Source of the DNA: an uncultured Planctomycetia bacterium
GTDB taxonomy: Bacteria; Omnitrophota; Gorgyraeia; 2-02-FULL-51-18; JAGOUK01
Reading direction: 5' to 3'
NCBI GenBank assembly: GCA_964430735.1
Contig: CAYSFB010000005.1
Span: forward strand, 110,390 to 174,389
DNA length: 64,000 nt
Part shown: one piece after another, positions 1-64,000 of the stretch
Position numbering within the stretch: position 1 is the first letter of the stretch
Layout: each line of letters opens with the position of its first letter
The notes under the pieces: generated by a model
Seen by the model: only the letters and a program-made list of their open reading frames with translations
Told to the model about the DNA's origin: nothing
Databases searched by the model: none
Program-made: the position numbers and the translations under genes

Positions 1-1
1 C

Positions 2-526
2 GGAGAGACGATTTTCATCCAGAAGTGGAAGCGGCTCATGCCCGACATCGACATCTTCGGCTGCAACATTTACCGCGGCAAGGACGGCTTCGGCAAGAGC
101 TTCTGGGACAACGTCAAAAAATACACCGGCAAGCCCGTGTTCATCACCGAATACGGCTGCCCCGCGTTCCACAACCAGCGTTCTCAAAAAGAAGCCGAAG
201 CGCTCCAGTCGGAATACCTTGTCGGCAACTGGGCCGACATCTGGTACAACCGCGCCGGGTCGGCGATGGGCAATTCCATCGGCGGAACGCTCTTCCAGTA
301 CGTCGACGAGTGGTGGAAGGCGGGACCTCCTCCGGAGTTCGATCCGTTCCAACAGGACACGGTTGGTGATTTCAAGGCGGACTTCCCGGACGGCTGGATG
401 CACGAGGAATGGCTCGGCATCACCAGCCAGGGCGACGGAACCAAGAGCCCCTTTTTGCGGCATTTGCGCCAAAGCTACTTTGATTTAAAACGAGTCTGGA
501 ACCAAGAAAAGGAGAATCCGTCATGA
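2..526 (+). CDS. 5'-truncated CDS, C-terminal part of a clan GH-A-like glycoside hydrolase domain protein
   Basis: The frame is open from the window edge to TGA at 524-526. The translation (...PDIDIFGCNIYRG...VFITEYGCPAF...FQYVDEWWKAGPP) parallels the repeat unit of the 1699-aa protein at 2084..7183 ([13 protein letters not shown]...[11 protein letters not shown]...[11 protein letters not shown]). The stop overlaps the next ATG (ATGA at 523-526). Confidence 0.6.
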   Translation, partial: GETIFIQKWKRLMPDIDIFGCNIYRGKDGFGKSFWDNVKKYTGKPVFITEYGCPAFHNQRSQKEAEALQSEYLVGNWADIWYNRAGSAMGNSIGGTLFQYVDEWWKAGPPPEFDPFQQDTVGDFKADFPDGWMHEEWLGITSQGDGTKSPFLRHLRQSYFDLKRVWNQEKENPS

Positions 527-1143
527 AACGCATCCTGACCCCCGCCGTCATCGCGCCGATGGCCGCGCTGACGCTGTTCGCGACCCTCATCCTCGGACCC
601 CAGTCGGGCAGCCTTGCCGAAGGCGCCTTCAAGGTGTTCCCGGTCTACACGGACGCGAGCGCCCCGGACAACCATTTTGCCCCCACCGGCTGGATGGGCG
701 ACTATTCCGACATCACCGTGGACGACACGTTCACCGTGAACCCGCATTCCGGTTCCACCAGCGTCAAAATCACGTACTCCAAGGCCTCCACTCAAGGGGC
801 CGGCTGGTCGGGCGTCTACTGGCAGGAACCGGCCAACAACTGGGGCAACCGTCCCGGCGGCTATGACCTGACCGGCGCCACCAAACTCACCTTCTGGGCC
901 CGCGGCGACAAGGGCGGGGAAGTGATCAACGAGATCAAGATCGGCGGCATCAAGGGCCAGTATCCGGACACGACTGTGGCCGGCATCGGACCCGTGGTTC
1001 TGACGACCGAGTGGAAGGAATACTCCATCGACCTCACCGGCAAGGACCTGACGAATATCATCGGCGGGTTCTGCTGGGCGACGAGCCTGGACAAGAATCC
1101 CAACGGGGCCGTATTCTATTTTGACGACATTCGCTACGAGTAA
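523..1143 (+). CDS. secreted protein with a putative glycan-binding beta-sandwich domain (signal peptide, paralog of 1180..1935)
   Basis: ATG 523 with AAAAGGAGA SD at 508-515. N-terminal signal peptide MKRILTPAVIAPMAALTLFATLILG. Shares GWMGDYSD...NPHSGSTS...WQxPANNWGNRPGGYDLTG.TKLTFWARG...FY.DDIRYE with the next gene. The family is not confidently recognised. Confidence 0.6.
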   Translation: MKRILTPAVIAPMAALTLFATLILGPQSGSLAEGAFKVFPVYTDASAPDNHFAPTGWMGDYSDITVDDTFTVNPHSGSTSVKITYSKASTQGAGWSGVYWQEPANNWGNRPGGYDLTGATKLTFWARGDKGGEVINEIKIGGIKGQYPDTTVAGIGPVVLTTEWKEYSIDLTGKDLTNIIGGFCWATSLDKNPNGAVFYFDDIRYE

Positions 1144-1179
1144 ACGCACGAACCCTACACGCAGTTGCAAGGAGTCTCT

Positions 1180-1935
1180 ATGAAATCATTCTTCAAGTTG
1201 ATGGGCCTGTTTGCGGTCGCCGTCGCGATCGCCGGCTGCGCCAAAGAGCCCGCGTCGGGGTTCAAGGTCGAAAACGCCGCTCCGACCTCGGCCGGCGCGA
1301 GCTCCGTCGGCAGCGACGTGGCCAACGCGGTGAGCCGCGTTTCGGAATACGAGGAAGTTCCCGCTCCGGCTTCGGGTGCGGCTCCCTCCCAGTCGGCTCC
1401 GGCCAATTCCGGCGGCGCCTTCCGCAACTTCCCGATCTACACGGACGAAAGCTCTCCCGACAACCATTACTATCCGTCGGGATGGATGGGCGATTACTCG
1501 GATCTGACCTTTGACAGCGCCTATCTGCAGAATCCGCACTCGGGCAGCACCTCGATCCGCATCTCCTACAGCAACAAGGCGACGCAGGGCGCCCGCTGGA
1601 CCGGCATTTACTGGCAGAATCCGGCCAATAACTGGGGCAACCGTCCCGGCGGCTACGACCTGACCGGGTCGACCAAACTCACGTTCTGGGCCCGCGGCGA
1701 AAAAGGCGGCGAGCGCATCGAAGAGTTCAAGATGGGCGGAATGACGGGCGAATACTCGGATTCCGACCTGGCCGGCATCGGACCCGTGGTCCTTACGCAG
1801 GAGTGGAAGCAGTACACGATCGAGCTTGAGGACAAGGACCTTTCCTCGATCACCGGTGGCTTCGCTTGGGCGGCGAATATCGATAACAATCCGGACGGCA
1901 TGGTTTTTTATCTCGACGATATCCGCTACGAATAA
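1180..1935 (+). CDS. lipoprotein paralog of 523..1143 (putative glycan-binding domain with an N-terminal low-complexity Ala/Ser/Pro linker)
   Basis: ATG 1180 with AAGGAG at 1169-1174 (the ORF track starts at TTG 1165). Lipobox-like LFAVAVAIAGC. The C-terminal 170 aa are about 55% identical to the previous ORF. Confidence 0.6.
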   Translation: MKSFFKLMGLFAVAVAIAGCAKEPASGFKVENAAPTSAGASSVGSDVANAVSRVSEYEEVPAPASGAAPSQSAPANSGGAFRNFPIYTDESSPDNHYYPSGWMGDYSDLTFDSAYLQNPHSGSTSIRISYSNKATQGARWTGIYWQNPANNWGNRPGGYDLTGSTKLTFWARGEKGGERIEEFKMGGMTGEYSDSDLAGIGPVVLTQEWKQYTIELEDKDLSSITGGFAWAANIDNNPDGMVFYLDDIRYE

Positions 1936-1960
1936 GATCGGCGGGATTTGAAAAAATCTC

Positions 1961-2027
1961 AAAAATTACAGCTGGAGATTCTTCCCGAAGTTTGGCACAA
2001 TACGGGGAATCTCCAGCTGTAATTTTT
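1961..2027. repeat. perfect 21-bp inverted repeat (AAAAATTACAGCTGGAGATTC / GAATCTCCAGCTGTAATTTTT) with a 25-nt loop, followed by T-runs; terminator-like or regulatory hairpin
   Basis: Arms 1961..1981 and 2007..2027 are exact reverse complements. It lies 26 nt after the stop at 1935. TTTTTTGCCGTTTTT follows. Confidence 0.5.
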
Positions 2028-2083
2028 TGCCGTTTTTAGACTGATCACGACCGTCCAACTTACCAAGAATCAGGGACTATTCT

Positions 2084-5000
2084 ATGGCCGACGCCGCCGA
2101 AAAAAAGAACAATAAAAAAGGCATCTTTTTCATCATTTTCTCAACGCTGGCTTTGGTCGGCGGCGGCGCGTATTTATGGCACCTGAGCTCGGCCAACCAA
2201 ATGCCGTCCTTGAGCATCCAGCGATACGGCGACGGCGGTTACCTGTTCAAGCTGAACGACAAGCCCTTCCTGGTCAAAGGCTTCTGCTACAACCCGATTC
2301 CGGCGGGCAAGGATTTTGAGTATGACTTCTGGGCCGATCCCGGCAAGCCCTGGCTGACCGACGGCAAGCTCATGAAAGAAGCCGGCGTCAATGCCGTGCG
2401 CATCTACCGGACCGGCAAACATCCCAAACTGACCAAACAGGGAATTTCTGATCTGCATCAGAAGTTCGGCATCCGCACCTTCGTGGGTCACTACCTCGGG
2501 TTCTGGGACTGGCCCCCGGCGAATTACGCCAACGGCGGCTTCCAGAAAAAGATGACGGTCGACGTCGTGAACATGGTCCGCGAGTACAAGGATCAGCCCG
2601 GCATCATCGGCTGGATCCTCGGCAACGAAAACAACTACAGCTTCGACCGCAATATCCGCAACTGGTCCAACGAAGACATCGACAAGCTCGGCGACGCCGA
2701 GAAAATGTGGGAAGCCCGCGCCCGCATCTACTACCGCTTCGTCAACGAAGTCGCGAAGGAAGTCAAAAAGGTCGATCCCACGCGTCCCGTTATCATGGGA
2801 ATCGGCGAAATCAAATCGCTTCATATCGCCGCCCAGGAAACACCCGATATCGACGTGCTCGGCATCATCGCGTATCGCGGGGCGAGCTTCGGCAACCTGT
2901 TCCGTCAGGTCAAGCAGACCTACGACAAGCCCGTGCTCATGATCGAGTTCGGCGCCGACCGCTTCAACGCCTATACCCGCGAAGAAGACCAGATGTCGCA
3001 GACCCGTTTCGTCGAAACGCAGTGGAAGGACATCGAGCGCAACTCCGTCGCCAAGACCGGCAGCGGCAATGCGATCGGGGGTCTGGTGTTCGAATGGACG
3101 GATGAGTGGTGGAAGGCCAACGAAGCGCTGGCCCACACGTGGGGCATCCACGACCAGGCGGCTCAATGGTCCCATTCCGCGTATTACTACGATTACGAAG
3201 CGCCCGGCCGCATGAACATCAACGAAGAGTGGTGGGGCGTCGTCTCGATCAAGCCCCGTCCGCAAGAAGTCGAAAACGGCGTCGACGCGCGCATTCCGAC
3301 CAAGGCGTATTACGTGCTCAAGCAGCTTTGGACCAAGGGAATCGGCGCCGTCGCTGACACCGGCACCAAGGCCGTCTCTGTAACTCCGCCTACGGCCGTT
3401 CCGACGGTTGTCGAGACTCCGGCTGCGTTGACGCTCAAGTCCACACCTGAGGGAGGGTACTCGCTTTTCCTGAACGGCAACCCGTTCTGGGTCCAGGGCG
3501 CATCTTACGGAAGCGGTGGTTCTGGCCAGGGCGGAGGCTCCGGTTCTGCGGGAGGCTCGGGTTCGGGCTCTGGTTCTGGCTCGGGCGCAGGTGTTGGTTC
3601 AGGCTCGGGTTCGGGCTCTGGCACCGGTTCGGGTGTTGGTTCTGGCTCAGGCGTTGGTTCTGGCACAGGCTCCGGCGTCGGTTCGGGTGCCGGCTTGGGT
3701 TCGGGTACCGGTGTGGGCGCCGGGTCCGGTGTCGGAATTTCTTCATCGGCTGTTTCGCTGAGCCAATTGGGACGGTCCGGCTATGACCTGGGATCCGCGG
3801 CGCTCGTGGGCGGCTATTGGAACCACCCGGGTTCTCCTTGGAAGAATGATGCCGCAGCCATGCGTCCTTACGGGATCAATACGGTTTTTATTTCGGTGGA
3901 TCCTTCCGCCGTTCCGGCTTCGGTCAAGGCGACGGACGACTTTTATCAGCAAAAGATCTACTCGGTTATCGGGTATGACCTCGGCTACAACGCTGTGAGT
4001 CCGCTCGATTATTCCGATCCTTCCGTTCAGAAGTCCGTTTTGGATGTCGCGCTTCAGATGGTTCGCGAAGCCAAGGGCCGCGAGCACGTTCTCGCCTATG
4101 TGATCGGCTATAAGAACCATCTTCCTTATGAGTCGGCATCGACACCGGAGAACCGCGCCGCGGTCGAAGCTTACTTCACCTTTGCAAACAAAGTCGCCGA
4201 AGAGATCAAGAAGCTGGATCCTTCCAGAATCGTCATCCTTCAGCTGGTTGATCGTACGCGTTATGCCGATGAATTGAAGCGTCTCATTCCGCGCATCGAT
4301 GTGATCGGCGTGATCCGCGATCAAGCAGAGCGCGTCGGTCCGCTGATCGATTATTATCAGGATAAGACCGTCAAGCCGGTCATCGTGATGTTCGGTGCGG
4401 ATAGTTACAACGCACGGACCGGCCGTCCTGATGAAGATGCGCAGGCGCGCTTTTTGACCGACGCCTGGAAAGACATCCAAGCCGGAACCACGCTCGCGTC
4501 ACCCAAGGGGACTGCCTTGGGCGGAGTGGTTTATGAATGGGTCGATCAATGGTGGCGCGCCGACGCGTCCTCGGCTTCGGGCGCTCTGGTTCAGGACCCG
4601 ACCGTTCAAGGCTCCAGCCCGATTTATACTTATGACTACGATGCTCCTTCCAACTTGAACGTTAATGAAGAGTGGTTCGGCTTGAACCGCCTGGACCCGA
4701 ACGGCAAGGGTGGATGGGTGGTCGCGCCGAAGGAAGCGTTGCGTTCCCTGAGCGATCTGTGGATCCCGAACCTGTCGCAGATGAAGTGGCCGGCGCTTCC
4801 CGCGCGGCCCGTGGTTCTGACAGTCGCTCCGGTAGAATCAGCTCCGATGCCGGCTCCGGCCGGCTCTTCGCAGGGCCTGTCTCTGATTCCGAACACCTCG
4901 GGCGGATACACCTGGGCTTTGAACGGAGCGGCGTTCTGGGTCAAGGGCGTGGCTTACAGCTCAGGTCCCGTTTCTGATCCTTCCTCGGCGGCGTTTTGGT

Positions 5001-7183
5001 CGAATCCCGCGCGTCCGTGGCTGAAGGACGCGGGCGTTATGAAGGATGCGGGGGTCAACGCCATCCGGTTGTACACGACGGTCGAGCAGATTCTAGGATC
5101 CGTCTCGGCTGCCAAAGACTTCCATTCCAAAGGTATTTACACCTTCATGGGACATGACCTCGGGTTTTGGACCCGCCCGATGTCCGATTACCGCGACCCC
5201 GCGGTGCGTGCGGCTGTCACCTCCGAAGTACTGAAGATGGTCGAAGCCGGCAAAAACGAGCCGGGTGTTCTTGCCTGGATCCTCGGCAACGAAAACAACT
5301 CCGCATTTGAAGGTGTTCCTTCGCCCGAAAAAACTGCTCAGGCTGAGGCGTATTTTTCATTCGTCAATTCACTGGCGGAGCAGATCCGGGACATCGATCC
5401 GACCCGTCCCGTCATTATGGGCCTTGGCGAAACGCAGCACATCGACCTCGTTTCCAAGCTCACGCCGGACGTCGACGCGGTCGGCTTGATTGCGTACCGC
5501 GGAGATAACTTTGCCGGGCTTTTCACGGAGTATTCCAAAAAGATCAACAAGCCCATTCTTGCGCTTGAGTATGGCGCCGACAGCTACAACGCGCTGACCG
5601 GCGGACCGGACGAGGCTGTCCAGGCGCAGTACCTGCTCTCGCTTTGGAAGGACATCCGCCGCAACACGACCATGGACACCGCGTCCGGCGTCGCGCTGGG
5701 CGGGTTCCTGTACGAATGGGTCGACCAGTGGTGGCGTGCCGATGCGAACAATCCGGCGAGCTGGAAGGTGCAGGATGCCCAGGGCCAGTGGTCCAGTGCA
5801 TCCTACCTTTATGATTACAACGTCCCCGGCGGCCTCAATGTCAACGAGGAGTGGTTCGGCGTGATGAAGCTCGTTCCCGACACCCAGAACCCCGGATTCT
5901 TCGTCCCTGCACCCAAGCTCGCGCTCACGGGGCTCACGCCGCTGTGGAATCAGGCCGGCAGTCTGACGCCCGAAGTGCTGGGTCTCAAGATCGTCGGGCC
6001 TTCGAATCCGACGGCGGTGCGGCCTGTGCCTGCGGCAACGGCCGCCGCCCAGTCGGAATCGGCCCGCACGCCTTCGATCCGCATCGCCTCCAATAACGCA
6101 GGCGGCACGGCGTTTGCGCTGCCCGGAGGAGAATCCGTCTGGACGCGAGGCGTCGTTTACAGCCCGACTCCGATCGGTCAGGGCCCGACCTTCGATTATC
6201 TGGCCGACACGACCCGTCCCTGGACCCGCGACGGGGAATTCATGGCCAAGGCCGGCATCAATTCCGTCCTGACCTATGTCAGTCCCAACAACCTGCCGGG
6301 CGCCCAGAGCCTGGCGTCCGACCTCTACAAGACCCACAAGATCTGGACCTTTGCGGCGCTGGATCCGGGCCTTTGGTCCGGATCGCTGACGCCGGACTAC
6401 ACGGATTCGGCCGTCCGCGACCGGATTTCTGCGGAGATCCTTCAATCCGTCCAGAGTCTCAAGGGCTCCGACGGTATCGCGGCTTGGGTGATTTCGAACC
6501 GTCAGGGCTTCCTGCGCGGAGAAGATGGTCTGAGTCAGGGGAGCCGGGAAGCGTATTACACCTTCCTGAACGAGCTCACGCAGAAGATCAAATCGGCCGA
6601 TCCTTCCCGTCCGGTCATCGTCGAAGTGCTGGGCCGCGAAAACCTCAAGTGGATCGCGGGCCTCGTTCCCGACGCGGATGCGGTCGGTATTTACGGCAAG
6701 TCCGGAGCGTGGGGATGGAAGTCGGACTTCGACGCGGTCCGTTCGAATTTTGCCAAACCTGTCATCGTGCTGGCCTTCGGCGCGGACAGCTACAACATGC
6801 GGTCCGCCGCTCCGGACGAGGAAGCCCAGGCCTGGATGATCGAATCCCAGTGGCGGGCGCTCGACCCCCAGACGACCCGCTTGAACGATTCCGGTCAGGT
6901 GCTCGGTGGATTCGTTTACGAATGGACGGACTCCTGGTGGAAGGCCGATCCTGCGAACCCGTCGACCTGGTCGGTGCAGGACGTCTCGGCCCAGAGCTCG
7001 AGCCGCGCTTATCCCGCGGATTATGAAGTGGCCGGCAACCAAAACGTGAATGACGAGTGGTTCGGTGTGATGAAGGTCCAGCCGTCCGTCGCCGGTTCGG
7101 CGGCGCCCGTTTTGGCGCCCAAGAAGGTCTACGAGACTCTGACGCAGATGTGGGCTTCTCCCAAGGAAGTCTGCGCCGGCTAG
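2084..7183 (+). CDS. 1699-aa membrane-anchored protein with four tandem clan GH-A-like TIM-barrel (GH2/GH5-like) domains, alternately catalytically intact and degenerate
   Basis: ATG 2084. N-terminal TM helix [19 protein letters not shown]. Repeats 1 and 3 keep the acid/base motif WILGNENN (nt ~2611 and ~5281) and the nucleophile region IEFGAD / LEYGAD. Repeats 2 and 4 have VIGYKNH / VISNRQG and MFGAD / LAFGAD, so both Glu residues are lost. All four conserve EW[TV]D.WW[KR]A. Confidence 0.6.
3508..3748 (+). repeat. low-complexity Gly-Ser(-Ala/Val/Thr) linker (GSGSGxGSG...) between GH repeats 1 and 2; degenerate GGC-TCG/TCT-GGT nucleotide repeat
   Basis: About 80 aa of [46 protein letters not shown]... 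are read in frame. Confidence 0.8.
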
Positions 7184-7207
7184 GAGTTGCCAGTCCGGCG
7201 GTTTTTT
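7174..7207 (+). terminator. hairpin CGCCGG-15 nt-CCGGCG followed by GTTTTTT overlapping the stop of the GH gene; intrinsic-terminator-like
   Basis: Seen directly. The loop is large (15 nt), so the call is weak. Confidence 0.35.
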
Positions 7208-7260
7208 AATATCCTATACCGATTCATTTTTAGGCCGTAAACACAGAGGAAGTACCGTTT

Positions 7261-8427
7261 ATGGGTTCGATTCGTACCGCGATTTTTGGCGTCGGCAACT
7301 GTGCAAGCTCACTCGTTCAGGGCCGCTTTTATTATGCGGACCGCAAGGCGAACGTTCCGGGCCTGATCACCAAGAGCTTCGGCGGCTACTACGCGGCGGA
7401 CATCGAATACGTGGCGGCCTTTGACATCGACCGGCGCAAAGTCGGCCTCGACCTTTCCAAGGCCATTTTTTCGCCCCCCAACTGCACGACGATCTTCCAG
7501 TCCAAGATCCCGAACATGAAGTGCACGGTCGAGCAGGGCTACATCATCGATTCCATCGCCGCGCACAACCAGGACTTCAGCGAGAATCAGCGCTTCGAAC
7601 CCCTCAAGAACCGCGACGCGTCGGCCGCCGAGGCCAAGGCGCGCATTGTGAAGTCCCTGAAGGCCAAGGGCGTCGAAGTCGTCGTCAATTATCTTCCCGT
7701 CGGCAGCGAGCAGAACGTCCGCTTCTACGCGCAATGCGCCCTTGAGGCGGGATGCGCGTTCGTCAATGCCGTTCCCGTGTTCGTGTCCAAGATCATGGGC
7801 GAGGACTTCCGCCGCAAAGGCCTTCCGATCCTCGGCGATGACATCAAATCCCAGGTCGGCGCCACCATCGTCCACCGCGTGCTCGCGAAGCTGTTCGAGG
7901 ACCGGGGCCAATCGATCAAGCGCACGTATCAGCTCAACGTCGGCGGCAACACCGATTTCATGAACATGCTCGACCGCACGCGCCTGGAGTCCAAGAAGAT
8001 CTCGAAGACCCAGGCCGTCACCAGCCAGATCAGCAGCGACAACACGCTCCCCAAGGACGACGTCCACGTGGGCCCGAGCGACTTCGTGCCCTGGCTCAAC
8101 GACAACAAGCTCTGCTTCATCCGCATCGAGGCCGAGCAGTTCGGCGGCGTGCCGATGAACCTCGAGCTGCGTCTCTCGGTCGAGGACTCCCCGAATTCCG
8201 CCGGCGTCATCACCGACGCCATCCGCGCGGCCAAGGTCGCGCTCGACCGGGGCCTGGGCGGACCGATCATCGACGCGTCGGCCTATCTCTTCAAGTCGCC
8301 CGTGAAGCAGTTCGACGACGCGGTCGCCCGTCAGATGCTCATCGACTTCGCGAACTCCGCGTCGGCCAAGCCGGCCGCCAAGTCCGCAGGCAAGGCCCGC
8401 TCCAAGCGCGCCGCGCTGGCCGCATAG
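7261..8427 (+). CDS. ino1: myo-inositol-1-phosphate synthase (bacterial/archaeal type)
   Basis: Motifs AIFGVGNCASSLVQG, YLPVGSE, FYAQCALEAGCAFVNA, GDDIKSQVGATIVHRVLAKLFEDRG and QLNVGGNTDFMNMLDRTRLESKKISKTQAVTS match actinobacterial Ino1 almost residue for residue. SD AGAGGAAG lies upstream. Confidence 0.92.
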   Translation: MGSIRTAIFGVGNCASSLVQGRFYYADRKANVPGLITKSFGGYYAADIEYVAAFDIDRRKVGLDLSKAIFSPPNCTTIFQSKIPNMKCTVEQGYIIDSIAAHNQDFSENQRFEPLKNRDASAAEAKARIVKSLKAKGVEVVVNYLPVGSEQNVRFYAQCALEAGCAFVNAVPVFVSKIMGEDFRRKGLPILGDDIKSQVGATIVHRVLAKLFEDRGQSIKRTYQLNVGGNTDFMNMLDRTRLESKKISKTQAVTSQISSDNTLPKDDVHVGPSDFVPWLNDNKLCFIRIEAEQFGGVPMNLELRLSVEDSPNSAGVITDAIRAAKVALDRGLGGPIIDASAYLFKSPVKQFDDAVARQMLIDFANSASAKPAAKSAGKARSKRAALAA

Positions 8428-8525
8428 CCCTCAAGGGCCCGAGAGTCCTCCTGAGCCCCAAGAAGACCTTCACGCTCCTTTCCTGGAACATCAACGGAAT
8501 CCGTTCCGCTGAGAAAAAAGGCTTT

Positions 8526-9233
8526 TTGGACTGGATGAAAACCGCCGGCGCCGACCTCATCGGCGTCCAGGAAACAAAAGCCCACCCCGATCAACTGACT
8601 CCGACCCTGCGCAACCCGGAAGGTTTTTTCACCTCCTGGGCGTCCGCCGAACGCAAAGGCTACAGCGGCGTGGCGACTTTTTCCAAACGCCAGCCGGTCA
8701 AGACGACGATCGGCTGCGGGGTGGCGGAGTTTGATCTCGAGGGGCGGGTGATCCAGACGGACTTCGAGGACTTCACCCACTTCAACATTTACTTTCCGAA
8801 CGGCCAGCGCGACGACGTACGGCTCAAATACAAGCTCAAGTTCTACGACCATATCCTGGACGTGTTCGAGGGTTTGCGCCGCAAGGGCCGCAAGGTCGTG
8901 ATCGCGGGGGACGTGAACACGGCCCATCAGGAGATCGACCTCGCCCGGCCCAAGGAAAACAGCAAAACGTCGGGCTTTTTGCCCGTTGAAAGGGCCTGGA
9001 TCGACAAGCTGGTGAGCCTGGGGTACATCGACACGCTGCGCGTTTTCCGCAAGGAACCGGGCCTTTACACCTGGTGGGACCAGATCAGCCGCGCCCGCGA
9101 GCGCAACGTCGGCTGGCGCATCGATTACCACATCGTTTCGGCCGATTTGGCCCCCCATCTGGACGACGCCTGGACCGAGCCCGATGTCATGGGCTCGGAC
9201 CATTGCCCGGTGGGACTCAGGCTTGCCTTTTGA
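8526..9233 (+). CDS. xth: exodeoxyribonuclease III / AP endonuclease (the called TTG start is probably too far downstream)
   Basis: GVQETK, NIYFPNG, VIAGDVNTAHQEIDL, GYIDTLR, WRIDYHIVS and SDHCPV all match. The conserved N-terminal WNINGIR block is encoded in frame upstream (8484-8504) with no ATG, GTG or TTG. Confidence 0.85.
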   Translation: MDWMKTAGADLIGVQETKAHPDQLTPTLRNPEGFFTSWASAERKGYSGVATFSKRQPVKTTIGCGVAEFDLEGRVIQTDFEDFTHFNIYFPNGQRDDVRLKYKLKFYDHILDVFEGLRRKGRKVVIAGDVNTAHQEIDLARPKENSKTSGFLPVERAWIDKLVSLGYIDTLRVFRKEPGLYTWWDQISRARERNVGWRIDYHIVSADLAPHLDDAWTEPDVMGSDHCPVGLRLAF

Positions 9234-9239
9234 CCGGCT

Positions 9240-9249
9240 GTGATAAAAT
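9240..9249 (+). promoter_or_regulatory. extended -10-like element GTGATAAAAT, 10 nt upstream of the ispG ATG
   Basis: The same decamer class recurs at 10407..10416 and 56055..56064, in each case 0-13 nt before a start codon in GC-rich DNA. Confidence 0.4.
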
Positions 9250-9258
9250 AGCGCCCTC

Positions 9259-10392
9259 ATGAGCCAAACCACCCGGATCGTCCAAGTCAAAGACCTCAAG
9301 ATCGGCGGGGGCAACCCCATCGCCGTGCAGTCGATGTGCGCCACGCACACCCGCGACATCGCGGCCACCGTCGAGCAGGTCAACATGCTCCACGCGGCCG
9401 GCGCCGACCTCATCCGCATCGCGGTCGACAACAAGCTCGACGTCGAAGCCCTCAAAGAAATCCGCCGCCAGGCCAACCCCAAGGCGCGCCTCGTCGTCGA
9501 CCTTCAGGAAAATTATCCGCTCGCCGAACTCGTCGCGCCCTTCGTCGATAAGATGCGCTACAACCCGGGCCACCTCCACCACCTGAACAAGGACGTTCCG
9601 GTGAAGGAAAAAGTCCGCTGGCTCGTCGAGATCGCCAAGAAAAACGGCAACGCGCTCCGCATCGGCGTGAATTGTGGTTCCGTCGCCCCCGAATTCCTCG
9701 AGCGTTATCCCGGCGATCACGTGCGCGCGATTGTCGAATCGGCCGCCTGGCATTGCTCGCTCATGGACGAGTTCGGCTTTAAGAACTTCGTCGTTTCGCT
9801 CAAGGACTCGGATCCCGACAAGGTCATCGTCTGCAACGAAGAATTCTCCAAGCGCCGGCCGGACGTTCCCATCCATCTCGGCGTCACCGAAGCGGGCCTT
9901 CCGCCCGACGGCATCATCAAGACGCGCATCGCGTTCGAAAAACTCCTGAGCCAGGGCATCGGCGACACCTTCCGCGTCTCGCTCACCGTGCCGAATCCCG
10001 AGAAGCATCTCGAGATTTCGACCGGGCACAAGATCATCGACGACGTGAAGAACGGCCGGTTCATCTCAGTCCCGAAAAACTTCGGGAAGGGGATGAACGT
10101 CATTTCCTGCCCGTCCTGCTCGCGCGTCGAGAACCAGGACTTCGTGAAGCTCGCGCAGGAGGTCAAAAAGATGACCGAATTCGCGAAGGAAAAGAAAATT
10201 ACCATCGCCGTCATGGGCTGCCGCGTGAACGGCCCCGGCGAGACCGACGATGCCGATCTCGGCCTCTGGTGCGGCCCCTCGACCGTCACGCTCAAGCAGA
10301 AGACCGAGACGCTCGGCTCCTACACCTACGACACCATCCTGCCCGTTCTTAAGTCCAAGCTCGACGCACTGATTCTCGCCCAGGCGCTCTGA
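9259..10392 (+). CDS. ispG: 4-hydroxy-3-methylbut-2-en-1-yl diphosphate synthase (IspG/GcpE)
   Basis: [26 protein letters not shown] and [10 protein letters not shown] match. Confidence 0.95.
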
Positions 10393-10406
10393 CGCCGTTT
10401 CGGGGC

Positions 10407-10416
10407 GTGATAAAAT
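10407..10416 (+). promoter_or_regulatory. extended -10-like element GTGATAAAAT overlapping the first ATG of murI; this implies a leaderless or short-leader transcript starting at ATG 10424
   Basis: The motif is identical to 9240..9249. Confidence 0.35.
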
Positions 10417-11239
10417 GCAGTCTATGAATCGGCCCATCGGCGTTTTTGATTCGGGGATCGGGGGACTGACCGTCGTAAAGGCGTTTTTGCGCCATTTGCC
10501 GGAGGAGCCCATCGTGTACTTCGGCGACACAGCCCGCGTGCCGTACGGGACCAAGTCCAAAGAGACCATCACCCGCTTTTCCGCCGAGATCATCCGCTTC
10601 CTCAAGAAGCGGGACGTCAAAATGATCGTGATCGCCTGTCACACCGCCTCGGCCCTGGCGCTCGATTCGGTGATCCAGGAATTCCCGGGCCTGCCCATCT
10701 TGGGCGTTGTCGATCCGGCCTCGCGCAAGGCGGTCGAAACGTCCCGGTCCAAACGCATCGGCGTGATCGGGACCAAGTCGACGATTTCGAGCGGGTCGTT
10801 CGAGCGGGCCATTTACGGCCTCGAGCCCGACGCGCGCGTGTTCAGCCGGGCCTGTCCGCTCTTCGTGCCGATGGTCGAAGAGGGCCGCCGGTCGGGTCCG
10901 ATCGTCGATGCGGTCGTGCGCGATTATCTCGACCCGCTGGCCCAGGAGAACATCGACAGCCTCATTCTGGGATGCACGCATTACCCGATCCTGGCCGACC
11001 GGATCCGCGAAGCGCTCCCGGCCGGCGTGACGCTCGTCGACCCGGCCGAAGAAACGGCATTGTCCGCCAAGTTCGTGCTCAAAGAGCTCGGGTTGTCCGC
11101 ATCAGGCAGCGCCGCCGCTCAGCTCAAATGCTTCGTTTCGGACGACGCGCTGAGCTTCAAGCGCCTGGGCGAGTCCTTTTTGGGCCGGCCGATCACGTCG
11201 GTCGAGCGCGTGGTGGACGAAGAATTTCAGACTGCATAA
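10415..11239 (+). CDS. murI: glutamate racemase
   Basis: IGVFDSGIGGLTV, YFGDTARVPYG, IACHTAS and LGCTHYP match. The true start may be the second ATG at 10424. Confidence 0.9.
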   Translation: MQSMNRPIGVFDSGIGGLTVVKAFLRHLPEEPIVYFGDTARVPYGTKSKETITRFSAEIIRFLKKRDVKMIVIACHTASALALDSVIQEFPGLPILGVVDPASRKAVETSRSKRIGVIGTKSTISSGSFERAIYGLEPDARVFSRACPLFVPMVEEGRRSGPIVDAVVRDYLDPLAQENIDSLILGCTHYPILADRIREALPAGVTLVDPAEETALSAKFVLKELGLSASGSAAAQLKCFVSDDALSFKRLGESFLGRPITSVERVVDEEFQTA

Positions 11240-11265
11240 ACTTTTTTAAAAAAGCAGAACTTTTT

Positions 11266-12015
11266 ATGGAAAATCCGACCAACCCCGACCTGCACCGCCA
11301 GCCAGCCGCTCAGACGACGACCGAGATCTCCGAGATCTTTTCGTCGATTCAGGGCGAGGGGCCGTATTTGGGCAAAAAGCAGATCTTCGTCCGGTTCGGC
11401 CGCTGCAACATGCACTGCCATTATTGCGACGAGCTCGACAAGATGCAGAAGGGGATGTATCAATCCATCGCTATTTCCGAGGTGCTGCGCCAGATCGATG
11501 ACCATGAGCGCGAGCAGGGCCGCCACCATTCCGTGAGTCTCACCGGCGGCGAACCGCTGGTGTACCCGCGCGCGCTCGAGGCCATCCTGCCGGAGCTCAA
11601 AGCCCGCGGCCTTTTGACGTATCTCGAGACGAACGGCACGCTGCCTAAGGTGCTCGAGCGCGTGATCGGCCAGATCGACATCGTCGCGATGGACTTCAAG
11701 CCGTCGAGCAGCACCGGCGACCGCGCGTTCTGGAGCGAGCACCGCGACTTCCTCGCCGTCGCGCGCCGCACGGAAGTGTTCGTCAAAACGGTCGTTACGC
11801 CGGCCGTCACCGTCGAGGATATCCGCAAGGCGGTCGAAATCACCGCTTCCGTCGATCCGCGCATTCCGTTCATTTTTCAGCCCCAGAGCCTGCTCACCGG
11901 CATCAGCGTCGACGCGATGAAGCTTATCGAAAACGAACTTTTTGCCGTGGCAGCCGCATCGCTCAAAGACGTCCGTGTGATCCCCCAGATGCACAAAATC
12001 TGGGGTATGCGGTAA
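11266..12015 (+). CDS. queE: 7-carboxy-7-deazaguanine synthase (radical SAM, QueE)
   Basis: IFSSIQGEGPYLGKKQIFVRFGRCNMHCHYCD matches the QueE Cx3Cx2C cluster region. ATG 11266 is in frame inside the longer track ORF 10972..12015, whose N-terminal extension overlaps murI and is rejected. Confidence 0.85.
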   Translation: MENPTNPDLHRQPAAQTTTEISEIFSSIQGEGPYLGKKQIFVRFGRCNMHCHYCDELDKMQKGMYQSIAISEVLRQIDDHEREQGRHHSVSLTGGEPLVYPRALEAILPELKARGLLTYLETNGTLPKVLERVIGQIDIVAMDFKPSSSTGDRAFWSEHRDFLAVARRTEVFVKTVVTPAVTVEDIRKAVEITASVDPRIPFIFQPQSLLTGISVDAMKLIENELFAVAAASLKDVRVIPQMHKIWGMR

Positions 12016-12026
12016 GAGCCCGTCCC

Positions 12027-13319
12027 ATGGCTTCCTGGCAATCACTCGGACAAGTCGAAACGCTCAAGCAAAAGCCGGTCCAGGAAGTCTGGGTCGACGG
12101 CAAGCTCGTTGCGCTCACTTATCATGACGGCGCGTTCGGCGCCGTTTCTGGCACCTGCCTTCATATCGGCGGGCCTCTCGGGCAGGGGAAGATCAATGTC
12201 GAAGGCTATCTCGTCTGTCCCTGGCATCAGTGGATGTTCCATTGCAAGACCGGCCAGGCACGGCCGGGGATTCCGGCGCAAGTCGCCAGCTATGAACTTA
12301 AAATCGAGAACGGCGAACTTTTTATCAATCCGGCTTCGACGACCCAGGACAAGCACGCCGAACACAAGCCGCATCCGCTGACCCGCAAGCCCGTCCGCAC
12401 ACCCGGTCCCGTCCGCGTGCTCGGCATCTCCACGACGGCCATGAACAAGGATTTTCCGCGCGTCTCCACCTCGGATGCGGTGCTCGAAGAAGCGCTGGCC
12501 CATGCGAAGAAGTCCGGGTCCGAAACTCAGCTCATCAAGCTCAACGACCTCAAGTTCCGCGCGTGTGAAGGGTATTATTCCAAAAGTGCCGAGGCCTGCA
12601 CCTGGCCGTGCTCGATCACGCAGATGGACCCGGCCGACGAGCTCGACCGCGTGTACGAAGCGCTCGTCTTTTGGGCCGACGTTGTCCTGATCTCGACGCC
12701 GATTCGCTGGGGCGCGGCGAGTTCGTTGTACTTCAAGATGGTCGAGCGGATGAATTGCATCCAGAACCAGGAAACGATCGCGAACAACACGCTCATTCAG
12801 AACAAGGTCGCCGCGTTCCTGATCACCGGAGGCCAGGACAATATTCAGGCGGTCGCCGGCCAGATGATGACTTTTTTCACCGAGATCGGCTTCGTGTTCC
12901 CGCCGCATTCCTTCGTCGCGCACAGCCGCGGCTGGGCGGCCGAGGATATGGAAAGCAACGTGGCTGCGGTGCTCGGAAGCGATGATTTGAAGAAGGACGT
13001 CCGTGAGCTGGTCGATCGGTGCATCGAAACGGCCAAGCCGTTGGTCGCAAAGTCCGACCAGGCCGCCAAACAGGGGGACAGAACCGTGAATCACAAGCAG
13101 AACGCGCCGTTTGTGAAGGATGAGACTCCGGGCCGCAAGGCATGGTGCTCCTGCGGAGAATCCGCCAACCAGCCCTACTGCGACGGCAGCCACAAGATCA
13201 AGAACACCGGCAAAAGCCCCGTCATCGTCGAGATCACCGAAGCCAAAAAAGTCGCGTGGTGCGGCTGCAAGCAGTCGGGCAGCGGCCCCTTTTGCGACGG
13301 CTCGCATAAAAAAATCTAA
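12027..13319 (+). CDS. three-domain redox fusion: N-terminal Rieske [2Fe-2S], central flavodoxin-like NAD(P)H-dependent FMN reductase (Isf-like), and two C-terminal CDGSH iron-sulfur motifs
   Basis: Rieske CLHIGGPL...CPWHQW. Flavodoxin-like VRVLGISTTAMNKDFPRVSTSDAVLEEALAHAK with Cys cluster RACEGYYSKSAEACTWPC. Two CDGSHK motifs in the last 50 aa. Confidence 0.7.
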   Translation: MASWQSLGQVETLKQKPVQEVWVDGKLVALTYHDGAFGAVSGTCLHIGGPLGQGKINVEGYLVCPWHQWMFHCKTGQARPGIPAQVASYELKIENGELFINPASTTQDKHAEHKPHPLTRKPVRTPGPVRVLGISTTAMNKDFPRVSTSDAVLEEALAHAKKSGSETQLIKLNDLKFRACEGYYSKSAEACTWPCSITQMDPADELDRVYEALVFWADVVLISTPIRWGAASSLYFKMVERMNCIQNQETIANNTLIQNKVAAFLITGGQDNIQAVAGQMMTFFTEIGFVFPPHSFVAHSRGWAAEDMESNVAAVLGSDDLKKDVRELVDRCIETAKPLVAKSDQAAKQGDRTVNHKQNAPFVKDETPGRKAWCSCGESANQPYCDGSHKIKNTGKSPVIVEITEAKKVAWCGCKQSGSGPFCDGSHKKI

Positions 13320-13334
13320 AGGGGACACTCGATC

Positions 13335-14069
13335 ATGAGCTCAGCCAAATCCACCCAGCGCCACGACGGCCGGACCCACGCCCAAATGCGTCCGGTCAAA
13401 CTCAAGGCCCGCGCCAACCGCCACGCCGAAGGATCGTGCCTGGTCACGGTCGGTGAGACGGAAGTGCTTTGCACCGCGACCGTCGAGAACAAGGTGCCTC
13501 CTTTCCTCAAAGGTTCCGGCAAGGGCTGGGTGACGGCTGAGTACGCGATGCTGCCGCGGTCGTGCCCGACCCGGATCGCGCGCGACATCTCCAAGGGCAA
13601 ACTCGACGGCCGCAGTTCCGAGATCCAGCGGCTCATCGGCCGCTCGCTCCGCAGCGTCATGGATATGTCCAAGCTCGGCGAGCGGACCATCCTGATCGAT
13701 TGCGACGTTTTTTCGGGCGACGGCGGGACGCGCTGCGCTTCGATCACCGGCGGTTTCGTCGCATTGGCGCATGCCTGCGGCAAACTCCTCAAAGACGGCA
13801 TCATCGCCGAGAACCCGATCCGCGACCATGTCGCCGCCGTGAGCGTCGGTGTCGTCAAAGGGACGCCCTGTCTCGACCTCTGTTACGTCGAGGACGCGGC
13901 AGCCGACGTGGACATGAACGTCATCATGACCGGCTCCGGCAAATTCATCGAAGTGCAGGGGACCGCCGAACGCGAACCCTTCGACGACGCCGCGATGCAA
14001 AAGCTTCTCGCTCTCGCCAAATCCGGCGTCCGCGACCTCGTCGCCCTCCAGAAAAAAGCCCTTAAATAA
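13335..14069 (+). CDS. rph: ribonuclease PH
   Basis: [56 protein letters not shown] and [19 protein letters not shown] match. Confidence 0.95.
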
Positions 14070-14071
14070 CT

Positions 14072-14680
14072 ATGCACACGATCGTGATCGGGAGCGCCAA
14101 TAAGGACAAGGCGCGGGAGCTGCAGAGACTTCTCAAGGGTCTCAAGGTGAAGGTGCTGACGCTTGATGCTTTTCCAAAAGCGCCGAAGGTCGTCGAGAAC
14201 GGGCGCACCTTTGAGGCCAATGCGTGCAAGAAGGCTCGCGTGTACTCGAAGCTGAGCGACCACCTCACGCTGGCGGATGACTCCGGCCTCTGCGTCCGTG
14301 TCCTCAATAACCGGCCCGGCGTCTATTCCGCCCGGTTCGCCGGACCCGGCTGCAATTACCTCGACAACAATAAAAAACTCCTCCGCCTTCTCAAAGGCAA
14401 AACCGGCGCCCAGCGGTCCGCTTTTTTCTGCTCCACGATCGCGCTGTACCGGCGCGGCAAAAGGATCAAGGTCGTCAAAGGCGTCTGCAACGGCCGGATC
14501 GCGGAAGCGATGGCCGGCACGAACGGATTCGGATTTGATCCGACCTTCATCCCGTCCGGCTCCAAAAAAACTTTTGCCCAGATGACCCCCGCCCAAAAAA
14601 ACGCGGTCAGCCACCGCGCCCGGGCGCTCGCGGCGGCGCTGCGCTTCATCAAGCCCTACTTCCGCGCCTCCAAGATCTGA
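14072..14680 (+). CDS. rdgB: dITP/XTP pyrophosphatase (Ham1/RdgB family)
   Basis: LADDSGL, RPGVYSARF, GFGFDPTFIP and TFAQM...KNAVSHRARA match. This is the conserved rph-rdgB pair. Confidence 0.9.
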   Translation: MHTIVIGSANKDKARELQRLLKGLKVKVLTLDAFPKAPKVVENGRTFEANACKKARVYSKLSDHLTLADDSGLCVRVLNNRPGVYSARFAGPGCNYLDNNKKLLRLLKGKTGAQRSAFFCSTIALYRRGKRIKVVKGVCNGRIAEAMAGTNGFGFDPTFIPSGSKKTFAQMTPAQKNAVSHRARALAAALRFIKPYFRASKI

Positions 14681-14691
14681 CGCGAGCCCTT

Positions 14692-17600
14692 ATGAACGCC
14701 CCGTTCCGGAGCAGCGACATCATCAACCATGTGGGCCGCGCCGTTTATGAAAAGGGGCGGGACTATTGGGACCGCGGCCGCGTGACCCGGATGGCCCGCG
14801 CCGGCAATCAGATCACGGGGTCGGTGCGCGGCACCCGCCCCTCCGCCTACAAGCCCTCCATCACCCTGAACGCGACGGGCATCGCCGGCTCCCTGTGCGA
14901 TTGTCCCGTCATGTATGCCTGCAAACACGTCGCCGCTCTGGCGCTCAAGGCGATCGAGGGAACCGTTCCTGCGGCCGCCGGCAAAAACGCCTCTGCGCCC
15001 GCGGCCGCGCCAACCCGGTCATCCCGTTCCGGAAGCAATTGGACCGAAGCGCTGCGCGGCCTCGCCGACCGGCCGGGTGATCCCGAGCCCAAAGGGGAAT
15101 TGAGAATCCTTCTGCGGCTGGAAAAAGCGCAGCAGGTGTACCGCCCGCGCGAAGGCGACGCCGGCGGATGGGATCTGGAATTGCGCCCTCAGGTGTATTA
15201 TCCCGATGCGCGCCGCGTGTCGATGACGGACTTGCAGTGGAAGGATGTGTATTCGGGGGCTCCGACCCACCGGCTGGGCGGAACGTTCATTTCGCGGCGG
15301 CAGAGCTGGTTTTTCCAGCAGCTGGCGCAGGCGCTGCGCACCGGGTACTTTGACGAAAGTTCCAAGTGGCTCGGCGTGAACAGCGAAAACGCGTTTCCGG
15401 TCTGGGAAGTGCTTTCGCGCAGCCGGTCGTGCGGCGTGGCGCTCGTCTGCTCCGACCTTCAGGACACGCGGCCGGTGCCGGTTCACACGACGCCGGTTTC
15501 GCTCCATGTCACGATCCGGGACGATGCCGACGGCGTGCTGCTCGAGAGCGCGGCGCATGCGGGTGAGGACCCGGCCCGCGACGGCATCCGGCTTCTGGGC
15601 GACCCGCCGGTGTTCGGCGCCGTCCTGCGCCGTCCGCCGGGCCTCGAAGCGCCGGACGCGCCCCCTCAGATCGTTGCGCTGCATCCCGCGGACGGCTTGC
15701 CGCCCGAATCCGCTTCGATCGCCGCCTGGGCGTCACATCCCGTCCTCATCCCCCAAAAAGAAATCGCACTTTTCGTCAAAGACTACGCCCCGCAGCTCTT
15801 GCGCGGCTGCCGCGTGGAGAACCGGTCGACCCGGGTGGCGCTGCCCGTTCACGCCGCGCCGCAGCTGAGCGTGCATGTTTCGAAGTCCGGTCCGGACGGC
15901 GTCGCGCTGAGCTGCGTGTGGAAATACGCCGGCGTGACTGTGCCGCTGTCGAGTTCCGAAGCGCTGTGCGCGAACGGCTCGGAACTGCCGATCCTGAGGG
16001 ATCCGGACCAGGAACGCGCGATCCGCGCTGCGGTGCAAGGCATTTGGGGACTGGGACCGGTGCAGGACAGGACGGTTCTGCGCGGACCGGAAGCGGCGCG
16101 GTTCCTGACCACCGCGCTCGCCGAGCTCGAGTCGGACCCGCGCGTCGCCGTCGTCCGGGATCCGGACATTCCGCAGCCGACCGACGCCGGCGAGCCGCCG
16201 TCGGCGGAATTCAGCGTAACCGAGCGGAACGGCGACAACGATTGGTTCGACTTCGACATGACCGTCACGGTCGGCGGCGAGCGTGTTCCGTTCGACCGGG
16301 TGTTCGCGGCGCTGACGGTCGGGGAAGAGTATTTGTTTTTGCCCAGCGGGCGTTTCGTGCTGCTCAAGAGCCCGTACTTCGACCGGCTGCGGCTGCTGAT
16401 TCAGCAGGCCCGGCACTTGTGGGACCCGAAGTCGGGTCGATGGGTGGTGAGCCGTTTTCAGGCGGGGTGGTGGAACGAGCTGATCCAGCTCGGCGTGGTC
16501 GGGCGTCAGGCCGACCGGTGGCGGGAGTCCATGCAGGGGCTTTTGGACTTCAAAGGAGTGCCGATCCTGGCCCAGCCGGCGGCGTTTCAGGGTGTTCTGC
16601 GGCATTATCAGATCGAAGGGTATTCCTGGATGCGTTTCCTGCGTGATCAGGGGATCGGCGGCATCCTCGCCGACGACATGGGTCTCGGCAAAACGGTGCA
16701 GACCATCTCGATGATCGCGTCCTGCCGCGATGCCGCCGACGCGTCCTCGTCCGAAAAGCGCCGTCCGTTCCTGATCGTCGCCCCCACCAGCGTCGTGGAA
16801 AACTGGGACGCGGAATTCGACCGGTTCGCGCCGCATCTGAAGCGCGTCGTGATGCGCCGCGGCGACCGGACCGACGCGCACGAGCGGATGGCCGACGCCG
16901 ACGTCACGGTGACGTCGTACGCGCTCCTCCAGCGCGACGGAGACCGGTTCGTCGGCCAGGCGTGGGACACCGTCATCTTCGACGAAGCGCAGTTCGTCAA
17001 AAACCATTTGTCCAAGGCCTACGCCTTCATCCGCCGCCTTAAGGCCCGGTGCAAAATCGCGCTGACCGGCACGCCGCTCGAGAACAACCTGATGGAGCTC
17101 TGGTCGATCTGCTCGGTCGCGGCGCCGGGACTTTTTCCTCCTCCGGAAAAGTTCAAAGAGACGTTCCAGAAGCCCATCGAAAAGGACTCCGACCGCGAGG
17201 CGCTCGGCGCGCTGCGGGCGCACTTGAGGCCGTTTCTTCTGCGCCGGATGAAGGAAATGGTCGAAAAGGAACTTCCGCCCAAGACGGAGCAGACTTGGTT
17301 CGTCGACATGAGCCCCAAGCAGAAGCATGTGTACGACGTCCAGCTGCAGCGCGAGCGTCAGCGCGTCCTAGGGCTGTTGGACGACGGCGGGCTCAAGGAT
17401 CACCGGTTCCAGATCCTCACGGCGCTCACGCGTCTGCGGCAGCTGTGCCTGCACGCGGACCTGGTCGACGCCAAGCACAAGGACGTGCCGTCCGCCAAGC
17501 TGGACGAACTCATGGACCGGCTCGAAACGATCCTGGCGGAAGGCCATCGCGTGATCGTGTTCAGCCAGTTCACGTCTTTTTTGGCGCATGTGAAGGCCCG

Positions 17601-17997
17601 GTTCGAGGCGCGCAAGTGGGAATACTGTTATCTGGACGGCACGACGACGCGCCGCAAGCAGGTGCTGGAACGCTTCGAAAAAGAGCGGCAGATCCCGCTG
17701 TTTTTGATCAGCTTGAAGGCCGGCGGCTTCGGCTTGAACCTCACGTCGGCGGATTATTGCGTGCTGCTCGACCCCTGGTGGAACCCGGCGGTCGAGGCGC
17801 AGGCCGTGGATCGGACGCACCGCATCGGCCAGACCCGCCACGTGATGATTTACCGGATGATCCTCAAGGACACGATCGAGGAAAAAGTTCTCAAGCTCCA
17901 GGAAAAGAAAAAAGCGCTGTTCAGCGACGTCCTCGAAGACGGCGACGCCTTTTCGGCGCTGGTCACCGAGTCGGATATCCGGAATATTTTTTCTTAG
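14692..17997 (+). CDS. SNF2-family ATP-dependent helicase with an N-terminal SWIM zinc finger
   Basis: SWIM motif CDCPVMYACKHVAA. Walker A ILADDMGLGKTVQTI, DEAQFVKN, LTGTPLENN and helicase-C QAVDRTHRIGQTRHVMIYRMI match. Confidence 0.85.
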   Translation: MNAPFRSSDIINHVGRAVYEKGRDYWDRGRVTRMARAGNQITGSVRGTRPSAYKPSITLNATGIAGSLCDCPVMYACKHVAALALKAIEGTVPAAAGKNASAPAAAPTRSSRSGSNWTEALRGLADRPGDPEPKGELRILLRLEKAQQVYRPREGDAGGWDLELRPQVYYPDARRVSMTDLQWKDVYSGAPTHRLGGTFISRRQSWFFQQLAQALRTGYFDESSKWLGVNSENAFPVWEVLSRSRSCGVALVCSDLQDTRPVPVHTTPVSLHVTIRDDADGVLLESAAHAGEDPARDGIRLLGDPPVFGAVLRRPPGLEAPDAPPQIVALHPADGLPPESASIAAWASHPVLIPQKEIALFVKDYAPQLLRGCRVENRSTRVALPVHAAPQLSVHVSKSGPDGVALSCVWKYAGVTVPLSSSEALCANGSELPILRDPDQERAIRAAVQGIWGLGPVQDRTVLRGPEAARFLTTALAELESDPRVAVVRDPDIPQPTDAGEPPSAEFSVTERNGDNDWFDFDMTVTVGGERVPFDRVFAALTVGEEYLFLPSGRFVLLKSPYFDRLRLLIQQARHLWDPKSGRWVVSRFQAGWWNELIQLGVVGRQADRWRESMQGLLDFKGVPILAQPAAFQGVLRHYQIEGYSWMRFLRDQGIGGILADDMGLGKTVQTISMIASCRDAADASSSEKRRPFLIVAPTSVVENWDAEFDRFAPHLKRVVMRRGDRTDAHERMADADVTVTSYALLQRDGDRFVGQAWDTVIFDEAQFVKNHLSKAYAFIRRLKARCKIALTGTPLENNLMELWSICSVAAPGLFPPPEKFKETFQKPIEKDSDREALGALRAHLRPFLLRRMKEMVEKELPPKTEQTWFVDMSPKQKHVYDVQLQRERQRVLGLLDDGGLKDHRFQILTALTRLRQLCLHADLVDAKHKDVPSAKLDELMDRLETILAEGHRVIVFSQFTSFLAHVKARFEARKWEYCYLDGTTTRRKQVLERFEKERQIPLFLISLKAGGFGLNLTSADYCVLLDPWWNPAVEAQAVDRTHRIGQTRHVMIYRMILKDTIEEKVLKLQEKKKALFSDVLEDGDAFSALVTESDIRNIFS

Positions 17998-18016
17998 AAA
18001 AACGGTTCTGACGGCG

Positions 18017-20554
18017 TCAGGACTGCGGAGTGAAGGCCGGCTCTTTGAAGTTCCCGGTGATCAGGTAGCGGGTGATTTTGTTCTCGGCGATGTTGATGAG
18101 GGCGGGGGTAAGACCTCCGACTTCGCTGGCCTCGCGGATGATGCCGGATGTGAAGCGCGAGACCACGTTGAGGGCCATTGTCGTATCGAAGCCAATGCGG
18201 CCGTTGAAGTGCACATCGATCAGATCCGAAGACATCGTGCAGTCGTCCGTTCGAACTTCGCCGCCCGAAACGGTGAAAGATCCGTTGGCGCTTTTGAACA
18301 CGATATTCTCGGCCCCCTCGATCGTGACGAAGAGCACCTTTTTGAGCCGCTTGAAGAGCTCCGTCTGCCACAACTGCCCGTCGCTCACCCGGAAGCTTCC
18401 CTGACCTTTGAACGACTTCGGATCGGTCATGACGCCCGACAGGACGAGGTCCAGGTTCAGGAGCCCTGAGAATTTGTTCTTGATGAAGTCGAGCTTTTCG
18501 CAGAATTTGCCGAGATCCGCGTCCTGCGTGAAGATGTGCGTTTCGAAATAAGGCTTTTTCAGATCCGTCAGGTCCGCGCGTCCCGTCGCCCGCGCTTCGC
18601 CGCCGTAGAATCCTGCCTTCGCGTATAGAATCTCGAGGATTCCCGATTCGAGCCGGAGATCGGCCTCGATCGGCGCAAACGTCACCGTGTCCGCGACCGT
18701 GAGCCGGTCCGATTCGGCTTCCAGACGCAGGCTGACGGAGTTCAGGTTCTTGAACGAGCCGTGCACGTGGCCTTTGCCGTCGATGACGCCTTTGAGCTTC
18801 AGGTTCTTGAGCCAGGGCTGTTGGGCCTGCCAGTCAGCCGCCAGGCGTTCGGGGACCAGGTGCGCGCGGAAGTCCGCGTTGATCACGGGGTTTTTCATCA
18901 GGATCAGGGTGCCGGACGCGCCCGCATGCGACGGACCCGACTCGAGCGTCAGCGTCGAGAATTCGATCCGGTCGGAGAAGGAACGGAAGCGCGCTCCGAC
19001 CTCCCATTTGCGGGTCGCGAGGTTGACGCGGCCCAGGCCGCCGGGCGCGTTGCTGAATTGGCCGCTCAGCGTGTAGTTGTCTTTGCCGTGACGGAAGAAC
19101 AGGTCGTCCGTTCCGAATACGCGCATGTCCTGGACGGTGATCGTGCCGTTCAGCTCGGTGATCGGACTTTTGAGCGGCTTGGGTTCGAGGCGTCCGTTCC
19201 GGACATCGAGCCGGATCGACCGGATGTTCCGGGTGAGTTCCGAGGGGAGGCCCGACATCGTGGCTTCGAGCTTGAGATCGCCTTTGAGCGATCCGGGGTT
19301 CAGCGCATGCTCGAAGACCTTGGGCGCCATCGGCCGCCACACGTTGAGATCGGAGAGGGTCTGGCGCAGCGTGAGCTCGGTCCGGTGGGATTCGGACCGG
19401 TCGACCGTGCCTTCGACCGTAAAGCTGGTTTTGTCCCAGGTACCCTGGATGCGCGGAATCTCGATCAGTTCCGGGTTCCAGGCGACCGCCGCGGAGCTCA
19501 AGCGCACTTCACGAATGTTGTCGGTGAGATTCCTGGCCGTCACGGACTTGGCCTCAAGCAGACCGTCGGTGACGCGGAGCTTGCGGTCGTTGAAGTCAAA
19601 GGATCCGGAGAGTTTGACGCCGAAGGCACCCGCGGCTTCGCGTCGGCCCCAGCGTCCTTCGAGCGCCGCCCGTTTGGATTCCAAATCGAAGGTCAGCAGC
19701 GTCGCCCCGTCGTATCGCAGGTCGAACGAGGCGTCGCCGCGCAACTTGTTGATGCTGATGCTGTGCTTTAAAAGCGCCGGGACGAGCCAGGAGGGGACGC
19801 GGTCGATATTGCCGGTCAGGTTGAGCCGATGCCGTCCGTCGGCCAGGTTCACGAGGCCTTCGGCCTTGAATTCCCCGCGGCCGAACGAAGTCCTGAAGTC
19901 GGCCTGCACCGGAATCAGCGGACGGCGCGACAGCTGCGTCCGGAAATGGATTTCTTTGAGCACTTCGATCGGTTCCGTCGCCGCGGCTGCGCCTGGTTTG
20001 GCCGCGGGCAGGATCGAGATGCGGCCGTGGCGGATCTCGAGCTCGTTCAGGTAAACGTTGGACGGCAGGAACGAATCGTCGAAGATGGCCTCGAGCACGA
20101 CGAACGGGTGGGGGACGGGGTTCTCGACCGGTACGGGAGCGTCTTCCGAACCGGCCGGCGCGGCCGGGGCTGGAACCGCGGCGGGTTTGGGCTTTACAGG
20201 ACCCAGCCGGACTTCGGTGACGGCCGAGTCGACTTCGATTTTTTGCAGGACGATCCGGTCGTCCTGGAGAAAAGCCGGCAGGTCCGTCGCCAGCCGGATC
20301 GATTGCGCGCGGAACAGCTCTTCTCCTTTTTTGCCTTTGAGCACCGGTCGGTCGATCCGGATCCCGTGGAACGGCAGGTAGTGGACGCGCTCGAAGTCCG
20401 CCTCGAATCCGGTGGCTTTGCGGATGGCGTCGATGGGGATTTGTTTGAGGTTGCCGGGCAATAGTCCCCAATGCCAGTACGCCGCCGCCAGGACGAGCAG
20501 GAGGAGGATGAGGATTCTGAGGAAACGCCGTAAGGCGGCGACATGGGAGCGCAT
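18017..20554 (-). CDS. AsmA-family-like large envelope protein (N-terminal TM anchor plus long periplasmic beta-rich region)
   Basis: The longest ORF in this region. N-terminal LRILILLLLVLAAAYWHW. No enzymatic motifs. Family assignment is by architecture only. Confidence 0.45.
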   Translation of the reverse strand: MRSHVAALRRFLRILILLLLVLAAAYWHWGLLPGNLKQIPIDAIRKATGFEADFERVHYLPFHGIRIDRPVLKGKKGEELFRAQSIRLATDLPAFLQDDRIVLQKIEVDSAVTEVRLGPVKPKPAAVPAPAAPAGSEDAPVPVENPVPHPFVVLEAIFDDSFLPSNVYLNELEIRHGRISILPAAKPGAAAATEPIEVLKEIHFRTQLSRRPLIPVQADFRTSFGRGEFKAEGLVNLADGRHRLNLTGNIDRVPSWLVPALLKHSISINKLRGDASFDLRYDGATLLTFDLESKRAALEGRWGRREAAGAFGVKLSGSFDFNDRKLRVTDGLLEAKSVTARNLTDNIREVRLSSAAVAWNPELIEIPRIQGTWDKTSFTVEGTVDRSESHRTELTLRQTLSDLNVWRPMAPKVFEHALNPGSLKGDLKLEATMSGLPSELTRNIRSIRLDVRNGRLEPKPLKSPITELNGTITVQDMRVFGTDDLFFRHGKDNYTLSGQFSNAPGGLGRVNLATRKWEVGARFRSFSDRIEFSTLTLESGPSHAGASGTLILMKNPVINADFRAHLVPERLAADWQAQQPWLKNLKLKGVIDGKGHVHGSFKNLNSVSLRLEAESDRLTVADTVTFAPIEADLRLESGILEILYAKAGFYGGEARATGRADLTDLKKPYFETHIFTQDADLGKFCEKLDFIKNKFSGLLNLDLVLSGVMTDPKSFKGQGSFRVSDGQLWQTELFKRLKKVLFVTIEGAENIVFKSANGSFTVSGGEVRTDDCTMSSDLIDVHFNGRIGFDTTMALNVVSRFTSGIIREASEVGGLTPALINIAENKITRYLITGNFKEPAFTPQS

Positions 20555-20605
20555 CGGATTATTATACTGTCAAAAGATGATTAATTATGATGATCAGGGC
20601 TTCTC

Positions 20606-20633
20606 TTGATAGCCGCTGGTCCGTCATTATACT
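20606..20633 (+). promoter_or_regulatory. near-consensus sigma70-type promoter TTGATA-16 nt-TATACT in the 135-bp AT-rich divergent intergenic region upstream of the giant gene
   Basis: The -35 is at 20606-20611 and the -10 at 20628-20633, about 55 nt before ATG 20690. The region 20555..20689 is about 35% GC within a ~63% GC context. Confidence 0.45.
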
Positions 20634-20689
20634 TAATGGCAATATCATATGATCAGACTTTATAAGTACTTATATAGGCGAACGAGCGG

Positions 20690-22390
20690 ATGTCCTCAAA
20701 ATATCTGATCAGGAGCATTGCGCTCACTTTATCCATACTTTTCCCAATTCATGATCTTTGTTGGGCGGCCGCGTCGCGCCCCGGAGAAGCGGTTCCCGCC
20801 GCGCTTCCGGTCCCTGTTCCGACGGTTCAGGCCCTGACCGCTGATCCGCACCGCATCGAATTGCCGTCCGCCAGCATCCATCTCAAAGACGCCCGCCCCG
20901 GTACTGACGGCCGGCTTTTTATCCTGATCGAAGACCCCCACGCGAATTACGGCGGTCAGAAAAATATCTCCGCGGGCTTGAGCGCGCTTGCGCGGACGTA
21001 CGGAATCAAGACCGTCTTGCTGGAAGGCGGCGACCGCAAGGCGAATCTGGATGCGCTCAAGCCTCTGGTCGGGCCGCGCGAGCTGAGGATCGGCGCGGAG
21101 CAGCTGTTGCGCGAGGGTATTTTGAGCGGTCCGGAGCATTTGAGTCTGACGGGGGATGAGAAGATTGATTTTTACGGCGTCGAGAACGCCGCGCATTACC
21201 GTGCCGCGCTCCTGGCGTATGCGCGCGTGGCGGATCTGCGTAAACCGGCCGGCCGGGATCTGCACGCCGTCCGCAATGCGCTCGAAGCGCTCAAAGCCCG
21301 GCTTTATCCTGACACGCTGTTGGATTACGAAAATGACAAACGCTTGAATGCCGACTCCGATCCCTCGCAGATCGACCGGTTGTTCGATCTGGCCCGCAAG
21401 GCCGGCGCCGGGCTCGAAGCGTTTCCGTCGCTTGCGGCTATCGACCGGATCCGGTCCGCACAGTCCCGCATCGACTTCCGCGCCGTGAACCGGGAGCAGG
21501 AAAATCTTTGTGCCGCGCTTCACGCGACGCAGCATGCCGACGAGGCCGATTCGCTCGCGCGGGAGATCGGCCGCACGACTTCGCCGATCGAGCTCAAGCG
21601 CCTGATCGACCGGTTGCTCACGCTGCGGGGACACGTTGAGTACAACATGTCCCCGAATCTGGCCGCATACTCGGCTTATCTCGACTCCTTCAAGTCGATC
21701 GACTGGGGATCCGTGCTCACCGAATCCGAAGCGCTCGAAGCTCTGTCGTACAAGTCCCTCCTCGCCGACCCCGACGCCCGCAAAGTCGCCGTGCTCGACA
21801 TTTACCTGCGCTGGATGCAAAAAGCCTTTGACCTCGCGCTCACCTCCCGCGAGTTTGAACTCCTGAAGAGCAATCGTTCTCAATTTGAGGCCGGAGCATG
21901 GACGGGATTTTTGGAGAAAAAATCCGAAGCGCTCGGCATCCGGGACCTGCGCATCCCGAAGCAGCCCGCCTTTGACCGCGCCTGGCCTTCGGTCCGCGCT
22001 TTTTACTCCCTCGTAAACCTCCGCGACCGCGCCCTGCTCGAAAATGCCGGCAGGATCCTCGAAGAGCGCGGGGAAAAAACCGCCGTCCTCGTCGTCGGCG
22101 GTTATCACACCGAGCATCTTAAAAAACTCATCCAGAAGTCCGGCTCCGGCTGGGCGGTGCTCACTCCCCAGGTCCAGGCCGCGACGGACCGCGGGCAGTA
22201 CGAAAGACTTCTCCTGACCCCGCTCAACCGTTCTGCCCGCCGTGACGCGGCGTCTGCTGATCCCGTCAACATCGCTGTCCCGCTTCTCGCCGGCAGTCGT
22301 CTTTCCGCAGGTTTTGATCTTTCGGTAGAGCGTTCTTTGGGATCGGCTCCGGCTGCGGCTCTGCGCACTCTCCGTGCCGGCGAGCCCCGA
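20690..22390 (+). other. module 1 (567 aa): signal peptide plus conserved N-terminal domain shared with the ORF at 61729; tentatively TraB/ChaN/Tiki-superfamily-like
   Basis: ILIEDPHANYGGQ...VLLEGG...VLVVGGYHTEHL parallels VLLQDPHTNESGQ...VYTEGG...ALIAGGYHAPSL in the second gene. The superfamily call is tentative. Confidence 0.35.
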
Positions 22391-25300
22391 GGCGCGCGAA
22401 TGGCCGCTTCGGGAGACGTCGTGAGTCAGAGCCGTGCGGCAAAAGAGGCCGTTCTTCTGGAAATGAATCAGCTCCGAAAAAGCGGATTTGATTCATGGCC
22501 CCTGAGCCAAAGACTGGATTGGCTCAAGTCCTGGCAGGATCGTGAAGTCATCGAGACGTGGGATTGGAACGAACTGATGTCCGAGGCAGGTCTGACATTC
22601 GGGCCAGGTCGATCCGTTGTGCCCGATGTCGGTGAGCGGGGGGTCGGCGTATCCGTATTTGATAAATTCAAAATTCTCAGTATCTCCGATGGCGCCGGTT
22701 CCGCTCAGCCCCGCTTCCTGACCGTCAACGGGTCGCTGCATGATTGCATCGCCCTGACTCTTTTTGACCCGGCCGGCCGCACCGGAGTTCTGTTTCACCT
22801 GCACTATCTCCAAGACGCAGATACGGTCATCTCCCGAGCCATGACCGAACTGGCTTCGCAGAGGTCCGGCGCAGAGCCGCGTTGGCAGGCTCGATTGGCC
22901 GGCGGTTGGTCGGAACAGTCCGAAGATCTGGCGATCCGAATCCTGCGGGCTCTGGAGCAGCGTCAGATTCCCGTGGAGAGCATCGACATCCTGAGCAGAC
23001 CTGCCAGGCCGATCCAGGATGCGGTCGACAGCGCGTACGGCGGGGTTCGCCCTGTTTTGGATGTCGCGACGGGAGCGCTTTATGAGATTGCCCCCGGTCG
23101 ATCCGGCGCGCGGATGGCATCGAGGACTTTGCGGGCGGGCACGGCATCAGTCTTGTTTGCCGTTTTGGCTAATGCCTATGTGTATGCGTTGTTCCGACAC
23201 CACCTTGCGGGAGCCCTCGGCCCCTGGACGTCGGGAATCGTCGGATTTGTTGTCAACACATCCATCTTCTTAACCTTTTCGGGCTGGTTTAGGTGGAGCC
23301 ATCTATCCGAGGAAGCCGCGTTAAACAAGGTCCGGAAGGTTCGGTTGGACTTGATTCGTCGGGCAACACTTGCGGAGGACTGGAATCTGGTGCGGGCCCT
23401 CAAGCGCACGACACCCAAGATCGTACTCCCATCCGAGTATTCCAAAGTCGTTTACGGCGGTAAGCAGAATACCGTGAGCAAGTCGGGCAAAAAGATACGG
23501 CACATACTTCTCACGCCCGAACTGGCGGTCTCTGCGCAGGCGATCCGCTATCTTCTGGTGCGCCGTTCGTTGGGTTTTGATTACGATGAACAGGTTGCAG
23601 CCATCCGCTCCTCAGGGCGCGGCGACATCCCGTTCTTTACCGTTTGGCAGCGCTTTTATTGGGTGAGCTACTCGGACCTGGAGACCTTAAAGCGCGCCCA
23701 TATGTATCCGCTCTTCAGCGTTTACATTCTGGTTCACGGATCGCTCATGAATACCGTTGCCCTGACGGCCTCCATCGTGCTCCGGCTCTACCATCAGGTC
23801 TTGGGCGGCGCGAAGCGGGAGGGGGATATCATCACCGTCCCGGCTCTTGTGACCGGCGTTGCGGTGGCGACATATGCCTTGGGTTTGGTTGCCGAAACAG
23901 GCGGAAGGATGCTGATTGCCGCAGCCTCGGGCGCCAATCCCTGGGATGGGCTGGCCCATATCCAAATGTCGTTCGCCGGGCATCTGGCGGTGATGAATTC
24001 GCTTTTGTCCTACGTGTATCTCAGGGAAACGATCGCCAAGTTTGATTTGGATGCCCAGCCCGAACGATCAGGTGCGCGGTTGGCGGACAATCCGGCGGTT
24101 CAGCAGGCGTTTGATCCTTCGCGCGGTATGCTCACGGCCCAAGACCTGAGCGTGGAAGCGGCACCGGCTGTTTTGGCCGGACAGATCCGGATGGTGATGG
24201 AAAAAACCGGCAAGAGCAGGGATGTCATCGCCGTATTTGATCTCGACGATTATGGGCATCTTCGGAAATCCGCCGTGTCGGCCGGAGCCTCAATGACGGG
24301 CATCATCTCGCATGAGAGTCTCGCCATCCGCATGGCCGGTTTGGGCATGCGCTATTTCCAAAGCATGCTCATGGAACGCGACGCGGACGGCCGCGTGGTG
24401 CAGATCAACGTCATTCCACGGCTCATTTCTGCGGACGCCGACGCCAGACGATCCAGTTTCGGGCGGGCGGTTCTGCTAATGACACAAGTCGTTCGTGAAC
24501 TGGGTCTCGACCCCTCTCAGATCGTTACGAACGACTTTTTTTCCGTGAACAGCGCTTTTAAAACCACGCTCGACCGCGTCGCCGCTCATGCGGTGCAAAA
24601 CCAGTCCGAGATCAGGGAAACCGGTGCGCGGTTGGCGGATCGCGCGGAGTCCGCTGCCTTGAGCGATGCTGAAAAATCCAGGCTCACCCCCGAGTATCGG
24701 ACCGCGGCAGAGTTTTTTGACAACTTCGAACGTCTGAAGGCCGCTCATCCGGATCATAAGTGGATCGTGGTTGGCCGGCACATGGAATCCACGTCGAACC
24801 TGTTCCGATATCTTCAATCCTACATCACGTATTCTCCGCCGACCCTTCTGGGTCTGTTGCAGCGGTATTTTATGGGCCGGTTCTTGTCCGCCAAGGGAAT
24901 TCAGTTCGACCGCATCATCGCAAGCGATCTGGAGCGCGCCCACAGCCTGGGTCAAAAAGTGGCGGATCAAAACTCCGCGGCTGTTGAAGTGAAGCGGAGA
25001 CTGCGGGAGGTCATGACGATCTCTCTCGGCGGCATCCGCAGCGACCTGTTCGACGTCGCGCGCGAAGCGCAGCGGCTGCGTTTCATGTCTCACCCCGAAA
25101 ATTACGACATTCCGGGATATTCCGGAAGGGAAGTCACGACCTATATCCAGGAGCTTTTTTACAAAGACGTTCCGGGCCATGCGGCGCGGACGACGTTTGT
25201 CGCGACGCACGGCATGACGATCATTCTACTGCTCCATTATCTGCTGAAGATTCCGTTCGAGAAGTATGAAGCCGTTTTTAAAATGACCGGCAATTCGCCC

Positions 25301-28300
25301 AATGTCGGCCTGAGCGTCTTCTCCTACGACCCGTTGGAACGCTCTTGGAAAATGTGGGTGTATGCGGACAACTCTTATCTGCCCGCCTGGGTCCGGCCCG
25401 AAAGTACGGGCGGGTTCTTCCGCATGTTGGAACGGATTTTTTACGTCGGTCAGGGCATTTACCGCATCGGTTTGCGGATATTTGGGCATCAGGGTTATGG
25501 TCAGCCGGATTACTTTCCGCTGGTCCTGCCGTTCGTCCGGCCTTCCTCAGCCCAGATCCGGGTGCTCAGCAAGATGGCGCATCACGGCGTTTCAAAGGTC
25601 CGCCCATCCGGAGATCAGGCAAGCCCTCCGTTCCAAGGCGCGCGTCTGGCGCGCGGCGATCGGGAGCGAATGGAAAACGTGCTCCGCCGCGTCCGTTACC
25701 GCAGGGGAGTCCTGCCATCGCTGAAGGTGGCCGCTCAATTGTACGACGAGCATGGCCGGTATCTTTCCTCCGGCACCAACCGCACGGGCAGGCCGCATGC
25801 AGAGCCGGATGCCGTGCTCAATGCCTTTAAGCGCAAGATCCGCGATTCTAAAAAACAGGGAATAGATTCGGAGAAGATCCACCTGGCCGAAACAGTTGCC
25901 GACTATCTGCATCTTCGGTGGAGGACGCTGGATCGCGATACGGATGAAGTGACTTTAGCCCTGCTGGATTGGCTGAATCTGGCCCTGAACACCCCTCTCA
26001 AAAATGCATCGTTTTACGTGAGTCTGGATCCCTGTAAGCAATGCGCCGGGCTGCTGAGCCGTTTGGGCGTCCGGCAGGTTTTTTACGGAATGTACGATTC
26101 GAATCCGCTTCAGGACGGAAGGGGCCTCTCCATTTTGAATCAGAACGGCATTCAGGTGCAAAACCATCTGATGGAGCGCTCGTTCGAAATGGAGAATGCC
26201 TTGTTTGTCCGCGCCGTCAAACTCATGCCGGCGCTCTACCTCATGCTGCACAATGCCAGGAAAAATCTTTTCGCAGCATGGTTCCGGCACACGTATGCGG
26301 ACCGCTTATCCGGTCTTGAGCTCACGCTTCGGAAGCATCGTGAAATCGCCGATATCCTCGACGCGCCGCCGAATTCCCCCGTGCTGAAGCGGAACCGGCT
26401 TGATTGGCGGCCGATTCGACATCACACCACGAACATCGCCCAGATGCGGATGTCGATGCTCACTCGCAGCATCGTCAATCCGGATTCCAAAAACACCCGG
26501 GTTCTTTACGGAGGGGCCGGCACCGATTTGACCGGTGTTTTGGAGACTTTTGGACCTGCGGATGTTGCCATGGTTTCGTATTACCACGGGTTGCAAAAGG
26601 AGGATTTGCAGACTGCGATCGAGATTCTGCAGAATTCAGGCGAGCAACCGCCTCTACTGGGCGACCGGCGCGCTGACGAGTACCGCCGTGTAAAAACCGT
26701 CTATGGTTTTGGAACCCGGCATTATCTCGAAAACCGTCACGAAATCACCAATGCGCTCGCCATCGAATTGGCTGCGGTCGGAGCGGAGCGGGCCCGGGTT
26801 GATGTGGAATCGGAAGTGCCGAGACTTATTTTTGAATGTCCGGATCCATGGACCGGAAAACTCAGGACGGTTTCTGTGCTTTTCATCGAAGCGGATATTA
26901 CTGAGTCTGACCGGTATCCCGACGCTTTAAAGGAATGGATGCGAAGTGGGTTCGACGGATACTTTCAAAAAGCGGGGCTCAAGATCGCCCAGGCCTATTT
27001 GACTCGGCCCGAATATCTCCGCGGCATCTACGACCGCATGAAGCCGGAAGGGTATTTTGCAACCGATGATACGGCGTATGTGGAGTTCGATCCAGATGTG
27101 GAGGCGGACATCTTCCAGGACTTTTCGGACTATTTTCCGGTCAAGGACGGCATCCGGAGCATTTATCCCGATGGGCTGGGGGAAGTGATCCAGGCTCGCA
27201 TTGCGGGAGACAGCGCCTTTTCAAGCCGCTCCGAGTTGACCTTGCGGCAGATGTACGGCTTTTATCTCCGGCTGCGGCAAAAAAGCGTCGGCGCTCGCCT
27301 GGCCGCGCCCGGGGAAATCACCGACCTGCTGCCGGATCCGGCTCAAGCCCTTCCGTACGAACAATTGATGAGCAATTACAAAGGCTATTTGAGCGAAGGC
27401 TTGATGCGGGACGTTCTCGGGACCTACACGGCGCATTTTGTCCCCGCTTCGCTGGATCCGCAGGCCCGGGAGACGGATGCGCGGATCGTCCGCGAAAATG
27501 CCGGAAGAGGTTACGCCGATCTTCAGGTGACGCGGGTGCTGGACTACCACCGCTACATCGTTCCGATGATCCGTCAGTGGAAGACGGAACATCCTGACAA
27601 GCGTCTTCTGGTGCTCAACGTGGACACCCACGACGATCTGGCGACGTCTTATTCGTGGGTCAACGACGCGAACTGGGCGTATCGGGCCAACAACAGCGGT
27701 TTGGCCGACGTCTATCACGTTTATCCCGACGAGAATTTCCGCGCGTTCGAGTCAGACGCGCCGACGCAGCCCAAGGCGTTGAGGGATCTGGTGCTGAATC
27801 CCGAGATCAATCCGAATAGCTATGACGAGGTCTGGGTTACCATCGATTACGACTACTACTCCGCCCGCAGCGGGTATTACGCGGGCTCGTACAACCTCGA
27901 CCGGTTCGAGAGAGATCTGGAGCTGCGGGCGCTGACGGGTTTTTTCAGGCAAAACCGAATCCGGGTCTCCAAGGTTGTCCCGGTCATTTCCAAAGAATAC
28001 CTCTATCACATGGAGCCGGCCGATCAGACGAAGTTCGTGGAGGAATTGACCCTCCAGATCCATGAAGCATTTGAGCAGCTCTCCCGCAGCCAGACCGATT
28101 ATCCGGCCTCAGACAAGCCGTGGACGGTCGAAGTCCCCGAGGGAGAGTCCTATTGGGAATTCGCGATGCGCCGCTCGCTGGGTATGGGCGCGCGGCTGGC
28201 CGGCGATCCGACGGATCAGCATGGGCGCATCGTCGAGTTGTTGGAAAAACCGGACACGCGCCTCGTCCGCATGCCGAGCAACGGCTTCGACCGGTACCGT

Positions 28301-31300
28301 ATCGAGGCCGCGGACGGCGGCGTTTTGTACGAGTTGGTGGGCCAAGAGTCCGGCTCCGGTCTTGCGCCTGTGTGGCTGATCGAGCCGATCGACCTTTCCC
28401 GACTCGAAGCCGGCGACGCGCGGATCATCCTCGACTTCCGCACCGAACCAGAAAAAACACAAGCCTTCGATGCTCTGGTCCGCAGCAAGGCGGAGCATGC
28501 TGCGGCCGCAGAGGATCCAGGCGTGCATGCGGATTATCTGCAATCCTCCATCAAGAGTTATCTCGATGCCGGGCTGCTGAATCCTCCAGCCTCTTCGACC
28601 GGCGATCTTTTGGCCGATCACTTTAAAGGAGCGTCGGTCCTGAATATCGGTCTGGAAACGGATGAGTACGGACAGTTGCGGGACAAAAATATCGTGACGC
28701 ATCTCAGGTCGCGCGGAGTGGACGCCGTCGGCGTCGATCCGCAGGCCCCGAACCGGCCGGATCTGGGACTGGTGAACGGTCTCGCGCAGAGACTCGACGT
28801 CCTGCCAGCCGATCGGTTCGATTGGGCGGTGAGCATCGGTCTCTTCGATCCCGGATTCATCGAAACACGGTTCATGAACGGCCGCCGCGCTTTTACCGAC
28901 GAGAGTTATCGCTCCGTGGCGAACGGACTTCGGCGCGTACTCAAGGACGGCGGACGCTTCCTGGTCAACACTTACAGCAATCCGAACGACAAGCTGACGC
29001 AGGCGCTCATCGACCGCGGATTCGTGCGGATGGAACAGGTAGACGGAACCGGAACCAGGATCTATATCAACCGCAAGCCCAAGCCCTCTCTCATGGAAGA
29101 CCCGGCTGTCCGCCGTTTTATGAAAAAGTTCGGCCTCGACGGCGCGCGGCTGTCATCCGCCCTATCAGATGTCATAGATGGCCGGGAAGGAGCTTACACT
29201 TCTCTTTGGGTGGAACTTTATCCGGTCATCATTCGGAAGATCGATTCGTTTGTCCAACGTGCCGGCAGCCCGACGGATCTGGACGTCAGCCGCATACAAG
29301 ATCACGTTGAGCAGGGTCTGCGGCGCATGATCCTGGAACAAGTCCGTTATCGCGAGAACATCAACTATGCTTTGATCCACACCATGATCCGCCGGAGGAT
29401 CATCGACAGTGCGAGGTCTCAGACCGGATTCAAGCGGGCGCGTCAAGTCCGTACTTACTCATCTGATCCGGCTGATATGACGGATCTTTGGCGCGACGAT
29501 CGACCGTCTGCGGAATCTGCTGCGGGTGATTCCACCGGTCCTTCGGCGGTAGTGAGCCAGTCCTTGGACCGGATGCTGAGCTTGGCCATTCAAGAGTATT
29601 TGGACGCTGCGCATGCCTACAGTCCGGACAAGCCGCGGAGCATCCTCAATCTTCTTTTGGGCGTCGGCCGGGATCGGGCGATCCAGATCAACAGGCCTTT
29701 ATTTGCGGCTGTGGCAAAACAGGCAGGCATATCCCAATCCCGGGTCTCTCAAATATGGAGCGGATATCTCAAGTATATCGTGGCCCATCCATCACATCGG
29801 CAGGAAATGATATCGCTGGTTCAGTATTATCCGTCGTGGCTCAATCCTCGAGATCGACGCTTCATGGGACATCAACGGTTGGGTGCGCGGCTGGCCGGCG
29901 TTTCGGAGCAGGATTTGAACGGGTTCGTGAGGTTCATCCTGTCAGGCCGGTTCGAGCCTTTTGATCCGGAGCACACGCGCATCATGGCCCGGGCATCGGA
30001 ATCGGGATCCGATGATCCGGTCACGGCCATGATTCTGGAATCGACCGACCAAGGACAGCAAAAATTGCAAACGCTGGCGGTGGTGAACCGCGAGGGCCGA
30101 TTGGTCGCGGGGGCTACCGTCAGCATGTGGTTCACCGGCGGGAAGAAGTGGCTGAACGTCATCCGCATGGACACGTATGAAAAAGGCCGGAGTTACATGC
30201 GCCGAGCCGCGCGGCAGTTGCTGGTGCAAGGCCAGATCGATCTGTGGAGGTCCAGCGACAATCTGTCCGCCGCCGGAATCAAGCTGCATACCAGCTTCGA
30301 GGGAGACGCCGAGATCGGGGTGCGCCGAGACCTCGGGGCGTACGATCTTTATCTGAAGCCGCAGACGGGCGCGCGGATGGCGGACGCTGATCTGACCGGA
30401 GAGCTTCGTTGGAAAAGCTGGTTCCGGCCGTGGATGCTGGATCTCGAAAAACCGGAGCAGCTGAATCTTTTCTTGCGCCGCCTGAATTTTCTTTCGGGCC
30501 TTCCGGGGTATCACGCTTCGAGAATGCTGGTTTCGACGGCTGTCCCGCTTCACATTTTTCAGGTGCCCGTTTTTAAGGCGAACTCCGCGTGGATGATGGG
30601 CTTCATGGCCGCTCACCTGATTCTGACGGCAAGGGGTAAGCGGTTCACGGAGGAGCAGAATTTGCGGATGCAATACGGCCGACCGGTGCTGCAGACATCC
30701 GGAGCGTTCCGTTACACCCAGCATCCATTTTATCTGGCCTATTTTTCGGTCTACCTGACACACTTTTTCATTCAGCCCAACTGGTTCTCGTTCGGGGCGA
30801 TGCTGAGCATGGCCGCTTTTACCGCGCTCCGGATCGTCGTCGAACAGCACGAAATGTGGGCCCTGCACGGCAATAAATATCTGGCGTATTGGCAGTCCAC
30901 CCCCATCCTGTTTCCCTGGACCCGGCCCGGCGGCCCGTCCGGCGCGCGGATGGCCGGTGATTCGGATCGGGCCAAGCGGATCCAGTCCGGACTCACCCGG
31001 GCATTGGCGGAAAACGCACGATTGCTCAGAACCATCGCTCGGGAAGGCGCGATGCCGGAAATCGATCTGGAAGAGTCGGTGCGCTTCGAATTCGGCGACG
31101 ATGGGCGCCTGGGCAATCTAGGGCTGATGGATCGCGGGCGATACACGCCCATCGGCAGAGAAATTGCCGTCCGCATCATCCGCGCAGGAGCCCTCATTCT
31201 CAGCGAATATTCTGATCGTTACCGGCTGAAGGACGGAAGTAAAACGGTCTACGTTCGAATTCAGGAGCCGTCCCTCTCACCGGCGGAAGAGGACGGCCGC

Positions 31301-34300
31301 GAACCGGGTGACTCCAGTCTGATCGAATCGGCCCGCAAAGAAATCCAGATTGCATGGAACGGGCTCATGGATCTCTCCAAAGACTGGACGATGGATCATC
31401 CGCAGTTGAATGCCTTGTCACATCTGCTGTCAGGCCTGATGACCTTAAACTCTCATTTGAGACAAATGATGAACAACGGCCCGCCCAGCGCCGAATCTAC
31501 CGCCCTTATCCACGAACGAATCCAAAATTGGGCGATCCCTCAAATCAAGGGCGCCATGAGCTTCCTGACTCAAAGCGATCTCCGACAGGCATTGAGCCCT
31601 TCTCAAAGAGTCGCTCTTCTGGGAGATGACGGACCGCTTCTCAAGGCCCAGGCCTATCTCCGCCGGTTTCTCGGCGCGCGGATGGCGACCGCGCGTTTTG
31701 TGGAGGATGGATGGACGGTGCTGCGCCGGCTGACCGACGCGGATTTTGGAGCAGGCGCGTCGCCTGAAGCTCGCCGATTTATGAGGGAGTATTCCGCCTT
31801 CAAGAACGGGTCCAAATGGCATGCCCAGCGCTTTGCTCATGAGATCGTTTCGCTGATTCGAGAAAAGGAATCGCTCTCGGACCTCTCGGAATGGGCAGTT
31901 GTCACGCCGCGCGTGATGAGCCGGAAGACCCCGGCTGTGCACGCTCTAGGCGAAAGCATCGCTTCCCAACTTGGAATCACGCACGTTCCCCTGTGGAGGA
32001 ACTCGCCTCGCGAAAACGGCGAGCATTACTCCCGCATTGCCACGGCCGAGGAGCGGATGCGATTCAAAACAGAATCCGCCGGCGACCTGATACTTTCCGA
32101 AGAGTTGAGAGGCAAAAAAATCCTGCTCATCGACGATCTCATCACGACGGGAGCGACGCTGCAGTCGGTGAAGCGCTTTTTGGAAGAATCCAACGGCGTC
32201 CGGAGCATCCGCGTGTACGCCGCCGCTTCGCTGGAGACCGACCGTGCGGACCTCGAATACGAACTGAACACGAATCTCATGAACCTGGCTGCGTTCGAGC
32301 TGTTGGACGCGATTTGGTCGGCATTCCTGCCCACCCATCTTGCGCTTCAAACGGTTCTGACACATGTCCATTTTGACCGTCTGGTGAGCGCCCTGTCTTA
32401 TCCGAGTCTGCAGGCGATCACCCGCGCAGCGCATCGGTATTTTACCGGATTCCGGAATCCGACACCCGAAGAACAGCGACGAATGGATGTCGTCGGATCG
32501 GAACTGAAACGCCGCGCCAAAGAGCATCGGGAAACGGCCGAGCGAATCGACGTCCACGCGTCGTTTCGCCGCGTTCCCGGACTCGGGTCGGGGATTCCCG
32601 TCGCGTTTATCGCCAAAGGCGACGGCGATGCCGCCTATCGTGCCTCACGGATCGAGACGCGCAATACCGCTAATCCGGGATCTCCAGCACAGGCTTTTGG
32701 TAAGCGCCGCGAATTCCGAGAAAACGGCTTTGTGGCTGTCGGCGAATTCAGCGACAACGGTTCCGTATCACACCAGTGGAAAATAGAATTATGGGACCCC
32801 AGAGGATTCGCCCAAAGAGGGGATGAAGCGATCCTGGGACTGCAGGACGAAATCAGGATCGTTCGTATGTCCGACGGATCGCTTGTGCACACGATCCGGC
32901 ATCCGAAGTTAACATCCGTACACACCATCGAACTGAACCCCCGCGACCCCAATCTGGCGCTGATCACCGCGACGGGTTCCGACAGGATCCTGGAAATCGA
33001 CCTCCGAGACGGGTCGATTGTTTGGGAGTGGAACCCCTGGAGGAACGGATACGGCGTCAACAAGCTCGGCTTGAGGATCTTCGAGGACGGCGATCCGCTG
33101 CCAGCCGGAGCGGCCGTCATCGGATTTGAAGAAGCGAAACGCAGGATGGAATCCGGTGAAGCGGTGCGCGAAGAGGAGAATCTGGTCCATGTTGTGAGTT
33201 TTGACCGCCCCGATGCGATCCTCGAAAAATGGGAAAAGACCGCGAGTCCGAACTGGGCCGGATACGGTCCCGACGGAACCATTCTTGCGACCTTGTTCCG
33301 GGTTAATCAGGCCGTGCAGATCGACCGCGCCGGCGGCGTCCGCGTGCTCTATGACGATCTTCGACGCCCGCACGCAATGATCCGGTATAAAAACGGTTAT
33401 CTGATTCCCGACACGATGAACGGACGGATTGTGATCCTTAAGGACGACTTCACGCTCGATCAGGTTTATGACTTATCCACCTTTCCGAACGAGCGCAACC
33501 TTCCGCATCGTTCGTACGAATGGCTCCAGTTCGCCCATCCGATATCGGACGATCTGATCGCGGTGGTCGATTCTCGCCGGAACAAAGTGTTCGTGCTCGA
33601 TCCGGAAAATTCTTTATATTCGGAATATCCCTATGACCCGAATCGAACGATGCAGGCGGTCCTTCCAGTGGTCGATGCGTCGGCCGCGCGGCTGGCGGCT
33701 CCGAAGACGCACGATTTATCCGATACGATCGGGAAGCAGATCGATGCTCTGGACGAGTTCGCCAGGCAGTCTTCGGTCCGAGTGCAGTACGAGAGCGAGC
33801 CGGAGCGCATCGAATTCGTTGATCCGAATTACGAAGAACGGTCCGGTCAATTCCAGCTGGGATCCGCGATCTTCCACGTCTTGGAAAACGCCATCAAATA
33901 TTCTCATCCCGGAGGCGCGGTCGCGGTCCGGACCCAGCGCGAGGCGGATGGAACGATCACCATCTCGATCCGCGACAGCGGGATTGGGATCGAAGAACCC
34001 TATTTATCCAATGTTAAAAAGGGGGTGTTGTATTACCGGCACCCCGCCGCCCAGCGCCACGCGAGAGGCAGCGGCCGCGGTCTGGTCGTTTCCAAGGAAA
34101 AAATCGAGCGGGTTTACGGAGGGACGTTTGAGATCCAAAGCGGAGGCTGGTCCGACGGCACCTCCGTCACGATGAGGTTCCGACCCGGCAGCCCGTCCGG
34201 CGCTCGGTTGGCCGCGTTTCAGGCGGACGCGGTGGCCGCGTTGCTGCGCATGGCGAACCAAGAACAGGATCCTGACAACAAGAAGTCGATCGCGGACTAT

Positions 34301-37300
34301 GCGGCATCTCTCGCACGGACCCGACTTCTTTTTGAGGGCCCTCCGATCGGCATGGATCCGGAGGAAGCCGCCGTCCGTGCCGGCCGGATCGACCGGATGT
34401 TGTTCGAAGCCGCCAAGAACCGGCGCAGTAAATTTGACAACAGCCCGCTCGGCACCGATTTGAGTCAACGCTCGACGCATTGGAACGATTACCGGGTCTC
34501 AATAGACCGCTTCTTTGGATATGTATCTGATCGCGATCAGGAGGAGAAGAGCGCATCCGGTGCGCGTCTGGCGGACGGCGGGAATAACGCTGGACGCGCG
34601 GGAGATTTAGCCAGGGCTTCCGACCCTTTGAGGGAATTGGAGAAGTTCGAAGAGATCTCCCTTCGGATTTACGATTCAGGGCTTGACGTCAATTCAAAGT
34701 CCATTCAGTCCGAGGAAGAGCTCAAGATTTGGGGCGACTTGCACAGAGCACAGTCCGAAGCGCTTCGCTGGATATTGCTTGATATTGAAAAAAATCCGAT
34801 CGGCCATGATGGAGAATTACTGCGATCAGCGATTATACGCGCCAAGGACCTCAACGGTAACATCACCCGACTTTTGGGACGTACCGCATGGCGAAAATTC
34901 TCCGTCTCCGACTCTATTCAGCTGGCGGCTGTCAAAGCATTGAATCAGACTTTTGAGCAGAATAAATTAAATATCGAAAGCCTCGCCTATTATTTGAGCG
35001 CGCAGGTGTATGACCCAAAAAGCGTTCAGCCGGAATGGATTCGTGAGCTGGAACAGTCGCTTTTGGTTTATCAGTTGAACCATCTTTTATTTTATCTGAC
35101 GGAATATATCCAGGAAGACGAGGAATCCATCCGGGGTGAGAAGCTGATGCTTCTCAGGTCCATTTTGAATTGGGTCGGCGGATCCACTGTGATGCGGCAG
35201 TATCTCAGCGCAGATATGCCGGACGGGCAAGATGAGGATATCCAGCGTCTGCAAGACCTCCTCGCTAAGGCCCGGGCCGCAGTTGACGCTTCAGGCGCGC
35301 GGCTGATGGAAACATATGCTGCGGCATTGGCGCGTTTGAATGCCGGAACTCCGGACGTCGCGACTTCCAAAAATACCGGGATGGATATGTCTTCCAAGTT
35401 CAGACATCCGCAGCTGATCGGCGAGTTGAAGCGGCTCAGAGATGAATGGGAAAAGAAGCCCGTGCTTTTTCCTCGTGAAGTGGTTGTCATCGGTCCCGGA
35501 TCGAGTTATCCGTCCGTTCAAAACGCGGATAAGCAATCCTATCAAATGGTCGAAGCGGCAGTCGGATTAGGGTTGGGCAACAGCGGCATCCGTTTTACGG
35601 TCCTCGACGAATTGGAAAGGGTGCTGGATGTTGTTGACCAAGCCCGGCATCCCGCTCTGATTTATGAGATCGAACCCTTCGACTTGAAAAAGATCACTGA
35701 CCCCGAATCGGATGCGCGTTCCGCGTATACCGTTTTTGCCTCAGAATTAGAAGAGTACCGGCAGCCGACGTCCTCCGGCGGCGAACGCTACGTCATTCCG
35801 TTCGACAGGTTTTCACCCCACCCCATCGAGAGGTTCCGCGGTCACGTCGAAAAGCTGGAGTATCCGGAAGCGTCGGCGGACCTGATCGTGGCGACGCACG
35901 TTTTTCAGTGGGCGTTCGAGTCCGACAAGACGATGGTCAATCGGTTCGATCTCATGGCCAAAGTGATCAGGTCGCTGCGTCGGGGAGGGGAGCTGATCAT
36001 CGACCAGGCCACATTCAGTTATGTGCAGGACGACGCCCGGCGGCGTCACTTCGAACGCGAAATGTCCAACCGGGACCTCTCTGTCGACGTCCGCCCGAGC
36101 GGGAACCTGGTGGTGATCCGCCGCATCGGCGCGCGCCTGGCGGCGAAGAGCAGCTTTTTGGCGAAAAGGATCCTGGGCCAGTATCGAGGCTTGGATGCCA
36201 GGATACGACGGCTTCAGAACGCCTACCCGAACGGCTATCGCGGATCGATAGACCAGGACGCGAGAGGGGAGCAGGTTCGCGAAAAATTCATCAGACTGAT
36301 CCGGGTCGGCCGCAGCGTCCGTCAGAACCTGGAGATCATGGGCTTTTCAGACATTGCCGGTGAACTTCATGCGAGGGTCAGGAGGCTTATCGAAGCGATT
36401 CAGAACAGCGAAGACGGGGTGTTACCGGCTCAAATGCAGCAGATGAAGATGATGCTTGCTTTGGAACATGGAGATCTCGATGCCTTCCAGTCCGATCTGG
36501 AGGGGTATCTGACGGGTAAGAACGTGCCGGTTTTCCGTGATTTGAACGCAGATGACCGCCGTCTTCAGATCGAATTCATGATTCGACAGGCGGGCGATCA
36601 CTTGTCGGTTTGGGGAAGCGCTTCCGAAAAAATTCTGGCGGAGCTCACGTCCCGGGCAGTTGCCGCGCATGACCATCGATCGATTCGTTCGATCTCTCGG
36701 GCGAGAAAATACTTGAAGGGCTGGATCAAGGCCGCCAGTGAAAAACCGCTGACGTATCCGGAGCGATTTAGGATACCCAAAGGGTACTCCGACTGGAGCA
36801 GGGCATACCCCGCCTATCAACCGCCTTATTATGTGGCGCTCGAAGTTCTGAGAAGCATTTATGGCGCGAGCCCGAACGGATATGCGGATCCGGAGGATTT
36901 GTCGCAGCTCCAGGGTAAATTCGCCAGCTACGAGGGGCCGGTGCGCTTCGAGACTTTGAACGGCAAGCAGTATCCCCTGAATCCCCGGGGAAGGCATGGA
37001 ATTCGCGGTCGGGGGCTTTTGGGCCGCTGGGGAGCCAATTTTGCAGCGGATCCTTTGGTCACCCGCATCAACCCAACAACGAATCGGCTGGAGTTCTTGG
37101 CGGTTCAGCGTGAGGACACGGGCCAGTGGTCGATTCCCGGAAGATTGATGGCACGTGATGAAGATATCCCAACCGCATTAAAAAATGCCATTCAGCGCAA
37201 AACGGGATTGGCGCTGAGTTTTGAGGGTGCTGAAGAAATTTATCGGGGTTACGTCGAGAACCCCAGAAATACCGATCACGCCTGGATTGAGACGGTGGCG

Positions 37301-40300
37301 ATGCATATTCATCTGACAAAGGAACAAGCGGTCGAGACCGACAAGGTTCCCATGCGGGGAGAAAGCGGAAGTCTCGTGAAGTCCGTTCAATGGCTGGAGC
37401 CGACCCCTGCCGTATTAAGCCATCTCTATGCCGATCATGCCGACCTCATTCGGTCGGTGCTAAACGGGTCTGAGCGTACAGGCGCGCGGATGGCGGAGCG
37501 GACGGCACAAGAGGTTCTCCGCAAACACCTGGATCGGCAATTGGGGGCCGATCAGATCGCGCGGGTCGAGTATGACTCGAGCGTGGCTCCGTTTCATCTG
37601 ATGCTGGCTTTTGGTCGTGATGGAAAAAACATCGGGTTGGCGGTCGTCAAAGACGGTGTTTACGCTCCGCATTCCATCGAGTTGGCGGAGGGCGGCACGC
37701 GATTTGAGGCGCATCCCCATCGCGATGGTATACAGGTGGTCACGTTTGACGGACCGACCGACGCCGATATCGTGGACGGTTGGATCCTTGGCAGGATCGG
37801 GACGAACGGCGAATGGGGCATCGAAAGCATCATCGATAATCGCCGGCCGGTTCAAGTACCGCTGGCCGTTTTGTTCTCGGACTGGCCGATTCTGCCGGCC
37901 AGCCCCGGCGGTGACGACGGCAGGGAATCTCCGGCCCGGGTTCAAGCCGCCGTCATGGATTCCTGGAGGGCCCTCGCGTCGGATGATGTGCAAAAAGCAC
38001 GCGCCATACTCGACAGACTTCCGCCGGATCGCACAGCTTACAAGATCATCGGGCCGGATGATTTGGCCCGTGTCCGCAGCGTAGTGAACGGGACCACCTA
38101 CCGTCAGGCCGGCTGGCTGCGGATGGAATTCTTCGCAACGGATGGCGTGCGCCGGCTGGGTCTCTCCGAAGCGGATCTGCGGCCATCCGCCAACATTTTG
38201 CCGATCGAGAATGTCCTTCAGCATGTGTTGACCAGGGGCGAAAAGGCGGTATTGCTGCTGTACCGCGAGCCGGGTCCCGCCGGAGCGATTCGATTCTTTT
38301 GCTTCGATTCGGGTCCCGGCATGGACATCGATCAGGTCGTAAATCACGGGTATCGCGATCCCGAAACGACGATGCTCGGCAGAGCCATCCAGTTCATGAT
38401 CATGTCCCGGTCCAAACATTGGATTCTGGGGTCCCGCAACCAGGTTTGGGATCAGGATCAAAAGACCGTTCGTCCCATGCACATGAATATGCCGGAGCGC
38501 GGCGTGTTGTTCGCGTCGCATTTTGCGCAGCCGTCGGGGGCGCGGCTTGCCGATGCGGAAGACGACCCGGAGAGCGTGCTGTCCGATTCTTCCGCCTTGC
38601 CCGCTGAGGGCGGAGCGATGATCGGCAAGAATCCGGCCGTGACTCCGGATGAGCGCCGCCGTGTGCTTGCCGAAATTCTCGGAGACGCCCCGCGGCTGGA
38701 ATCGCTTGCCTGGTCGGTGGTAAGGAACTCGGGATTTTTGCAAGACACCTCGCTGTATGCGGATGCGGTTCAGGAAGTGCTTCAACACGTCCAGCGTAAT
38801 CGACAGACCATTCTCGACCACTATCAGCCCGAGAGCAGGTCGACTCCTCCGGCTGACTGGGTCATGGGGTATATGAATCTCCGGCTTCGGGACGTACGCC
38901 GCAATCAGCTGCGGTATCAATCGCGATTCAAGCGGCAGGCGGATATGAGGTCCGACAGCCGGAACGAGGACGGGGACGGCTTGAGCGTGCTCGACAGCCC
39001 GGCCCCGACGCCGGACCCGAGCGACAGCATCGCCGGACGCGAGAGCGTGATTCTTTCCGGATTCTTTGTTCAGGCGCTGTCCTCTGATTTGCGTGAGATT
39101 TATGAGGCGTATTACATCGAGCATAAGACGATGGCCGAAATAGCCCGGCTGACAGGACTTCCGGAAGGTACGGTCAAAACACGTCTCAAGGCCGTCCGCG
39201 ATCGCATCAAAGGACACTTTTTGAACGGCGACCACGTGGAACGGGATAATCCGCGCGAAGAAGCGCTCATGGATTACCTGCGCCGCCTCCGCCGAGAAAA
39301 GAAGCTCGACGAAGCCGACTGGCGACTGGTCCGGCTGTTGATCTCGGGACTGCCTGACGAAGAGATCGTGCTTGCGATGAGCGGGGAGTTCGGGTTGGCC
39401 CGGGAAGGGGTCCAGGCCCTTGCGGAGCATGTGATTCGGCTCATTCGAGCGGAAGACAGACCAGTTCTCGAGGAAGACATCCGCCCGACACCCGACGAAC
39501 TCGAAGAATACAGCTTCCTCGAAACGCTGCGCAGGGTCCGCAAGAGGAACAAGCGCCTCCACGCCGAGCATATGGATTCGATGATCCGCAAAAGCACTTC
39601 TGCCGCACGGCTTGCAGAAAAATCGGAGTCCATGGACCAGCTTTATGAAAATCTGGGTCCTTACGGCCGTTATGCGGCCGGCGCTCTCACCGGATTTTTT
39701 CTTCTGCCGATGCAGACGTTCGCTCCGATGTCGGCCGACACGATCTGGGTGCATCGGAGCATCGGGGTTGCGGCCGGACTTGCGGCGGCATGGATCTGGG
39801 GCTGGCGCTACAGACGCAAGCACCGGCAGGCTGACGGGAAAGGCGCCGTCATTCCGGCCACCGCGGTCGAGAGAAGGCGTTATGGGTGGGAGGATCTCGA
39901 GCGGGAAGGGTATTCGGTCGTGATCGAGGAAATCCGGGGTGATGGGCGCCAAGAAACAACGCTGTCGGGCTACGTGACCCAAAAGTCACCGGGCCAAAAC
40001 GTCCCCCGAAGGTTGGAAGGGTCGCACTTCCTCATTTCGATAGACGGCTTTAAAAATATCTACATTCACTTTTTTTACCCGGAATTCCCCATGCCTAAGA
40101 CTGAGGCAGAAAAGGTCGGCCGCGGCGCGGCCCTGCTGCGGCATATTCTGGACCCGAAGAAGTATGCCGGTTACAGGATTTTTGCCGATGCAAGTCCCGA
40201 GTTTATGAGCTCATTTTCCCGGATGACGGACTTCCAGCCGAGTGTGAGGAGCGGGGACCGCGAAGCCTTCGATGCCTTTGTCGTCAATAAAGTCAGAGAT

Positions 40301-43300
40301 TCGGCGGCAGAGGGCGCTTCTCCGCATCGTGTTCTGGAGTTGAGTCGAACGACGCTGTACGGCGTGGTTCCTCCTCCTCAAGCCGCCCGGCTGGCAAAAC
40401 TGGACCGCCCCGCGGCAATTCATAAGGAACTTCAGGCGCTCGGCCGGGCGGCGGCGGGAAAAAGGTTCAGCTGGACGTCCAGGCGCATGGGCCGACTTCG
40501 GACCGCCGCGTCGATGCGGCTGTTGCCGGCGACGTCGAACCTGTTGGACATCGGCCGCGCGCATCTTCTCGATCAGAATGACACGCACAACCCGGACCCC
40601 ATGAACACCCTCATGACCCTGGCCATGTTCATCCTGGACCGTCCGCGGTCCGCGTCAGCAAAGAACCTGGCGGCGCTCGAGGCGCTGGTCGAACGGTACA
40701 ACCGGGACGTGCGCGAAAAGCGGATTCCGAACCGGTTCGGTTATTTGAGCGTGCCGCTTCTGTTTGTCATCAATTTATCCCCCTACTTCGAAGACACGGT
40801 CAACAACCACACGGCGTTCCGTCGGTTGAACCGAAACCTCGCGCTGCTGCCGGGCAAAATCGGAATGCAAAGTGTCGCCGCGGATCTGGCGTTCAGCGCG
40901 ATCCACGCCAACTGGAATATCGAGCCGGTGGACATGGAATCTTCCTACATGTCCTTCGTGCGCGCCGAACTCGCGCTGAAAATGGGCGACGCCTCGCCGG
41001 AACTGGCTTTGGCGCTCGCCTTGTTTTTGGCTTCGATGCAGCCCGCCTTGCACGCGGGTCAGGGCGGAGGGTCGGCCGCGCAAGAAGACGATGCCCGCAT
41101 GGTCAAAGCCGCGCGCAGATATCTCGGTGTTCCGGCAAGACGCCAGCGTTTGATAGCCTGGCTGCGAATTCAAATCCCCACACTTCAATCGCGTCCCGAG
41201 CTCGCGAGAGTTCATGAGATCGGACTGCGGCACACGATCGACGCCGTCAAATTTGTGGGCAGATACCTGTCCGCGCCGTTGGACGAGGTGATTCTCCGGC
41301 CGTCAGGTTCTGATTTTGACATCCTGATCCAAGCCCTTTTGAGCATCAAGCGGCGGGACGACAGCTTCCCTGAATCCTCCAAAAAGCGGCTCAATCTTTA
41401 CCGTACGTCGGCGGAATCGGGCTCAACTCGACTCCACTATGTCGCCAATTACCTGGCATCCGCCGCGCGGATGGCGACAAAGACAATGTCTCCCGTGGAT
41501 CAAGCGGTTGCCGCGGTCGGCTATTACCGGACGGCGGCGGTCGATGCCGCCACGGTTCCGAAGTTGAAAAAGCTCAAGTCCTTTCTGTACAAGCCGGCCC
41601 AAGAGTATCTGAAAGAGTTCATTATGCTGACGGATGATTTTGAGCGTTACGTACGCGATCAGAAGTGGTCGCAGGCTACGACGACCCTCATCGATATCTG
41701 GGAATTCGTCCGGCGTAAAGACGCCGTGATTTTTAGGGATGCGTTAGGCCGCCAATTTTCGCTGCTCGACGTTCAGAAGACACTCCTGATCTGGGCTCAG
41801 GGCATGAGAAGCGCCGGCCGAGGCGACGCGTATTTTAGGGCGGTTATGAAGATGATCAGGGAACTGTTGTTCAACGCTTCCTGGTACGGAGGCGTTCCTT
41901 CGGCGAGCATGTTTGTGGATGCCCCCAAACCCAGCGTCGAACAGCAAATAGGCGACATTTTGGATTCGGTGATCCCGACCGAGGAATATTATGCGCAGCC
42001 CGGAGCGTTCGCCCGTGAGAAAGAGCATCAGAGGCTTCTGGCCGCCGTGGTCCGCTGGATTCATCTGGCTCGCAATGTCCTGTCGTCCGTGTACCAGATC
42101 AAGGATCTCAACCCAAGTCTTCAGGGGTATCAAACCGGGGACGACATCAACGCATTTCTCGCGGAAGGCAGTTATATCAACCAGGCACTTTCGCTGCTGG
42201 AAGAATTGAAGATTTTTTTGAGAAACCCGTCACCCGAATCCGCCGGCACGGCCGATGTCGCCGATCCGTTCATCGACAGCCCCGCCTCCGTCTTGTCGGC
42301 ATTGCGCCGCGCCGGTGTCGTCCATATGGTCGCCGCCAACGGGCGCAAGCGTTCCTTGGAGCGTGAATTGTCCTCCTTGGCGGGGACAGCCGCCGTGCTC
42401 GACGCCAAGATCACGGATCGAGCCGCCGTCATCCGATCGAAAAAAGCGGTCCGTGTCTACCGCATTCAGGATGACGCGATGATCTATGCGGGCGAGATCG
42501 ACTTCGGCCGTTTGGATTGGACTCCCGCTCCGCGTATCAGAATCGGCATTTATCCCGCCGGCGCCGAAGACCGGATTGTCGTCGACATGCCCGACCTTCA
42601 TGACCCGGAACGGTCGCGTGCCGCGCTTTTTTCACTTCGGACGGAACCGTTCGATATGGACAAAGACTTGCTGGCGTTAGGAGGGCATCCGTCCATCCGG
42701 GTCGTCAAAGGATCGCTGAAGGTCGATCGGAACGAGGGGCTGATTCGGGCATCCGTTTTGAACGGGCAAAAGGCCGAACCGGCCGAGTATCGTCTCGTCA
42801 ATGGTGACGCGGTGGATCGGTCTCCCGGCAACCTCGTAGGATCGGGAAGCGTCGAGGATATCAAGAACTTGATGCATACGCAGATCGTCGCCTTTGATCA
42901 AAACGAGGTCATCGTGGACGTCCTGGGCCGATCCATCGCCGGGGATGCGAGAGGATTCGAAGATCGAGGCGAATTGTACACCTGGTTCATACGGATCATG
43001 AGGTCGCAGCATCTGATTGACCGGGATGATGAAATGCCGCCGGTTCTGACCCACGAAGTCATGCATGACGACGGGATCTACGAGATCTACTCCCTCCATG
43101 CCGACGACAAGCTGGTTCTTACGATCCGGGAAGCCGGATCCGATCCCGACCGGGGCCGGGCGGAGGAGTCCGGCGCGCGGATGGCGGTTCAGGAATGGGA
43201 ATCTGATTTTAGAAGGATTCTGGATCTGGCCGGACCGGAAAAGCAGTCGACGGCGTCGGAAACGTTGGTTAAAGAAATGATCGGGGTATACGCGAAATCC

Positions 43301-46300
43301 GACAGACTTCGGCGCATGATCGAGGATCTGACGATGAATTACGACGGCGATGTCGAATATGCGGGTACCAAATATCCCTGGACCCCCGGCAGGAAACTGG
43401 CGGCCGAGGACGTCTTGATGGCATTTGCGCTGATTTTGATGGAAAAGGCCTCTGTGACCGGCGCAGCTGACCGTTTCCGCGCTGAGGACTTGAAATTCAT
43501 CGGGCAGATGATCGAACTTTACAACCAGCGCCAGGCGCCCAGCGTTTTGATGGATGTGCCGTCGCTGTTCAATCTGGCGCTGGCTCCGCCTTTCCGGGAC
43601 GGCGATGCGTTCGTCCTGTATTCGCGCCAGCTCCAACATCTGCCTTCTCGGGAGCAGGCGATCCGGGCCGTTGCTCTGGACAGTCTGTTCAAAGCCATCC
43701 ACCTGTCCGGCGTGATCCTCTGCAACGGATCCGACGGCGGGCTCGATTTCGAAGTCATCAACGACCATTTGAAGTTCATGTTCGGTGAGCTCCGTCGCGA
43801 TGACCTTTCCCGGGATGAAAAAGTTGCGCTGCATCTGGGCGTCGGGGCTTTGTACGGAATGTGGAAACTGGTGCTGGAACAAAAAGACGGCATTCACCGG
43901 ATTTTGTACGAATTCACCCCGGATCTCCAGAAACGGGTTCAGGACCCTTTCCGCGACAACATGGATCTCGTCGACCAGGCCTATCAGGCACTGTGGCCCC
44001 CCTCCGGTCCAGACGCATCCGGTCCGGATGCGCCCGACGACTGGATCGTGAAGGATGTAGCCGGCGAAGATCCCTTTTTACTTAATCTGTATTGGGTGTT
44101 TTTCTTCGAAGTGCGCCATATTTTGTTCGACGGCGCGCCGGCATCCCAGTTGACCGTGACGGACATCTTTTTGAAACGCGATCGTCCCGAAGCAGTTCGA
44201 TACCTGACGGACAGAGTCAACGAATCGGCCGAACGCTGGAAAAAATTCCTCGAAGCCGACCGTCCTGAGCGCTTCGACAGCGTGTTCTATCTGAGGCGCC
44301 ATAGCAGGACCACGCTTAACCATGTCCGGAATCGCAAAAATCTTTTTGATTCGATCCAGGTGGATCGGAATCTCCAGGAGGCGCGCAAAGGCCTGTCCTC
44401 CGGCGCGCGGATGGCGGACGGGCGGCAGAGCTCGGTCGGGCGGATCATCGAACGGCTGCGCGAGATCAAGCAGACGATTGATGAGGGGGTCGTGGATCCG
44501 GAAGACCCGGAGCGTTTTAAGTTGCTGCGCGAAGCGGCCGGGTTCCTCAAGTACAAGACGCCGTCGGTGCGGCCGGCGGTGGTGCGGATTCTCAAGTCGG
44601 CGGGACTCGTGCGCGCCCGTGCGCCGCTTCTGGACGCGCTTCAGGACGAGGAAGCGGACACGGTTGCGGCGTCGCTCGTAGCGCTCGGCATTCTTCACAA
44701 GGGTCAGGCGAACCAGAACCAGCTGCAGCGCGAGGACATTGCGACGATCGCGTCCTTCCGGTCTCATTCGAGCGAGACGGTCCGGCACGCCGTTCTCACC
44801 GCGCTGCGGTGCATGGACAGCGCGGCGGCCAAGCTTAAGTTGATGGAGCTCCTGCGTCAGGCGTCGGAATCCGAACAGCAGGTCATTCTCAAGGAGTTGA
44901 GCCTGACGGGGGATTCCGGGCTCATCACCCCGATCCTGCAGGAACTCAAGGAACTTCGGAAGGCCGGCGAGGTCGATCCGGCGCGTGCGCCGTTCCATAT
45001 TTCGGTGCTGCTCAAACCCGAATGGATCGCGGAGCATCTGTCGGAGCGCAACGCCCAGATTCTGGCCCACCGGTTCGGTTACATCGACGCGTATGTTCTG
45101 AACCGCGTCCGGCAGGGGGATGCCGCCGTGCGCGAGACCGTCAAAAATCTGCTGTATCAGACCGGCGTCGCCACCCGTCCGATGTTGAGCCGGCTCGAAA
45201 AAGCGGCGGCGGAGCCGGGGCTGCAGGAGGAGTTGCTGAACCGCTGGAGCAGCCGGGTCAACGCAATCTCGATGGGCTTCCTGCCGCAGCTCGAAGAACA
45301 GTACCGGGCCGTTCCTGTCCGCCTGGGCCGTTCCACCGACGCCCGGATCGACCGCAGCCTGCTTTTTGCGGCGCTCAAATCGTACGACATGGACAATATC
45401 CGCTCCAGGGTCGAGACGGAACCGTTCCGCAAGCTGGATCGGGAGGCTGAGTACGCGCGATTCGCTTTTATGCCCGCCCGCACGTTCGAGCGCAATTTTA
45501 AAAAAGCGGTGGAATCCGCCGAGCAGATTTTTACCTCAAATCCGCAGCTCGGGAAGCTGCTGCTTCCTTACTGCGTCTTTGAGGCGATGGCGCTTCAATG
45601 CGAAGTCCGATCGGAACCTGGAACCGAATGGGGGCTGAAGTGGCAGGCCCGGTGGCGGTCGGCCGCCCGGGTTCTGGAAGCGGACGGGTCGAGGATTCGT
45701 CTGAAGGACGAATATGCCGGGTTTGAGCTCCCGGCCTTCGGTCCGAAGTCGCGCCTCACGGCCCGCGCCGCCGCGGACCGGTTGATGCTGGACCGTTCGC
45801 GTGAGTGGTGGAAGTTCGCGGTTCTGGACATCCGATCCATTCGCCGGGCCGACCGGCTCCTGTCGGGTTTTGCTTCCGACGCGAGATGGAAAAAGCTGTC
45901 CTATGGTTCTCAATCCGCGCTCAAGCTGCTCGCGTACGACCTGTTTGCGAATTCCGGCAAAACGGTGTCGGACATCCGCGCCGAGTGGAAATCCGCTCTG
46001 GACCGGATCCACGCGGAGGAAAACAGCCATCCGGACATCCTCCCGTCGGCCGGCTTCGAAATCCAATCGTCGAGCGTGCCGCAGGAAAAAATGTACGCCT
46101 GGAAATCGGCCCTCCAGCACTTCGGCATTCCGAGTCCCGACCGGCCGGAGTTCCGCGGAACGGTCGAATCGGCCTTCGAGCCCTCCAGATCCTCCGAGGC
46201 GCTGGTGACGGCGATCGCGGCCCTGAACCGGATGGGCATGCATTCCGTCGACGGTGAGGGGACCACGTTTCACTATTCCGTCGCGGGCGACCTGGGCGAC

Positions 46301-49300
46301 GAGGCCAAGTATCTGGCGCTCGCGATGCGTTCATTTTCCCGTCCGATGAGCGATGGAAAAAAAGGAAGACTGTCCCGCCATGAACTTTTGCGCCGGGTGA
46401 TGAGCAAGGGACTCCTTCACCGGCATACCGACAGCCGCCCCGTTTCTATTTTTGAGCCCGCCCCGCCGGTCCACACCGAGATCCGCGTGTTCCGTCTCTC
46501 GAATCTGGCGCCCGACAGCGGGGAGCTCGATCCGGTTTACCGGGAAGTTCTTTTCGGGGCCCGCCGCCTGGCCGCCGCCGCTTCCAGCCATCTCAAGAAG
46601 GAATCCGGCCGGCCCGTCACGGACATCGAGGACCGGCTGGCCCGCCGCTGGGAAGATTACCGGAACGAAATCACCGGACTGTATGCGGATGAGCGTTATG
46701 GTTCCGCGGCGCTCCTTCAAGCCGACTGGTACGAGGCCACCGGCGACATCGATGACCCGCGTCTGGTCCAGGAGCTCGGCATGATCCGGGCAACCGACGC
46801 TGCCGGTGAATTCCTGGCCGCACACGACGGCCTCCGCGACGAGCTGAAGGGCCGGTTATTCGAAGTTTTTGTCCGTCATGCCGGCCTCATTGACGCCGAT
46901 CTGTCCGGCGCGCGGCTGGCCGGGGTTGAACAGACTGTGAAGCATGTGGACGAGATCTTTTTCAGGAGCCTGTCGGACGAGGACTTGCCGGCCGCTTCGG
47001 AGAACGTGAAAAAGTTTTTTGTCGATCGGTTCAAAGACCTCCTGGAATCCTTGGAAACGCTCAAGAATCCCTTGCAGGCGTTCAAGGACCTTGCGCGCGC
47101 CGCGCGGCGAGAAGGCGGGATCTTCATGCTCTATGCCATCGGGATCGAGCTCATCGAGGACGTCGTGATTCCCGGTATCCTGGTGTATGCGGGGCAGCCG
47201 CAATGGGTTCCATTCTTTTTGGCGTTTCACAGCGAGCCGTTCATGTACCCGCTGTATTTTTATTTGCGGCGCAGGCTGAAGTCGACGCTCAAGCCCGATG
47301 AGTTCAACCGGTACTTTGAAAACGTTCGCGGCGACATGCTCAAAGCGACAACCCTGGAAGAAAAATGGAAAACCGGCCAGGAAGCCGCCCGCCGCGTGCG
47401 GCTCGGGGACGTGGTTCAGTATTTTGTCCAGGTTCTGGAGCGCGACACGCGTGAGGAGCTTGCGTCGGAATCGGATCTTGTCACGGAGCGAGAAGTCGCG
47501 ATCAAGGCTTTGGGGCGTCTTTTGGCACCGCCGGAAGCGCAAAAAACGGTGACGGCCGAAGTCTATCAGAAGGCCCTCGTTCAGCTGATGCTGCACGCGG
47601 ACTCCTCCAACCCCTGGCTGCGGAAAACGGCGCTCGGGGCGCTGGCCAAGATCAAGGACCCGCGCGGGTTGGCGCCGGTGCTCGCGGCGCTCGGCGATCC
47701 GAACCCGATCGTCAAATCCACCGCCGCCAGGGCGATCGGGCAATTCCGCTCCTCCGTTCCCGGTTCGGCCGTGAGCAGTTTGATCCAGACGGCGCTCGAC
47801 TCCCGAGAAAATATTTATGTCCGCGTGTACGCGATCCTCTCACTCGGCCGCATCGGCGAAAGCCTCGGGTCCGCCGCTCCGTCCAAACTGACGCCCGCGT
47901 TGATCCGGATCGCCGGTTTTGAGGATCCGGCCCTGCAAAGCGCTTCCATCGAATCGTTGGCGCGGTTGAGGAGCGGGGACCCGGCCGTGTGGGAATTTTT
48001 AAAAAACAAGGCGCTTCGAAACACCAAGAACTTTAATGCCGGCGAACTCGCGTTGTGGGGCCTCACGCGGACTGTCGCGGCCGGGTTGAGGACGGGGAAT
48101 GCGGATCCCCGCGAGCGGGAGCTCATGGCGCTTTTGAACCTGGCGCAAAAAGGGCCGGACGAAAAGCGCGCCCTGTTCGCGAATCAGGCGCTGACTCAAA
48201 TCTTCGGAATCCCGAATAAGACCGCCAAGCCGGCCGTAAAAAAACCCGCTCGTCGTCCGGCCAAAACCGGGCAAGTCCAGTTGGTGGCGGTCGAATCGCA
48301 GCCGTCGGTCAGGTCGACCCAGCGGAATCTGCAAACGGATCTGAATCGCCGAAAAGTTTCTCATTACGTGATGCGGGCGGATGATTTTTATTATCGGAGA
48401 AGCGACGCGCCGATTCTTGAATCCGGTCAGGTCGATTCCCGGAACCGGTTGAACGGAGCGCTCTTACTCAGGATCGTCCGCCGCAATCAGGAAGGCCGGC
48501 CCTTCCGCTATCCTTTTTACGATCCCTTCCGCGGCAAGGCCTACCTGCACCTGACCCGCTCCCCCAAAAACAGATTGATCCTGGTCGGCACCCGCGAAGA
48601 AATCGCCGCGATCGGCGAGTACCTAACAAAGGAACACGTCGATTTTACGACCCGTTCCAACCCGGGTCCCGAATCTCCCGAGCCCGCCGGCGCGCGGATG
48701 GCGGAAGTTCAGCCGGAAAAAAATCCAAACGCATCTTTCCAAAGAATGGTGACTGTGATCAGGGATGGCGGCATTCACCTTCATCCCTCCCTGGAGATTG
48801 CGTCGATTGCACGAGCTTATCAAGGCACCGAAATACGCCTGCATGACGGCAGGCAATCGGTGAATGCAAAAGAAATGTCCGAAATAGGTTTGTTGGCAGC
48901 CGGTCAAGGAGCGATGCTTACCGTGTCCGCTGTGGGCCCTCGCGCCGAAGAAGCCGTCGATGAAATTGCCGGGCTATCTTATTTTGCGCCAACAAAAGCC
49001 GCGCGGCTGGCGGAGGATGGGCGGACATCGCCGGATGCTTATTCCAACGATCTTCTCAAATGGTCTGCTTCGCTTGTCGAAGCCATGCCGCGCGGGTGGT
49101 TCGCCGGCATCTGGCGGCGGGATCCGTTGGAAAAGGCGGCGCAGGAAATGGCTGAGACAATCCTTTTTAAGATCGCAGCGGAAGAGCGCTCCGGTTATCT
49201 GGACGCGTTAAGGCGTTTTGCGCAGACCGCCCGCATCGGACCCGAAACGCTGATCGTGGACATGCGGCAGGAAGTGTTGCTGCGTGCCTGGAACCGTATT

Positions 49301-52300
49301 TTGAGCATGGACGCGGCGTTCACCAGAAGGGAATTTTTGGCAACTTTAGCCGCGGCGTCGGTTCAGACGGCCGTTTCGAGGTATGTTCCGATCCGTGAGG
49401 TTTTGTCCGGCCTTTCAGCCTCCTCAATAAAGGGCGCGAGCGTGGACGTTGCGTTGAGGTTCTTGTGGCAGCCGTCGTTTTTTTCGGTGGCATTTGAGAG
49501 GTACGAGGAAAACAGGGCGGCTCAGAAGCGTATGTTCGGAGCATCGAGCGTAGTAGGCTCGGATCTCCACGTGGAGTTCGTCTCTCCCATTCGTGCCATC
49601 CACGAACGGGTTCATGGTTCCGGAGACTTCAGGCCCATCAAGCCTGGGGATGCTTACGACGACACGCTCATCGGCGAACCCTATCTCGCGTCGCCCTTCG
49701 AAGAATATCCTCTGTGGGCCCGGAAAGAGATGGTCCTCGTCGCCAGACGATTCGCGGATAACTTCAATGCAACGGAAAGTTTCATGCGTTCGCTCGACGA
49801 AGATGTGCAGGCGCGGTTAGCAGATCTGGATCCATTGTCCCCGGAAGCGTCTCGCTTGCGGGCTTTGGTCTTGGAGCAGATGGATGCTCCGATCAACGTG
49901 CGAAAAGCCATGATCCGGGAGATCGGTGAGGAGCGCCGGGCCATCCAAAGCCGGCTGCAGCTCGCCGAGAACCCGGCGGATGCCGCGATGTCTTATGCGG
50001 AATCATCGAACAACGAATTCGCCTACGATCTTTTTCCCGAGCCGGACAAGGGCCCAAGCCCGCTTCAAATGGCTTACGACCTGTCCGGCCTTGAACTTCG
50101 CCTGATGCAGCAGATTGTTCAGTTCAGCGGGTCTGCGTTCGGACCGTCCGGCGCGCGGATGGCTTCGGACGCTCAGGCAGACCAGCCGGGACAGCCGGAC
50201 TCGGACGCGGACATTATCCGGAAATACGGCTGGAAAACCATCACGGACGACCCTCTAGCGACGGAACTTCTGCCGCGCGCACAGGCGCAAGCTGCCGTGG
50301 AAGAGATCCGGTCCTACTTCGAGGCCGAAGCGCCCGACTACGACCGCAAGAACTTTGACCGGCTGGATCTGGACGCGGCGCTGCAGTCGTCCGTACTTTT
50401 GAACGGCAACCGCCGGCTTCAGATCGTCCTTGTTCCCTATCAGGAAGACCCGGATGCCAAGCCGTGGAACCGGGTGAAGGACGGCATGTCGTTGTTCCGG
50501 ATCGACGGGGATCTCGTGGCGCACGGGTTCTACACGCACCGCATTGCCAAGAACGAGACTTTTCCCGCGTTCGGGATGCATCCTTCGGCGGCGCGCTTCC
50601 ACGCGTCCGAACAGATCTACAAGGCCTATCTCAAGACCCTGTACGGGATGTTCCGTCCGGACTTCTTCGGCGTTCAGGCCTCGCAGATCTGGAACCGCCA
50701 GCCGGGCACCAACCCCGACCGCACCATTTTCTATATCAAACGCGGCTTTTTGCTCCCGAACTCGGACGATCCGGGTCTGCAGGCCTTTGCGGACGGGATC
50801 TACGTGCGGTTGAAGGAAGACGACTGGCTCTCCCGCGAGGAAAAACTGGAGGTGTACGACCGGCTCCTCAACGGCCTGGAAGCCGAAGAGGGGAACGCGA
50901 TCTGGTATTCGACGCCCCTGGCGCCGGAGTCCGCCGGCGCGCGGCTGGCGGGTCGGGAGCGGATGCACGAACTGAAGCGGCGGGCGGACTTTAACAATCT
51001 GCGTGTCGGTGACCGCATTGAACTGCCCAAGGCGACCGCGTCGGTTCTCTGGGTAAAAAAAATCGGCAAGGGACATGCCGTGCTCGGGATCCAAAACGGA
51101 TCGGCGGAACGCGAAATCCAGATTGACCAACCCTTCAAATCCGGTTCCTCGATCACGTTCAAGCATGTCTCCGCGGGTGTTTTTGTCGGAGCGGTCGAGG
51201 TCGACGCAGATCGGTCTCAACCCCGTCTCGATCTGCGCGTGCTCACGCCCAAGGTCTTGCCGGATGATCCTATGAAGCAAGTCCCCACCAATGACGGTTC
51301 CGGCGCGCGGCTGGCCGAAGGCAGGCGGAAGCGCAGCGAATCTTCGGCGGCCAGGACTCGCCGTGAGAGGATGATCGCCCGGATGAACGAGACGCCTCCG
51401 GACGGTCATCATTGGAAAATCTCGGAGTTGGCGCAGTCGTTAGGGGTCAGTATCCACACCCTGCATAACGATCTGAGGGCTCGGAACCTCCGTTATTCCG
51501 ATAGAATCCAGAAACACTCTCTCAAAAGGCCCTCCAAGAAAGAGATTGTTTTGAGGCGGGAGCGCGTCGCCGCCAAGTTTTTTCAAGCCACTCTGGATAA
51601 CCCTTGGACGGTTCAGTCGCTTGCCACAGAGCTGGGGCTCGCTAAAAAAACCGTTTATGACGACTTGGATTCCATGGATCTTCTGGGGTCTGATCTCTTG
51701 CAGTTGGAAGACCGCGCGCCGGTCGTCGAGGCTCGTGCGCGCCGACTGCGCTTGACCGTTCTGCTGAATCAAAATCCTCCTCATGGCGACCGCTGGACAG
51801 TGGCTCAATTATCCAAAGCTTTGAACGTCAAACAGGGGATTGTTTACTACGATCTTCAGTATCTGGGGCTTCTGGATTCCGACATGATTGAACTGAGAAA
51901 AAAGCCATCCCAGGAATATCTGAATGCCCGCCGGCAGCGGCTTCGCAATTTGCTTCAGTTGAACCCTCCGGATCGCGATCGCTGGACTACCAATGAATTG
52001 GCGCGAGTGCTGAACATGCCCCGGTTCATTGTGTACAGCGATTTGGCGGCCATGAACCTGCTCGATTCTGACAGGCTGGATATCGAAAGATATCAAAATC
52101 CATTTTCTCGGGAAGAGATCGAGCAACGGCGTCTGCAGATCGCGGTCACCCTTTTGTCCGTGGCGCCTTCCGGGAGGAAGCGCTGGACCGTGGGAATGCT
52201 GGCGGAGTATCTGAATCTGTCGTATGACCTGATATACCACGGCCTGATGGAGGCCGGTCTTTTAAAGTCCAAAAAATTGAGTCTTCGAAAAATCAGACGG

Positions 52301-55300
52301 CCCCATGCCCCAGTCGAAAAATCTCTGAGGAGTCTGGCTGCGTTTGAGATGAGCGCGGATCCGGTGGAATCGCTTCCTGATGATCAGGCCCAGTTGATCG
52401 ATCTGGCGCGCAGCAGGCTGGATGACGCTGAGTACGAGATTTTTCTGCGCGATTATTTTTCGCAAGACGACGAGAGCATCGAACAGGCCGCTGCGGCCAG
52501 CCATCTGACGACCGAGGAACTCGTTCTTAAACGGAGCGAGATTCTTTTTAAGCTGTCGCGCGACGGCGCGCGGCTGGCGAGCGAACGCCAACTGACACTG
52601 GATCGTCTTCGGAACGTTGGCCGACGTTTAGAGCGTCTCGCGGAAGCCCTCGGATTTGGGAAAGACCACCCCGAGATCCAGCGCTTTGAAGACGAAATGG
52701 ATCGCTTGAGGCAGGCGGGTGACAAGGACGCTTACCGAAGGCGAGCCCGGGAGCTGTACGACGAAATCAGTTCGCGGCACACCCCGACATTCCGGACAGC
52801 TCAGAACTTCGTTTTTTACTCCAAGTTCATCCGCGGGCTTGAGATGCGGCTTCTGTTGCGGGAAACCGGCAATCCCGGATCGAGTTCCAAGTTTGAATGG
52901 CCGGAGGATGAAAAAACCCGAGCCCGCCATACCCTCCTGGCCGCGAAGCAGTTTGTCGGCAGGATAGCTTTTGCCATCAACTGGTGGGAGGACCAGCTGC
53001 GGAATTTGGACGCTTCGGGTCCACTGGAACCAATGCCGCAGAATATCGATTGGGATGCTGTCGAATTTATGGCCGTTCTCACGGCTCTCCAGTCAGCGGA
53101 TATAAAGCTCGCGGGCTTTTCAAAATCCATGGACCGGATCGATCGCACTCTCACGAATGTGTTGGAAGGGATTTATCAGGACGGGCCGGACATTGGCGGT
53201 GCCGGCGCGCGTCTGGCGCAGTCCAAGTTTGCGGTTGTAAAGGAGCGCCCCGAAGCCGCGGCGCTCAAGATGGCCGGGGCGCTGCGTGCAGCGATGGCGG
53301 CCAATACGGATTCGATAGAGTTCTTCTCATTGCGGGGCTGGATGGTTTTTCATCCGGATGGAACGGCTTCGGCGGTTTTTCAGCCAGTTCGCGACTCATC
53401 GGGTTATACGCCCGCCCACGAGCGTTTAAAGGAGGCCTTTGTCGAAGATTATGCGGATCAGGCGATATTGGAAGGTGCCTGGGTCAAGCTGGCGGTCATT
53501 TTTAGAGACGGCAAGTCGGCCGGAGTTTCGCTCATGGACTTCGATAAGGATAAAAAAGAAAGTTTTGTTCAGGCCAGCTTCCTGATGGAAGACCTGCTTC
53601 GGGCCGCGTTCGGCGATCAGGAGGCCCGTGAGGTGTACAGCTATGTGCCGATGGCAGAGTTTTTGGACGAGGAATATGAAAAAGTTCTGCGGCCGTTGGC
53701 GGACCAAAACGGCACATCGCGGTCAGCGCTTTCCATCATCAACCAAACGTTGAGGAAAGCCGCAAAAAACGTTCAATCTGAACCCGTTCCGGAATCGTCA
53801 AAAGGGGACAGGTCGGGTGCGCGGATGGCCAGCAAAGGTGTGGTGGACTTGAGTCAGGAATTCCGCCGGCTTAATACCAAGCTGGTGTCGGTCTTGAAGG
53901 CCGCCGAACCGGACTCGATCAAGCTCACCACCACGATGATGCATGCTTTTTTTGCAAGCGACACGATTCCTGTCCCGGGCGAGTATTCCGATAATCCGGC
54001 CGAGGATTATTCAGGCCGGCTTGCGATGAGCATCGTGTGGTTCAGAAAAGCTGCCGTGAGGAGGGGCAATCACAGTAAACGGATATTTCAGCCGGAAAAA
54101 GCGATCGGGGCTTTGAGTCAGATTCTCGAGGTTCTGTCCGAGACAAATATTCCGGATCGGATTCCGCGCAAGACCATTCTTACTGCGCGGACGGCGGTCA
54201 GCGATTTCATGGCCTTGATCGAACCCTCCCTGAACGAGCCGCAAAGGAGGGCGTCCGTTTCCGGTTTCGAAGGGCGAATCGGCGTGGAGGCGCAGCTCCA
54301 GTATTGGTATGACCAGCCCGGCGATTTTGTGGGCGATGAGATTGATATCACGGGCTATCTCGGATCCAAAAGCCGCAAAGAAGCCAAGATCCATTGGAAC
54401 TTTTTGCTTCCGAACGGCCAACCGTTGAAGCGGAGGGTCGCCATGGGAATCGGAGGCGGGGCCGGGATTTTGAAGTACACCGTCCAGCCGATGAGAGAGG
54501 TCGGAGCGCTTAATCTGGTATTCCGTGGTTATCGGGGGTCGGAGTCGCGCCAAGAGGCAAGGTCGGGACTGTTCCGCTGGGATGCGGCTGCTCAGACAAT
54601 CCGGCACACGCGCGAACTCATGGACGAATGGCTTGCCGGTCAGTACAAACGGACGGGTGATTTTAAAAGCGAAGAGAAGCCCATCAACCGGTATATCGGC
54701 CAATCCTCCGTCGACATGGCGACGGTGAGCAAGGGCTTTTTGCTTCCCAACGGGCGGACGTGGGGGCATCAAGACCCTATGCGGTTGGGGCTTCGCGGGC
54801 TACCGCTCTATACCGTGCAGGTCCAAGGCGTTGCCGGACAACTGCAGATCGTCTTTCGCGGTTATCGTGATCCGCATGGAAGGCGGCCCGTCGCAACCGC
54901 GGTCTGGGATTGGGTTTCGGAAAAGGGGAAATTTGTGGAGACGCACGACCGTTGGCTTTCCAGACAGTACGCGAGGAGCGGGGTGTTTTCAACCGAGGAC
55001 TTTGTGATCAATGATTATCTGGGCTTGTCCGGTGTTCGATCGGGCGTGCTGAATAAGGCTTTTCTCCTGCCGAACGGCAAAACGCTGGGCTATCACCCGA
55101 ACCTGCGGTTGAACCGTAAATCGGAACGGTTCGACCGATTCACGGTGCGCGTGCAGAGAAGCTTCGATTCGGGTCCTTTGGAGCTGGTTTTTAAGGGCTG
55201 GAAGCTGGATGCGATCGGATGGAATTCGACCGCGCAGTCAGAATGGGTTTGGAATCCCGAGACCGAAAAACTTGTTTTCCGGTCCAGGTCGGAAGGTGCC

Positions 55301-56023
55301 CGGCTGGCGGTAGATACGGGTCGGAATCGCATCGCGGCCGAATCTGATTTGTGGCTTGAGCAATTGTCGGATTTGTTGGCACTTTTTGAACTCTCGAGTT
55401 GGGAGATCGACGCGCGCGCCGAGGGGATCGCACGGCCGGAGAACGCGGAAGATTTGACGCTTCTTTTGCTGAAAAGCGCGGCGGCTTCGTTCGAGGAAAC
55501 GGGTAAAACGGTCTTGGTCCGCGTCGGTGAGGGCGTGCTGGACGCGGGGGCCAAACAAGACGAACTCATGGGGATGTTAAAAAAGCTTTCTGAGCACGCA
55601 GTGAAATACGGGATTTATTTTGATTGGAGCCGGGTGATGGGATTTGCCGGCGAAGTTCCTTCCGCGCCGGAAGGAAGCGAAGAAGTGAGGATCGTGACGG
55701 ACGCGGCCCAGCTGGCAGCCGGCCAGACAGGGCTCGTTTCGGCGGAGAATCCGGATATTTCGGGTCTGGGGCTCTTTGCCGCGCTCCTGGCCCGGACTCC
55801 GAAGAACGCACTCGACGCTTTTATGACGCAGCACGCGAGCGCGCTCAAAACGTTCTACGAATCCGAGCTGTCGGTCGAGACGCTGGCGGACTTCAAGGAC
55901 GTGCCTGCGGACCCCGGCCGGCGCATTCAACTCAACTTCCACAAGGCTGTTCCGCTTTTGCGCGTGATAGAACTTTTTCAACGGCTCCAGACCGCCGCCC
56001 GCCTGGCATCCATTTCCGCCTGA
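20690..56023 (+). CDS. giant 11,777-aa multi-module protein or polyprotein; more than 30 unrelated domains delimited by a recurring [SA][GA]AR[LM]A hexapeptide
   Basis: A single ORF with no stop for 35,334 nt. All recognisable domains are read in this frame. N-terminal signal peptide/TM [20 protein letters not shown]. The motif occurs at all 34 module junctions (positions listed in the first finding) and in the last 10 residues ([10 protein letters not shown]-stop). Confidence 0.75.
   Translation: [11777 protein letters not shown]
23105..24070 (+). other. module 3 (322 aa): polytopic membrane module, 5-6 predicted TM helices
   Basis: Hydrophobic runs [79 protein letters not shown] and [13 protein letters not shown]. 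Confidence 0.6.
24623..25636 (+). other. module 5 (338 aa): histidine phosphatase (PGAM-branch) domain
   Basis: [13 protein letters not shown] is the RHG catalytic motif. IIASDLERA and [10 protein letters not shown] supply the second His. Confidence 0.6.
25790..26060 (+). other. CMP/dCMP(CDA)-type zinc deaminase motif region inside module 6 (25637..27289)
   Basis: [14 protein letters not shown] (HxE) and [12 protein letters not shown] (PCxxC) have the correct order and spacing. Confidence 0.55.
28187..29140 (+). other. module 8 (318 aa): class I SAM-dependent methyltransferase-like
   Basis: [25 protein letters not shown] and [13 protein letters not shown] (motifs I-III). It ends at the variant motif GARLS (29141). 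Confidence 0.45.
29141..29881 (+). other. module 9 (247 aa): sigma-70-family-like module (region 2 plus region 4 HTH)
   Basis: Region 2-like [41 protein letters not shown]. Region 4-like [28 protein letters not shown]. The size equals that of a free sigma factor. Confidence 0.5.
30368..30940 (+). other. module 11 (191 aa): ICMT/phospholipid-methyltransferase-family-like membrane methyltransferase
   Basis: [17 protein letters not shown] ... [25 protein letters not shown] (RHPxY plus the EE..L..FG..Y..Y pattern), with flanking TM helices. Confidence 0.5.
31673..33682 (+). other. module 13 (670 aa): type I phosphoribosyltransferase (ComF/GntX-like) followed by a beta-propeller-like domain
   Basis: PRTase PRPP motif [22 protein letters not shown] (nt ~32118-32165). 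Downstream are repeated Gly/Asp-rich beta strands ([39 protein letters not shown]...). Confidence 0.55.
33683..34198 (+). other. module 14 (172 aa): histidine-kinase-type HATPase_c (GHKL) domain with a possible H-box
   Basis: N-box [14 protein letters not shown], G1 IRDSGIGI and G2 [19 protein letters not shown]. The upstream [15 protein letters not shown] is a possible phospho-His site. Confidence 0.6.
35294..36127 (+). other. module 17 (278 aa): second methyltransferase-like Rossmann module
   Basis: [23 protein letters not shown] and [10 protein letters not shown]. Confidence 0.35.
36960..37320 (+). other. NUDT9-like Nudix ADP-ribose pyrophosphatase domain inside module 18 (36128..37480)
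   Basis: [30 protein letters not shown] ... [23 protein letters not shown] closely follows the NUDT9/NUDT9H pattern NPRGRTGLRGRG...GPNH.DP.VTRW...KGYMDDPRNTDNAWIETVAV. Confidence 0.7.
37481..38536 (+). other. module 19 (352 aa): GHKL-type ATPase region resembling an anti-sigma-factor Ser kinase
   Basis: [35 protein letters not shown]. The call is tentative. Confidence 0.3.
38537..39601 (+). other. module 20 (355 aa): ECF-type sigma-70 module (regions 2 and 4) plus an extra C-terminal HTH
   Basis: Region 2-like [21 protein letters not shown]. Region 4 [44 protein letters not shown] is a textbook ECF sigma-4 signature. Confidence 0.65.
47560..48000 (+). other. PBS-lyase-type HEAT repeats inside module 26 (46907..48688)
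   Basis: [46 protein letters not shown] ... [17 protein letters not shown] ... [19 protein letters not shown]. Confidence 0.6.
48689..48997 (+). other. module 27 (103 aa): HPr-like phosphocarrier domain
   Basis: [76 protein letters not shown] matches the HPr fold pattern (GLHARPA-like His, NAKS, LG..G). The module has exactly stand-alone HPr size. Confidence 0.6.
51302..52564 (+). other. module 31 (421 aa): five tandem ~50-aa HTH-like repeats followed by a sigma-70 region-4-like HTH
   Basis: Repeats of the form RR.R....L...PPxGxxWTxxxLAxxLxxxxxxVYxDLxxxxLLDSD (nt ~51350-52270). Then [43 protein letters not shown]. Confidence 0.5.
54320..55290 (+). repeat. three tandem ~110-aa protein repeats of unknown fold (FLLPNG...LxLVF[RK]GY motif) inside module 34
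   Basis: [12 protein letters not shown]...[12 protein letters not shown] / [12 protein letters not shown]...[13 protein letters not shown] / [12 protein letters not shown]...[11 protein letters not shown]. Confidence 0.55.
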
Positions 56024-56054
56024 TCCGCTCCGCGGCCTTGCGTCAGGAGCGTTT

Positions 56055-56064
56055 GTGATAGAAT
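56055..56064 (+). promoter_or_regulatory. extended -10-like element GTGATAGAAT, 12 nt upstream of the ATG at 56077
   Basis: The third copy of the GTGATA[AG]AAT class. Confidence 0.35.
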
Positions 56065-56076
56065 ACCGGTTCAATT

Positions 56077-56922
56077 ATGGCAATGGTCAAAGGTAAAATC
56101 AGAATCGGCCACAGTCCTGACGCGGATGACGCGTTCATGTTCTACGGCATTGCGTGCGGAGGGGTCGATACATCGGGCCTCACGATCTCGCACGTCGTCG
56201 AAGAGATCCAGGCTTTAAACGAGCGCGCCTTCCGCGGCGAACTCGAAGTCACCGCCATTTCCGCCTACACCTATTTTGAAGTCGCCGACAAGTACACCCT
56301 CATGTCCTGCGGCGCGTCCATCGGCGACAACTACGGTCCCGTCGTCGTGTCCAAGAAGCTCAATTACCCCAAAGAGATCAAAGGCAAGCGCATCGCCGTC
56401 CCGGGCAAGTACACGACGGCCTATCTCATGCTCAAGCTGTATGAGCCAGACGTCGAAGCGGTGTTCGTGCCGTTCGACCAGGTGCTGCCGACCCTGGACA
56501 AAGGTCTGGCCGACGCGGCGCTCGTGATCCACGAGGGACAGATCACCTTCAAGGACCAGGGGTACACCAAGGTCCTCGACCTCGGCGAATGGTATTACGA
56601 GAACACCAAGCTCCCGCTGCCGCTGGGCGTCGACGTCGTCCGGACCAATCTCGGCAAAGACCTCATGCGCAAGTGCCAGCGCGTTTTCCGCGATTCCATC
56701 ATTTACGCGCTCGAGCACCGCGAAGAAGCGGTCGAATACGCGATGAAGTACGCCCGCACGACGCCCCGGGACACGATCGACCGCTTCATCGGCATGTACG
56801 TGAACGAACTCACGGTGAACATGGGCAGGCGCGGGAAGGACGGCCTCATCCACCTGCACGAGTCGGCCAAGGCCTCCGGTCTCCTTAAGAACGAACACCC
56901 GATTCAATTTGTACCTTTCTAA
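56077..56922 (+). CDS. MqnA/MqnD-family menaquinone (futalosine pathway) biosynthesis protein
   Basis: N-terminal IRIGHSPDADDAFMFYGIACGGV matches the MqnA/MqnD signature (G.SPCPND.FiFyal). About 280 aa. MqnA and MqnD cannot be distinguished by eye. Confidence 0.5.
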   Translation: MAMVKGKIRIGHSPDADDAFMFYGIACGGVDTSGLTISHVVEEIQALNERAFRGELEVTAISAYTYFEVADKYTLMSCGASIGDNYGPVVVSKKLNYPKEIKGKRIAVPGKYTTAYLMLKLYEPDVEAVFVPFDQVLPTLDKGLADAALVIHEGQITFKDQGYTKVLDLGEWYYENTKLPLPLGVDVVRTNLGKDLMRKCQRVFRDSIIYALEHREEAVEYAMKYARTTPRDTIDRFIGMYVNELTVNMGRRGKDGLIHLHESAKASGLLKNEHPIQFVPF

Positions 56923-56923
56923 G

Positions 56924-57598
56924 ATGGGCATCAGCACGATCCACCACTCCTCGATCGGAAAAAAAGCCGTGGTCTCTGTCACGGGTTTGCTGCTTTTGGG
57001 CTTCGTGGTTGGTCATCTGATCGGCAATCTCCAGATCTTCCTCGGACCGCACGCGCTGAACAGCTATGCCCAAAAGCTTCAATCCCTGGGCGAGCTGCTC
57101 TGGGTCCTGCGGATCGGCCTTTTGGCGATCTTCGTGACCCACATCGTTGCCGCGCTGTGGCTCGCCGCCCAAAACCGCGCCGCGCGCCCCGTCCGTTACG
57201 CCAAGTCGGCCGTCCGACAGACTTCCTACGCGTCGCGCCTCATGGTGGTCACCGGGATCATCATCCTGATGCACGTCATCTACCATCTGGCCCACTTTAC
57301 GCTGGGAACGGTTCACTCGCAGTACTACGGCCATGAGGACGAGCTCGGCCGTCACGACGTGTACTCGATGGTCGTCCTGAGCTTCCAGGATCCGAAGATC
57401 GCCTTCACTTATATAGCGGCCATGGCCGCTCTGGCCTTCCATCTGCGCCAGGCCGCGACCGCGTTCCCGCAGAGCTTGGGCTTGGTTCAGCCCTCGACCC
57501 TGGCCAAGTTCCGCGTCGGCGGACTCATCTTTTCGATTCTCATCTTTGTCGGTTATTCCTCGATCCCGGCCGCCGCGCTGCTCGGGATCCTCAAATAA
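56924..57598 (+). CDS. sdhC: succinate dehydrogenase/fumarate reductase cytochrome b subunit (5-TM, type B)
   Basis: ATG 56924 lies immediately after the upstream stop. Five hydrophobic helices with conserved His (GHLIGNL, THIVAAL, HVIYHLAHF). Sits upstream of sdhA and sdhB. Confidence 0.7.
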   Translation: MGISTIHHSSIGKKAVVSVTGLLLLGFVVGHLIGNLQIFLGPHALNSYAQKLQSLGELLWVLRIGLLAIFVTHIVAALWLAAQNRAARPVRYAKSAVRQTSYASRLMVVTGIIILMHVIYHLAHFTLGTVHSQYYGHEDELGRHDVYSMVVLSFQDPKIAFTYIAAMAALAFHLRQAATAFPQSLGLVQPSTLAKFRVGGLIFSILIFVGYSSIPAAALLGILK

Positions 57599-57623
57599 AT
57601 AGGGACACGTACTATTTAATTTT

Positions 57624-59546
<1,923 letters not shown>

Positions 59547-59547
59547 G

Positions 59548-60336
59548 ATGAGCGCTCAAACACTGAACCTCACGCTCAAAGTCTGGCGTCAAAAAGATTC
59601 CAAGTCCCAGGGCCGGCTCGCGACGTACAAGGTCAAAGACATCAGCACCGACATGTCCTTCCTCGAGATGCTCGACGTGCTCAACGAGCGCCTCATCCAG
59701 GAAAACGAAGAGCCCATCGCGTTCGACCACGATTGCCGCGAGGGGATTTGCGGCATGTGTTCGCTCGTGATCAACGGCCTTCCGCACGGACCCGAGGGCG
59801 GCACAACGACCTGCCAGCTCCATATGCGCAAGTTTAAGGACGGCGACACCATTTTCATCGAGCCGTGGCGCGCCAAGGCGTTCCCGGTGGTCAAAGACCT
59901 CGTCGTTGACCGCAGCGCCTTCGACAAGATCATCCAGGCCGGCGGCTTCGTCTCGGTGAACACCGGTCAGGCCCAGGACGCCAACAACCTTCCCGTGGGC
60001 AAAGAAACGGCCGACCTCGCGATGGATGCCGCCCAATGCATCGGCTGCGGCGCCTGCGTCGCCGCGTGCAAGAACGCGTCGGCCATGCTCTTTGTCTCGG
60101 CCAAGGTGAGCCAGCTGGCGCTCTTGCCCCAGGGTCAGCCCGAGCGCGAGCGGCGCGTCCTCAACATGGTGAAGACCATGGACGAAGCCGGCTTCGGCAA
60201 CTGCTCCAACCAATTCGAGTGCGAAGCGTCCTGCCCCAAGGAGATCAGCGTCGGATTCATCTCCAAGATGAATGCCGAATACCTCCGCGCCGCTGTCAAA
60301 GCCGAGGCCCGCGTTTCCCAGCAATCCTCCGATTAA
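59548..60336 (+). CDS. sdhB: succinate dehydrogenase/fumarate reductase iron-sulfur subunit
   Basis: [10 protein letters not shown] (2Fe-2S), [11 protein letters not shown] and CPKEI (4Fe-4S/3Fe-4S). ATG 59548 lies 1 nt after the sdhA stop. The track ORF from 59305 is an in-frame upstream extension overlapping sdhA and is rejected. Confidence 0.9.
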
Positions 60337-60342
60337 GGCCGT

Positions 60343-61122
60343 ATGAAGCAGTATCACGACCTTCTCCGGCACATCCTCGCCCAGGGCCAGACCAAGTCTG
60401 ACCGCACCGGCACCGGCACGATCAGCGCCTTCGGTTATCAGATGCGCTTTGATCTCGCGCAAGGCTTCCCGGCCGTCACGACCAAGAAGATCCACCTCAA
60501 GTCCATCATCCATGAGCTCCTCTGGTTCCTTAAAGGGGACACGAACATCAAGTACCTGAAGGACAACGGCGTTTCGATCTGGGATGAGTGGGCGGACAAG
60601 GACGGCAATCTCGGACCGATTTATTCCAAACAATGGCGCGACTTCGGCGGCGTCGACCAGATCCGCGACGTAGTCGAGGAAATCAAGCGCAATCCCGATT
60701 CCCGACGGCTCATCGTCAGCGCTTGGAACCCTTCAGAAGTAAAAAACATGGCGCTTCCGCCGTGCCACACGATCTTCCAGTTTTATGTGCAGAACGGAAA
60801 AGTTTCGTGCCAGCTGTACCAGCGCAGCGCGGACGCTTTTCTCGGCGTGCCGTTCAATATCGCTTCCTACGCGCTCCTGACTCACATGGTTGCGCAAGTG
60901 ACGGGGCTCAAGCCCGGCGACTTCGTCCATACCTTCGGTGATCTGCATATCTATCTGAACCACATGGAGCAGGTGAAGGAGCAGCTCTCGCGCGACTTCC
61001 GGCCGCTGCCGACGCTCAAGCTCAACCCGGCCGTCAAAGACATCTTCGGCTTCAAGTACGAAGACATCGAGATCCTCAACTACGATCCCCACCCGGCCAT
61101 CAAGGCGCCCGTCGCCGTCTAG
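60343..61122 (+). CDS. thyA: thymidylate synthase
   Basis: [40 protein letters not shown] and [12 protein letters not shown] match. Confidence 0.95.
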
Positions 61123-61134
61123 AGCCGAGCCCCG

Positions 61135-61641
61135 GTGCCCAAGCTTTTTCACATCGTCGGAATGGCTGAGAACCGGGTGATCGGCAAAGACAACCGGTTG
61201 CCGTGGAGCTTCCCGGCGGACCTGAAGAACTTCAAGCGGATTACCATGGGTCAGACGCTCCTCATGGGGCGAAAGACCTATGACAGCATCGGCAGGCCCC
61301 TGCCGGGCCGGGCGAACTTCGTTCTCACCCGGTCCAATGTCACCACCTGCCAGCAGGACGTGGTGCACCGCGAACTTCCCGCAGGAACTGAGCTGCGCTT
61401 TTTTAATTCTGTAAATTCAGCACTCGAAGCCGCAAAGACCCAGAATGTCTTCGTTATGGGAGGCGCAGACCTTTACGCCCAAACCCTGAACCAGGTCGAT
61501 GGAATCTATCTGACGCGGATTCCCGGCATCTACGAAGGCGATGCCTTTTATCCCCTTATCCCGAGTGATCTCATCCTCCGAGAAACCCAAAAACTCCCCG
61601 ACGACGACCGGCTTGACCTGCTGACTTACATCAGAAAATAA
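61135..61641 (+). CDS. folA: dihydrofolate reductase
   Basis: GTG 61135. IVGMAENRVIGKDNRLPW, LMGRKTYDSIG and MGGADLY match. This is the conserved thyA-folA pair. Confidence 0.85.
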   Translation: MPKLFHIVGMAENRVIGKDNRLPWSFPADLKNFKRITMGQTLLMGRKTYDSIGRPLPGRANFVLTRSNVTTCQQDVVHRELPAGTELRFFNSVNSALEAAKTQNVFVMGGADLYAQTLNQVDGIYLTRIPGIYEGDAFYPLIPSDLILRETQKLPDDDRLDLLTYIRK

Positions 61642-61728
61642 TTAGTACAACCCTTTAAAAAGATGCGAATTTGAGGCATAATTGAGATACGAGTGTGTTT
61701 TCTGTTCAGAAGTAATGTAACTAATTTT

Positions 61729-64000
61729 ATGTATTTAAGAAACCAAAGTAAAACATTATCGATTAATTGGCTTAAAATCATAAGCCTTGCAGTCGCATCT
61801 TCGGTTCTGATGCAAGACATCCTCTTGGCGGCGCCCGAAGGATCCGCGCTCCAGCTGCTCACCCCCAAAAAAAATATTGCGATGGATCGGCCGCTCGAGG
61901 ATATGGAATGGGCGCGCCGATGGCTGCCGGATTTTGACTCCTCTCAGGTCCGGTTGGATGACGCATACCGCTCGGCGCCCGGCAGCCGGACCGTTGTCCT
62001 CTTGCAGGATCCCCATACAAACGAATCGGGTCAGCTGCGTCTTGCGGGCATGCTTGATTTGCTGGTTCGTCAAAAATCAGTCAAGTTCGTCTACACCGAG
62101 GGCGGATCAGGGGATCAGTCGATCGGGTTTTTAAAGTCTGCGGCGGATGGCGTCGCTCGGGAGCGGGTCGCCGCCTCCTGGCTCCGCCGCGGGCGGCTGC
62201 AAGCGGCCGAATATCTGCAACTCACGTCTGATGTCGATTTTGCTCTTTGGGGTGTCGAAGATCCGGATGCGTATGGTCGCTCGCTTGCGCTCTATCGACG
62301 GGCGGTCCGGGAGCGCCGCCGTTCTGAAACGTACGTGGCACGCATTGAGCTGACGCTCGACGCCGTGATGAGCCGGACACTCAGTTCTGTCGCCGCTGCA
62401 TGGGCGCAAATCCTGGACGCGCGCGACCGGGGGGAGAAGCCGGTCGGCGATCATCTTCGCATGCTGTTGGATGAGGCCCGGCGGCGCGGAATGAGTCTTG
62501 AAGATTTTCCTGCTCTTCTGGATCTTGAGGGGCTTTTGGATGCGGAGCGTTCGATTGATCCCGAGAAGGTCCTTGGACGCGATCCCGAGGCGATCGCCCG
62601 ATACGAGAAGCATCTCGAGGCTCTCAAGGGCCTGGATGCGCGGCCGGCGCTGGAAGAAATAAACCGGCTGGAGCGCCGCATCGAGGATCGTGTCGTGACC
62701 GGCCCGGCCGAAAAAGGATGGTTCAAAGCGCGGCGCGCAACCGCCTTTTACCGCCGGCTTCTGCGTCTGGAACTCACGCCGCAGGATTATTATGAATTCA
62801 TGTCCGCGCCTCAGGAGTTCGACCTCCGTCGCGTCACCGGATATCTCAACCGGAGGGTGATGGAGATCGGCGGCATGAGCGGACGATTTGTTTTTTTGGA
62901 TGCACGTTTCTGGATGGGGGCTTCCAGATGCTTTGATTTTTACCGCCTGACCTATGACCGCGACAGGCACTATGTCCGCCAGCTTTTGAGTCTGGCGCCT
63001 TCGACGGGTGATGCGGCCGCCCCCGGCCCGCCGGTGGCTTTGATCGCCGGCGGATATCATGCGCCCAGTCTCAAGGCGCTTCTGCGCGATGCCGGGTTTT
63101 CCTATATCAGCATGATTCCGGCGTCGGCCCATGAGACCGATCGCGCCCGATACGAACGATTGCTCACCGGGCAGACCGCTGCCGGGTCGAGTAAAGGGTC
63201 CGATGCCCGCGCAGATACGATCATGATGGTGCAGGTGCGGTCGCGTAATCGGGGTGGCGATGCGGAGCTTCTGGAAATAGCCGGCGCTCTGGGTCCGCAA
63301 GCGGCCCGGCTCGCGCAGAGGGTGCTAGAGATGGATCGGGCGGTCGGCAGCCGCTTGGCCGCAGGGGAGGATGCCGACGCCTCCGAAGACCGGATTCTCA
63401 CGGCTTTGGCGGAATTGCAGTCCAAAATGGCCGATATCGGCGACAGCCCCGATCTTGCGGAACCATCGATCGCGGAAGCCGTTCGATCCCTTGTCCGGGC
63501 TGCGGAAGAGCTTATCCCTCGCCTGGAGCAGACCCCCTCACTCAACGGCTACCGTCCCTGGGTTGAGGAGGTGCGCGATTCTTACGCGCAGGCGCTTCGC
63601 TGGCAGGAGCTTACGGACGAGGAGTCCCGGCGGGAGCGGATCGAGGAGATCGCCACTACGGCTCCGCGGGATTTGGAACAAGCCGAAAGAGAGCTCGAGG
63701 CCCTTGTGTTGCGCATTCAGGCGCAGGCGGATGAGTTGGAGTCCTCGCTGCCCGAGGCGGCCCAATCGCGCCGGCTCGTGGTCGCGACGCTCAACAATTT
63801 CTTGAAAAACCTGCGGGATTATCGCAAAGATCTTTTTGTCCCTTCGCCCGGCTACGAAACAACCTTGCCGCGCACTTCTAAATCACTCATCCAATTTGCA
63901 TATCAGGTGGGTCGCAACGGAGTCATACCCGTACGCATCGCGCCGGATGGAAAAAATATTGCAACCTCGGAGCAGCGCGGCGATGTCAAAATATTTCCTC
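61729..64000 (+). CDS. 3'-truncated CDS (at least 757 aa, open to the window edge): second member of the giant-protein family, with the same N-terminal module and its own ARLA junction motif
   Basis: ATG 61729 sits in an AT-rich island. I translated by hand with no stop through 63999. Signal/TM WLKIISLAVASSVLM. VLLQDPHTNESGQ...VYTEGG...LIAGGYHAPSL parallels module 1 of the giant gene. QAARLAQ lies at 63298..63318 and GSRLAAGED downstream. The gene is absent from the ORF track because it has no stop in the window. Confidence 0.7.
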   Translation, partial: MYLRNQSKTLSINWLKIISLAVASSVLMQDILLAAPEGSALQLLTPKKNIAMDRPLEDMEWARRWLPDFDSSQVRLDDAYRSAPGSRTVVLLQDPHTNESGQLRLAGMLDLLVRQKSVKFVYTEGGSGDQSIGFLKSAADGVARERVAASWLRRGRLQAAEYLQLTSDVDFALWGVEDPDAYGRSLALYRRAVRERRRSETYVARIELTLDAVMSRTLSSVAAAWAQILDARDRGEKPVGDHLRMLLDEARRRGMSLEDFPALLDLEGLLDAERSIDPEKVLGRDPEAIARYEKHLEALKGLDARPALEEINRLERRIEDRVVTGPAEKGWFKARRATAFYRRLLRLELTPQDYYEFMSAPQEFDLRRVTGYLNRRVMEIGGMSGRFVFLDARFWMGASRCFDFYRLTYDRDRHYVRQLLSLAPSTGDAAAPGPPVALIAGGYHAPSLKALLRDAGFSYISMIPASAHETDRARYERLLTGQTAAGSSKGSDARADTIMMVQVRSRNRGGDAELLEIAGALGPQAARLAQRVLEMDRAVGSRLAAGEDADASEDRILTALAELQSKMADIGDSPDLAEPSIAEAVRSLVRAAEELIPRLEQTPSLNGYRPWVEEVRDSYAQALRWQELTDEESRRERIEEIATTAPRDLEQAERELEALVLRIQAQADELESSLPEAAQSRRLVVATLNNFLKNLRDYRKDLFVPSPGYETTLPRTSKSLIQFAYQVGRNGVIPVRIAPDGKNIATSEQRGDVKIFP

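Follow-up and report, generated by a model that had tools for sequence, protein, structure and literature searches.

Positions 2 to 7183 of the window (the whole stretch of DNA analysed, 64,000 nucleotides) carry a string of plus-strand genes with the following features.

2..526, plus strand: C-terminal 174 aa of a 668-aa secreted glycoside hydrolase (GH), a member of the same GH-A family, the rest of which lies beyond the window edge
523..1143, plus strand: 206-aa small secreted protein with a CBM-like beta-sandwich (model, Foldseek); its first 4 nt are shared with the end of the preceding gene
1180..1935, plus strand: 251-aa paralogue of the small protein, whose lipoprotein signal (...AVAIAGC) leads into an Ala/Ser/Pro-rich spacer
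2084..7183, plus strand: putatively membrane-anchored 1699-aa protein with four GH-A repeats (ORF, motifs, repeat HMM)
2120..2179, plus strand: N-terminal hydrophobic segment, aa 13-32, preceded by a Lys-rich stretch (read from the sequence)
2207..3343, plus strand: repeat 1, aa 42-420, catalytically complete (HMM, alignment, profile)
3425..3514, plus strand: N-terminal strands of repeat 2, aa 448-477 (HMM positions 1-35, E 3.5e-9)
3515..3739, plus strand: low-complexity stretch rich in Gly and Ser (aa 478-552), inserted into the beta1-alpha1 loop of repeat 2 (HMM boundaries, composition)
3740..4774, plus strand: main part of repeat 2, aa 553-897, degenerate (alignment)
4874..5959, plus strand: repeat 3, aa 931-1292, with the full catalytic set; its AlphaFold model is a (beta/alpha)8 barrel (alignment, model)
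6074..7165, plus strand: repeat 4, aa 1331-1694, degenerate (alignment)

The ORF at 2084-7183 (plus strand) encodes four paralogous domains of ~360 aa each within 1699 aa. The four repeats are 32-42% identical to one another, and an HMM derived from them finds every repeat with E-values of 1e-159 to 1e-187, far beyond chance, which bears out the fourfold repeat described in an earlier note on this DNA. Helix alpha8 closes each repeat, and Pro/Ala-rich linkers of 27-38 aa connect successive barrels; the linkers are long and Pro/Thr/Ala-rich overall, the one between repeats 1 and 2 being the Pro/Thr-rich aa 421-447. The ~80-aa GS linker that the earlier note placed between these two repeats is instead an insertion within repeat 2. 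The stretch comprises 75 aa (aa 478-552, 39 Gly and 20 Ser), and because aa 448-482 match repeat-HMM positions 1-35 while aa 557-896 match positions 34-362, it lies after strand beta1 of repeat 2. Its DNA is made of imperfect 12/18/48-nt tandem repeats, the P0002 orthologue carries a 189-aa insertion at the same site, and the beta1-alpha1 loop is a low-confidence region in the model of repeat 3 too. Misassembly of the four-repeat gene is ruled out by an identical copy of the protein on two assembled contigs and is further countered by the linkers of three-repeat orthologues, which match those of the four-repeat gene; assembler collapse or chimera is likewise ruled out, the repeats being too divergent at their mutual identity. 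The hydrophobic segment at aa 13-32 is conserved in orthologues and in single-domain homologues and appears to be either a signal anchor or a signal peptide that stays uncleaved. The barrels are probably extracytoplasmic.

The repeat domain is a (beta/alpha)8 barrel of clan GH-A, as the earlier note had proposed. The Pfam model GH2_C (PF02836) matches the protein with 78.7 bits against a 21-bit cut-off, in two stretches that correspond to repeats 1 and 3. When the family profile is compared with solved structures, GH158 ranks first (E 1.7e-17 and 1.8e-16), followed by GH2; the GH158 match (E about 1e-17) covers 195-240 of 378 positions, between roughly a half and two thirds of the domain. This level of similarity speaks for a related family more than for clear GH158 membership. 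Structurally, the AlphaFold model of repeat 3 (pLDDT 85.7, pTM 0.89) contains eight strand-helix units, and its top Foldseek matches are all GH-A enzymes, the best being GH158 (E 2.8e-15, TM 0.57-0.64), GH157 and GH2. These closest solved relatives are only 16-21% identical to the repeats. GH158, a family of endo-beta-1,3-glucanases (BuGH158, PDB 6PAL; GH158(Pro), PDB 9P25/9ORO), is thus the best match by both sequence profile and structure and shares the GH-A barrel, but it differs from the repeats in several respects. The C-terminal eight-stranded Ig-like domain, which in GH158 packs on the barrel and shapes the cleft (PMC7157763), is absent from the repeats, where alpha8 leads directly into the linker. 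Unlike GH158, the repeats carry a conserved ~60-aa insertion between beta8 and alpha8 that bears the D.WWK and NEEW motifs. Moreover, GH158 enzymes are single-domain proteins of SusC/D polysaccharide utilization loci (PULs), whereas the importer at the present locus is an ABC system. As for GH2 (beta-glucuronidases, LacZ), the Pfam model matches repeats 1 and 3 above its gathering score, GH2 structures are numerous among the fold matches, and the catalytic Glu positions are shared (alignment to 5C70), but only 14-18% of residues are identical, each repeat is a barrel standing alone, and no GH2_N or GH2 Ig-like Pfam domain is found in the 1699-aa or the 668-aa protein. The wider GH-A family to which the repeats belong comprises, at E <= 1e-30, about 1000 clusters when grouped at 50% identity, and one of its members is fused to five CBM30 domains and one CBM11 domain.

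Repeats 1 and 3 retain the complete catalytic constellation. In repeat 1, the motifs are WILGNENN (aa 177) and IEFGAD (aa 287), with a catalytic set of R106, H136, N181-E182 (acid/base), Y264 and E288 (nucleophile). Repeat 3 carries WILGNENN at aa 1065 and LEYGAD at aa 1161, with its catalytic Glu residues in N1069-E1070 and at E1162, and keeps the full Arg, His, Asn-Glu, Tyr and Glu set. Profile alignment places GNE on N136/E137 of BuGH158 and xEFG on E220, with E143/E229 of GH158(Pro) likewise aligned; the GH158 residues have been proven catalytic by mutagenesis and a covalent intermediate (PMC7157763, PMC13195107). In the repeat 3 model, strands 132-137 and 228-233 each end at one of the catalytic motifs. 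By motif and alignment, the acid/base Glu follows beta4 and the nucleophile Glu beta7 in both repeats, and repeats 1 and 3 are predicted to be competent retaining glycosidases. The same residues (Arg, Asn-Glu, Tyr, Glu) are kept throughout ~75 domains of the first homologue set (a full-length search limited to 8000 candidates that share words with the query, among which the G/S stretch probably brought in many irrelevant ones), except in repeat-2-type and repeat-4-type domains and a few eroded downstream repeats of close relatives. The 150 top-ranking cluster representatives include 109 full-length domains, of which 102 have both Glu residues.

Both Glu residues are missing from repeats 2 and 4, together with the beta2 Arg, the beta3 His and the beta6 Tyr. 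In repeat 2, where the motif positions read VIGYKNH (aa 673) and MFGAD (aa 769), Arg is replaced by Phe, His by Tyr, Asn-Glu by Tyr-Lys and Tyr-Arg by Asp-Gln, and a deletion has removed the nucleophile; beta8 EW, D.WWR and NEEW persist. In repeat 4, with VISNRQG (aa 1469) and LAFGAD (aa 1563), Arg and His are both replaced by Leu, Asn-Glu by Asn-Arg, Tyr-Arg by Lys-Ser and the nucleophile Glu by Ala; a new conserved GAWGW appears in the beta6-alpha6 loop, and beta8 EW, D.WWK and N[DE]EW are kept. All four repeats preserve EW[TV]D.WW[KR]A (aa 337, 818, 1211 and 1613 for repeats 1 to 4). The earlier note's account of two catalytic and two degenerate domains, the latter devoid of both Glu residues yet holding on to this strand, thus agrees with every motif it quoted and with the alignment to the proven GH158 residues. 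Intermediate states occur among close relatives, in which the nucleophile Glu has become Gln, the Asn before the acid/base has become Thr or Arg, or Asn-Glu has become Ser-Gln: repeat 3 of P0003 carries Gln at the nucleophile, and repeats 2 and 3 of P0004 carry Thr-Glu and Arg-Glu. With the whole constellation gone, repeats 2 and 4 would be incapable of GH-A-type hydrolysis.

Repeats 2 and 4 are nevertheless under purifying selection. The repeat types are orthologous across genomes, with identities of 85-93% for repeat 1, 65-75% for repeat 3, 71% for repeat 2 and 68-90% for repeat 4. Approximate dN/dS values, with dS partly saturated, are 0.04-0.08 for repeat 1, 0.08-0.14 for repeat 3 and 0.06-0.20 for repeat 4; for repeat 2, dN equals that of repeat 4 in the same genome pair, and dS against P0002 is saturated, so that its ratio is not computable. 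With dN/dS well below 1, the idea that these repeats are decaying relics is rejected, and purifying selection marks them as functional pseudo-enzyme domains. Used as the sole query for homologues, repeat 4 yielded two single-domain active proteins only and missed the known orthologues, so that it does not gauge the frequency of repeat-4-type domains. The alternation of catalytic and degenerate domains holds for the 1699-aa protein but not as a conserved design: orthologues have the order repeat 1-repeat 3-repeat 4 or repeat 1-repeat 2-repeat 4, and since they do without repeat 2 or without repeat 3, neither pairing nor alternation is required. Most Omnitrophota encode a single-domain enzyme at this locus. 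These single-domain proteins are 54-56% identical to repeat 1 and only 29-39% to repeats 2-4, and repeat 1 is orthologous to them; it represents the ancestral catalytic barrel, and repeats 2-4 are products of internal duplication.

Genomic neighborhood analysis places this gene at the end of a cassette that encodes, in order, a CUT1-type sugar-binding protein, two permeases, a secreted ~660-aa GH, two CBM-fold lipoproteins and the anchored GH. The cassette is present in five close genomes, and occurs with a single-domain GH at the last position in three more distant Omnitrophota. What the earlier note took for a truncated paralogue upstream is indeed a GH-A paralogue of the same family, but the truncation is due only to the window edge: on a longer contig the gene encodes a complete protein of 668 aa with a signal peptide, a ~270-aa N-terminal domain and a catalytic barrel bearing WVLSNEGNYG and ITEYGCPAF. 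The ORFs at 523-1143 and 1180-1935 are the tandem secreted paralogues that had been described, 60% identical over the shared domain, with a signal peptide in one and a lipobox (IAGC) in the other. The model of the small protein (pLDDT 79.4) matches CBM30 best in Foldseek (E 8e-7, TM 0.57/0.67), followed by CBM11, CBM8, CBM4 and CBM29. In sequence searches, the small proteins reach the Pfam CBM models only below threshold (CBM_4_9, E 0.0055, 17.5 bits against a 25.9-bit cut-off), as they do choice_anch_J, and their profile finds nothing meaningful among PDB sequences. They form a family of 1698 homologues with 43 invariant columns in 24 sequences, and among the matches listed, those with names are almost all from Omnitrophica MAGs; this is a CBM-fold family without a Pfam model. 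The fold is that of type B beta-sandwich CBMs (CBM30, CBM11, CBM4, CBM29), and the proteins resemble the surface glycan-binding lipoproteins of Bacteroidota PULs in being secreted or lipoproteins and encoded between transporter and GH genes. They differ from both in being stand-alone, unusually conserved and without a CBM Pfam or PDB sequence match.

The sugar ABC importer, the further GH upstream and the CBM fold of the small proteins strengthen the case for a glycan-degradation locus. Promoter and terminator scans of positions 1-8600 gave no more sites than shuffled sequence, so the operon structure is read from gene spacing only. As to the substrate class, beta-glucan is possibly the best guess, because of the CBM30/CBM11/CBM4-like fold of the small proteins, a GH116 in the extended cassette and the family member fused to five CBM30 and one CBM11, that is, from distant relatives and neighbouring genes only.

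Taken together, the 1699-aa protein of this uncultured Omnitrophota bacterium is probably a lineage-specific four-barrel expansion of an anchored GH-A glycanase, in which repeats 1 and 3 are competent and repeats 2 and 4 are selected, non-catalytic accessory barrels. The tandem expansion would close an Omnitrophota glycan-uptake cassette, the folded but non-catalytic barrels would be maintained by purifying selection, and the products would be imported by the adjacent ABC importer. The dead barrels most likely serve an accessory role, either holding or positioning a polymeric substrate or spacing the tethered catalytic barrels from the membrane.

Two more specific readings of repeats 2 and 4 divide over that role. 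The first, which the earlier note favoured and which we regard as possible without leaning towards it, holds that they are true CBMs derived from a GH barrel, the old cleft with its beta8 Glu-Trp binding the glycan that repeats 1 and 3 cut. It is consistent with purifying selection on both repeats, with the presence of beta8 EW, D.WW[KR] and N[ED]EW in every degenerate copy, with conserved replacement residues, many of them aromatic or basic (Tyr, Tyr-Lys and His in repeat 2; Asn-Arg and the GAWGW loop in repeat 4), and with the precedent of GH-derived lectins such as the GH18 chi-lectins. The retained motifs are, however, invariant in all active domains too, and may therefore be structural to the fold. 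Conservation of the cleft gives an ambiguous picture: cleft positions are conserved above the rest of the domain in repeats 1 and 3 (p = 0.007 and p = 0.018) and somewhat so in repeat 2 (0.83 versus 0.68, p = 0.04, two sequences only), but not preferentially in repeat 4 (0.65 versus 0.60, p = 0.55), which weakens the notion of an old active site reused for binding. The disordered insertion of repeat 2 (75-189 aa) sits on the former catalytic face, and the cassette already has two dedicated CBM-fold proteins.

The uniform rather than cleft-focused conservation of repeat 4 fits the second reading, in which repeats 2 and 4 have no glycan affinity and are purely structural, either as rigid spacers that hold the catalytic barrels off the inner membrane or as intramolecular folding or stabilising partners, a role known for the non-catalytic GH1 repeats in the pro-region of lactase-phlorizin hydrolase. 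Variation in domain number (3 to 4 in orthologues, 1 in most Omnitrophota), the long Pro/Thr/Ala-rich linkers and the N-terminal membrane anchor point in the same direction. We nonetheless think this reading somewhat unlikely, as a 360-aa barrel is a costly spacer and orthologues share the residues that replaced those of the cleft.

A broader proposal makes the cassette, instead of a scavenger of environmental glycan, part of the predatory or epibiotic apparatus that Omnitrophota have been proposed to possess, with the GH-A proteins attacking prey envelope polysaccharides in connection with the flanking giant genes. Giant genes do lie on both sides, the upstream one encoding >4070 aa here and 10,376 aa in an orthologous contig, the downstream ORF 11,777 aa at 20690-56023. 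According to a 2026 preprint, no catalytic type recurs beside the giant genes of Omnitrophota more often than proteins with a GH2 catalytic domain, which its authors take as support for the cell-wall-degradation hypothesis (10.64898/2026.06.07.730766). Against this, the GH genes and the ABC sugar importer form one tightly spaced string, ~13 kb of housekeeping genes separate the GH gene from the downstream giant ORF, and in L009-L011, which carry the cassette, the 9-kb flanks covered contain no giant gene, all of which makes the proposal improbable. Predation and scavenging are not exclusive, as prey glycans could be a nutrient. Finally, that repeats 2 and 4 have kept or gained catalysis through other residues, as a lyase, a transglycosylase or by substrate-assisted hydrolysis, would accord with purifying selection and with the conserved charged replacements at the old acid/base site (Lys in repeat 2, Arg in repeat 4), but is very hard to credit given that all five catalytic-site residues were lost together, with the nucleophile deleted or Ala, that no other acidic pair is conserved at the strand ends, and that clan GH-A offers, to our knowledge, no precedent for catalysis without either Glu.

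A four-barrel glycanase with two dead barrels varies a known theme in one lineage and does not amount to a new type of system. In animals, lactase-phlorizin hydrolase and Klotho contain tandem repeats of GH1 (clan GH-A), some of them non-catalytic; the dead repeats aid folding in the former and bind co-receptors in the latter. As in the present protein, a single membrane-anchored chain carries two or four GH-A barrels, some without the catalytic Glu residues, but the animal proteins belong to another GH family, are eukaryotic and have a C-terminal membrane anchor. In lactase-phlorizin hydrolase, moreover, the first two repeats are dead and are cleaved off, whereas here active and dead repeats alternate and domain number varies among close relatives. 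Other GH-derived pseudo-enzymes, such as the GH18 chi-lectins and beta-amylase9, have likewise lost catalytic residues, retained fold and selection, and shifted to binding or to regulating an active partner; these are separate proteins, whereas the 1699-aa protein joins its pseudo-enzyme domains in cis to their active paralogues. Beta-amylase9, for example, activates alpha-amylase3 (PMC12046210; pseudo-enzymes are reviewed in PMC10211241).

An extended version of the argument, to which we assign little likelihood, would make the dead barrels a new class of GH-A-derived CBM that, with the CBM-fold lipoproteins, forms a PUL-like capture system around the ABC importer, by which Omnitrophota nanobacteria harvest beta-glucan or envelope glycans, possibly those of a host or prey; the catalytic domain would then be a new CAZy family beside GH158. 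Omnitrophota are widespread, uncultured and very small, and whether they are free-living fermenters or parasites or predators is debated. The cassette is among their few clearly conserved carbohydrate systems, with parts that are uncharacterised. Should the dead barrels bind no glycan, the protein would be an ordinary multi-domain glycosidase with decayed copies; glycan binding would instead make them a new source of binding modules built on a TIM barrel. The four-repeat protein represents a natural experiment in how duplicated enzyme domains become pseudo-enzymes.

The first 7.2 kb of the window, whose overall G+C content is ∼60%, carry four genes:

2-526, +, 3' end of a gene
523-1143, +, small gene, paralogous to the next
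1180-1935, +, small gene, paralogous to the preceding one
2084-7183, +, ORF of 1699 aa

The 1699-aa protein is encoded identically on two assembled contigs. The four-repeat architecture described in the earlier note is real, and every motif quoted there lies where it was placed: the protein contains four paralogous domains of ∼360 aa (R1 to R4) with 32-42% mutual identity, and an HMM built from them recovers each repeat with E-values of 1e-159 to 1e-187. The Gly/Ser-rich stretch (aa 478-552; 75 aa, 39 Gly and 20 Ser), formerly read as a linker between R1 and R2, sits instead inside R2. Positions 1-35 of the repeat HMM are matched by aa 448-482 and positions 34-362 by aa 557-896; the stretch is therefore an insertion after strand β1, in the β1-α1 loop, which in a TIM barrel lies on the catalytic face. 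Its DNA consists of imperfect tandem repeats of 12, 18 and 48 nt. The orthologue P0002 carries 189 aa at the same site, and in a second orthologue, P0003, the corresponding loop of the R3-type domain holds a shorter insertion; in the model of R3, this loop is the sole segment with pLDDT <50. The true inter-repeat linkers are Pro/Thr/Ala-rich and 27-38 aa long. The multi-repeat proteins (aa 1690-1699 here, window 7150-7180; P0001-P0004) also share a conserved Cys 2-4 residues from the C-terminus, in the contexts EVCAG, DVCPG, DVCMGKG, DVCLGKS and ACDCG, which may serve in sorting, lipidation or disulfide formation.

Fold and profile searches bear out the previous assignment of the domain to clan GH-A. 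The Pfam GH2_C TIM-barrel family matches R1 and R3 at 78.7 bits (cut-off 21 bits), with weaker matches to GH72. A profile built from 26 family domains retrieves GH158 as the best PDB match (9ORO, E 1.7e-17; 6PAL, E 1.8e-16), followed by GH2 β-glucuronidases and β-galactosidases. The AlphaFold model of R3 is a (β/α)8 barrel (pLDDT 85.7, pTM 0.89), and in a Foldseek comparison with the PDB the top-ranking structures all belong to clan GH-A at 14-21% identity, with GH158 first (E 2.8e-15, TM 0.57-0.64) alongside GH157 and GH2. The Glu residues previously chosen as catalytic are likewise correct, since they align with experimentally established GH158 residues: in the profile alignment, from which the residue numbers were worked out, the family's G-N-E falls on N136/E137 and its x-E-F/Y-G on E220 of BuGH158 (6PAL), and the same motifs land on E143 and E229 of GH158(Pro) (9P25/9ORO). 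Alanine mutants of the catalytic Glu of BuGH158 are inactive (PMC7157763), and GH158(Pro) was observed with a covalent glycosyl-enzyme intermediate at E229 (PMC13195107). At this low identity the domain can be placed in clan GH-A, as a relative rather than a clear member of GH158 or GH2. Unlike GH158, the repeats have no Ig-like domain, and unlike GH2, no N-terminal domains; they possess instead their own conserved β8-α8 insertion with D.WWK and NEEW. The family is sizeable and uncharacterised, with 5385, 2576 and 1045 matches among 1.84 billion cluster representatives at E ≤ 1e-3, ≤ 1e-10 and ≤ 1e-30, respectively. A large group of ∼1050-aa homologues (P0005-P0032) combines one intact barrel with a ∼650-aa C-terminal region without any Pfam match.

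Tabulating the GH-A catalytic-centre positions over the ∼75 domains of the first homologue set confirmed that R2 and R4 have lost both catalytic Glu. Apart from the R2-type and R4-type domains and a few repeats that have eroded further downstream in close relatives (P0003, P0004), all of these domains keep the β2 Arg, β4 Asn-Glu, β6 Tyr(-Arg) and β7 Glu; the β3 residue, in most domains His or Asp, varies more. The degenerate types read as follows (β2; β3; β4; β6; β7):

R2-type: Phe or Gly; Tyr; Tyr-Lys; Asp/Glu-Gln; one-residue deletion
R4-type: Leu or Ile; Leu or Val; Asn-Arg (Asn-Pro in one); Lys/Arg-Ser/Asp; Ala

Every tabulated position is thus affected, and the loss extends to the whole catalytic constellation. 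Both repeats nevertheless retain the β8 Glu-Trp, D.WW[KR] and N[ED]EW motifs, invariant throughout the family. Of the 109 full-length domains in the 150 best cluster representatives, 102 keep both Glu, and other lineages contribute seven degenerate domains (P0172, P0240, P0252, P0256, P0258, P0261), so the loss happened repeatedly. Intermediate stages of erosion are visible in repeat 3 of P0003 (L007 4529-8329; LQYGAD, nucleophile Glu to Gln), in repeats 2 and 3 of P0004 (L008 7131-11108; LGTENN and LGREQY, that is, Thr-Glu and Arg-Glu) and in the second domain of P0172 (LGSQNN, Ser-Gln, plus a Tyr to Phe change). All three proteins have an intact first repeat.

The alternation of catalytic and degenerate domains is present in the window protein but is incidental, since the repeat set differs among orthologues, R1-R3-R4 in P0001 and P0003 and R1-R2-R4 in P0002. 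The one constant is that R1 comes first and R4 last. P0002 and P0003, each the other's nearest relative with 93% identity in R1 and 90% in R4, nevertheless kept R2 and R3, respectively; most simply, a four-repeat ancestor underwent independent deletions. A neighbour-joining tree shows each repeat type as orthologous across genomes, with R2 sister to R3 and R4 sister to that pair. The syntenic gene of more distant Omnitrophota (contigs L009-L011) encodes a single-domain, N-terminally anchored protein of ∼410 aa with intact motifs. Because these proteins are nearest R1 (54-56% identity, against only 29-39% to R2-R4), R1 is the ancestral enzyme and R2-R4 are lineage-specific C-terminal additions.

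Conservation of the repeat types across genomes. Cleft, positions at the C-terminal ends of the eight strands; dN/dS by Nei-Gojobori.
R1: identity 85-93%; dN/dS 0.04-0.08; invariant, cleft 0.95 vs rest of domain 0.80 (p = 0.007)
R2 (cleft comparison from two sequences only): identity 71%; dS saturated; invariant, cleft 0.83 vs rest 0.68 (p = 0.04)
R3: identity 65-75%; dN/dS 0.08-0.14; invariant, cleft 0.75 vs rest 0.58 (p = 0.018)
R4: identity 68-90%; dN/dS 0.06-0.20; invariant, cleft 0.65 vs rest 0.60 (p = 0.55)

The dead barrels are maintained by purifying selection rather than decaying, as indicated by the low dN/dS of R4 and by the dN of R2 (0.24), which R4 matches in the same genome pair. 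For P0002 vs P0003, the comparison with the least saturation (dS ∼0.9), dN/dS is 0.043 for R1 and 0.065 for R4. What they are selected for may be a scaffold or spacer role, a reading supported at least as well as their proposed conversion into CBM-like glycan-binding domains. The latter may draw on a conserved new GAWGW in the β6-α6 loop of R4, a motif that could be a sugar platform, and on Tyr, Lys and His replacements on the former catalytic face of R2; that same face, however, also bears the long disordered insertion.

The supposed truncated paralogue (2-526) proved complete on the longer contig L001, its truncation being only the window edge: it encodes a secreted 668-aa GH with its own catalytic motifs intact. 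Its N-terminal domain (aa 1-268, ∼270 aa; L001 6437-7240, outside the window) has no Pfam assignment, and the L011 orthologue gives weak TPR matches only; the same domain sits mid-protein in two-barrel Omnitrophica proteins (P0033-P0050). Gene order on L001 and four orthologous contigs is identical: a giant gene, an SBP_bac_1 sugar-binding protein, two BPD_transp_1 permeases, the 668-aa GH, the two small proteins, the multi-repeat GH and inositol-1-phosphate synthase. Neighbouring cassette genes either share 4 nt or lie <150 nt apart. In L009-L011 the cassette is extended by a PilZ protein (∼640 aa), which hints at c-di-GMP control, a GH116 (E 8e-77) and a ∼800-aa unknown protein; in their place the window lineage has inositol-1-phosphate synthase and housekeeping genes, the latter making up the downstream genes within the window.

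The two small proteins, found as a tandem pair beside GH genes in 8/8 cassettes examined, had been labelled putatively glycan-binding, a label that holds at the level of fold only: the model is a predicted β-sandwich (pLDDT 79.4) whose best PDB matches are CBM30, CBM11, CBM8, CBM4 and CBM29. They have 1698 homologues, almost all from Omnitrophica MAGs among those listed with a source name, and no Pfam domain was found in them or their homologues. Conservation is strong, which is unusual for a CBM, with 43 invariant columns among 24 sequences and the motifs NH..PSGWMGD, YWQ.P.NNWG, TFW.RG..GGE and GGF.W (homologues P0052-P0171).

We tentatively infer, at somewhat less than an even chance, that the substrate is a β-glucan. 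Four weak pointers lean this way: the GH158/GH157 relatives, the GH116 neighbour, the CBM30/CBM11-like fold and the family member P0051, which is fused to five CBM30 and one CBM11. According to a 2026 preprint, GH2-catalytic-domain proteins recur beside Omnitrophota giant genes and are tied to a predatory, cell-wall-degrading lifestyle (10.64898/2026.06.07.730766). The window fits this pattern, with giant genes on both sides. One stops shortly before the cassette, on its upstream side (L001 1-3278; 10,376 aa in L002). The other, downstream (20690-56023, +), encodes 11,777 aa, in agreement with giant genes reported for Omnitrophota, and contains only scattered, mostly cytoplasmic-type Pfam domains (His_Phos_1, cytidine deaminase, PRTase, HATPase_c, sigma-70 region 4, HEAT repeats, HPr, HTH). 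Directly upstream of it and divergent lies a gene for an 845-aa protein resembling AsmA, DUF748 and YdbH (18017-20554, -). A 430-aa ORF (12027-13319, +) is an unusual fusion of Rieske [2Fe-2S], FMN_red flavoprotein and two CDGSH iron-sulfur domains. In contrast to the giant-gene pattern, the direct coupling of these GH genes is to a sugar importer.

The 1699-aa protein is a conserved Omnitrophota GH-A enzyme in a four-barrel form specific to this lineage; two of the barrels are predicted to be competent, and the other two are probably catalytically dead yet selected. Tandem GH repeats that include pseudo-enzyme copies are already known from lactase-phlorizin hydrolase and Klotho, which it resembles in this respect; here they occur in an uncharacterised enzyme family.

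Follow-up and report, generated by a model that had tools for sequence, protein, structure and literature searches.

A Rieske, flavodoxin-like and tandem CDGSH fusion protein that may act as a soluble redox relay

INTRODUCTION

The WrbA-type (type IV) NAD(P)H:quinone oxidoreductases and the FMN_red reductases, including ArsH, AzoR and SsuE, share a flavodoxin-like fold and a set of FMN-binding motifs, namely a phosphate loop, P-x-R-(W/F)-G and a GGQ(D/E) loop. Rieske ferredoxins (CarAc, NDO ferredoxin, TodB, BphF and T4moC) and mammalian RFESD (3D89) carry a complete Cys2His2 motif. Type 6 CISD proteins, such as Magnetospirillum MmCISD (3TBN), and human MiNT/CISD3 (6AVJ) stand alone and contain a pair of CDGSH motifs in succession, each with its full set of 3Cys-1His ligands (CDGSH type definitions: PMC3174974). 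The reductant and the function of bacterial CDGSH (NEET-type) proteins are unsettled. A precedent comes from mitoNEET, for which an in vitro system with a flavin reductase transfers electrons from FMNH2 through the CDGSH cluster to O2 or ubiquinone (PMC9490426).

Here, we analyse a gene in a 64,000-nucleotide stretch of DNA (the window) whose product brings these modules together. These motifs of the WrbA/FMN_red reductases are present, but identity to solved members is only 13–19%, and the protein departs from them in its longer phosphate loop, in an invariant C-x10-C-x3-C insertion and in its covalent attachment to a Rieske domain and a CDGSH tail. Whereas Rieske ferredoxins are free carriers, the Rieske module is here the N-terminal domain of a flavoprotein, and a cognate oxygenase was not found. 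Likewise, the CDGSH module, which has the same ligand set as type 6 CISD and MiNT, is not a stand-alone protein but a tethered C-terminal domain of a reductase. The chemistry that we propose, in which NAD(P)H-driven reduced flavin feeds a CDGSH cluster, is that of the mitoNEET system (PMC9490426), although that system employs free flavin and a separate, unrelated reductase, whereas the present protein has its flavin domain built in and a Rieske centre besides. The parent family is a two-domain Rieske–FMN_red family, which shares all invariant residues with the protein but lacks the CDGSH tail and is itself uncharacterised.

RESULTS

Three redox modules in a 430-residue protein

The gene (12027..13319, + strand) is a complete ORF with an ATG start and encodes 430 residues. 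Its start codon occupies the same position as in homologues, and two further contigs carry an identical protein. The AlphaFold2 model has a mean pLDDT of 87. No membrane or secretion domain is present among the domain matches, suggesting that the protein is cytoplasmic and soluble, and the Pfam matches include no DNA-binding or signalling output domain. The GC3 of the gene (0.78) is near that of its neighbours (0.80–0.88) and thus gives no composition signal for recent horizontal acquisition. An opposite-strand ORF of 428 residues (12042..13328) was rejected as a high-GC shadow ORF.

The original prediction held that Rieske, FMN and two CDGSH domains are combined in this one protein, and the domain analysis bears it out: all of them score above the Pfam gathering scores, and the cluster ligands are intact. 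The N-terminal segment (aa 3–104; 12033..12338, + strand) forms a Rieske-type ferredoxin domain, identified by Pfam (PF00355, aa 3–85, 49.8 bits against a gathering score of 20.3), PDB profile matches and ligands. Specifically, the [2Fe-2S] ligands C44-L-H46 and C64-P-W-H67 (nt 12156–12227), as read from the sequence, are intact and are kept in 119 of 120 relatives. A profile search matched RFESD (3D89) and the Rieske ferredoxins CarAc, NDO-Fd, TodB and BphF, with the matches to the ferredoxin components covering the whole domain, while the NCBIfam matches are to AndAb/HcaC. Extra disulfide cysteines are absent from the domain, which points to a low-potential ferredoxin type. The domain is followed by a conserved interdomain linker (aa 105–129; 12339..12413, + strand), in which H116, R120 and G127 are invariant and L118 and R124 nearly so. 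The linker is modelled with high confidence (pLDDT 88–95), suggesting that the Rieske and flavodoxin-like domains are held in a fixed arrangement.

The middle domain (aa 130–318; 12414..12980, + strand), predicted at the outset to be a flavodoxin-like FMN reductase, matches this fold both in Pfam (FMN_red, PF03358, aa 147–302; 49.9 bits, gathering score 24) and in Foldseek, where its model retrieves RosB (1.3e-13), WrbA, ArsH, AzoR and NQO1/2, each with a probability of 1.0. RosB, the best single structural match, takes FMN as a substrate rather than as a cofactor. The domain contains the phosphate-loop motif GISTT...PRxSTS together with TPIRWG and GGQDN, all of them invariant in 120 of 120 relatives. 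In an alignment to WrbA (1YDG) and RosB (5MJI), GGQDN is placed on the GGQE loop of WrbA and TPIRWG on its SPTRFG segment. The protein is predicted to use FMN and NAD(P)H.

Strand 2 of the flavodoxin-like domain is followed by a loop that contains a cysteine triad, C180-x10-C191-x3-C195 (12564..12611, + strand; motif CEGYYS...ACTWPC). C180, C191, W193 and C195 are conserved in all 120 relatives, and C244 in 111 of them; the signature peptide ACTWPC[TS]I is specific enough for retrieval of the family. The triad could constitute an extra metal or cluster site, or a redox disulfide.

The core ends in a long helix (aa 319–349 by DSSP), from which a tether (aa 350–361; helix and tether together 12981..13109, + strand) leads to the tail. 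The tether is poorly conserved (linker identity among tail-bearing relatives is merely 8–19/25) and modelled with low confidence (pLDDT <50 at aa 350–358). The tail (aa 362–430; 13110..13316, + strand) is a tandem CDGSH module that Pfam, PDB matches and ligands place in type 6, or MiNT-like. Pfam zf-CDGSH (PF09360) matches two stretches in aa 350–430 with 67.9 bits (gathering score 29.5), and the best PDB matches are 3TBN (E 4.7e-14, aa 358–429) and CISD3/MiNT 6AVJ (E 8.2e-12). The motif C-x-C-x2-(S/T)-x3-P-x-C-D-G-(S/A/T)-H is found twice, and both 3Cys-1His [2Fe-2S] sites are intact: C374-x-C376...C385-DGS-H389 in CDGSH-1 (aa 374–389; nt 13146–13193) and C412-x-C414...C423-DGS-H427 in CDGSH-2 (aa 412–427; nt 13260–13307). 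These ligands are present in 10 of 10 tail-bearing relatives. Close relatives can do without the tail: one of them (L083) retains only an out-of-frame remnant, hinting that the tail may be accessory.

The tail-bearing form is a rare variant of a widespread family

The Rieske and flavodoxin-like core (~360 aa) occurs in at least 564 species genomes, spanning many bacterial phyla and the Nitrosopumilaceae archaea. Identity across these genomes is 55–66%, and the two-domain relatives, which are 59–66% identical over aa 1–345, are annotated only as 'NAD(P)H-dependent oxidoreductase' or 'Rieske 2Fe-2S domain-containing protein'. The suspicion that the architecture might be common and already annotated is therefore correct for the two-domain core, which is very common and generically annotated, but not for the three-part form, which is rare and unnamed. 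The form with a C-terminal tandem CDGSH module comprises ~10 clusters and ~20 sequences, and its sole genome-assigned member belongs to Omnitrophota. The 430-residue protein belongs to this two-domain family, widespread and strongly conserved, as one of its rare tail-bearing forms. Literature searches (Rieske+WrbA fusion; Rieske+FMN reductase+pirin+Nitrospira; 'BRAMP domain') returned nothing on this family and no biochemical data for any member. A homologue search with the C-terminal 171 residues returned mostly fragments, among them no further FMN_red+CDGSH combination; this search missed the known tail-bearing proteins and is thus useless for counting the architecture.

CDGSH modules are linked to the core in three ways

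Three CDGSH links to the core were found: the C-terminal type 6 fusion, an N-terminal fusion, and a conserved operon-like cluster in Nitrospira. In the N-terminal fusion (P0252, on two independent contigs), which belongs to a different lineage, a CDGSH-Fer4_19-CDGSH module of type 7 precedes the same core. At 16–18 loci, mostly from Nitrospira, a stand-alone tandem CDGSH gene lies within a few kb of the core gene and on the same strand. The presence of the stand-alone gene in a conserved Nitrospira cluster, together with the N-terminal fusion of a different CDGSH module, makes the link look functional. In a separate architecture (P0365), a flavin reductase of a different fold, FNR-like and clearly NAD(P)H-dependent, is fused to five CDGSH motifs.

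The closest stand-alone CDGSH proteins (P0132 and P0134) are 63–66% identical to the tail; they were considered as a split state of the fusion and rejected, as unrelated genes adjoin them. In phylogenetic terms, the Nitrospira linkage counts as a single arrangement passed on by descent rather than as many separate events.

The position after queE is not conserved

The upstream neighbour (11266..12015, + strand) encodes a QueE-like radical SAM protein, with the CX3CX2C motif CNMHCHYC at nt 11404 and a C-terminal VRVIPQMHKIWG. Its best NCBIfam and PDB matches are to QueE. Specifically, TIGR03365 is the best NCBIfam model at 80.4 bits, with a cutoff of 206.1, and all QueE models remain below cutoff; residues 21–247 match residues 27–258 of Bacillus subtilis QueE (5TGS, E 5.6e-11); and homologues with 60% identity carry the NCBI name QueE. 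The gene is plausibly queE. The original prediction placed the 430-residue protein directly after it, and indeed only 11 nt separate the end of this gene from the start codon. No terminator-like or promoter-like site was found between the two, and with so short a gap they are likely co-transcribed in this window.

The idea that followed from this position, a dedicated reductant for queuosine or other radical SAM chemistry, finds no support in other genomes. A tblastn search with the radical SAM protein of the window gave a match in 0 of 80 genome loci carrying the core gene, and no radical SAM gene lies near the other tail-bearing loci examined, where the neighbours are entirely different. The nearest syntenic genomes (QueE 83–85% identical) keep the order ino1-xth-ispG-murI-queE, with rph-rdgB then following in L095, and fill the slot after queE with a zf_Tbcl_2 protein or other genes, not the target gene. 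In the window, the gene is followed by those for RNase PH (13335..14069, + strand; Pfam) and rdgB/Ham1 (14072–14680); neither RNase PH nor the QueE-like protein is part of the system. A crude motif scan of the window revealed no QueC (SGGxDS) or QueD (CxxxHGH) signature. The place of the gene behind queE is incidental, this slot of the housekeeping array being variable, and the tempting but unsupported link to queuosine biosynthesis is corrected.

Elsewhere, the neighbourhoods of the core gene point to stress functions. In Nitrospira, they contain genes for DoxX, NmrA, pirin, a DsbA-like protein and two VOC/glyoxalase proteins, and pirin adjoins the core gene in Nitrosopumilaceae and Pseudobdellovibrionaceae too. 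The gene of an Omnitrophota homologue (L003, 79% identical) is preceded by genes for ferritin/Dps, an NmrA-like protein, an AhpD-like CMD protein and a TetR regulator, the last overlapping by 4 bp. In most lineages no neighbour is conserved, so the case for a stress context comes largely from Nitrospira, from the pairing with pirin in archaea and from this one Omnitrophota locus.

DISCUSSION

The 430-residue protein may well be a soluble multi-centre oxidoreductase that operates an NAD(P)H-to-FMN-to-[2Fe-2S] relay in defence against redox or electrophile stress. FMN would be reduced by NAD(P)H via hydride transfer, and single electrons would then pass from the flavin to the [2Fe-2S] centres: to the rigidly packed Rieske cluster and, in the tail-bearing clade, also to the two CDGSH clusters on their flexible C-terminal tether. 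From the clusters, electrons would reach an external acceptor, possibly a quinone, O2/ROS or an oxidised metalloprotein. The CDGSH partner, a separate gene in the Nitrospira cluster, would here be fused to the reductase. A built-in electron-transfer chain, as originally suggested, is the natural reading of the architecture and is reinforced by the independent CDGSH fusions and by the linked genes in Nitrospira; which way the electrons run, what accepts them and what the protein does in the cell are proposals. In favour of the relay, the Rieske domain most resembles soluble ferredoxins of the Rieske type, which ferry electrons from reductases. The cysteine triad counts against it, since a further cofactor, and with it another chemistry, could lie behind this motif. 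So do the dispensable tail, the single origin of the Nitrospira linkage, the scarcity of conserved neighbours in most lineages and the tight packing with queE in this window.

Electrons might instead run in reverse, from an external donor through the Rieske and CDGSH clusters to FMN and on to O2, H2O2, a quinone or another small substrate, with NAD(P)H not serving as the donor. The iron-sulfur flavoproteins (Isf) of anaerobes, in which a flavodoxin-like FMN domain is paired with an Fe-S centre, reduce O2 and H2O2; the cysteine-rich loop after strand 2 may correspond in position to the Isf cluster motif, and the stress-type neighbours fit such a flow equally. However, no Isf chain is present among the PDB matches of the family profile at E ≤ 1, the invariant cysteines are only three and are spaced unlike the compact 4-Cys [4Fe-4S] motif, and the nearest folds are the NAD(P)H-dependent WrbA, ArsH, AzoR and NQO. 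In addition, P0365 joins CDGSH motifs to a clearly NAD(P)H-dependent FNR-like reductase, which favours flow from flavin to CDGSH, and we consider the reversed direction unlikely. The resemblance of the Rieske domain, over its whole length, to CarAc, NDO-Fd, TodB, BphF and T4moC would also fit a fused reductase-ferredoxin for a separate oxygenase or dioxygenase, as in three-component Rieske oxygenase systems, with CDGSH as an extra relay, and VOC-family and pirin (cupin) genes recur beside the core gene in Nitrospira and archaea. Such a role is decidedly unlikely: the 80 neighbourhoods contain no recurring Rieske oxygenase alpha subunit and no other recurring monooxygenase that could be recognised, a conserved partner gene is missing in most lineages, and the window and other Omnitrophota-like loci show no such oxygenase partner.

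It is highly improbable that the labile 3Cys-1His CDGSH clusters serve to sense NO, ROS or iron status, or to donate [2Fe-2S], with the flavin and Rieske part only setting the redox state. NEET proteins do bind NO through their reduced cluster, and their cluster transfer depends on redox state (PMC9490426, PMC5859297); regulators adjoin some homologues (the overlapping TetR gene in L003, a sigma-54 activator in Nitrospira). But in the vast majority of genomes the core family works with no CDGSH at all, and the protein has no DNA-binding or signalling output domain. A role as electron donor dedicated to the adjacent QueE, or to other radical SAM enzymes, in place of flavodoxin and flavodoxin reductase at the [4Fe-4S] cluster, is scarcely credible. 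Radical SAM enzymes do depend on a one-electron donor of low potential, and some, such as TYW1, are fused to flavodoxin domains; the upstream gene is a plausible queE, and neither a terminator-like nor a promoter-like site interrupts the 11-nt spacing. Yet a radical SAM homologue is found in none of the 80 core-gene loci and beside none of the other tail-bearing genes examined, the closest syntenic genomes have another gene, or none of the kind, in the slot after queE, and the crude scan of the window showed no queC or queD signature motif. Moreover, the potential of CDGSH clusters typically lies close to 0 mV, much too positive for reducing a radical SAM cluster.

From the repeated fusions (type 6 at the C-terminus, type 7 at the N-terminus) and the linkage in Nitrospira, we tentatively suggest that the Rieske-WrbA-like flavoprotein is the physiological redox partner of prokaryotic CDGSH proteins and forms a natural NAD(P)H-to-FMN-to-CDGSH relay; the three kinds of linkage nominate the core flavoprotein as a specific candidate. 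If true, this would provide an evolutionary basis for the FMNH2–mitoNEET electron-transfer model and a first function for a very widespread uncharacterised family, which may carry an unrecognised metal site at the cysteine triad. The core family is of interest in itself, being abundant and highly conserved across bacterial phyla and ammonia-oxidising archaea, with its invariant cysteine triad. A globin-tailed relative (P0133/L088) was not relied on, as it proved to be a fragment that lacks its N-terminus and adjoins a truncated LysR gene.

Domain organization and predicted structure

The window contains a real ORF at 12027..13319 (+), which starts with ATG and encodes 430 aa, as originally predicted. 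All three predicted domain types score above the respective Pfam gathering scores: Rieske (aa 3–85, 49.8 bits vs 20.3), FMN_red (aa 147–302, 49.9 bits vs 24), and zf-CDGSH in two stretches within aa 350–430 (67.9 bits vs 29.5), and each domain qualifies as a member of its own family. The ligands read off the sequence are C44-x-H46/C64-x2-H67 for the Rieske center, and C374/C376/C385/H389 and C412/C414/C423/H427 for the CDGSH centers. A 428-aa ORF on the opposite strand over the target was rejected as a gene and attributed to a GC-rich shadow.

The AlphaFold2 model, built with an alignment of 120 relatives, has a mean pLDDT of 87 and a pTM of 0.75. It is composed of a Rieske β-domain (aa 3–104), a flavodoxin-like domain (aa 130–318), a long helix (aa 319–349), a disordered tether (aa 350–358, pLDDT < 50), and a compact tandem CDGSH module C-terminal to the tether. 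The linker between the first two domains is confidently modelled and conserved (invariant at H116, R120 and G127 and almost so at L118 and R124), which suggests that the Rieske domain, of the soluble ferredoxin kind, is packed rigidly against the flavodoxin-like domain. By family profile, the Rieske domain aligns over its full length with the Rieske ferredoxins CarAc, BphF, T4moC and those of naphthalene and toluene dioxygenases, and its top single match is mouse RFESD, with only partial coverage of the domain.

For the middle domain, Foldseek returned RosB first (E 1.3e-13), followed by WrbA, ArsH, AzoR, SsuE and NQO1/2, all with probability 1.0; together with the FMN_red match, this bears out the predicted flavodoxin-like FMN reductase domain. 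The motifs TPIRWG and GGQDN, which align with SPTRFG and GGQE of WrbA, are invariant in 120/120 relatives. The same holds for C180, C191 and C195 (CEGYYS...ACTWPC), a C-x10-C-x3-C triad in the loop after strand 2 (aa 180–195, window 12564–12611), and a fourth cysteine, C244, is kept in 111/120. The triad, with the mostly conserved C244, could be an unrecognized metal or cluster site, or a redox-active disulfide.

The tail is nearest to Magnetospirillum MmCISD (3TBN, E 4.7e-14) and human MiNT/CISD3, and on sequence we therefore assign it to the type 6 tandem-motif CISD proteins of PMC3174974.

Distribution of the core and of the CDGSH tail

Whether the architecture is common and already annotated has a divided answer. 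The two-domain Rieske and flavodoxin-like core is very common but generically named, with thousands of protein-search matches, of which the best ~110 two-domain clusters share 58–66% identity over ~80% of the query. Scanning a single genome for each GTDB species with a signature peptide confirmed at least 564 core relatives. Hosts among the matches listed include Omnitrophota, Planctomycetota, Verrucomicrobiota, Nitrospira, Nitrosopumilaceae archaea, Gemmatimonadales, Acidobacteriota, Myxococcota, Bdellovibrionota and Chloroflexi. Clustering at 50% reduces the family to few representatives because it is strongly conserved, and its only source names are "NAD(P)H-dependent oxidoreductase", "Rieske 2Fe-2S domain-containing protein" and "multimeric flavodoxin WrbA". 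The form with a C-terminal CDGSH tail, in contrast, is rare and unnamed, comprising ten 90% clusters (P0001–P0009 and P0013, ~20 sequences). Among the matches listed, the nearest genome match is an Omnitrophota MAG (L003, 79% identity). All eight CDGSH ligands are kept in 10/10 tail-bearing relatives, while the tether is poorly conserved.

A close relative in locus L083 (81% identical) has two domains (346 aa) and ends after the C-terminal helix. Beyond its stop, at 2913–2996, what is left of the second CDGSH motif is out of frame (...EAKKVAWCGCKQSKNGAFCDGTHSKL, then a stop). This relative arose from the tail-bearing form by deletion, and the tail can therefore be lost.

CDGSH modules recur with the core

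Three independent lines show that the CDGSH association of the core is meaningful. The C-terminal fusion of the target is one. Another is the homologous protein P0252 (574 aa), found on two contigs from different samples (L093, 2144–3868, and L094), which carries CDGSH-Fer4_19-CDGSH N-terminal to the same core (55% identical). Its N-terminal module has the type 7 'CDC' arrangement of PMC3174974, and P0252 therefore represents a separate fusion event with a different CDGSH type. Furthermore, in 18/80 loci, nearly all from Nitrospira, tblastn with the tail detected a separate tandem CDGSH gene (78 aa) that lies no more than a few kb from the core gene and is co-oriented with it. The conserved Nitrospira array (L015, L017, L019, L020, L023, L026, L036, L041, L061, L067 and others, ~5000–13000 in each) reads [DoxX]-NmrA-pirin-DsbA-like-VOC-[DUF5069/SnoaL]-core-unknown 140 aa-VOC-tandem CDGSH-sigma54/GAF regulator. 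Since this arrangement is inherited, it should be scored as one event or a few rather than as sixteen.

Further architectures agree with this. P0285 and P0289 have the reversed order, FMN_red then Rieske, and P0040 and others bear a rubredoxin-like domain at the N-terminus. In P0365, five CDGSH motifs are fused to an FNR-like NAD(P)H/FAD reductase. Flavin reductase plus CDGSH is thus a recurring design. P0371 combines four CDGSH motifs with Fer2, guanylate cyclase and Rieske domains. P0133 (L088, 3902–4801) is truncated at the N-terminus and adjoins a truncated LysR gene; in it, a globin domain is joined in frame to the C-terminal half of the flavodoxin-like domain of the family. P0133 may be a fragment produced by rearrangement, or it may point to a globin-tailed variant.

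The queE adjacency belongs to a housekeeping array

The upstream gene (11266–12015) ends 11 nt before the target start codon and encodes a radical SAM protein. The NCBIfam models that match it best are three for QueE, none of which reaches its cutoff (80 bits vs 206), but structure and motifs support the predicted QueE-like identity. Among solved proteins it is nearest to B. subtilis QueE, with an alignment over the full length. Homologues in Omnitrophota MAGs that are 60% identical carry the name QueE at NCBI.

The predicted role as a dedicated reductant for QueE or queuosine chemistry did not hold up, because the adjacency is not conserved. The window radical SAM, murI, ispG, xth and rph genes have no tblastn match in any of the 80 core loci, and the neighbors of the other tail-bearing genes examined are unrelated. 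In L003, a TetR gene overlaps the tail-bearing gene by 4 bp, and CMD/AhpD-like, NmrA-like and ferritin genes precede it; the others examined adjoin a PsbP_2-like gene, Tex, or NTP_transf_8 with a type III PKS cluster. Most telling are the syntenic genomes. Those with a QueE 83–85% identical keep ino1-xth-ispG-murI-queE, followed by a variable slot and, in L095, by rph-rdgB (window 7261–14680, L095 1947–8796). The slot, occupied by the target in the window, holds a zf_Tbcl_2 protein in L095 and L096 and other genes in L097 and L098. Thus, the queE association is not meaningful.

The window array is co-directional and tightly packed (gaps of 2–26 nt), no terminator-like site was found between queE and the target, and the target GC3 (0.78) is similar to that of its neighbors. 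The target is probably co-transcribed with the array, but this follows from the layout of the array and does not indicate that the genes share a function. A crude scan of the window revealed no QueC or QueD signatures.

Proposed function

The recurrent neighbors of the core gene are pirin, DoxX, NmrA-like, VOC/glyoxalase, DsbA-like, AhpD-like CMD, ferritin/Dps and TetR genes. Because these resemble quinone, electrophile and oxidant defence regulons, we favor the target as an NAD(P)H:acceptor oxidoreductase in redox-stress defence, with direction of flow, donor and acceptor as we infer them here. The flavin would take up electron pairs from NAD(P)H and pass them singly to the [2Fe-2S] centers. 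With Rieske ferredoxins of the low-potential type at about −150 mV and CDGSH clusters at about 0 mV, the CDGSH centers would come last in the chain. The tethered CDGSH module could swing between the core and an acceptor. The mitoNEET CDGSH cluster is reduced by FMNH2, from flavin reductase and NADH, and is then re-oxidized by O2 or ubiquinone (PMC9490426); the fusion could perform the first of these steps, CDGSH reduction by flavin, in cis.

Less likely, electrons could flow in the reverse, Isf-like direction, the protein could be a reductase-ferredoxin supplying a putative oxygenase, or it could be a sensor or cluster donor. The idea of a reductant for the adjacent QueE is further disfavored by the potentials, since CDGSH centers near 0 mV would be ill suited to donate electrons to a radical SAM cluster.

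The combination of CDGSH and Rieske domains has a catalogue-level mention in PMC5859297, and our literature search found no description of the three-part protein or of the function of the two-domain family. The target is of little relevance to queuosine. It is a lead to a redox partner for the CDGSH proteins of bacteria, and to a two-domain orphan family that is abundant.

Other observations

Pirin also lies directly upstream of the core gene in Nitrosopumilaceae (L029, L037, L055). A DUF5996 protein (~287 aa) adjoins it in seven loci (L012, L027, L034, L039, L044, L060, L077) from unrelated taxa: an archaeon, Bacillota, Gammaproteobacteria and Thermoanaerobaculia.

The array is flanked by genes for a SNF2-family helicase (14692–17997, +, 1101 aa) and an AsmA/DUF748-like protein (18017–20554, −, 845 aa). 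At 20690–56023 (+), a single uninterrupted ORF encodes 11,777 aa. Across its first 9,800 aa, Pfam detected only scattered His_Phos_1, cytidine deaminase, PRTase, HATPase_c, Sigma70_r4_2, HEAT and HPr matches, most of that length having none. This giant gene is consistent with an Omnitrophota origin.

Follow-up and report, generated by a model that had tools for sequence, protein, structure and literature searches.

A pentapeptide delimits the modules of an 11,777-residue bacterial protein, a candidate exported polyprotein with a TIKI-like head

A central question for the giant proteins of bacteria is whether each exists as one megadalton chain or as many cut products. This question is raised by a 35-kb gene located in the window, which is the whole 64,000-nucleotide stretch of DNA that was analysed. 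The gene encodes a string of gene-sized modules, among them an ECF sigma factor and an HPr, members of families that normally act as free proteins. The presence of free-acting proteins tethered in one chain is a paradox, which may be resolved if the short motif found at the module boundaries is a processing site. Giant multi-enzyme genes have already been described in Omnitrophota, and this giant gene is itself a further member. The punctuation by a motif, the TIKI-like head, the family of this head, the swap of the body that follows it and the depletion of cysteine are not in the giant-protein preprints compared here.

The giant reading frame and its delimiter

The giant ORF and the elements that punctuate it are as follows.

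20606..20633, +, sigma-70-like promoter candidate TTGATA-16-TATACT (10/12 match)
20690..56023, +, giant ORF, ATG to stop, 11,777 codons plus stop
22391..56008, +, 36 in-frame delimiters, 15 nt each (motif search against shuffles)
First bases of delimiters 1-9, +: 22391, 23105, 24071, 24623, 25637, 27290, 28187, 29141, 29882
First bases of delimiters 10-18, +: 30368, 30941, 31673, 33683, 34199, 34559, 35294, 36128, 37481
First bases of delimiters 19-27, +: 38537, 39602, 40382, 41462, 43172, 44402, 46907, 48689, 48998
First bases of delimiters 28-36, +: 50150, 50588, 50936, 51302, 52565, 53204, 53816, 55295, 55994
55994..56020, +, last delimiter AARLA with the four-residue cap SISA, and stop (segment table)

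We confirm that the giant ORF is a real gene and is non-repetitive. About 3.3% of triplets are expected to be stops at this base composition, so 11,777 stop-free codons did not arise by chance. The single uninterrupted frame claimed in the preliminary description is borne out by the ORF listing, in which the longest ORF in the other frames of 20690-56023 has 840 aa, by a codon-position GC of about 0.63/0.43/0.69 that is even across the whole 35 kb, and by a second assembly. The ORF has no N bases. Also upheld is the exclusion of a repeat, NRPS or adhesin array: when the protein is compared with itself by BLAST, an HTH array (aa ~10207-10489) is the sole internal repeat. Contiguity is supported by the independent Logan assembly of the same sample, which was made with a different assembler. 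Its contig SRR14271366_188 is 100% identical to window 8083-30554, and the gene call on this contig is an open product of 9,346 residues that reaches the contig end at window position 48,728. A further contig, _11767, matches window 48983-57621 at 100% identity and holds the final 2,346 codons and the stop. The second assembly reproduces 11,692 of the 11,777 codons, with 100% identity where both are readable; the 254 bp at 48729-48982 are the sole stretch that it does not cover.

The pentapeptide (S)GAR[LM]A, which is absent from the preliminary description, sets the segmentation of the protein. The pattern (S)-[GA]-A-R-[LM]-A occurs in 36 copies, compared with 4.4 ± 1.9 in shuffles, and does not occur in the 9,075 aa that the window encodes outside the giant. 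These copies divide the protein into 36 modules of 103-835 aa, which reproduces, by way of the motif, the approximately 35 segments of identical range reported earlier. With a median of 288 aa and a mean of 327 aa, the modules have the length of ordinary proteins. None of the 14 recognised domains is cut by a motif (P=2e-4), and the HK, HPr, NUDT9, deaminase and HTH domains end or start 3-12 residues from one. The last delimiter is located 4 aa before the C-terminus, so the motif ends modules and does not start them.

The DNA consensus of the delimiter is TCC GGC GCG CGG MTG GCG. Codons GCG and CGG are found at 30 and 28 of the 36 sites, compared with 42% and 33% ORF-wide (p 4e-7 and 3e-8, respectively). 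The sequence GGCGCGCGG has 16 in-frame occurrences in the giant and none elsewhere on the same strand of the window. The fourth motif codon is NTG (ATG, CTG or TTG) at 33 of the 36 sites, where it is followed by Ala; half of all sites use CTG. No Shine-Dalgarno-like sequence was found 5' of the delimiter sites. RNA at these sites folds more stably than controls, yet the sites are also more GC-rich. The promoter candidate sits in a 135-bp AT-rich spacer 5' of the ORF, and promoter-like sites are not enriched within the ORF (3 vs 5.8 expected). Rfam and tRNA scans of the window gave no matches.

The N-terminal head and the modules

The N-terminal 570 aa form a conserved head, which is led by a signal peptide and whose catalytic residues are intact. 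Three segments can be described.

20690..20773, +, Sec-type signal peptide MSSKYLIRSIALTLSILFPIHDLCWA/AAS (N-terminal sequence, hydropathy scan)
20777..22249, +, conserved head, aa ~30-520, predicted TIKI/TraB/ChaN/erythromycin-esterase-like alpha/beta core with a large helical insert
22250..22405, +, predicted disordered linker, closing in the first delimiter GARMA, aa 568-572 (predicted model)

In the predicted model, the core of the head is split by a helical insert of ~290 residues, and the linker (model residues 491-543) has a pLDDT of 23-35. Residues D82-x-H84, E112 (+28) and GGxH473 are invariant or nearly so in alignments of 5, 9 and 14 sequences. The TIKI-family site-specific endopeptidases have a 2His/2Glu signature, composed of E-x-H, a Glu ~28 residues on and a distal His. 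The head residues match this catalytic signature, with the fold assigned from the model; the first acidic residue of the head is Asp, where the TIKI signature has Glu. By analogy, the head is a candidate TIKI-type hydrolase or endopeptidase. TIKI-fold proteins comprise esterases, haem binders and peptidases, and the occurrence of the fold in the first two classes counts against the head as a protease. A Pfam search of aa 1-1000 gave no match, including to TraB, Erythro_esteras and Cofac_haem_bdg, and a profile of the head had no significant match among PDB sequences. A first model of the head, made from a two-sequence alignment, had a pLDDT of 43 and was set aside. The Cys of the signal peptide is not taken for a lipobox, since paralogues do not conserve it: the giants of L008-L011 have an N-terminus reading ...DLAWAAP.

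The features recognised downstream of the head are the following.

23126..23893, +, hydrophobic cluster 1, aa 813-1068, ~4-5 candidate TM helices, within module 3 (Kyte-Doolittle)
24842..25357, +, histidine phosphatase, His_Phos_1, CobC/GpmB-like (HMM; RHxxS and HG intact)
25667..26224, +, CDA/RibD-type zinc deaminase (HMM; HAE...PCKQC intact)
29150..29458, +, weak ECF-sigma-like match, beginning at a delimiter (E 0.004, below gathering score)
30656..30919, +, ICMT/PEMT-like membrane methyltransferase remnant (E 1e-6 to 2e-3, below cut-offs)
31814..32227, +, type I phosphoribosyltransferase, ComF-like (HMM; PRPP loop DDLITTG intact)
33710..34183, +, histidine-kinase-type ATPase (HMM/PDB; N, G1 and G2 boxes intact)
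35825..36001, +, class I SAM methyltransferase, Methyltransf_11 (E 3e-4)
36743..37462, +, NUDT9-like domain with a degenerate Nudix box (PDB sequence search)
38702..39211, +, complete ECF sigma-70 module, regions 2 and 4 (TIGR02937, positions 12-162 of 165)
44525..44686, +, HEAT repeats (HMM)
47414..47989, +, HEAT repeat array (HMM/PDB sequence search)
48740..48973, +, HPr-like module (HMM/PDB sequence search)
51326..52309, +, array of ~65-aa HTH units, then an IS630-type N-terminal HTH (HMM, self-BLAST)

Approximately 13 of the modules named in the preliminary description were recovered by HMM and PDB sequence searches and the others were not. Those found again are His_Phos_1, the CDA-type deaminase, the ComF-like PRTase, HATPase_c, Methyltransf_11, the NUDT9-like domain, HEAT, HPr and the HTH array. 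Three ECF sigma modules had been named, of which one is full, one is weak and the third gave no match at Pfam E≤0.5. At that same threshold there was no match for the beta-propeller, for a second GHKL kinase or for any SAM methyltransferase beyond Methyltransf_11, and the ICMT-like methyltransferase has a weak match. For the two polytopic membrane segments, a Kyte-Doolittle scan found two hydrophobic clusters (aa 813-1068 and 3279-3384), the second of which contains the ICMT/PEMT-like remnant. Overall, the giant protein has ~12 distinct Pfam families, none of which dominates. For ~20 of the 36 modules no family could be detected, and a relaxed Pfam search of 20 such modules gave noise only.

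The claim of a NUDT9-like ADP-ribose pyrophosphatase stands for the similarity, with an E of 4e-26 to human NUDT9 (PDB 1q33) over aa 5352-5591, and fails for the catalytic Nudix residues. The segment KNAIQRK (..LKNAIQRKTG..) stands at the place of the expected REFGEE, and the Nudix box GX5EX7REUXEEXGU had no regex match in the whole protein. Judged from these residues, ADP-ribose binding is a more likely function of the module than pyrophosphatase activity. The HK ATPase fills module 14 (aa 4337-4508), 4-5 residues short of either delimiter, and a homologous HK ATPase module in L022 is bounded likewise. Module 27, which consists of the HPr, has 103 aa, with delimiters 12 and 8 residues off the domain ends. 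It keeps His15 (GIHLHPS) and has Glu at the Ser46 position (NAKE), a correspondence made by eye. The deaminase module contains 2 of the 11 Cys of the giant protein.

Several candidate assignments were rejected. The homologue P0105 and the giant of L010 both carry an Rce1-like/CPBP domain where the protein described here has hydrophobic cluster 1; the cluster itself was rejected as an Rce1/CPBP protease, with EExxxR, FxxxH and HxxxN motifs absent. Module 2 (aa 573-810), which has the rare Cys686 in 'GSLHDCIALTLFDP...HLH', was considered as CheD-like and had no Pfam match even at E 0.5. A trypsin-like module cutting after the motif Arg was dismissed, as GDSGG and TAAH motifs are absent from the giant; the homologue L022 carries a Trypsin_2 module, which is missing from the giant ORF. 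The HExxH motif occurs twice (aa 7455 and 9638), in neither case with support from a family match. No dedicated protease module (GDSGG, C39, S8) was found in the giant ORF.

Head family, cargo and host

The head is encoded at no fewer than 373 metagenome loci. Head-plus-cargo proteins make up a family that is widespread and uncharacterised: a signal peptide and the head come first, and then a string of gene-sized modules that differs between members. In the giant's own subfamily, each module closes with (S)-[GA]-A-R-[LM]-A. In 33 other long head-fused ORFs, from genomes with a GC of 43-63%, there are 115 motif copies where 1.4 are expected. Family-wide, the motif has R 148 times vs K once, and L/M 148 times vs I/V three times; its substitutions are conservative in protein (G/A, A/S, L/M, A/S). 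Paralogues that are more remote keep these Arg and Leu residues but encode them by varying codons. Leu is encoded by CTG, TTG, CTC, TTA and CTA, and AGG, AGA, CGT and CGA occur as the motif Arg codon in paralogues. Nevertheless, GCG and CGG dominate at the motif even in genomes where CGG is 11-23% of Arg codons.

The bodies of the giants are nearly unique, and the few shared modules are motif-bounded, so that modules common to two giants end at motifs in both partners. The giant shares its entire NUDT9-like module 18 (aa 5152-5602) with P0003 and P0015, and the module is motif-bounded in P0015. P0004 joins a whole NAD salvage/synthesis pathway in one chain. The complete homologue L027 ends 9 aa past a motif, and many complete homologues finish with a module of ~300 aa that has no terminal motif. 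The head also occurs stand-alone, and fused or adjacent to long motif-less ORFs, from which it follows that head and motif are not obligatorily coupled. No alternative delimiter motifs were found in the motif-less family members.

The closest comparison is with L010, whose housekeeping proteins are 86-97% identical to those of the giant's genome (AsmA 80%). At the same locus L010 has a head that is 69% identical, followed by an unrelated body. The DNA homology stops at ~nt 22203, which is ~190 nt before the first motif, and the protein similarity stops just past this motif (GARMA). There is no giant at the corresponding site in L008, L009 and L011. The dN/dS of the head is 0.25, which indicates purifying selection. 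The body thus behaves as exchangeable cargo: close relatives have it replaced wholesale, and the first delimiter marks the breakpoint.

Omnitrophota is the most likely phylum of the host. The 90%-identity cluster of SdhA includes a protein named '[Candidatus Omnitrophota ...', and stand-alone heads bear the names Candidatus Omnitrophota or Omnitrophica; among the head-bearing MAGs, some carry a Planctomycetia or Elusimicrobiota label. The giant locus is chromosomal and lies among housekeeping genes. No recombinase, repeats or mobile-element genes were found in the flanking window genes, no type I secretion genes were found among the window neighbours, and a scan of viral contigs found no head relatives. 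The 11 Cys of the giant protein make 0.09% of its residues, vs 1.23% in 21 neighbouring ORFs. The two envelope proteins of the window have 0.12% and 0.24%, and other members of the head family have 0-0.5%. The N-terminal signal peptide, together with a Cys depletion like that of envelope proteins, argues for export of the giant chain.

Known systems and possible explanations

[quoted passage not shown] The giant is like their class 1, which has at least 10,000 aa and many Pfam families with none dominating. It shares the PF08241 methyltransferase, the PF02518 HATPase_c, NUDIX and HEAT, as well as a signal peptide with few TM helices (by Kyte-Doolittle scan in the giant). It is also like class 1 in its sequence-unique body, 80% of the clusters in that study, which lists 5,761 proteins of at least 10 kAA, being singletons. 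Unlike what is seen here, the text of that preprint reports no inter-module motif, conserved head or cleavage sites, and the words 'motif', 'linker' and 'cleav' are absent from it; its largest architecture groups carry a C39 peptidase or SecA_DEAD. The archaeovorin-type giants share HEAT_2, HATPase_c, NUDIX and methyltransferase domains with the giant, and an N-terminal region without identifiable domains beside the signal peptide. Post-translational cleavage was suspected by their authors, for whom cleavage is an open question and the cleavage points are unknown (West-Roberts et al. 2023, bioRxiv 10.1101/2023.11.21.568195). Unlike the 11,777-aa giant, archaeovorins have more than 30,000 aa and numerous TM helices, with a divergent SecA_DEAD, many glycosyltransferases and C39 or S8 peptidases, none of which were found in the giant. 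Searches of the whole protein gave no Pfam match at E≤0.01 to SecA_DEAD or the SecA preprotein-binding domain, and Pfam/HMM searches found no glycosyltransferases, glycosyl hydrolases or peptidases.

The head resembles the TIKI/TraB/PrgY/erythromycin-esterase/ChaN superfamily, including the MARTX effector RRSP, in its D/E-x-H, its E at +28 and its C-terminal GxxH. Proteins of the PrgY/TraB type likewise have an extracytoplasmic domain with TM helices after it. Unlike this superfamily, the head has no Pfam or PDB sequence match, its core is split by the insert described above, and it is fused to thousands of residues of cargo. MARTX toxins, within which a TIKI-fold domain occurs, are single, very large secreted polypeptides whose unrelated effector domains are freed by proteolysis at short inter-domain sites. 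Unlike them, the giant has no RTX or glycine-rich repeats, no cysteine protease domain and no nearby type I secretion genes; its delimiter is different and far more regular, and its modules are enzyme- or regulator-like and are not known cytotoxins. By analogy, the giant could be likened to viral polyproteins and polyubiquitin precursors, which have gene-sized in-frame units and a short conserved separator sequence. A short recognition-like sequence, as in polyproteins, is found here at each unit boundary, with 36 motifs, no domain cut and conservation in the family, and the motif of the last unit is followed by a short cap, as in polyubiquitin. The motifs, proteases and organisms differ, and the analogy is one of principle only. 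We know of no chromosomal bacterial polyprotein of such scale. Polyvalent proteins are found on mobile elements and are injected with DNA. Those of phages and conjugative elements, attributed to Iyer et al. 2017, are reportedly huge, with many unrelated enzymatic domains and embedded peptidases that are said to have been proposed as processors. Unlike polyvalent proteins, the giant is chromosomal, has housekeeping neighbours and has no head relatives in viral contigs.

Our preferred explanation, in which we place about even confidence, is an exported polyprotein that is cut at the motif, for which the head itself may be responsible. The position of the motif at module boundaries, the uncut domains and the disordered first linker support processing at this site. 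The gene would be transcribed from the single promoter located 5' of the ORF; the Sec signal would lead the chain across the inner membrane, where one or two hydrophobic modules would anchor it. Cutting at the delimiters, by a TIKI-type endopeptidase activity of the head or by another protease in trans, could release up to 36 separate proteins. These would comprise nucleotide and cofactor enzymes, the ECF sigma, the HPr, the HK ATPase, HTH proteins, HEAT scaffolds and ~20 family-less modules, and they may act on the cell surface or inside a host or prey cell. Most recognisable modules need ATP, SAM, PRPP, RNA polymerase or PTS, which is a poor fit with an extracytoplasmic site unless they are delivered into another cell. 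Furthermore, the excess of GCG and CGG at the motif, even in low-GC genomes, is not explained by a pure protease-site model. The occurrence of the head without the motif, and the many complete homologues whose final module of ~300 aa has no terminal motif, also count against this explanation.

The chain could instead remain a permanent membrane-anchored megaprotein, a 'metabolon on a string', with the motif as an uncleaved linker, a hinge or a docking peptide for a chaperone, translocon or partner. Omnitrophota giants are read in the literature as membrane-anchored multi-enzyme assemblies, the NAD pathway fusion of P0004 makes sense as a tethered metabolon, and the giant has HEAT scaffolds and no dedicated protease module (GDSGG, C39 or S8) that could be found. 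However, a passive linker needs no strict choice of R over K and of L/M over I/V across genomes of GC 43-63%. After the final module, 4 aa before the stop, nothing is left to link, and ECF sigma and HPr are normally free-acting. Permanent tethering therefore seems somewhat unlikely to us. The codon bias would be accommodated if the motif, written G[GC]C GCG CGG NTG GCN, were primarily a nucleic-acid signal for in-frame cassette exchange, which would be compatible with cleavage. This would agree with GCG at 30 and CGG at 28 of the 36 sites, above ORF-wide usage, with the prevalence of the same codons where CGG is rare (11-23% of Arg codons), and with the 16 in-frame copies of GGCGCGCGG that have no counterpart on that strand outside the giant. 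The similarity to the L010 giant also ends near the first motif, just past it in protein and ~190 nt before it in DNA, and the bodies are nearly unique, their few shared modules being motif-bounded. The substitutions in the motif are nevertheless conservative in protein, its Leu codons vary freely, and AGG, AGA, CGT and CGA appear in paralogues. Recombinases, repeats and mobile-element genes were not found flanking the locus, viral contigs have no head relatives, and 15 nt are short for homologous exchange, all of which makes a primary role in DNA improbable.

Two further explanations concern the reading frame itself. In a stop-less operon, modules would be translated separately, from internal starts at the fourth motif codon or after processing of the mRNA at the motif. 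The NTG codon at 33 of the 36 sites, followed by Ala, a common second residue, is in favour of this, and atypical or internal initiation in Omnitrophota giants is a speculation of a 2026 preprint. Yet CTG, at half of the sites, serves very poorly as a start, other family members often have CTC, TTA or CTA for the Leu, the sites have no Shine-Dalgarno-like sequence 5' of them and the ORF is not enriched in promoter-like sites. Moreover, just 4 codons follow the last motif, and a 35-kb stop-free frame would be pointless if modules were translated separately, so we judge internal starts very unlikely. The last explanation is an artefact, whether a chimeric assembly, several pseudogenes in a row, or an overlooked stop or frameshift that would split the ORF into ordinary genes. 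In its favour, the source is a metagenome assembly and the 254 bp at 48729-48982 are without second-assembly cover. Against it, two assemblies agree on 11,692/11,777 codons at 100% identity where both are readable, the coding signature does not vary along the ORF, several modules keep their catalytic motifs intact and the head-plus-motif architecture recurs on 33 unrelated contigs; an artefact is scarcely credible.

Returning to the exported polyprotein, a more extended version would describe these genes as 'stop-less operons' for export, in which a Sec-targeted, TIKI-type endopeptidase head pulls up to dozens of unrelated proteins from the cytoplasm and cuts them free as effectors on or in a host or prey cell, and in which the motif, with its conserved GCG-CGG codons, also serves as an in-frame cargo-swap junction; we hold this version tentatively and think it unlikely. 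The delimiter and the protease-fold head together give defined candidate scissile sites for proteome searches, and defined targets for point mutants, namely the motif Arg and H84, E112 and H473 of the head. With the delimiter, giant proteins can also be split in silico into modellable units. The findings further define a large protein family, so far uncharacterised, that has no fewer than 373 metagenome loci. Wholesale exchange of cargo between near relatives is what is expected for genes at a host/prey interface. If the extended version is true, the giant gene would represent a bacterial chromosomal polyprotein system with a built-in grammar for cassette exchange.

A continuous, punctuated reading frame

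The window holds an ATG-to-stop ORF of 11,777 amino acids at 20690..56023 (+), hereafter the giant; the longest open stretch in the other frames across this span is 840 aa. The sequence is free of N bases, and GC at the three codon positions holds at about 0.63/0.43/0.69 across all 3-kb blocks. With such a base composition, stops would make up about one in 30 random triplets; the open frame is therefore probably maintained by selection. Self-BLAST reveals a single internal repeat, an array of helix-turn-helix (HTH) units of ~65 aa at aa ~10207-10489, which shows that the giant does not belong to the repeat proteins. Contiguity, a check proposed in the preliminary description, was assessed in the Logan assembly of the same sample (SRR14271366), made with a different assembler. 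Logan contig SRR14271366_188 is 100% identical to window 8083-30554, and the product called on that contig is still open after 9,346 residues, where the contig stops (window 48,728). Contig SRR14271366_11767 is 100% identical to window 48983-57621 and includes the final 2,346 codons and the stop. The single uninterrupted, non-repetitive frame described earlier is thus confirmed by the frame itself, the uniform codon-position GC and the second assembly, except for 254 bp (48729-48982), the sole part of the giant seen in one assembly only.

The giant is punctuated by a short motif, the delimiter. The expression [GSA]AR[LMF] matches 36 times, versus 4.4 ± 1.9 in shuffles. A logo of the sites reads (S)-[GA]-A-R-[LM]-A; the flanks are not conserved, though slightly Pro/Ser-rich before the motif and acidic after it. 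These sites divide the chain into 36 modules ranging from 103 to 835 aa, with a median of 288 and a mean of 327, in agreement with the roughly 35 segments of the same size range parsed previously; their sizes resemble the normal bacterial protein-length distribution. None of 14 recognised domains is cut by a delimiter (P = 2e-4 for random placement). Several domains take up nearly the whole of their module: 4 and 5 residues separate the histidine-kinase (HK) ATPase from its two flanking motifs, and 12 and 8 separate HPr from its own; the NUDT9 end, deaminase start and HTH start lie 6, 5 and 3 residues from a motif, respectively. The final copy reads AARLA-SISA-stop; since only four residues come after it, the delimiter ends modules and does not start them. 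The relaxed motif is absent from the remaining 9,075 aa encoded in the window. The DNA consensus in the giant is TCC GGC GCG CGG MTG GCG, where GCG (30/36) and CGG (28/36) far exceed their ORF-wide usage of 42% and 33% (p = 4e-7 and 3e-8).

The 254-bp gap in the Logan assembly sits within the 103-aa HPr module, whose delimiters are at nt 48689 and 48998; one contig ends 25 nt past a motif and the next begins 15 nt ahead of the following motif. The gap could reflect low coverage, or population polymorphism at the module level.

Modules were identified by Pfam, NCBIfam and PDB sequence searches; for about 20, relaxing Pfam to E 0.5 still gave no family.

Modules recognised in the giant (+ strand; amino-acid positions)
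1385-1556: histidine phosphatase, RHxxS and HG intact
1660-1845: CDA/RibD-type deaminase, HAE...PCKQC intact
2821-2923: ECF-sigma-like stretch, weak match
3323-3410: ICMT-like membrane segment, weak match
3709-3846: ComF-type phosphoribosyltransferase (PRTase), PRPP loop intact
4341-4498: histidine-kinase ATPase, N, G1 and G2 boxes intact
5046-5104: Methyltransf_11
5352-5591: NUDT9-like domain, E 4e-26 to human NUDT9
6005-6174: complete ECF sigma
7946-7999 and 8909-9100: HEAT repeats
9351-9428: HPr, His15 kept, Glu at the Ser46 position, residues matched by eye
10213-10540: HTH units

The histidine phosphatase, CDA deaminase, PRTase, HPr, HEAT and HTH-array assignments of the preliminary description were all recovered. 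Its ICMT-like membrane methyltransferase found a weak match, and its three sigma modules were reduced to one complete ECF and one weak match. A single Methyltransf_11 and the HK ATPase were retrieved, without the extra SAM methyltransferases and the extra GHKL kinase; the beta-propeller was not recovered by Pfam up to E 0.5. The proposed NUDT9-like ADP-ribose pyrophosphatase keeps its NUDT9 similarity but not its catalytic residues: the Nudix box reads KNAIQRK in place of the expected REFGEE, and because the catalytic glutamates are lost, the module is more likely an ADP-ribose binder.

Only 11 of the 11,777 residues are Cys (0.09%), two of them the deaminase zinc ligands. The 21 neighbouring ORFs together have 1.23% Cys, the two envelope proteins of the window 0.12% (GH2-like) and 0.24% (AsmA-like), and other family members 0-0.5%.

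The head and its family

The giant can be described as a head, the conserved N-terminal ~570 aa led by a signal peptide, and a body, which follows the first delimiter. The head has no sequence-level match in Pfam or among PDB sequences. An AlphaFold model of aa 30-572 (14-sequence alignment) has a pLDDT of 77 and a pTM of 0.65; its last ~50 residues, a linker ending in the first GARMA, are predicted to be disordered (pLDDT 23-35). The top Foldseek match is EreC, with weak support. Residues D82-x-H84, E112 (exactly +28) and GGxH473 are invariant in family alignments. They correspond to the 2His/2Glu catalytic signature and His-Glu spacing of Bcr135 (His85/Glu113), and likewise match Glu3900/His3902/Glu3930/His4030 of RRSP, a site-specific endopeptidase. 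The model points to a TIKI-type endopeptidase fold with putative activity.

In an exhaustive HMMER search, homologues of aa 5000-6199 cover the NUDT9-like unit only; many stand alone at 260-300 aa and some are embedded in larger proteins (2-5 thousand aa). The latter include P0105, complete at 4,960 aa and encoded on a Logan contig; its N-terminal ~430 aa are 22% identical to the giant (E 1e-19), and its head is followed by an Rce1-like membrane domain and NAD-salvage enzymes. Alignment scans located the head at 4 loci in species-representative genomes (MAGs labelled Planctomycetia and Elusimicrobiota), at no locus in viral contigs, and at a minimum of 373 loci in JGI metagenomes, 79 of which were retrieved and classified.

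Among these 79, about 40 heads stand alone (500-620 aa), many preceding a same-strand ORF of 2.7-3.4 thousand aa; some bear the label 'hypothetical protein [Candidatus Omnitrophota bacterium]'. At eight loci (L034, L062, L064, L068, L084, L086, L088, L090) the stand-alone head gene is followed, after a few bp to ~500 bp, by same-strand ORFs of 1.7-3.4 thousand aa; these ORFs contain no delimiter and are poor in Cys too. Here the head-plus-body architecture takes a 'split' form.

Another 33 of the 79 are long head-fused ORFs (at least 1,300 aa; 98,186 aa in all; genome GC 43-63%). They contain 115 copies of [GA]AR[LM]A versus 1.4 expected from composition, and 20 of the 33 have three or more. 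The first delimiter is usually at aa 500-720, the head end, and successive copies lie a median of 275 aa apart. Counts from all sites together show that the delimiter is amino-acid specific: position 1, G 113, A 35; position 2, A 148, S 22; position 3, R 148, K 1; position 4, L 97, M 51, F 5, I/V 3; position 5, A 148, S 15, T 6. Few body modules are homologous between giants, a set of 40 proteins giving 16 HSPs; when motifs are present in both partners, the HSPs end within 3-15 residues of them. Further members carry HATPase_c, HPr, Trypsin_2, His_Phos_1 and DnaJ modules.

Some homologues differ in organisation. P0004 (4,008 aa), which lacks GAR[LM]A, has NadD-like, HAD, CN-hydrolase plus NAD synthase, NAPRTase, isochorismatase (PncA-like), radical SAM, NUDT9-like and Nudix domains, essentially a whole NAD salvage/synthesis route on a single polypeptide. 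Besides the head, the motif-less P0105 (aa 4655-4960) and the L007 protein (aa 2486-2781) have in common a C-terminal ~300 aa (33% identity), which may be a 'tail' module; their middles differ. P0003 (3,817 aa) has up to 14 copies of another short repeat, (M)PLPGKIP, and a homologue of the giant's module 18 (36% identity, aa 5148-5592).

The locus and its relatives

The neighbours of the giant are chromosomal housekeeping genes.

Surroundings of the giant
Upstream side, in order: Ino1, ExoIII-like, IspG, MurI, radical-SAM, Rieske/FMN-reductase/CDGSH protein, RNase PH, RdgB, SNF2 helicase, divergently oriented AsmA-like gene
AT-rich 135-bp spacer upstream of the giant: candidate sigma-70-like promoter TTGATA-16-TATACT
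Past the giant: MqnA-like, SdhCAB, ThyA

Scans found no tRNA genes or Rfam matches in the window. The host is most likely a member of the Omnitrophota, because the SdhA 90%-identity cluster includes an NCBI protein named '[Candidatus Omnitrophota ...'.

In the closest relative, L010, housekeeping proteins are 86-97% and the AsmA-like protein 80% identical. Its giant, called at 5,056 aa, occupies the same place after the AsmA-like gene and matches the head at 69% identity over its first 582 aa. At the DNA level, homology reaches no further than window ~22,203, and beyond the first GARMA the two giants have unrelated sequences. All five visible delimiters of this giant read G[GC]N GCG CGG ATG GCN. 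In L008, L009 and L011 (housekeeping proteins 77-93% identical) the AsmA-like gene leads straight into MqnA (47 bp apart in L008), so this site has no giant; other giants with paralogous heads (26-29% identical) follow SdhB. With a dN/dS of 0.25, where AsmA has 0.17 and housekeeping genes ~0.06, the head is a fast-evolving sequence under purifying selection.

The post-SdhB giants (L008 12979-21926, L009 7101-15795, L011 10588-19532) lie where the window has ThyA-FolA; their recorded domains are CofD and GFO_IDH (L008) and PGM_PMM (L009). The 1,101-aa SNF2/RapA-like helicase (14692-17997), between RdgB and the AsmA-like gene, is missing from the syntenic regions of relatives spanning that junction (L008, L010, L011) and is a second lineage-specific insertion, adjoining the giant. 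A 1,699-aa protein (2084-7183), anchored in the membrane at its N-terminus and containing a GH2/GH72-like TIM barrel, has 3.4% Trp and, like the giant, a Cys-poor signature (0.12%); its exact sequence is absent from a 15-billion-protein collection. The mechanical radical-SAM ORF (10972-12015) overlaps MurI by ~270 nt; because the Logan gene call on the same DNA is 249 aa, the gene probably begins near 11266.

One chain or many products

The most economical reading, to which we give about an even chance, is that the giant is a polyprotein that would be exported and then cleaved at the delimiter into separate products; the head would be the candidate protease, and the body would be cargo that can be exchanged. 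This reading is favoured by the strict five-residue motif after every module, the last one included, by the gene-sized, autonomous modules, by the predicted disorder of the linker before the motif, by the putative TIKI-type endopeptidase fold, and by the signal peptide together with cysteine depletion, an argument drawn from composition and a hydropathy scan. As caveats, the head occurs without the motif as well, TIKI-fold proteins include non-proteases, and the modules resemble cytoplasmic-type enzymes and regulators. A permanently tethered megaprotein, in which the motif would serve as a linker or docking motif, seems to us possible though rather unlikely.

The codons of the delimiter bear on another alternative, that it is primarily a DNA-level cassette junction. 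CGG and GCG dominate even in genomes that use CGG for only 11-23% of their Arg codons, and the GCG-CGG bias suggests an extra role at the nucleic-acid level, perhaps as an in-frame recombination junction. However, Leu codons vary (CTG, TTG, CTC, TTA, CTA), as do the Arg codons of paralogues (including AGG, AGA, CGT and CGA); the primary constraint is therefore on the peptide. We regard a primarily DNA-level junction as improbable. Internal initiation or an artefact is given little weight, and internal promoter-like sites are not enriched in the giant.

GCG-CGG encodes the delimiter Ala-Arg at most sites in the window and in L021, L022, L031, L036, L059, L076 and L081, including genomes of 43-50% GC. 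This bias contrasts with the freely varying Leu codons and flanks, and the explanations tried do not account for it.

Giant multi-enzyme proteins are a trait already described for Omnitrophota, and the giant fits the 'class 1 multi-enzyme, SP+TM' description (Nielsen & Lui 2026, 10.64898/2026.06.07.730766), while it lacks the Archaeovorin features of >30,000 aa, SecA_DEAD and glycosyltransferases (West-Roberts et al. 2023, 10.1101/2023.11.21.568195). The latter authors state that the cleavage points of giants are unknown, and neither the delimiter nor the conserved head is mentioned in the giant-protein preprints compared, these two accounts included. Overall, the observation in the preliminary description holds and its interpretation is supported in part only. 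The gene as such is a further case of an already described type; it is set apart as a variant by its punctuating delimiter, by the TIKI-like head and by the architecture of head plus exchangeable cargo, which together make the long-standing question 'one chain or many products?' directly testable.

Follow-up and report, generated by a model that had tools for sequence, protein, structure and literature searches.

A giant ORF at 20690..56023 (+ strand) in the window, which is the whole 64,000-nucleotide stretch of Planctomycetia DNA analysed here, runs for 35.3 kb without a stop codon and predicts a chain of 11,777 aa made up of approximately 35 modules. A short motif, [GA]AR[LM]A, lies at the junctions between modules, and on balance it appears to be both a likely proteolytic site and an in-frame exchange joint in an undescribed family of giant modular proteins. 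Exchange is shown by homology that breaks at the motif, and from the anatomy of the chain we infer cleavage at the same position. On sequence, the giant ORF is a member of a modular-protein family with a fixed frame, of which no published description was found.

The first-pass annotation had listed 33 strict copies of the motif, and all of them read [GA]AR[LM]A in the ORF frame, with G first in 27 and A first in 6, and Leu in 21 and Met in 12. On the + strand, GARMA is found at 22391..22405, 23105..23119, 30368..30382, 30941..30955, 31673..31687, 37481..37495, 43172..43186, 44402..44416, 48689..48703, 50150..50164 and 53816..53830, and GARLA at 24071..24085, 24623..24637, 25637..25651, 27290..27304, 28187..28201, 29882..29896, 34199..34213, 34559..34573, 36128..36142, 38537..38551, 46907..46921, 50936..50950, 51302..51316, 52565..52579, 53204..53218 and 55295..55309. 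AARLA is at 33683..33697, 39602..39616, 40382..40396, 48998..49012 and, as the terminal motif, 55994..56008, and AARMA at 41462..41476. The spacing between copies was measured at 103-835 aa, the irregular range originally described. Two variants that had been counted separately, GARLS (29141..29155, +) and GARLM (35294..35308, +), are also real; both open with the canonical 12 nt, GGCGCGCGGCTG. The looser candidates QARLA (22886) and GARRLA (46556) are present as claimed, and there is an additional QARLA at 49808, but the DNA of all three is non-canonical and they may be chance occurrences.

The enrichment that had been proposed is borne out at several levels. Amino-acid composition predicts 0.25 copies in the giant ORF, and the highest count in 500 shuffles was 3, against the 33 observed. 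Motif density is 2.8 per 1000 aa compared with a background of 0.022 in long ORFs from 80 unrelated loci (408,515 aa), a difference of approximately 125-fold; the true neighbour genes (7,956 aa) contain 0 copies, and the other five frames together with the remaining window contain 4. At the DNA level, GGCGCGCGGHTGGCS with ≤2 mismatches gave 36 matches where 4.65 were expected. Chance or low complexity is excluded as the source of the motif by the shuffles and background rates, and a domain repeat by the lack of conservation in the flanks and of relationship between the modules. A genome-wide DNA motif of the Chi or uptake-sequence type is also excluded, as copies elsewhere are at chance level and the real ones are confined to one frame of one gene, on the coding strand.

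Inspection of 15 aa on either side of each copy, which the first-pass annotation had suggested, revealed only one informative extra residue, at position -1 (Ser in 15/33). Disorder propensity is raised in these flanks (z = 4.6), and AlphaFold pLDDT is <50 over the 44 aa following the motif at 55295 and <35 for aa 496-572, the predicted disordered tail of the N-terminal module that terminates in the first motif. The translation ends ...QTAARLASISA-stop, as had been reported; the final motif closes a predicted helix and is not in a linker. Given that the giant ORF ends in ARLASISA, the motif may plausibly serve each module as a C-terminal tag, as had been suggested.

The 33 segments between motifs have no mutual similarity at E<1e-3. 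Scans with Pfam (whole protein) and NCBIfam (aa 1-10000) identified 11 recognisable domains, each within a single segment, and 0 cross a motif; this agrees with the original description of the motif as marking every module junction, as do the homology breaks described below. The domains on the + strand include a histidine phosphatase domain in module 5 (24842..25357), a cytidine/RibD-like deaminase in module 6 (25667..26221) that holds 2 of the 11 Cys residues of the chain in a CxxC, and a ComF-like phosphoribosyltransferase in module 12 (31814..32224). The part of module 12 past the transferase (aa 288-666; ~32552-33688) shares 42% identity with aa 809-1197 of P0010, one of the relatives of the giant ORF. 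Module 13 (172 aa) consists of a histidine-kinase ATPase domain alone (33854..34183), with the motif 5 aa past the domain end. Further along are a methyltransferase domain (35825..36001), a near full-length ECF sigma factor (38702..39211; profile positions 12-162 of 165), HEAT repeats (47576..47758) and helix-turn-helix domains (51407..51670). Module 25 predicts a complete HPr (48740..48973) that aligns with residues 7-86 of 91 of HPr 7x7h, retains the active-site His and fits the 103-aa module end to end. Multi-pass membrane modules alternate with cytosolic-type enzymes along the chain. Modules 21 and 26 contain HExxH motifs, which are not conserved across the family.

The chain opens with a signal-peptide-like helix (20690..20773, +; MSSKYLIRSIALTLSILFPIHDLCWAAA before S), which is present in the 4 family members with a complete N-terminus (alignment A1). 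The helix begins a conserved N-module of 572 aa (aa 1-572; 20690..22405, +) with a predicted TIKI/ChaN/Ere-type alpha/beta hydrolase core and a helical insert; like ChaN, Ere and TraB, the predicted fold is built on a core of parallel beta-sheet. D82, H84, E112, E165, H473 and H476 are kept in 10/10 family N-modules, in which [EQ]DxH, E112, E165 and GGYHTxH are invariant, and a 2His/2Glu constellation (D82-x-H84, E112, E165, H473) can be recognised at the sequence level. The His84-Glu112 spacing of 28 is that of His85/Glu113 in Bcr135 and of His3902/Glu3930 in RRSP, a proven TIKI-family endopeptidase that is also found in MARTX toxins (PMC6254334). Aa 1-572 gave no Pfam or NCBIfam hit at E<=0.01 (PF04187, PF01963 and PF05139 unmatched), and the N-module profile had no match among PDB sequences. 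From its residues and predicted fold, the N-module can be likened to the TIKI/ChaN/erythromycin-esterase type and is a predicted hydrolase, although a TIKI-type fold does not prove a peptidase because the superfamily also includes esterases and haem binders. At the other end, a conserved C-module (aa 11541-11777; 55310..56020, +) is found in all complete family members and has no fold match in PDB.

Nine relatives were found, which are between 1,207 and 7,206 aa where complete. They were detected solely by exhaustive HMMER search. Three queries (aa 1-1132, aa 2206-3666 and an N-module alignment of 119 aa) gave no hits in word-indexed protein searches, though relatives exist. All share the N-module, the C-module (present in every relative with the 3′-end recovered) and mostly unique cargo joined by [GA]AR[LM]A. 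The N-module and motif are common to P0001, P0003, P0010, P0011, L085, L086 and L087, which carry 15, 9, 4, 11, 10, 2 and 1 strict copies, respectively; the numbers expected in the first four are 0.07-0.17. Modules begin close to the motif in the relatives as well: in L085 the match to the AceK profile runs from profile position 1, just 6 aa past a motif, and a lipoprotein-type signal peptide opens the module that follows the first junction of L086, a small natural member of 1,207 aa.

The ORF neighbours in the window are housekeeping genes and one AsmA-like gene. The gene directly downstream predicts MqnA, for which the best match is 51% identical, and a scan of a genome collection for the giant gene by MqnA synteny found none elsewhere. 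Logan contig SRR14271366_11767 is identical to positions 48983..57621 of the window. Neither a recombinase nor a separate protease was detected among the neighbour genes scanned (window, L082, L085 and L086). A search of viral contigs found no relatives of the family, and a phage origin was rejected.

In-frame exchange of modules at the motif is directly supported by sequence comparison with P0001. A block of three modules, modules 30-32 (52580..55309, +), is shared with P0001 at 78-93% identity, and the homology starts right after the motif at 52565. Identity to P0001 is 13% upstream and 95% downstream of one motif, and at two others falls across the motif from 88% to 13% (53816) and from 93% to 8% (55295), as is seen at the conserved motif of polymorphic toxins; the orthologous site at 53204 is kept in P0001. 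Modules 30 and 31 align with their counterparts end to end (213/213 and 204/204 aa), and the P0001 copy of module 32 is without its first 131 aa. The divergence between the two proteins is mosaic: their N-modules share 51% identity and their C-modules 26%, and module 31 reaches 93%. L085 carries a duplicated, internally deleted mini-module between motifs, and adjacent copies of the motif resemble each other more closely than pairs drawn at random (P 0.011).

The underlying 15-mer, GGCGCGCGG(C/A)TGGCG, is conserved far past codon usage, including in a genome of 48% GC. In the giant ORF, GCG is used in 27/33 copies and CGG in 26/33. In L085 (GC3 0.50), CGG is used in 10/10 copies compared with a background of 13% (P 1e-9), GGC in 10/10 and CTG in 9/10. 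The homogenised codons, the breaks in P0001 homology exactly at the motif, the rearranged L085 module and the likeness of neighbouring copies are all expected if the 15-mer is purely a recombination scar, a joint in the DNA with GAR[LM]A carried passively in an uncut chain. This is nevertheless unlikely to be the whole explanation. Eight of the first and second codon positions are fixed in all 33 copies, and the changes seen are at third positions or exchange only G and A or L and M. The most distant members, L086 and L087, hold the same peptide but write its Arg as AGG/AGA and use other codons for Ala and Leu; because of this pattern, the peptide itself is under selection. Furthermore, the last motif stands at the very C-terminus with no cassette after it, and a single functional molecule is hard to reconcile with a chain that mixes cytosolic regulators, multi-pass membrane proteins and lipoprotein precursors. 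The recombination footprint proposed in the first-pass annotation therefore stands insofar as homology switches at the motif and codons are homogenised, but a selected peptide is not a mere footprint.

The favoured interpretation combines the two levels. The family has a fixed frame of a signal peptide and TIKI-type N-module, unrelated complete cargo proteins and a conserved C-module, in which [S/T]-[G/A]-A-R-[L/M]-A is the junction element and would work in both DNA and peptide. In the DNA, modules exchange at the in-frame 15-mer, being swapped, duplicated and lost there both between and within genomes, and this exchange keeps copies of the motif homogenised. In the peptide, the motif would be an exposed, specific proteolytic site at which the chain is cut into modules in the manner of a polyprotein. 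The most economical protease candidate would be the predicted hydrolase at the N-terminus of the chain, as the sole conserved enzyme in a setting with no conserved partner gene nearby. Cleavage of this kind, one of the functions proposed in the first-pass annotation, fits the anatomy visible in the sequence, namely whole-protein modules, disordered flanks and a conserved TIKI-type head.

Some observations sit less easily with this interpretation. The N-module bears an export signal and many junctions adjoin cytosolic-type modules, which a periplasmic protease could not reach unless the entire chain is exported. A cut at the last motif, which in the structural model ends a helix, would free only four residues. 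For recombination that depends on RecA, a 15-bp joint is short, and the absence of a linked recombinase is also against a recombination joint. The hallmarks of integrons were not found: no recombinase is present among the neighbour genes scanned at the four loci, and in place of attC-type imperfect inverted repeats there is only a 15-nt direct repeat without conserved flanks. A more specific version of the favoured interpretation is put forward as tentative, namely that the family is an in-frame cassette array in which a 15-nt sequence serves as the recombination site and the same codons specify the peptide cut by the chain's own TIKI-type protease. Modules may then be captured, shuffled and lost at the 15-nt joint with the reading frame unbroken.

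The motif could instead be a docking or sorting peptide, as the first-pass annotation had also suggested, that is bound and not cut, whether by a chaperone, a translocation machine or the N- or C-module. Such a common partner would handle a very long chain module by module, which is similarly improbable as an account of the family. In its favour, the motif is short, invariant and set in linker context with no conserved flanks, and it follows every module including the last. With 11 Cys in 11,777 residues, the chain is extremely poor in Cys, as proteins that pass through membranes unfolded typically are, and the N-terminal signal peptide is conserved. However, no secretion or chaperone gene is conserved beside family members among the neighbour genes scanned, and docking leaves unexplained both the modules that have their own signal peptide and the conservation of the motif as DNA.

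It is less probable still that the 15-mer acts in DNA or mRNA, for example in RNA polymerase pausing or antitermination, RNA processing or translational pausing. All copies are on the coding strand, conservation ends sharply at the edges of the 15-mer with none in the flanks, and in the AT-richer L085 the unchanged 15-mer stands out as a GC island; it may also bear a loose likeness to RfaH ops elements. Against this, substitutions follow the genetic code, L086 and L087 alter the nucleotides and keep the peptide, and no Rfam family or tRNA matches the motif. Folding energy is lower near the motif only to the extent that GC content alone predicts, and local RNA structure was discarded as an explanation. 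Because the same codons recur in genomes of 48% and 58% GC, which exceeds what within-genome homogenisation easily explains, an unrecognised function at the nucleic-acid level may exist. Internal translation starts, with the fourth motif codon beginning each module, are very improbable and were rejected: although that codon is ATG, CTG or TTG in 31/33 copies, CTT, CTC, CTA and GTC also occur there, no stop codons separate the modules, the nine bases before the start-capable codon (GGCGCGCGG) are not Shine-Dalgarno-like, and the upstream G-A-R is conserved yet would not be required.

Among known systems, MARTX toxins resemble this family as very large chains, secreted in their case, with conserved ends and a variable train of unrelated modules, and in having repertoires that are mosaic between strains. 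MARTX processing takes place between modules, in linkers with predicted disorder. The MARTX protease cuts after Leu with a small residue, preferably Ala, at P1′ (PMC3153235), and the motif of the giant ORF, which presents [L/M]-A in a linker-like context, would fit such cleavage as AR[L/M]/A. In contrast, RTX or haemolysin-type glycine-rich repeats and Peptidase C80 gave no hit in the giant ORF (Pfam on the whole protein, NCBIfam on aa 1-10000), and type I secretion and acyltransferase genes were not found adjoining it in the window. There are also approximately 35 modules here compared with up to approximately 5 in MARTX, a strict five-residue junction that is also conserved as DNA in place of a bare Leu, and cargo that resembles bacterial regulators and enzymes rather than eukaryote-directed effectors; the TIKI domain is cargo there and the conserved head here.

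Viral polyproteins of picorna-, flavi-, alpha- and potyviruses also join complete proteins, membrane proteins included, in one ORF, with a short conserved peptide at each junction and a protease within the chain (here a candidate), and both the complete independent proteins and the junction peptide are found in the giant ORF. The giant ORF differs in being chromosomal, among housekeeping genes, and in having a candidate protease of another type and freely varying module content; no relatives were found in viral contigs. CdiA (VENN) and Rhs (PxxxxDPxGL) proteins have a short junction motif, conserved together with the DNA that encodes it, where a conserved scaffold meets exchangeable cassettes and homology between strains breaks. 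These polymorphic toxins have one junction, one C-terminal toxin and an immunity gene, whereas the giant family has dozens of serial junctions and its C-module is the conserved part; downstream of the giant ORF neither an immunity gene nor an orphan cassette is found, MqnA being there instead. Polyvalent proteins, reportedly described by Iyer et al. in 2017 as encoded on phage or conjugative elements, differ in location, as the loci of the giant family are all in a housekeeping context. In polyubiquitin and other head-to-tail precursors, every unit closes with one short C-terminal sequence and the final unit bears a few extra residues as a cap, comparable to SISA here, but those units are repeats and the units of the giant chain are all different proteins.

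For the giant ORFs of Omnitrophota, cleavage into several products has been proposed with the cut points stated to be unknown, and the same survey, the main one on giant proteins, regards the lack of cleavage points as blocking their analysis (West-Roberts et al. 2023, bioRxiv 10.1101/2023.11.21.568195). Those proteins have many transmembrane segments, C39/subtilisin peptidases, SecA-like domains and carbohydrate-binding repeats, and the Pfam and NCBIfam scans of the giant ORF detected none of these peptidases, SecA-like domains or repeats. Because the same layout recurs in a small family, a polyprotein with cutting and swapping points that can be read from the sequence is possible. To the question of whether giant bacterial proteins work as single chains or are cut, the family brings countable candidate cut sites and an in-chain candidate protease, and with small members such as L086 the question of cleavage is therefore reduced to a simple expression experiment. 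The family could also provide biotechnology with a compact protease and its matching site. Independently of cleavage, the conserved DNA and the homology breaks at the motif show in-frame exchange of whole proteins at a 15-nt joint, a mode of gene-content evolution of interest in itself. If cleavage occurs, the family would be the first polyprotein system in cells to have a defined junction code, and would offer a route to co-express dozens of unrelated proteins from one ORF. If the more tentative cassette array also holds, plasticity of gene content would be coupled to polyprotein processing in a cellular organism, and the family would stand, on a bacterial chromosome, as the counterpart of the integron and the viral polyprotein alike.

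A single ORF of 11,777 codons occupies positions 20690..56023 on the + strand of the window. All 33 strict copies of the motif [GA]AR[LM]A placed in it by the first-pass annotation are in frame and read as reported, at irregular intervals of 103-835 aa, and the last lies at the extreme C-terminus, followed only by SISA and the stop codon. Composition predicts 0.25 copies, and the maximum over 500 shuffles was 3 (vs 33 observed). The other frames and the remainder of the window together hold 4 copies, with none in the true neighbour genes (7,956 aa), and the rate of 2.8 per 1000 aa in the giant ORF compares with 0.022 for the long ORFs of 80 unrelated loci (408,515 aa in total). Both GARLS (29141) and GARLM (35294) are confirmed as variants and, as the first 12 nt are canonical in each, are probably genuine junctions with an altered last residue. 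The looser candidates QARLA (22886) and GARRLA (46556) are present, but their DNA is unrelated to that of the motif, as is the case for a further QARLA at 49808, and all three may be due to chance. Beyond the five motif residues, information is confined to position -1, which is Ser in 15 of 33 copies. The giant-ORF sequence is natural, and window positions 48983..57621 are matched exactly by a contig from a Logan metagenome.

The 33 segments (modules) between motifs have no detectable mutual similarity, and the earlier proposal that the motif coincides with domain boundaries is borne out, in that no recognisable domain crosses a copy. The modules carry a histidine phosphatase, a RibD-like deaminase (with CxxC), a ComF-like phosphoribosyltransferase, an isolated histidine-kinase ATPase domain, a methyltransferase, a near full-length ECF sigma factor, HEAT repeats, helix-turn-helix domains and HPr, and they include multi-pass membrane proteins. 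Module 25 (103 aa) is a complete HPr that aligns to residues 7-86 of a solved 91-aa HPr, retains the active-site His and ends its fold approximately 7 residues before the motif. Disorder propensity is raised in the 15 residues either side of the motif (z = 4.6). Only 11 Cys are found in the 11,777 aa, 2 of them in the deaminase CxxC, and Cys content in the relatives described below is 0.05-0.27%; extreme Cys depletion is typical of proteins exported or translocated unfolded. Module 32 carries, at aa 11212-11535 (window ~54323-55294), tandem 'FxLPNGxxxG' repeats that also occur in another family of proteins (P0002, P0005-P0009, P0012). Several of its members have in common a conserved domain at the N-terminus and a 'GGIDL...GFxPVI' domain at the C-terminus, and none of them contains the GARLA motif.

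Relatives missed by word-indexed searches were recovered by exhaustive HMMER searching with the C-terminal 1,147 aa as query, namely P0001 (7,206 aa), P0003 (5,056 aa), P0010 (3,291 aa) and P0011 (3,814 aa), and a metagenome scan with an alignment of the N-terminal module added five more distant loci, including L085 (at least 3,926 aa, GC 48%) and L086 (complete, 1,207 aa). The family shares an N-module (~400-570 aa) that begins like a signal peptide and shows 50-70% identity between close members and 26-33% between distant ones, and a C-module of ~200 aa that ends in the three closest relatives with a degenerate motif copy and [SA]I[SA]A. The intervening cargo is mostly unique to each member, its modules separated by the motif, with 15, 9, 4 and 11 strict copies in P0001, P0003, P0010 and P0011 (0.07-0.17 expected), 10 in L085 and 2 in L086. 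It includes a full AceK, with profile position 1 only six residues past a motif, as well as GNAT, an Rce1-type membrane protease and methyltransferases. In L086, the module after the first junction opens with a lipoprotein-type signal peptide, SRRNASGIAAALLTILLAAC. L086 (231-3854) is the smallest complete member, arranged as N-module, GARLS, lipoprotein-type signal peptide and lipobox, (Thr-Pro)n linker, a large domain that matches nothing in Pfam, GARLA, a 38-aa mini-module, GARLA and C-module. The last module of P0003 (aa 4698-5052) is an HPr-like domain fused directly to the C-module with no motif between; hence HPr-like cargo is recurrent and junctions can disappear.

The conserved head of the family is a predicted TIKI-type hydrolase. 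Comparison proteins for the N-module are ChaN, the erythromycin esterase EreC, HopBA1, a TraB protein and two Ere-like 'succinoglycan biosynthesis' proteins, and [EQ]-D-x-H, x-E-[GA]-[GA], G-x-E and GGYHT[ED]H are kept in 10 of 10 N-modules. His84 and Glu112 lie 28 residues apart, as do the catalytic pairs of Bcr135 (His85/Glu113) and RRSP (His3902/Glu3930), the latter being an endopeptidase of the TIKI family, established by experiment, that uses 2His/2Glu catalysis (PMC6254334).

Eight first and second codon positions are invariant among the window copies, which vary only at third positions, G/A (position 1) or L/M (position 4), and in L086 and a further relative, L087, GARLA is written with AGG or AGA as the Arg codon and with different codons for Ala and Leu; selection therefore acts on the peptide. 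Codon choice within the motif is far from the gene's own usage. In the window, GCG is used in 27/33 copies (background 41%, P 1.5e-6) and CGG in 26/33 (31%, P 2.4e-8), a bias also greater than context-specific usage, and in L085 (GC3 0.50) the figures are 10/10 for GGC (27%, P 1.9e-6), 10/10 for CGG (13%, P 1e-9) and 9/10 for CTG (18%, P 2.1e-6). The identical 15-mer GGCGCGCGGCTGGCG, a GC island, makes up 7/10 L085 copies, and conservation ends sharply at the 15-mer edges. Rare variants cluster, the adjacent copies at 24071/24623 both being GGTGCGCGGTTGGCG and three adjacent copies (39602/40382/41462) all beginning GCC (Ala).

Recombination, one of the functions suggested at first pass, is supported by comparison with P0001. 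Identity in the flanking 60 aa changes from 13% upstream to 95% downstream of motif 52565, from 88% to 13% at 53816 and from 93% to 8% at 55295, and the pair form a mosaic (N-module 51%, modules 30-32 78-93%, C-module 26% identical). A 36-aa mini-module of L085 (9677-21454), at aa 3320-3355, is made up of the initial 16 and final 23 residues of that protein's module 7, and is a cassette duplicated and then internally deleted, with intact motifs on both sides. Adjacent motif copies in the window are also more alike than random pairs (P = 0.011). Modules have therefore been exchanged by recombination at or beside the 15-mer. This would readily account for the homogenisation of the codons but does not fully explain the same codons in two distant genomes, where codon identity may conceal a nucleic-acid function. 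A dedicated system with a dual DNA and peptide junction would be categorically new, and we consider it rather unlikely.

The window neighbours are ordinary housekeeping genes (IspG, Ino1, RNase PH, SdhA, ThyA, MqnA, a SNF2 helicase and an AsmA-like protein). The last two, a SNF2-family helicase (14692-17997, with a weak SWIM zinc-finger match under the Pfam cut-off) and an AsmA/YhdP-like lipid-transport protein in divergent orientation (18017-20554), sit immediately upstream of the giant gene. Neither is conserved beside other members, and among the neighbour genes scanned in the window, L082 (another family locus), L085 and L086 none is conserved and none encodes a recombinase, protease or secretion component. 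No relatives were found in viral contigs. Elsewhere in the window, 12027-13319 is an unusual redox fusion of Rieske [2Fe-2S], FMN reductase and two CDGSH iron-sulfur domains, and 2084-7183 predicts a 1,699-aa protein with weak GH2 TIM-barrel and GH72-like matches in its centre only, the other ~1,400 aa being without annotation. A racemase-like ORF (10415-11239) and a radical-SAM ORF (10972-12015) overlap by 268 nt as listed, and the true start of the latter is probably further downstream.

The motif is a junction element under selection and bounds complete, exchangeable modules; in the family to which it belongs, the hydrolase head and the tail are both conserved. We infer that the peptide would be a processing site in a polyprotein, and that the head may be the protease that cuts the chain, because the modules are heterogeneous and complete, the motif lies in a linker context, its terminal copy bears a short cap as in polyubiquitin, and no further enzyme or partner gene is conserved. 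Some modules, namely a lipoprotein precursor and membrane proteins, would make little sense inside one uncut chain. Linker cleavage in MARTX toxins provides a parallel, their protease acting in the disordered linkers between effectors, where it cuts between Leu and a small residue (PMC3153235). An exported head would not reach cytosolic junctions unless the entire chain leaves the cytoplasm.

No published account of such a polyprotein occurring naturally in bacteria was found in the literature, and the main paper on giant bacterial genes gives the cleavage points as unknown (bioRxiv 10.1101/2023.11.21.568195). The family falls outside the definitions of known systems, differing from MARTX in having no RTX repeats, C80 protease or type I secretion genes, from polymorphic toxins in having no immunity gene or variable C-terminal toxin, from integrons in having no integrase or attC, and from phage polyvalent proteins in having no phage context. 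Its cassette junctions resemble those of polymorphic toxins, and its presumed mode of working that of MARTX toxins and viral polyproteins; we regard it as a putatively processed multi-module protein that exchanges cassettes at a conserved junction.

Follow-up and report, generated by a model that had tools for sequence, protein, structure and literature searches.

How does a single open reading frame come to hold dozens of unrelated protein modules, and why are the short junctions between those modules alike in their DNA? The question is raised by the giant gene W1 (20690..56023, + strand), delineated from the list of open reading frames and from Pfam and PDB matches in the window, that is, the whole stretch of 64,000 nt analysed here. 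Its one ORF encodes 11,777 aa: between an N-terminal domain and a C-terminal module lie 33 internal modules, and a short tail closes the protein. Together they form a chain of about 35 modules, each the size of a protein (103-835 aa, family median 287) and unrelated to the others, joined by a recurrent five-residue junction. The Pfam and PDB matches are to unrelated enzyme and regulator domains, every recognised domain being confined to a single module. Pfam finds one copy each of His_Phos_1, dCMP_cyt_deam, Pribosyltran, HATPase_c, Methyltransf_11, Sigma70_r4, HEAT, PTS-HPr and HTH, and there is also one NUDT9-like NUDIX domain. Pfam and PDB searches recognised no protease among the internal modules. 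The junction motif thus sits exactly at the borders of independently folding units. Genes neighbouring W1 are housekeeping genes, and short-read contigs of SRR14271366 and SRR14271373 stop at either end of the giant gene. Another giant member of the family, W2 (61810..64000, + strand), runs past the window end. Its first junction (AARLA) lies at nt 63301 and its N-terminal domain is paralogous to that of W1 (25% identity, E=2e-22).

The junction peptide, (G/A)-A-R-(M/L)-A, was scored as [GA]AR[ML][AMS] and occurs in 35 in-frame copies in W1, all on the + strand. The first is junction 1, GGC GCG CGA ATG GCC (GARMA), at 22391..22405. GGC GCG CGG ATG GCG is found at junctions 10 (30368..30382), 12 (31673..31687), 18 (37481..37495), 23 (43172..43186), 24 (44402..44416) and 26 (48689..48703); GGC GCG CGG ATG GCA at junction 2 (23105..23119), GGC GCG CGG ATG GCC at junction 11 (30941..30955) and GGC GCG CGG ATG GCT at junction 28 (50150..50164). 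GGC GCG CGG CTG GCC makes up junctions 7 (28187..28201), 25 (46907..46921) and 30 (51302..51316), and GGC GCG CGG CTG GCG junctions 29 (50936..50950) and 31 (52565..52579). The last residue differs at junctions 8, GGC GCG CGG CTG TCA (GARLS, 29141..29155), and 16, GGC GCG CGG CTG ATG (GARLM, 35294..35308). Other codons for Ala or Arg follow GGC at junctions 5 and 32 (GGC GCG CGT CTG GCG, 25637..25651 and 53204..53218), 6 (GGC GCT CGC CTG GCC, 27290..27304), 14 (GGC GCT CGG TTG GCC, 34199..34213) and 17 (GGC GCG CGC CTG GCG, 36128..36142). Gly is GGT at junction 3 (24071..24085) and the adjoining junction 4 (24623..24637), which have the same DNA, GGT GCG CGG TTG GCG, and at junctions 9 (GGT GCG CGG CTG GCC, 29882..29896), 15 (GGT GCG CGT CTG GCG, 34559..34573), 33 (GGT GCG CGG ATG GCC, 53816..53830) and 34 (GGT GCC CGG CTG GCG, 55295..55309). 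It is GGG at junction 19 (GGG GCG CGG CTT GCC, 38537..38551). Ala takes the first place in AARLA at junctions 13 and 27 (GCC GCG CGG CTG GCG, 33683..33697 and 48998..49012), 20 (GCC GCA CGG CTT GCA, 39602..39616) and 21 (GCC GCC CGG CTG GCA, 40382..40396), and in AARMA at junction 22 (GCC GCG CGG ATG GCG, 41462..41476). The last copy (GCC GCC CGC CTG GCA, 55994..56008) stands nine residues before the stop, opens the terminal junction-like tail AARLASISA* (55994..56020) and has the least consensus-like junction DNA of W1. The exact 14-mer GGCGCGCGGMTGGC has 14 copies, all on the + strand, against 0.01 expected, and 33 copies lie within one mismatch of the 11-nt core, every one in codon register. 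Conservation spans about 17 nt; on both sides, nucleotide information falls to background within about 3 nt of the core.

Word-indexed homology searches returned nothing, whether the query was the N-terminal module, 1,500 aa of internal sequence or an alignment of four N-terminal sequences. The family was detected by exact look-ups of neighbouring genes, pattern-based locus searches and an exhaustive profile search; it is large (8,052 cluster representatives) and unannotated. Named relatives of W1 are Candidatus Omnitrophota/Omnitrophica MAGs and one Planctomycetia MAG, and the family probably belongs to Omnitrophota. Its members follow a common plan: a TIKI/Ere-like N-terminal hydrolase domain, cargo bounded by junctions, and a junction-like tail. 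Among 152 family members the junction peptide occurs 731 times against about 20 expected, strong support for the statement of the initial annotation that the peptide is under selection. The protein ends in [SAT]A in 107 of 153 family proteins. That terminus is general; a family-wide conserved C-terminal domain was considered and rejected, such a domain being limited to the close clade (7/153), to which the C-terminal module m34 of W1 (55304..56002, + strand; 26-42% identity within P0001-P0005) belongs. At the other end, module 0 (20690..22399, + strand) carries the family signature: a hydrophobic helix at the N terminus, then a TIKI/Ere/ChaN/TraB-like alpha/beta hydrolase core into which a large helical segment is inserted. 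Pfam does not recognise this domain, even at E<=5. Its alpha/beta core, a central parallel beta-sheet flanked by helices, is similar to solved TIKI/Ere/ChaN/TraB members, and a comparison of 15 diverse members shows H84, E112, E165 and H473 to be invariant, each placed after a core beta-strand in the predicted structure. These four are candidates for the catalytic 2His/2Glu constellation that active members of the superfamily possess. The domain is the candidate hydrolase that would act on the junctions.

The codons at the W1 junctions are far more uniform than the peptide demands. Ala is encoded by GCG at 29 of 35 positions (83%), Arg by CGG at 28/35 (80%), Gly by GGC at 22/29 and Leu by CTG at 18/23, against background fractions of 0.405, 0.31, 0.39 and 0.36 in the rest of W1 (binomial p = 3e-7, 3e-9, 6e-5 and 5e-5, respectively). 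Measured against the eight other genes of the window (GCG 0.446, CGG 0.245, CTG 0.377), the excess also holds for GCG (4e-6), CGG (8e-12) and CTG (9e-5), and not significant for GGC (0.624 in those genes; p=0.09). Because of the bias, 10% of junction pairs agree exactly over 14 nt or more, instead of the 0.4% expected without it. The initial annotation, whose coordinates and content for the junction set were correct, had claimed conservation in DNA beyond what the peptide requires, and this holds. Every synonymous variant that it listed was present. It had given GCG-CGG at about 26 of 34 copies; the strong bias stands, and the count is 24/35. That most Gly codons are GGC is also right, although GGC is not clearly above its use in the other window genes.

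The same figures settle whether the DNA identity is a trivial product of genome codon usage or codon-pair bias, a reading to which we attach practically no probability. Only the Gly codon speaks for it. The annotation had proposed that GCG and CGG making up over 75% of their codons genome-wide would render the identity trivial; within the 64 kb of sequence they reach 0.41-0.45 and 0.25-0.31, and the codon-usage reading is already refuted on that stretch. Codon-pair context is not the cause, because the Ala-Arg dipeptides of W1 outside the motif are encoded by GCG-CGG in just 11 of 99 cases (11%). It is also very improbable that the junctions are alike as recent duplicates together with their modules, or through ordinary long-tract gene conversion. 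Adjacent W1 junctions resemble each other slightly more than shuffled ones do (p about 0.01-0.03), and some modules of one family gene, L003, are tandem paralogs, as such a history would predict. However, no pair among the 35 W1 modules is detectably similar (blastp E<1e-3) and the nucleotides flanking the junctions carry no information; since the modules are not paralogs and the borders are sharp, recent duplication and long-tract conversion are rejected and, for W1, effectively refuted. Even the L003 paralogs, which at only 25-30% amino-acid identity are saturated at synonymous sites, have retained almost the same DNA at their junctions. Of the first two processes put forward in the initial annotation, recent duplication thus fails, and gene conversion survives in part: the sharp borders tell against long tracts, but a short-patch concerted component is compatible with the likeness of neighbouring junctions and with junctions being more alike within than between family genes (p=0.003).

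Comparison with relatives supports another process named there, the shuffling of modules as cassettes. Module m26 (48698..49006, + strand), a complete HPr domain of 103 aa, is 98% identical to residues 5147-5249 of P0005, with unrelated flanks, whereas the N-terminal domains of the two proteins are only 51% identical; junctions 26 and 27 are its left and right breakpoints. Modules m31-m33 (52574..55303, + strand) form a colinear block that is 77%, 93% and 90% identical to residues 6202-6988 of P0003, against about 51% for the N-terminal domains. Upstream of this block, bounded by junctions 31 and 34, the two proteins are unrelated, and the downstream module is merely 26% identical. In both cases the breakpoints were mapped at the protein level, and similarity begins at GAR|(M/L)A and ends at ...ARLA|. 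These partners come from metagenome assemblies, where a chimeric contig is conceivable, but the junction repeat falls short of the k-mers with which such assemblies are usually built. For high-identity blocks within the family as a whole, 11 of the 20 ends fall no more than 6 aa from a junction, compared with 2.2% for random positions. Base composition also steps at the W1 junctions: GC3 is 0.50 in m26 and 0.74 and 0.68 in the adjoining modules, and GC3 heterogeneity peaks at the true boundaries, a level reached by 0 of 2,000 shifted partitions. The closest relative of W1, P0001 (N-terminal domain 70% identical), has 0 of 33 internal modules in common with it. The comparison of related giant genes for module gain or loss that the initial annotation had proposed thus reveals complete turnover of internal modules in P0001 and, at the protein level, breaks at the motif. 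No recent internal blocks were common to the 11 family genes compared as DNA. The protein sequences show that whole modules have been exchanged between diverged giant genes, the breakpoints falling within the junction at this level.

The uniformity of junction DNA varies among lineages. In 6-7 of 10 genes the junction codons are homogeneous within the gene beyond its own codon usage, and some lineages have a consensus of their own: GCG-CGC in L011 and L015, GCC-CGC in L013, AGG in L003. GCG-CGG itself turns up again in lineages whose GC content is 48-59%, including L005 and L014, in which CGG is a minor codon; direct selection for these codons may be responsible instead. In L012, L009 and L013 the peptide is kept and the DNA uniformity is absent. 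A universal signal would account for such variation less well than homogenisation through exchange does.

This pattern bears on two further explanations. Under one of them, the codons would be selected for an effect on expression, the junction string slowing or tuning transcription or translation at module borders; a pause there could give the upstream module time for co-translational folding or processing. We regard this as unlikely, although it accounts for several observations. The Ala, Arg and Leu/Met codons are nearly all NNG (GCG, CGG or AGG, CTG/TTG/ATG), third-position G is favoured at Ala, Arg and Leu in W1 and also in L003, whose junction Arg is CGG or AGG and never another codon, and the pooled excess of GCG and CGG outside W1 is significant. 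Even as a minor codon, CGG prevails at the junctions of L005 (5/6 against 0.13) and L014 (11/12 against 0.19). A pause-like pattern, GGN8YG, fits 28 of 35 junctions, but the fit is largely imposed by the Gly and Met/Leu codons. L012 (CGG 0/13), L009 and L013 show no such bias, and CGC takes its place in L011 and L015, with the peptide intact in all of them. No RNA structure was detected at the junctions (z = -0.09 vs -0.13), a raw MFE difference proving to be a GC-content artefact that disappeared with dinucleotide-shuffle z-scores, and no RNA family was found there at Rfam gathering thresholds. Internal ribosome-binding sites upstream of the M/L codon were considered too and are not enriched, Shine-Dalgarno-like sequence preceding 3/35 junctions against 14% of random positions. 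A preferred-codon or translational-accuracy effect is rejected, because the other window genes prefer CGC to CGG and several relatives have CGG at their junctions despite its being a minor codon in them. The remaining explanation seems to us improbable: the core would be a protein-binding site at which a dedicated recombination or nuclease system acts site-specifically, integron- or shufflon-like, inside the ORF. The sharp-edged core of about 17 nt, the crossovers that map to the junction and a tyrosine-recombinase gene immediately upstream of the L013 giant gene would suit it. Integron- and shufflon-type systems, however, have an adjacent recombinase and structured sites. The W1 junctions are unstructured, all direct and devoid of inverted-repeat architecture, and a recombinase is absent near W1 and most relatives. 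Several family genes lack the DNA conservation altogether, and L013 itself is among them (GCG 3/12, CGG 3/12; no excess uniformity, p=0.58).

On balance we think it probable, if only just, that the uniformity of the junction DNA beyond the need of the peptide is a footprint of cassette exchange, the peptide being the boundary of about 35 unrelated modules. The 14-17-nt string encodes the boundary peptide x-G-A-R-(M/L)-A, which is kept in thousands of members of a family that occurs mainly in Candidatus Omnitrophota. We hypothesize that the peptide persists as a site of recognition or processing, most plausibly by the TIKI/Ere-like hydrolase domain, whose position is invariably N-terminal. Whole modules would move between diverged giant genes by crossovers inside the junction, the sole sequence that their unrelated flanks have in common. 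As exchange is repeated, perhaps together with short-patch conversion, the junction codons would stay alike within a gene pool, and alike junctions would in turn present the following exchange with 14-20 nt of exact microhomology. Efficient RecA-dependent exchange needs longer matches than the junction pairs offer (mean 7.7 nt, maximum 20). We infer that the crossover mechanistically uses the DNA identity of the junction and that the junction is proteolytically cleaved. It is tempting to go further and propose, tentatively and as the less probable case, that these are true bacterial polyproteins, in which the TIKI-like hydrolase would cut GAR(M/L)|A and free dozens of ordinary enzymes and regulators from a single translation product, the junction DNA serving as an in-frame recombination site.

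Parts of this arrangement are familiar from other systems, the nearest being the VENN-delimited cassettes of CDI toxins and the MARTX toxins. As in CdiA-CT/CdiI and Rhs tips, a short peptide motif demarcates the variable part and bounds the homology of exchanged modules. The homology of CDI orphan cassettes starts and stops at VENN-encoding sequences, between which recombination has been proposed (PMC3150448). The W1 motif is nevertheless GAR(M/L)A, and not the VENN of CdiA or the PxxxxDPxGL of Rhs. CdiA has one demarcation motif, separate orphan cassettes and immunity genes, in contrast to up to 35 junctions in a single ORF and no immunity genes in W1, and the cargo of CDI and Rhs proteins consists of toxins, whereas that of W1 resembles ordinary enzymes and regulators. 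Pfam scans of W1 found no DUF638, haemagglutinin-repeat, RHS-repeat, two-partner-secretion or Rhs core domains. MARTX toxins share with W1 a giant single polypeptide and conserved N- and C-terminal regions around a modular centre; the MARTX effector RRSP has the TIKI-superfamily fold of the N-terminal domain of the W1 family. The MARTX cysteine protease cleaves between Leu and a small residue that follows it, a site reminiscent of (L/M)|A. The independent central domains of MARTX are released by proteolysis and their repertoire differs among strains by gene exchange (PMC6315884, PMC5218395, PMC5555677); by analogy only, the internal modules of W1 are replaced in P0001 and some are common to distant relatives. 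MARTX toxins, however, have up to five effector domains (PMC6315884), against about 35 modules in W1, and their inter-domain sites show no constant five-residue motif whose DNA is conserved. Pfam scans over the full length of W1 detected no RTX, haemolysin-type or glycine-rich repeats, neither Pfam nor PDB matched a Peptidase C80 InsP6-activated cysteine protease domain, and no type I secretion gene came to light. Viral polyproteins offer a further parallel, with unrelated units of the size of mature proteins, one ORF, a short recurring motif and a hydrolase domain in the same polypeptide. W1 departs from them in being cellular, with housekeeping neighbours, and in its candidate protease, which is TIKI/Ere-like and not of a viral protease fold; cleavage at its junctions is our proposal.

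The giant genes of Omnitrophota are an open puzzle. Their class 1, the 'multi-enzyme metabolic cluster' giants, combines many Pfam families, none of them dominating, with NUDIX, methyltransferase, kinase and HEAT domains (Nielsen and Lui 2026, bioRxiv 10.64898/2026.06.07.730766); W1, very long and with many distinct Pfam families of which none dominates, resembles this class in its domain content. The giant genes had come to notice through West-Roberts et al. 2023 (10.1101/2023.11.21.568195), who left the proteins undivided because nothing was known of their cleavage points. Neither study mentions a junction motif, linker, cleavage site or N-terminal domain, or describes module exchange at junctions. 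For a very large class of giant genes the junction motif provides a testable grammar, comprising module ends, would-be processing sites and a candidate protease domain. With its help, thousands of unannotated genes can be located and divided into modules, and splitting the giants at junctions makes structure prediction and annotation tractable module by module. The trading of modules as cassettes at junctions would explain both the assembly of such mosaic genes and the wholly different cargo of close relatives. If the polyprotein reading is true, it would amount to an integron-like gene-cassette system at the polyprotein level, in which genes are loaded, lost and traded within a single ORF, and which would be widespread in Omnitrophota, with more than 8,000 sequence clusters.

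The giant gene W1 is a single unbroken ORF of 11,777 codons (20690-56023, + strand). Its frame holds 35 copies of the peptide (G/A)-A-R-(M/L)-A, from the in-frame match at nt 22391 (+) to the last copy at 55994-56008 (+), with the stop nine residues further on, positions that agree with those of the initial annotation. The string GGCGCGCGG(A/C)TGGC is present in 14 exact copies, all on the + strand, where shuffles predict 0.01, and the 11-nt core is found 33 times with no more than one mismatch, keeping the codon register in 33/33 copies. At the junctions, Ala is encoded by GCG in 29/35 cases (0.405 in the remainder of W1 and 0.446 in eight other genes of the window), Arg by CGG in 28/35 (0.31 and 0.245) and Leu by CTG in 18/23 (0.36 and 0.38). 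These three excesses are highly significant against both backgrounds. GGC encodes Gly in 22/29 junctions (0.39 in the remainder of W1), with no significant excess over the eight other genes (0.62). As GCG and CGG stay, in the background of the 64 kb analysed, below the 75% of Ala and Arg codons that would render such identity trivial, the proposal that junction DNA is conserved beyond the needs of the peptide stands confirmed. The GCG-CGG pair, put at about 26 of 34 copies in the initial annotation, was counted in 24/35. Codon-pair context is discarded as the source of the bias, since only 11/99 Ala-Arg dipeptides elsewhere in W1 use that pair. High nucleotide information content is confined to about 17 nt, (TCC)GGC GCG CGG (A/C)TG GC(G), with background levels on either side.

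The pieces delimited by the junctions have the size of ordinary proteins (103-835 residues), show no detectable similarity in any pair, and each recognisable domain lies within a single piece. These domains include a histidine phosphatase, a RibD-like deaminase, a phosphoribosyltransferase, a histidine-kinase ATPase, a methyltransferase, a NUDT9-type ADP-ribose pyrophosphatase, sigma-70 region 4, HEAT repeats, winged-helix domains and HPr, the latter making up the whole of module m26 (103 aa). Module m33 begins (53825-54220, first ~130 aa) with about 123 residues that the matching module of the related giant protein P0003 (90% identity) lacks. Among them, at nt 54011, is SGRLA, which resembles a degenerate junction and may either be a decayed one or mark a small inserted module.

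Several origins of the uniform junction DNA were considered. Recent duplication, one of those suggested initially, is ruled out together with long-tract gene conversion, because information content falls to background beyond ~17 nt; nor are any two W1 modules detectably similar. Gene conversion survives in the form of short-patch homogenisation, which is compatible with the data. We found no support for RNA- or translation-level causes: no Rfam family matches the junction sequence, junctions show no excess RNA structure when GC content is taken into account (z = -0.09 vs -0.13), SD-like sequences are not enriched 5' of W1 junctions, and the preferred Arg codon in the other genes of the window is CGC, not CGG. 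The GCG-CGG consensus also recurs in distant lineages, and the codons themselves may therefore be under direct selection. Across 11 family genes, the bias is lineage-specific. W1 shares the GGC-GCG-CGG consensus with the genes on contigs L014 (CGG in 11/12 junctions, background 0.19), L003, L005 and partly L016, while L011 and L015 use a GCG-CGC variant, L013 uses GCC-CGC, and L012 and L009 show no bias. Codons at the junctions vary less than the codon usage of their own gene would predict in 6-7/10 genes, and they are more alike within genes (0.518) than between genes (0.435; label shuffling, p=0.003). Moreover, tandem paralogous modules of L003 retain near-identical junction DNA at 25-30% amino-acid identity, a pattern that is predicted by concerted evolution within a gene pool and that a universal signal would not give. 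These L003 paralogs, from an Omnitrophica MAG, are six successive modules aligned end to end (m02-m07, L003:9818-20794). What was duplicated there is a module together with its junction, whereas W1 modules are all different.

Cassette-like shuffling at the junctions, also raised in the initial annotation, is supported by independent evidence, with exchange partners taken from metagenome assemblies and breakpoints located at the protein level. Residues 5147-5249 of the related protein P0005 match module m26 at 98% identity, against 51% between the N-terminal domains of the two proteins. The m26 similarity starts after GAR in GAR(M/L)A and finishes with ...AARLA, between unrelated flanks. Modules m31-m33 match a colinear block of P0003 (77%, 93% and 90% identity), preceded by unrelated sequence and followed by a module just 26% identical. 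Where two family members share an internal block of high identity, 11/20 ends of such blocks fall no more than 6 aa from a junction, compared with 2.2% of random positions. W1 modules differ more in GC3 when cut at the true junctions than under any of 2,000 shifted partitions; GC3 is 0.50 in m26, and 0.74 and 0.68 in the adjoining modules. P0001, the closest relative (N-terminal domain 70% identical), shares the first and last modules of W1 and 0/33 internal ones. Logan contigs assembled from short reads of this organism (L001, SRR14271366_188; L002, SRR14271373_5474) break on either side of W1, in an AsmA-like gene just upstream and 31 nt before SdhA (window 20.5/57.6 kb); strains that differ in module content could be the reason.

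The junction is the sole sequence common to the partners at crossovers, and the shared homology is very short. With the codon bias, two junctions match exactly over 7.7 nt on average instead of 3.4 nt, and 10% of pairs instead of 0.4% reach at least 14 nt (maximum 20 nt). The most economical reading is that crossovers would occur inside the junction, through short-homology recombination or template switching. As the movers would be modules with consensus ends, repeated exchange would keep junction DNA alike. No recombinase genes were found near W1. The L013 giant gene has a tyrosine recombinase gene (Phage_integrase, L013:1-262) upstream, its end about 240 nt away, and none was seen beside the giant genes at the other loci. 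The same exchange logic has been proposed for CDI toxin cassettes, bounded by VENN-encoding sequences (PMC3150448). Like CDI, Rhs and MARTX, W1 exchanges cassettes at a demarcation motif, and it belongs with them as a variant not described before.

W1 is part of a very large, undescribed group of giant modular genes. A second giant gene, W2, shares the junction motif with W1 and opens with a paralogue of its N-terminal domain. It begins 5.8 kb downstream of W1 (61810-64000, +), runs past the end of the window and continues in the Logan contig (L002:4217-11371), where its product exceeds 2,385 aa; its junctions, at aa 498 and 2135, are much sparser than those of W1. The 1,699-aa protein upstream of W1 (2084-7183, +), with GH2 TIM-barrel and GH72-like matches, shows no kinship to the family. 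Genes built like W1 were recovered by pattern-based searches from an Omnitrophica MAG, from a Planctomycetia MAG and from several metagenome contigs. When its N-terminal domain was used in an exhaustive profile search, 8,052 cluster representatives matched (2,015 at E<=1e-30), with the domain N-terminal in every case and proteins of up to ~7,900 aa; all named members are hypothetical proteins of Candidatus Omnitrophota. The top 152 members contain 731 junction motifs where ~20 would be expected, separated by a median of 287 aa. In other giant genes, modules within one ORF match families of central metabolism and signalling: PEPCK, FBPase, adenylate kinase and CsrA (L014), aldose epimerase and a response regulator (L012), or protein kinases (L015). 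W1 fits the 'multi-enzyme' architectural class of Omnitrophota giant genes (10.64898/2026.06.07.730766); neither that preprint nor 10.1101/2023.11.21.568195 mentions the junction motif.

The N-terminal domain was modelled with AlphaFold from 15 diverse members with confidence (pLDDT 83.5). H84, E112, E165 and H473 do not vary across these family members, and the model places each right after a core beta-strand. At the start of this domain (aa 1-30, 20690-20780), a conserved hydrophobic helix leads into a patch of small residues that is conserved as well (consensus AAP, A26-A27 invariant). The arrangement points to a signal peptide or a membrane anchor, though the cargo modules look cytoplasmic. 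An [SAT]A C-terminus, typically ...xSA or ...xAA, is present in 107/153 family proteins, often 4-9 residues past the final junction-like motif (e.g. 55994-56020); such ends recall C-terminal recognition tags. The constant presence of the N-terminal domain, a putative hydrolase, the constant recurrence of the junction and the junction-like tail after the last module suggest self-processing at the junction. The junctions supply the module boundaries and candidate cleavage sites missing from earlier work on Omnitrophota giant genes.
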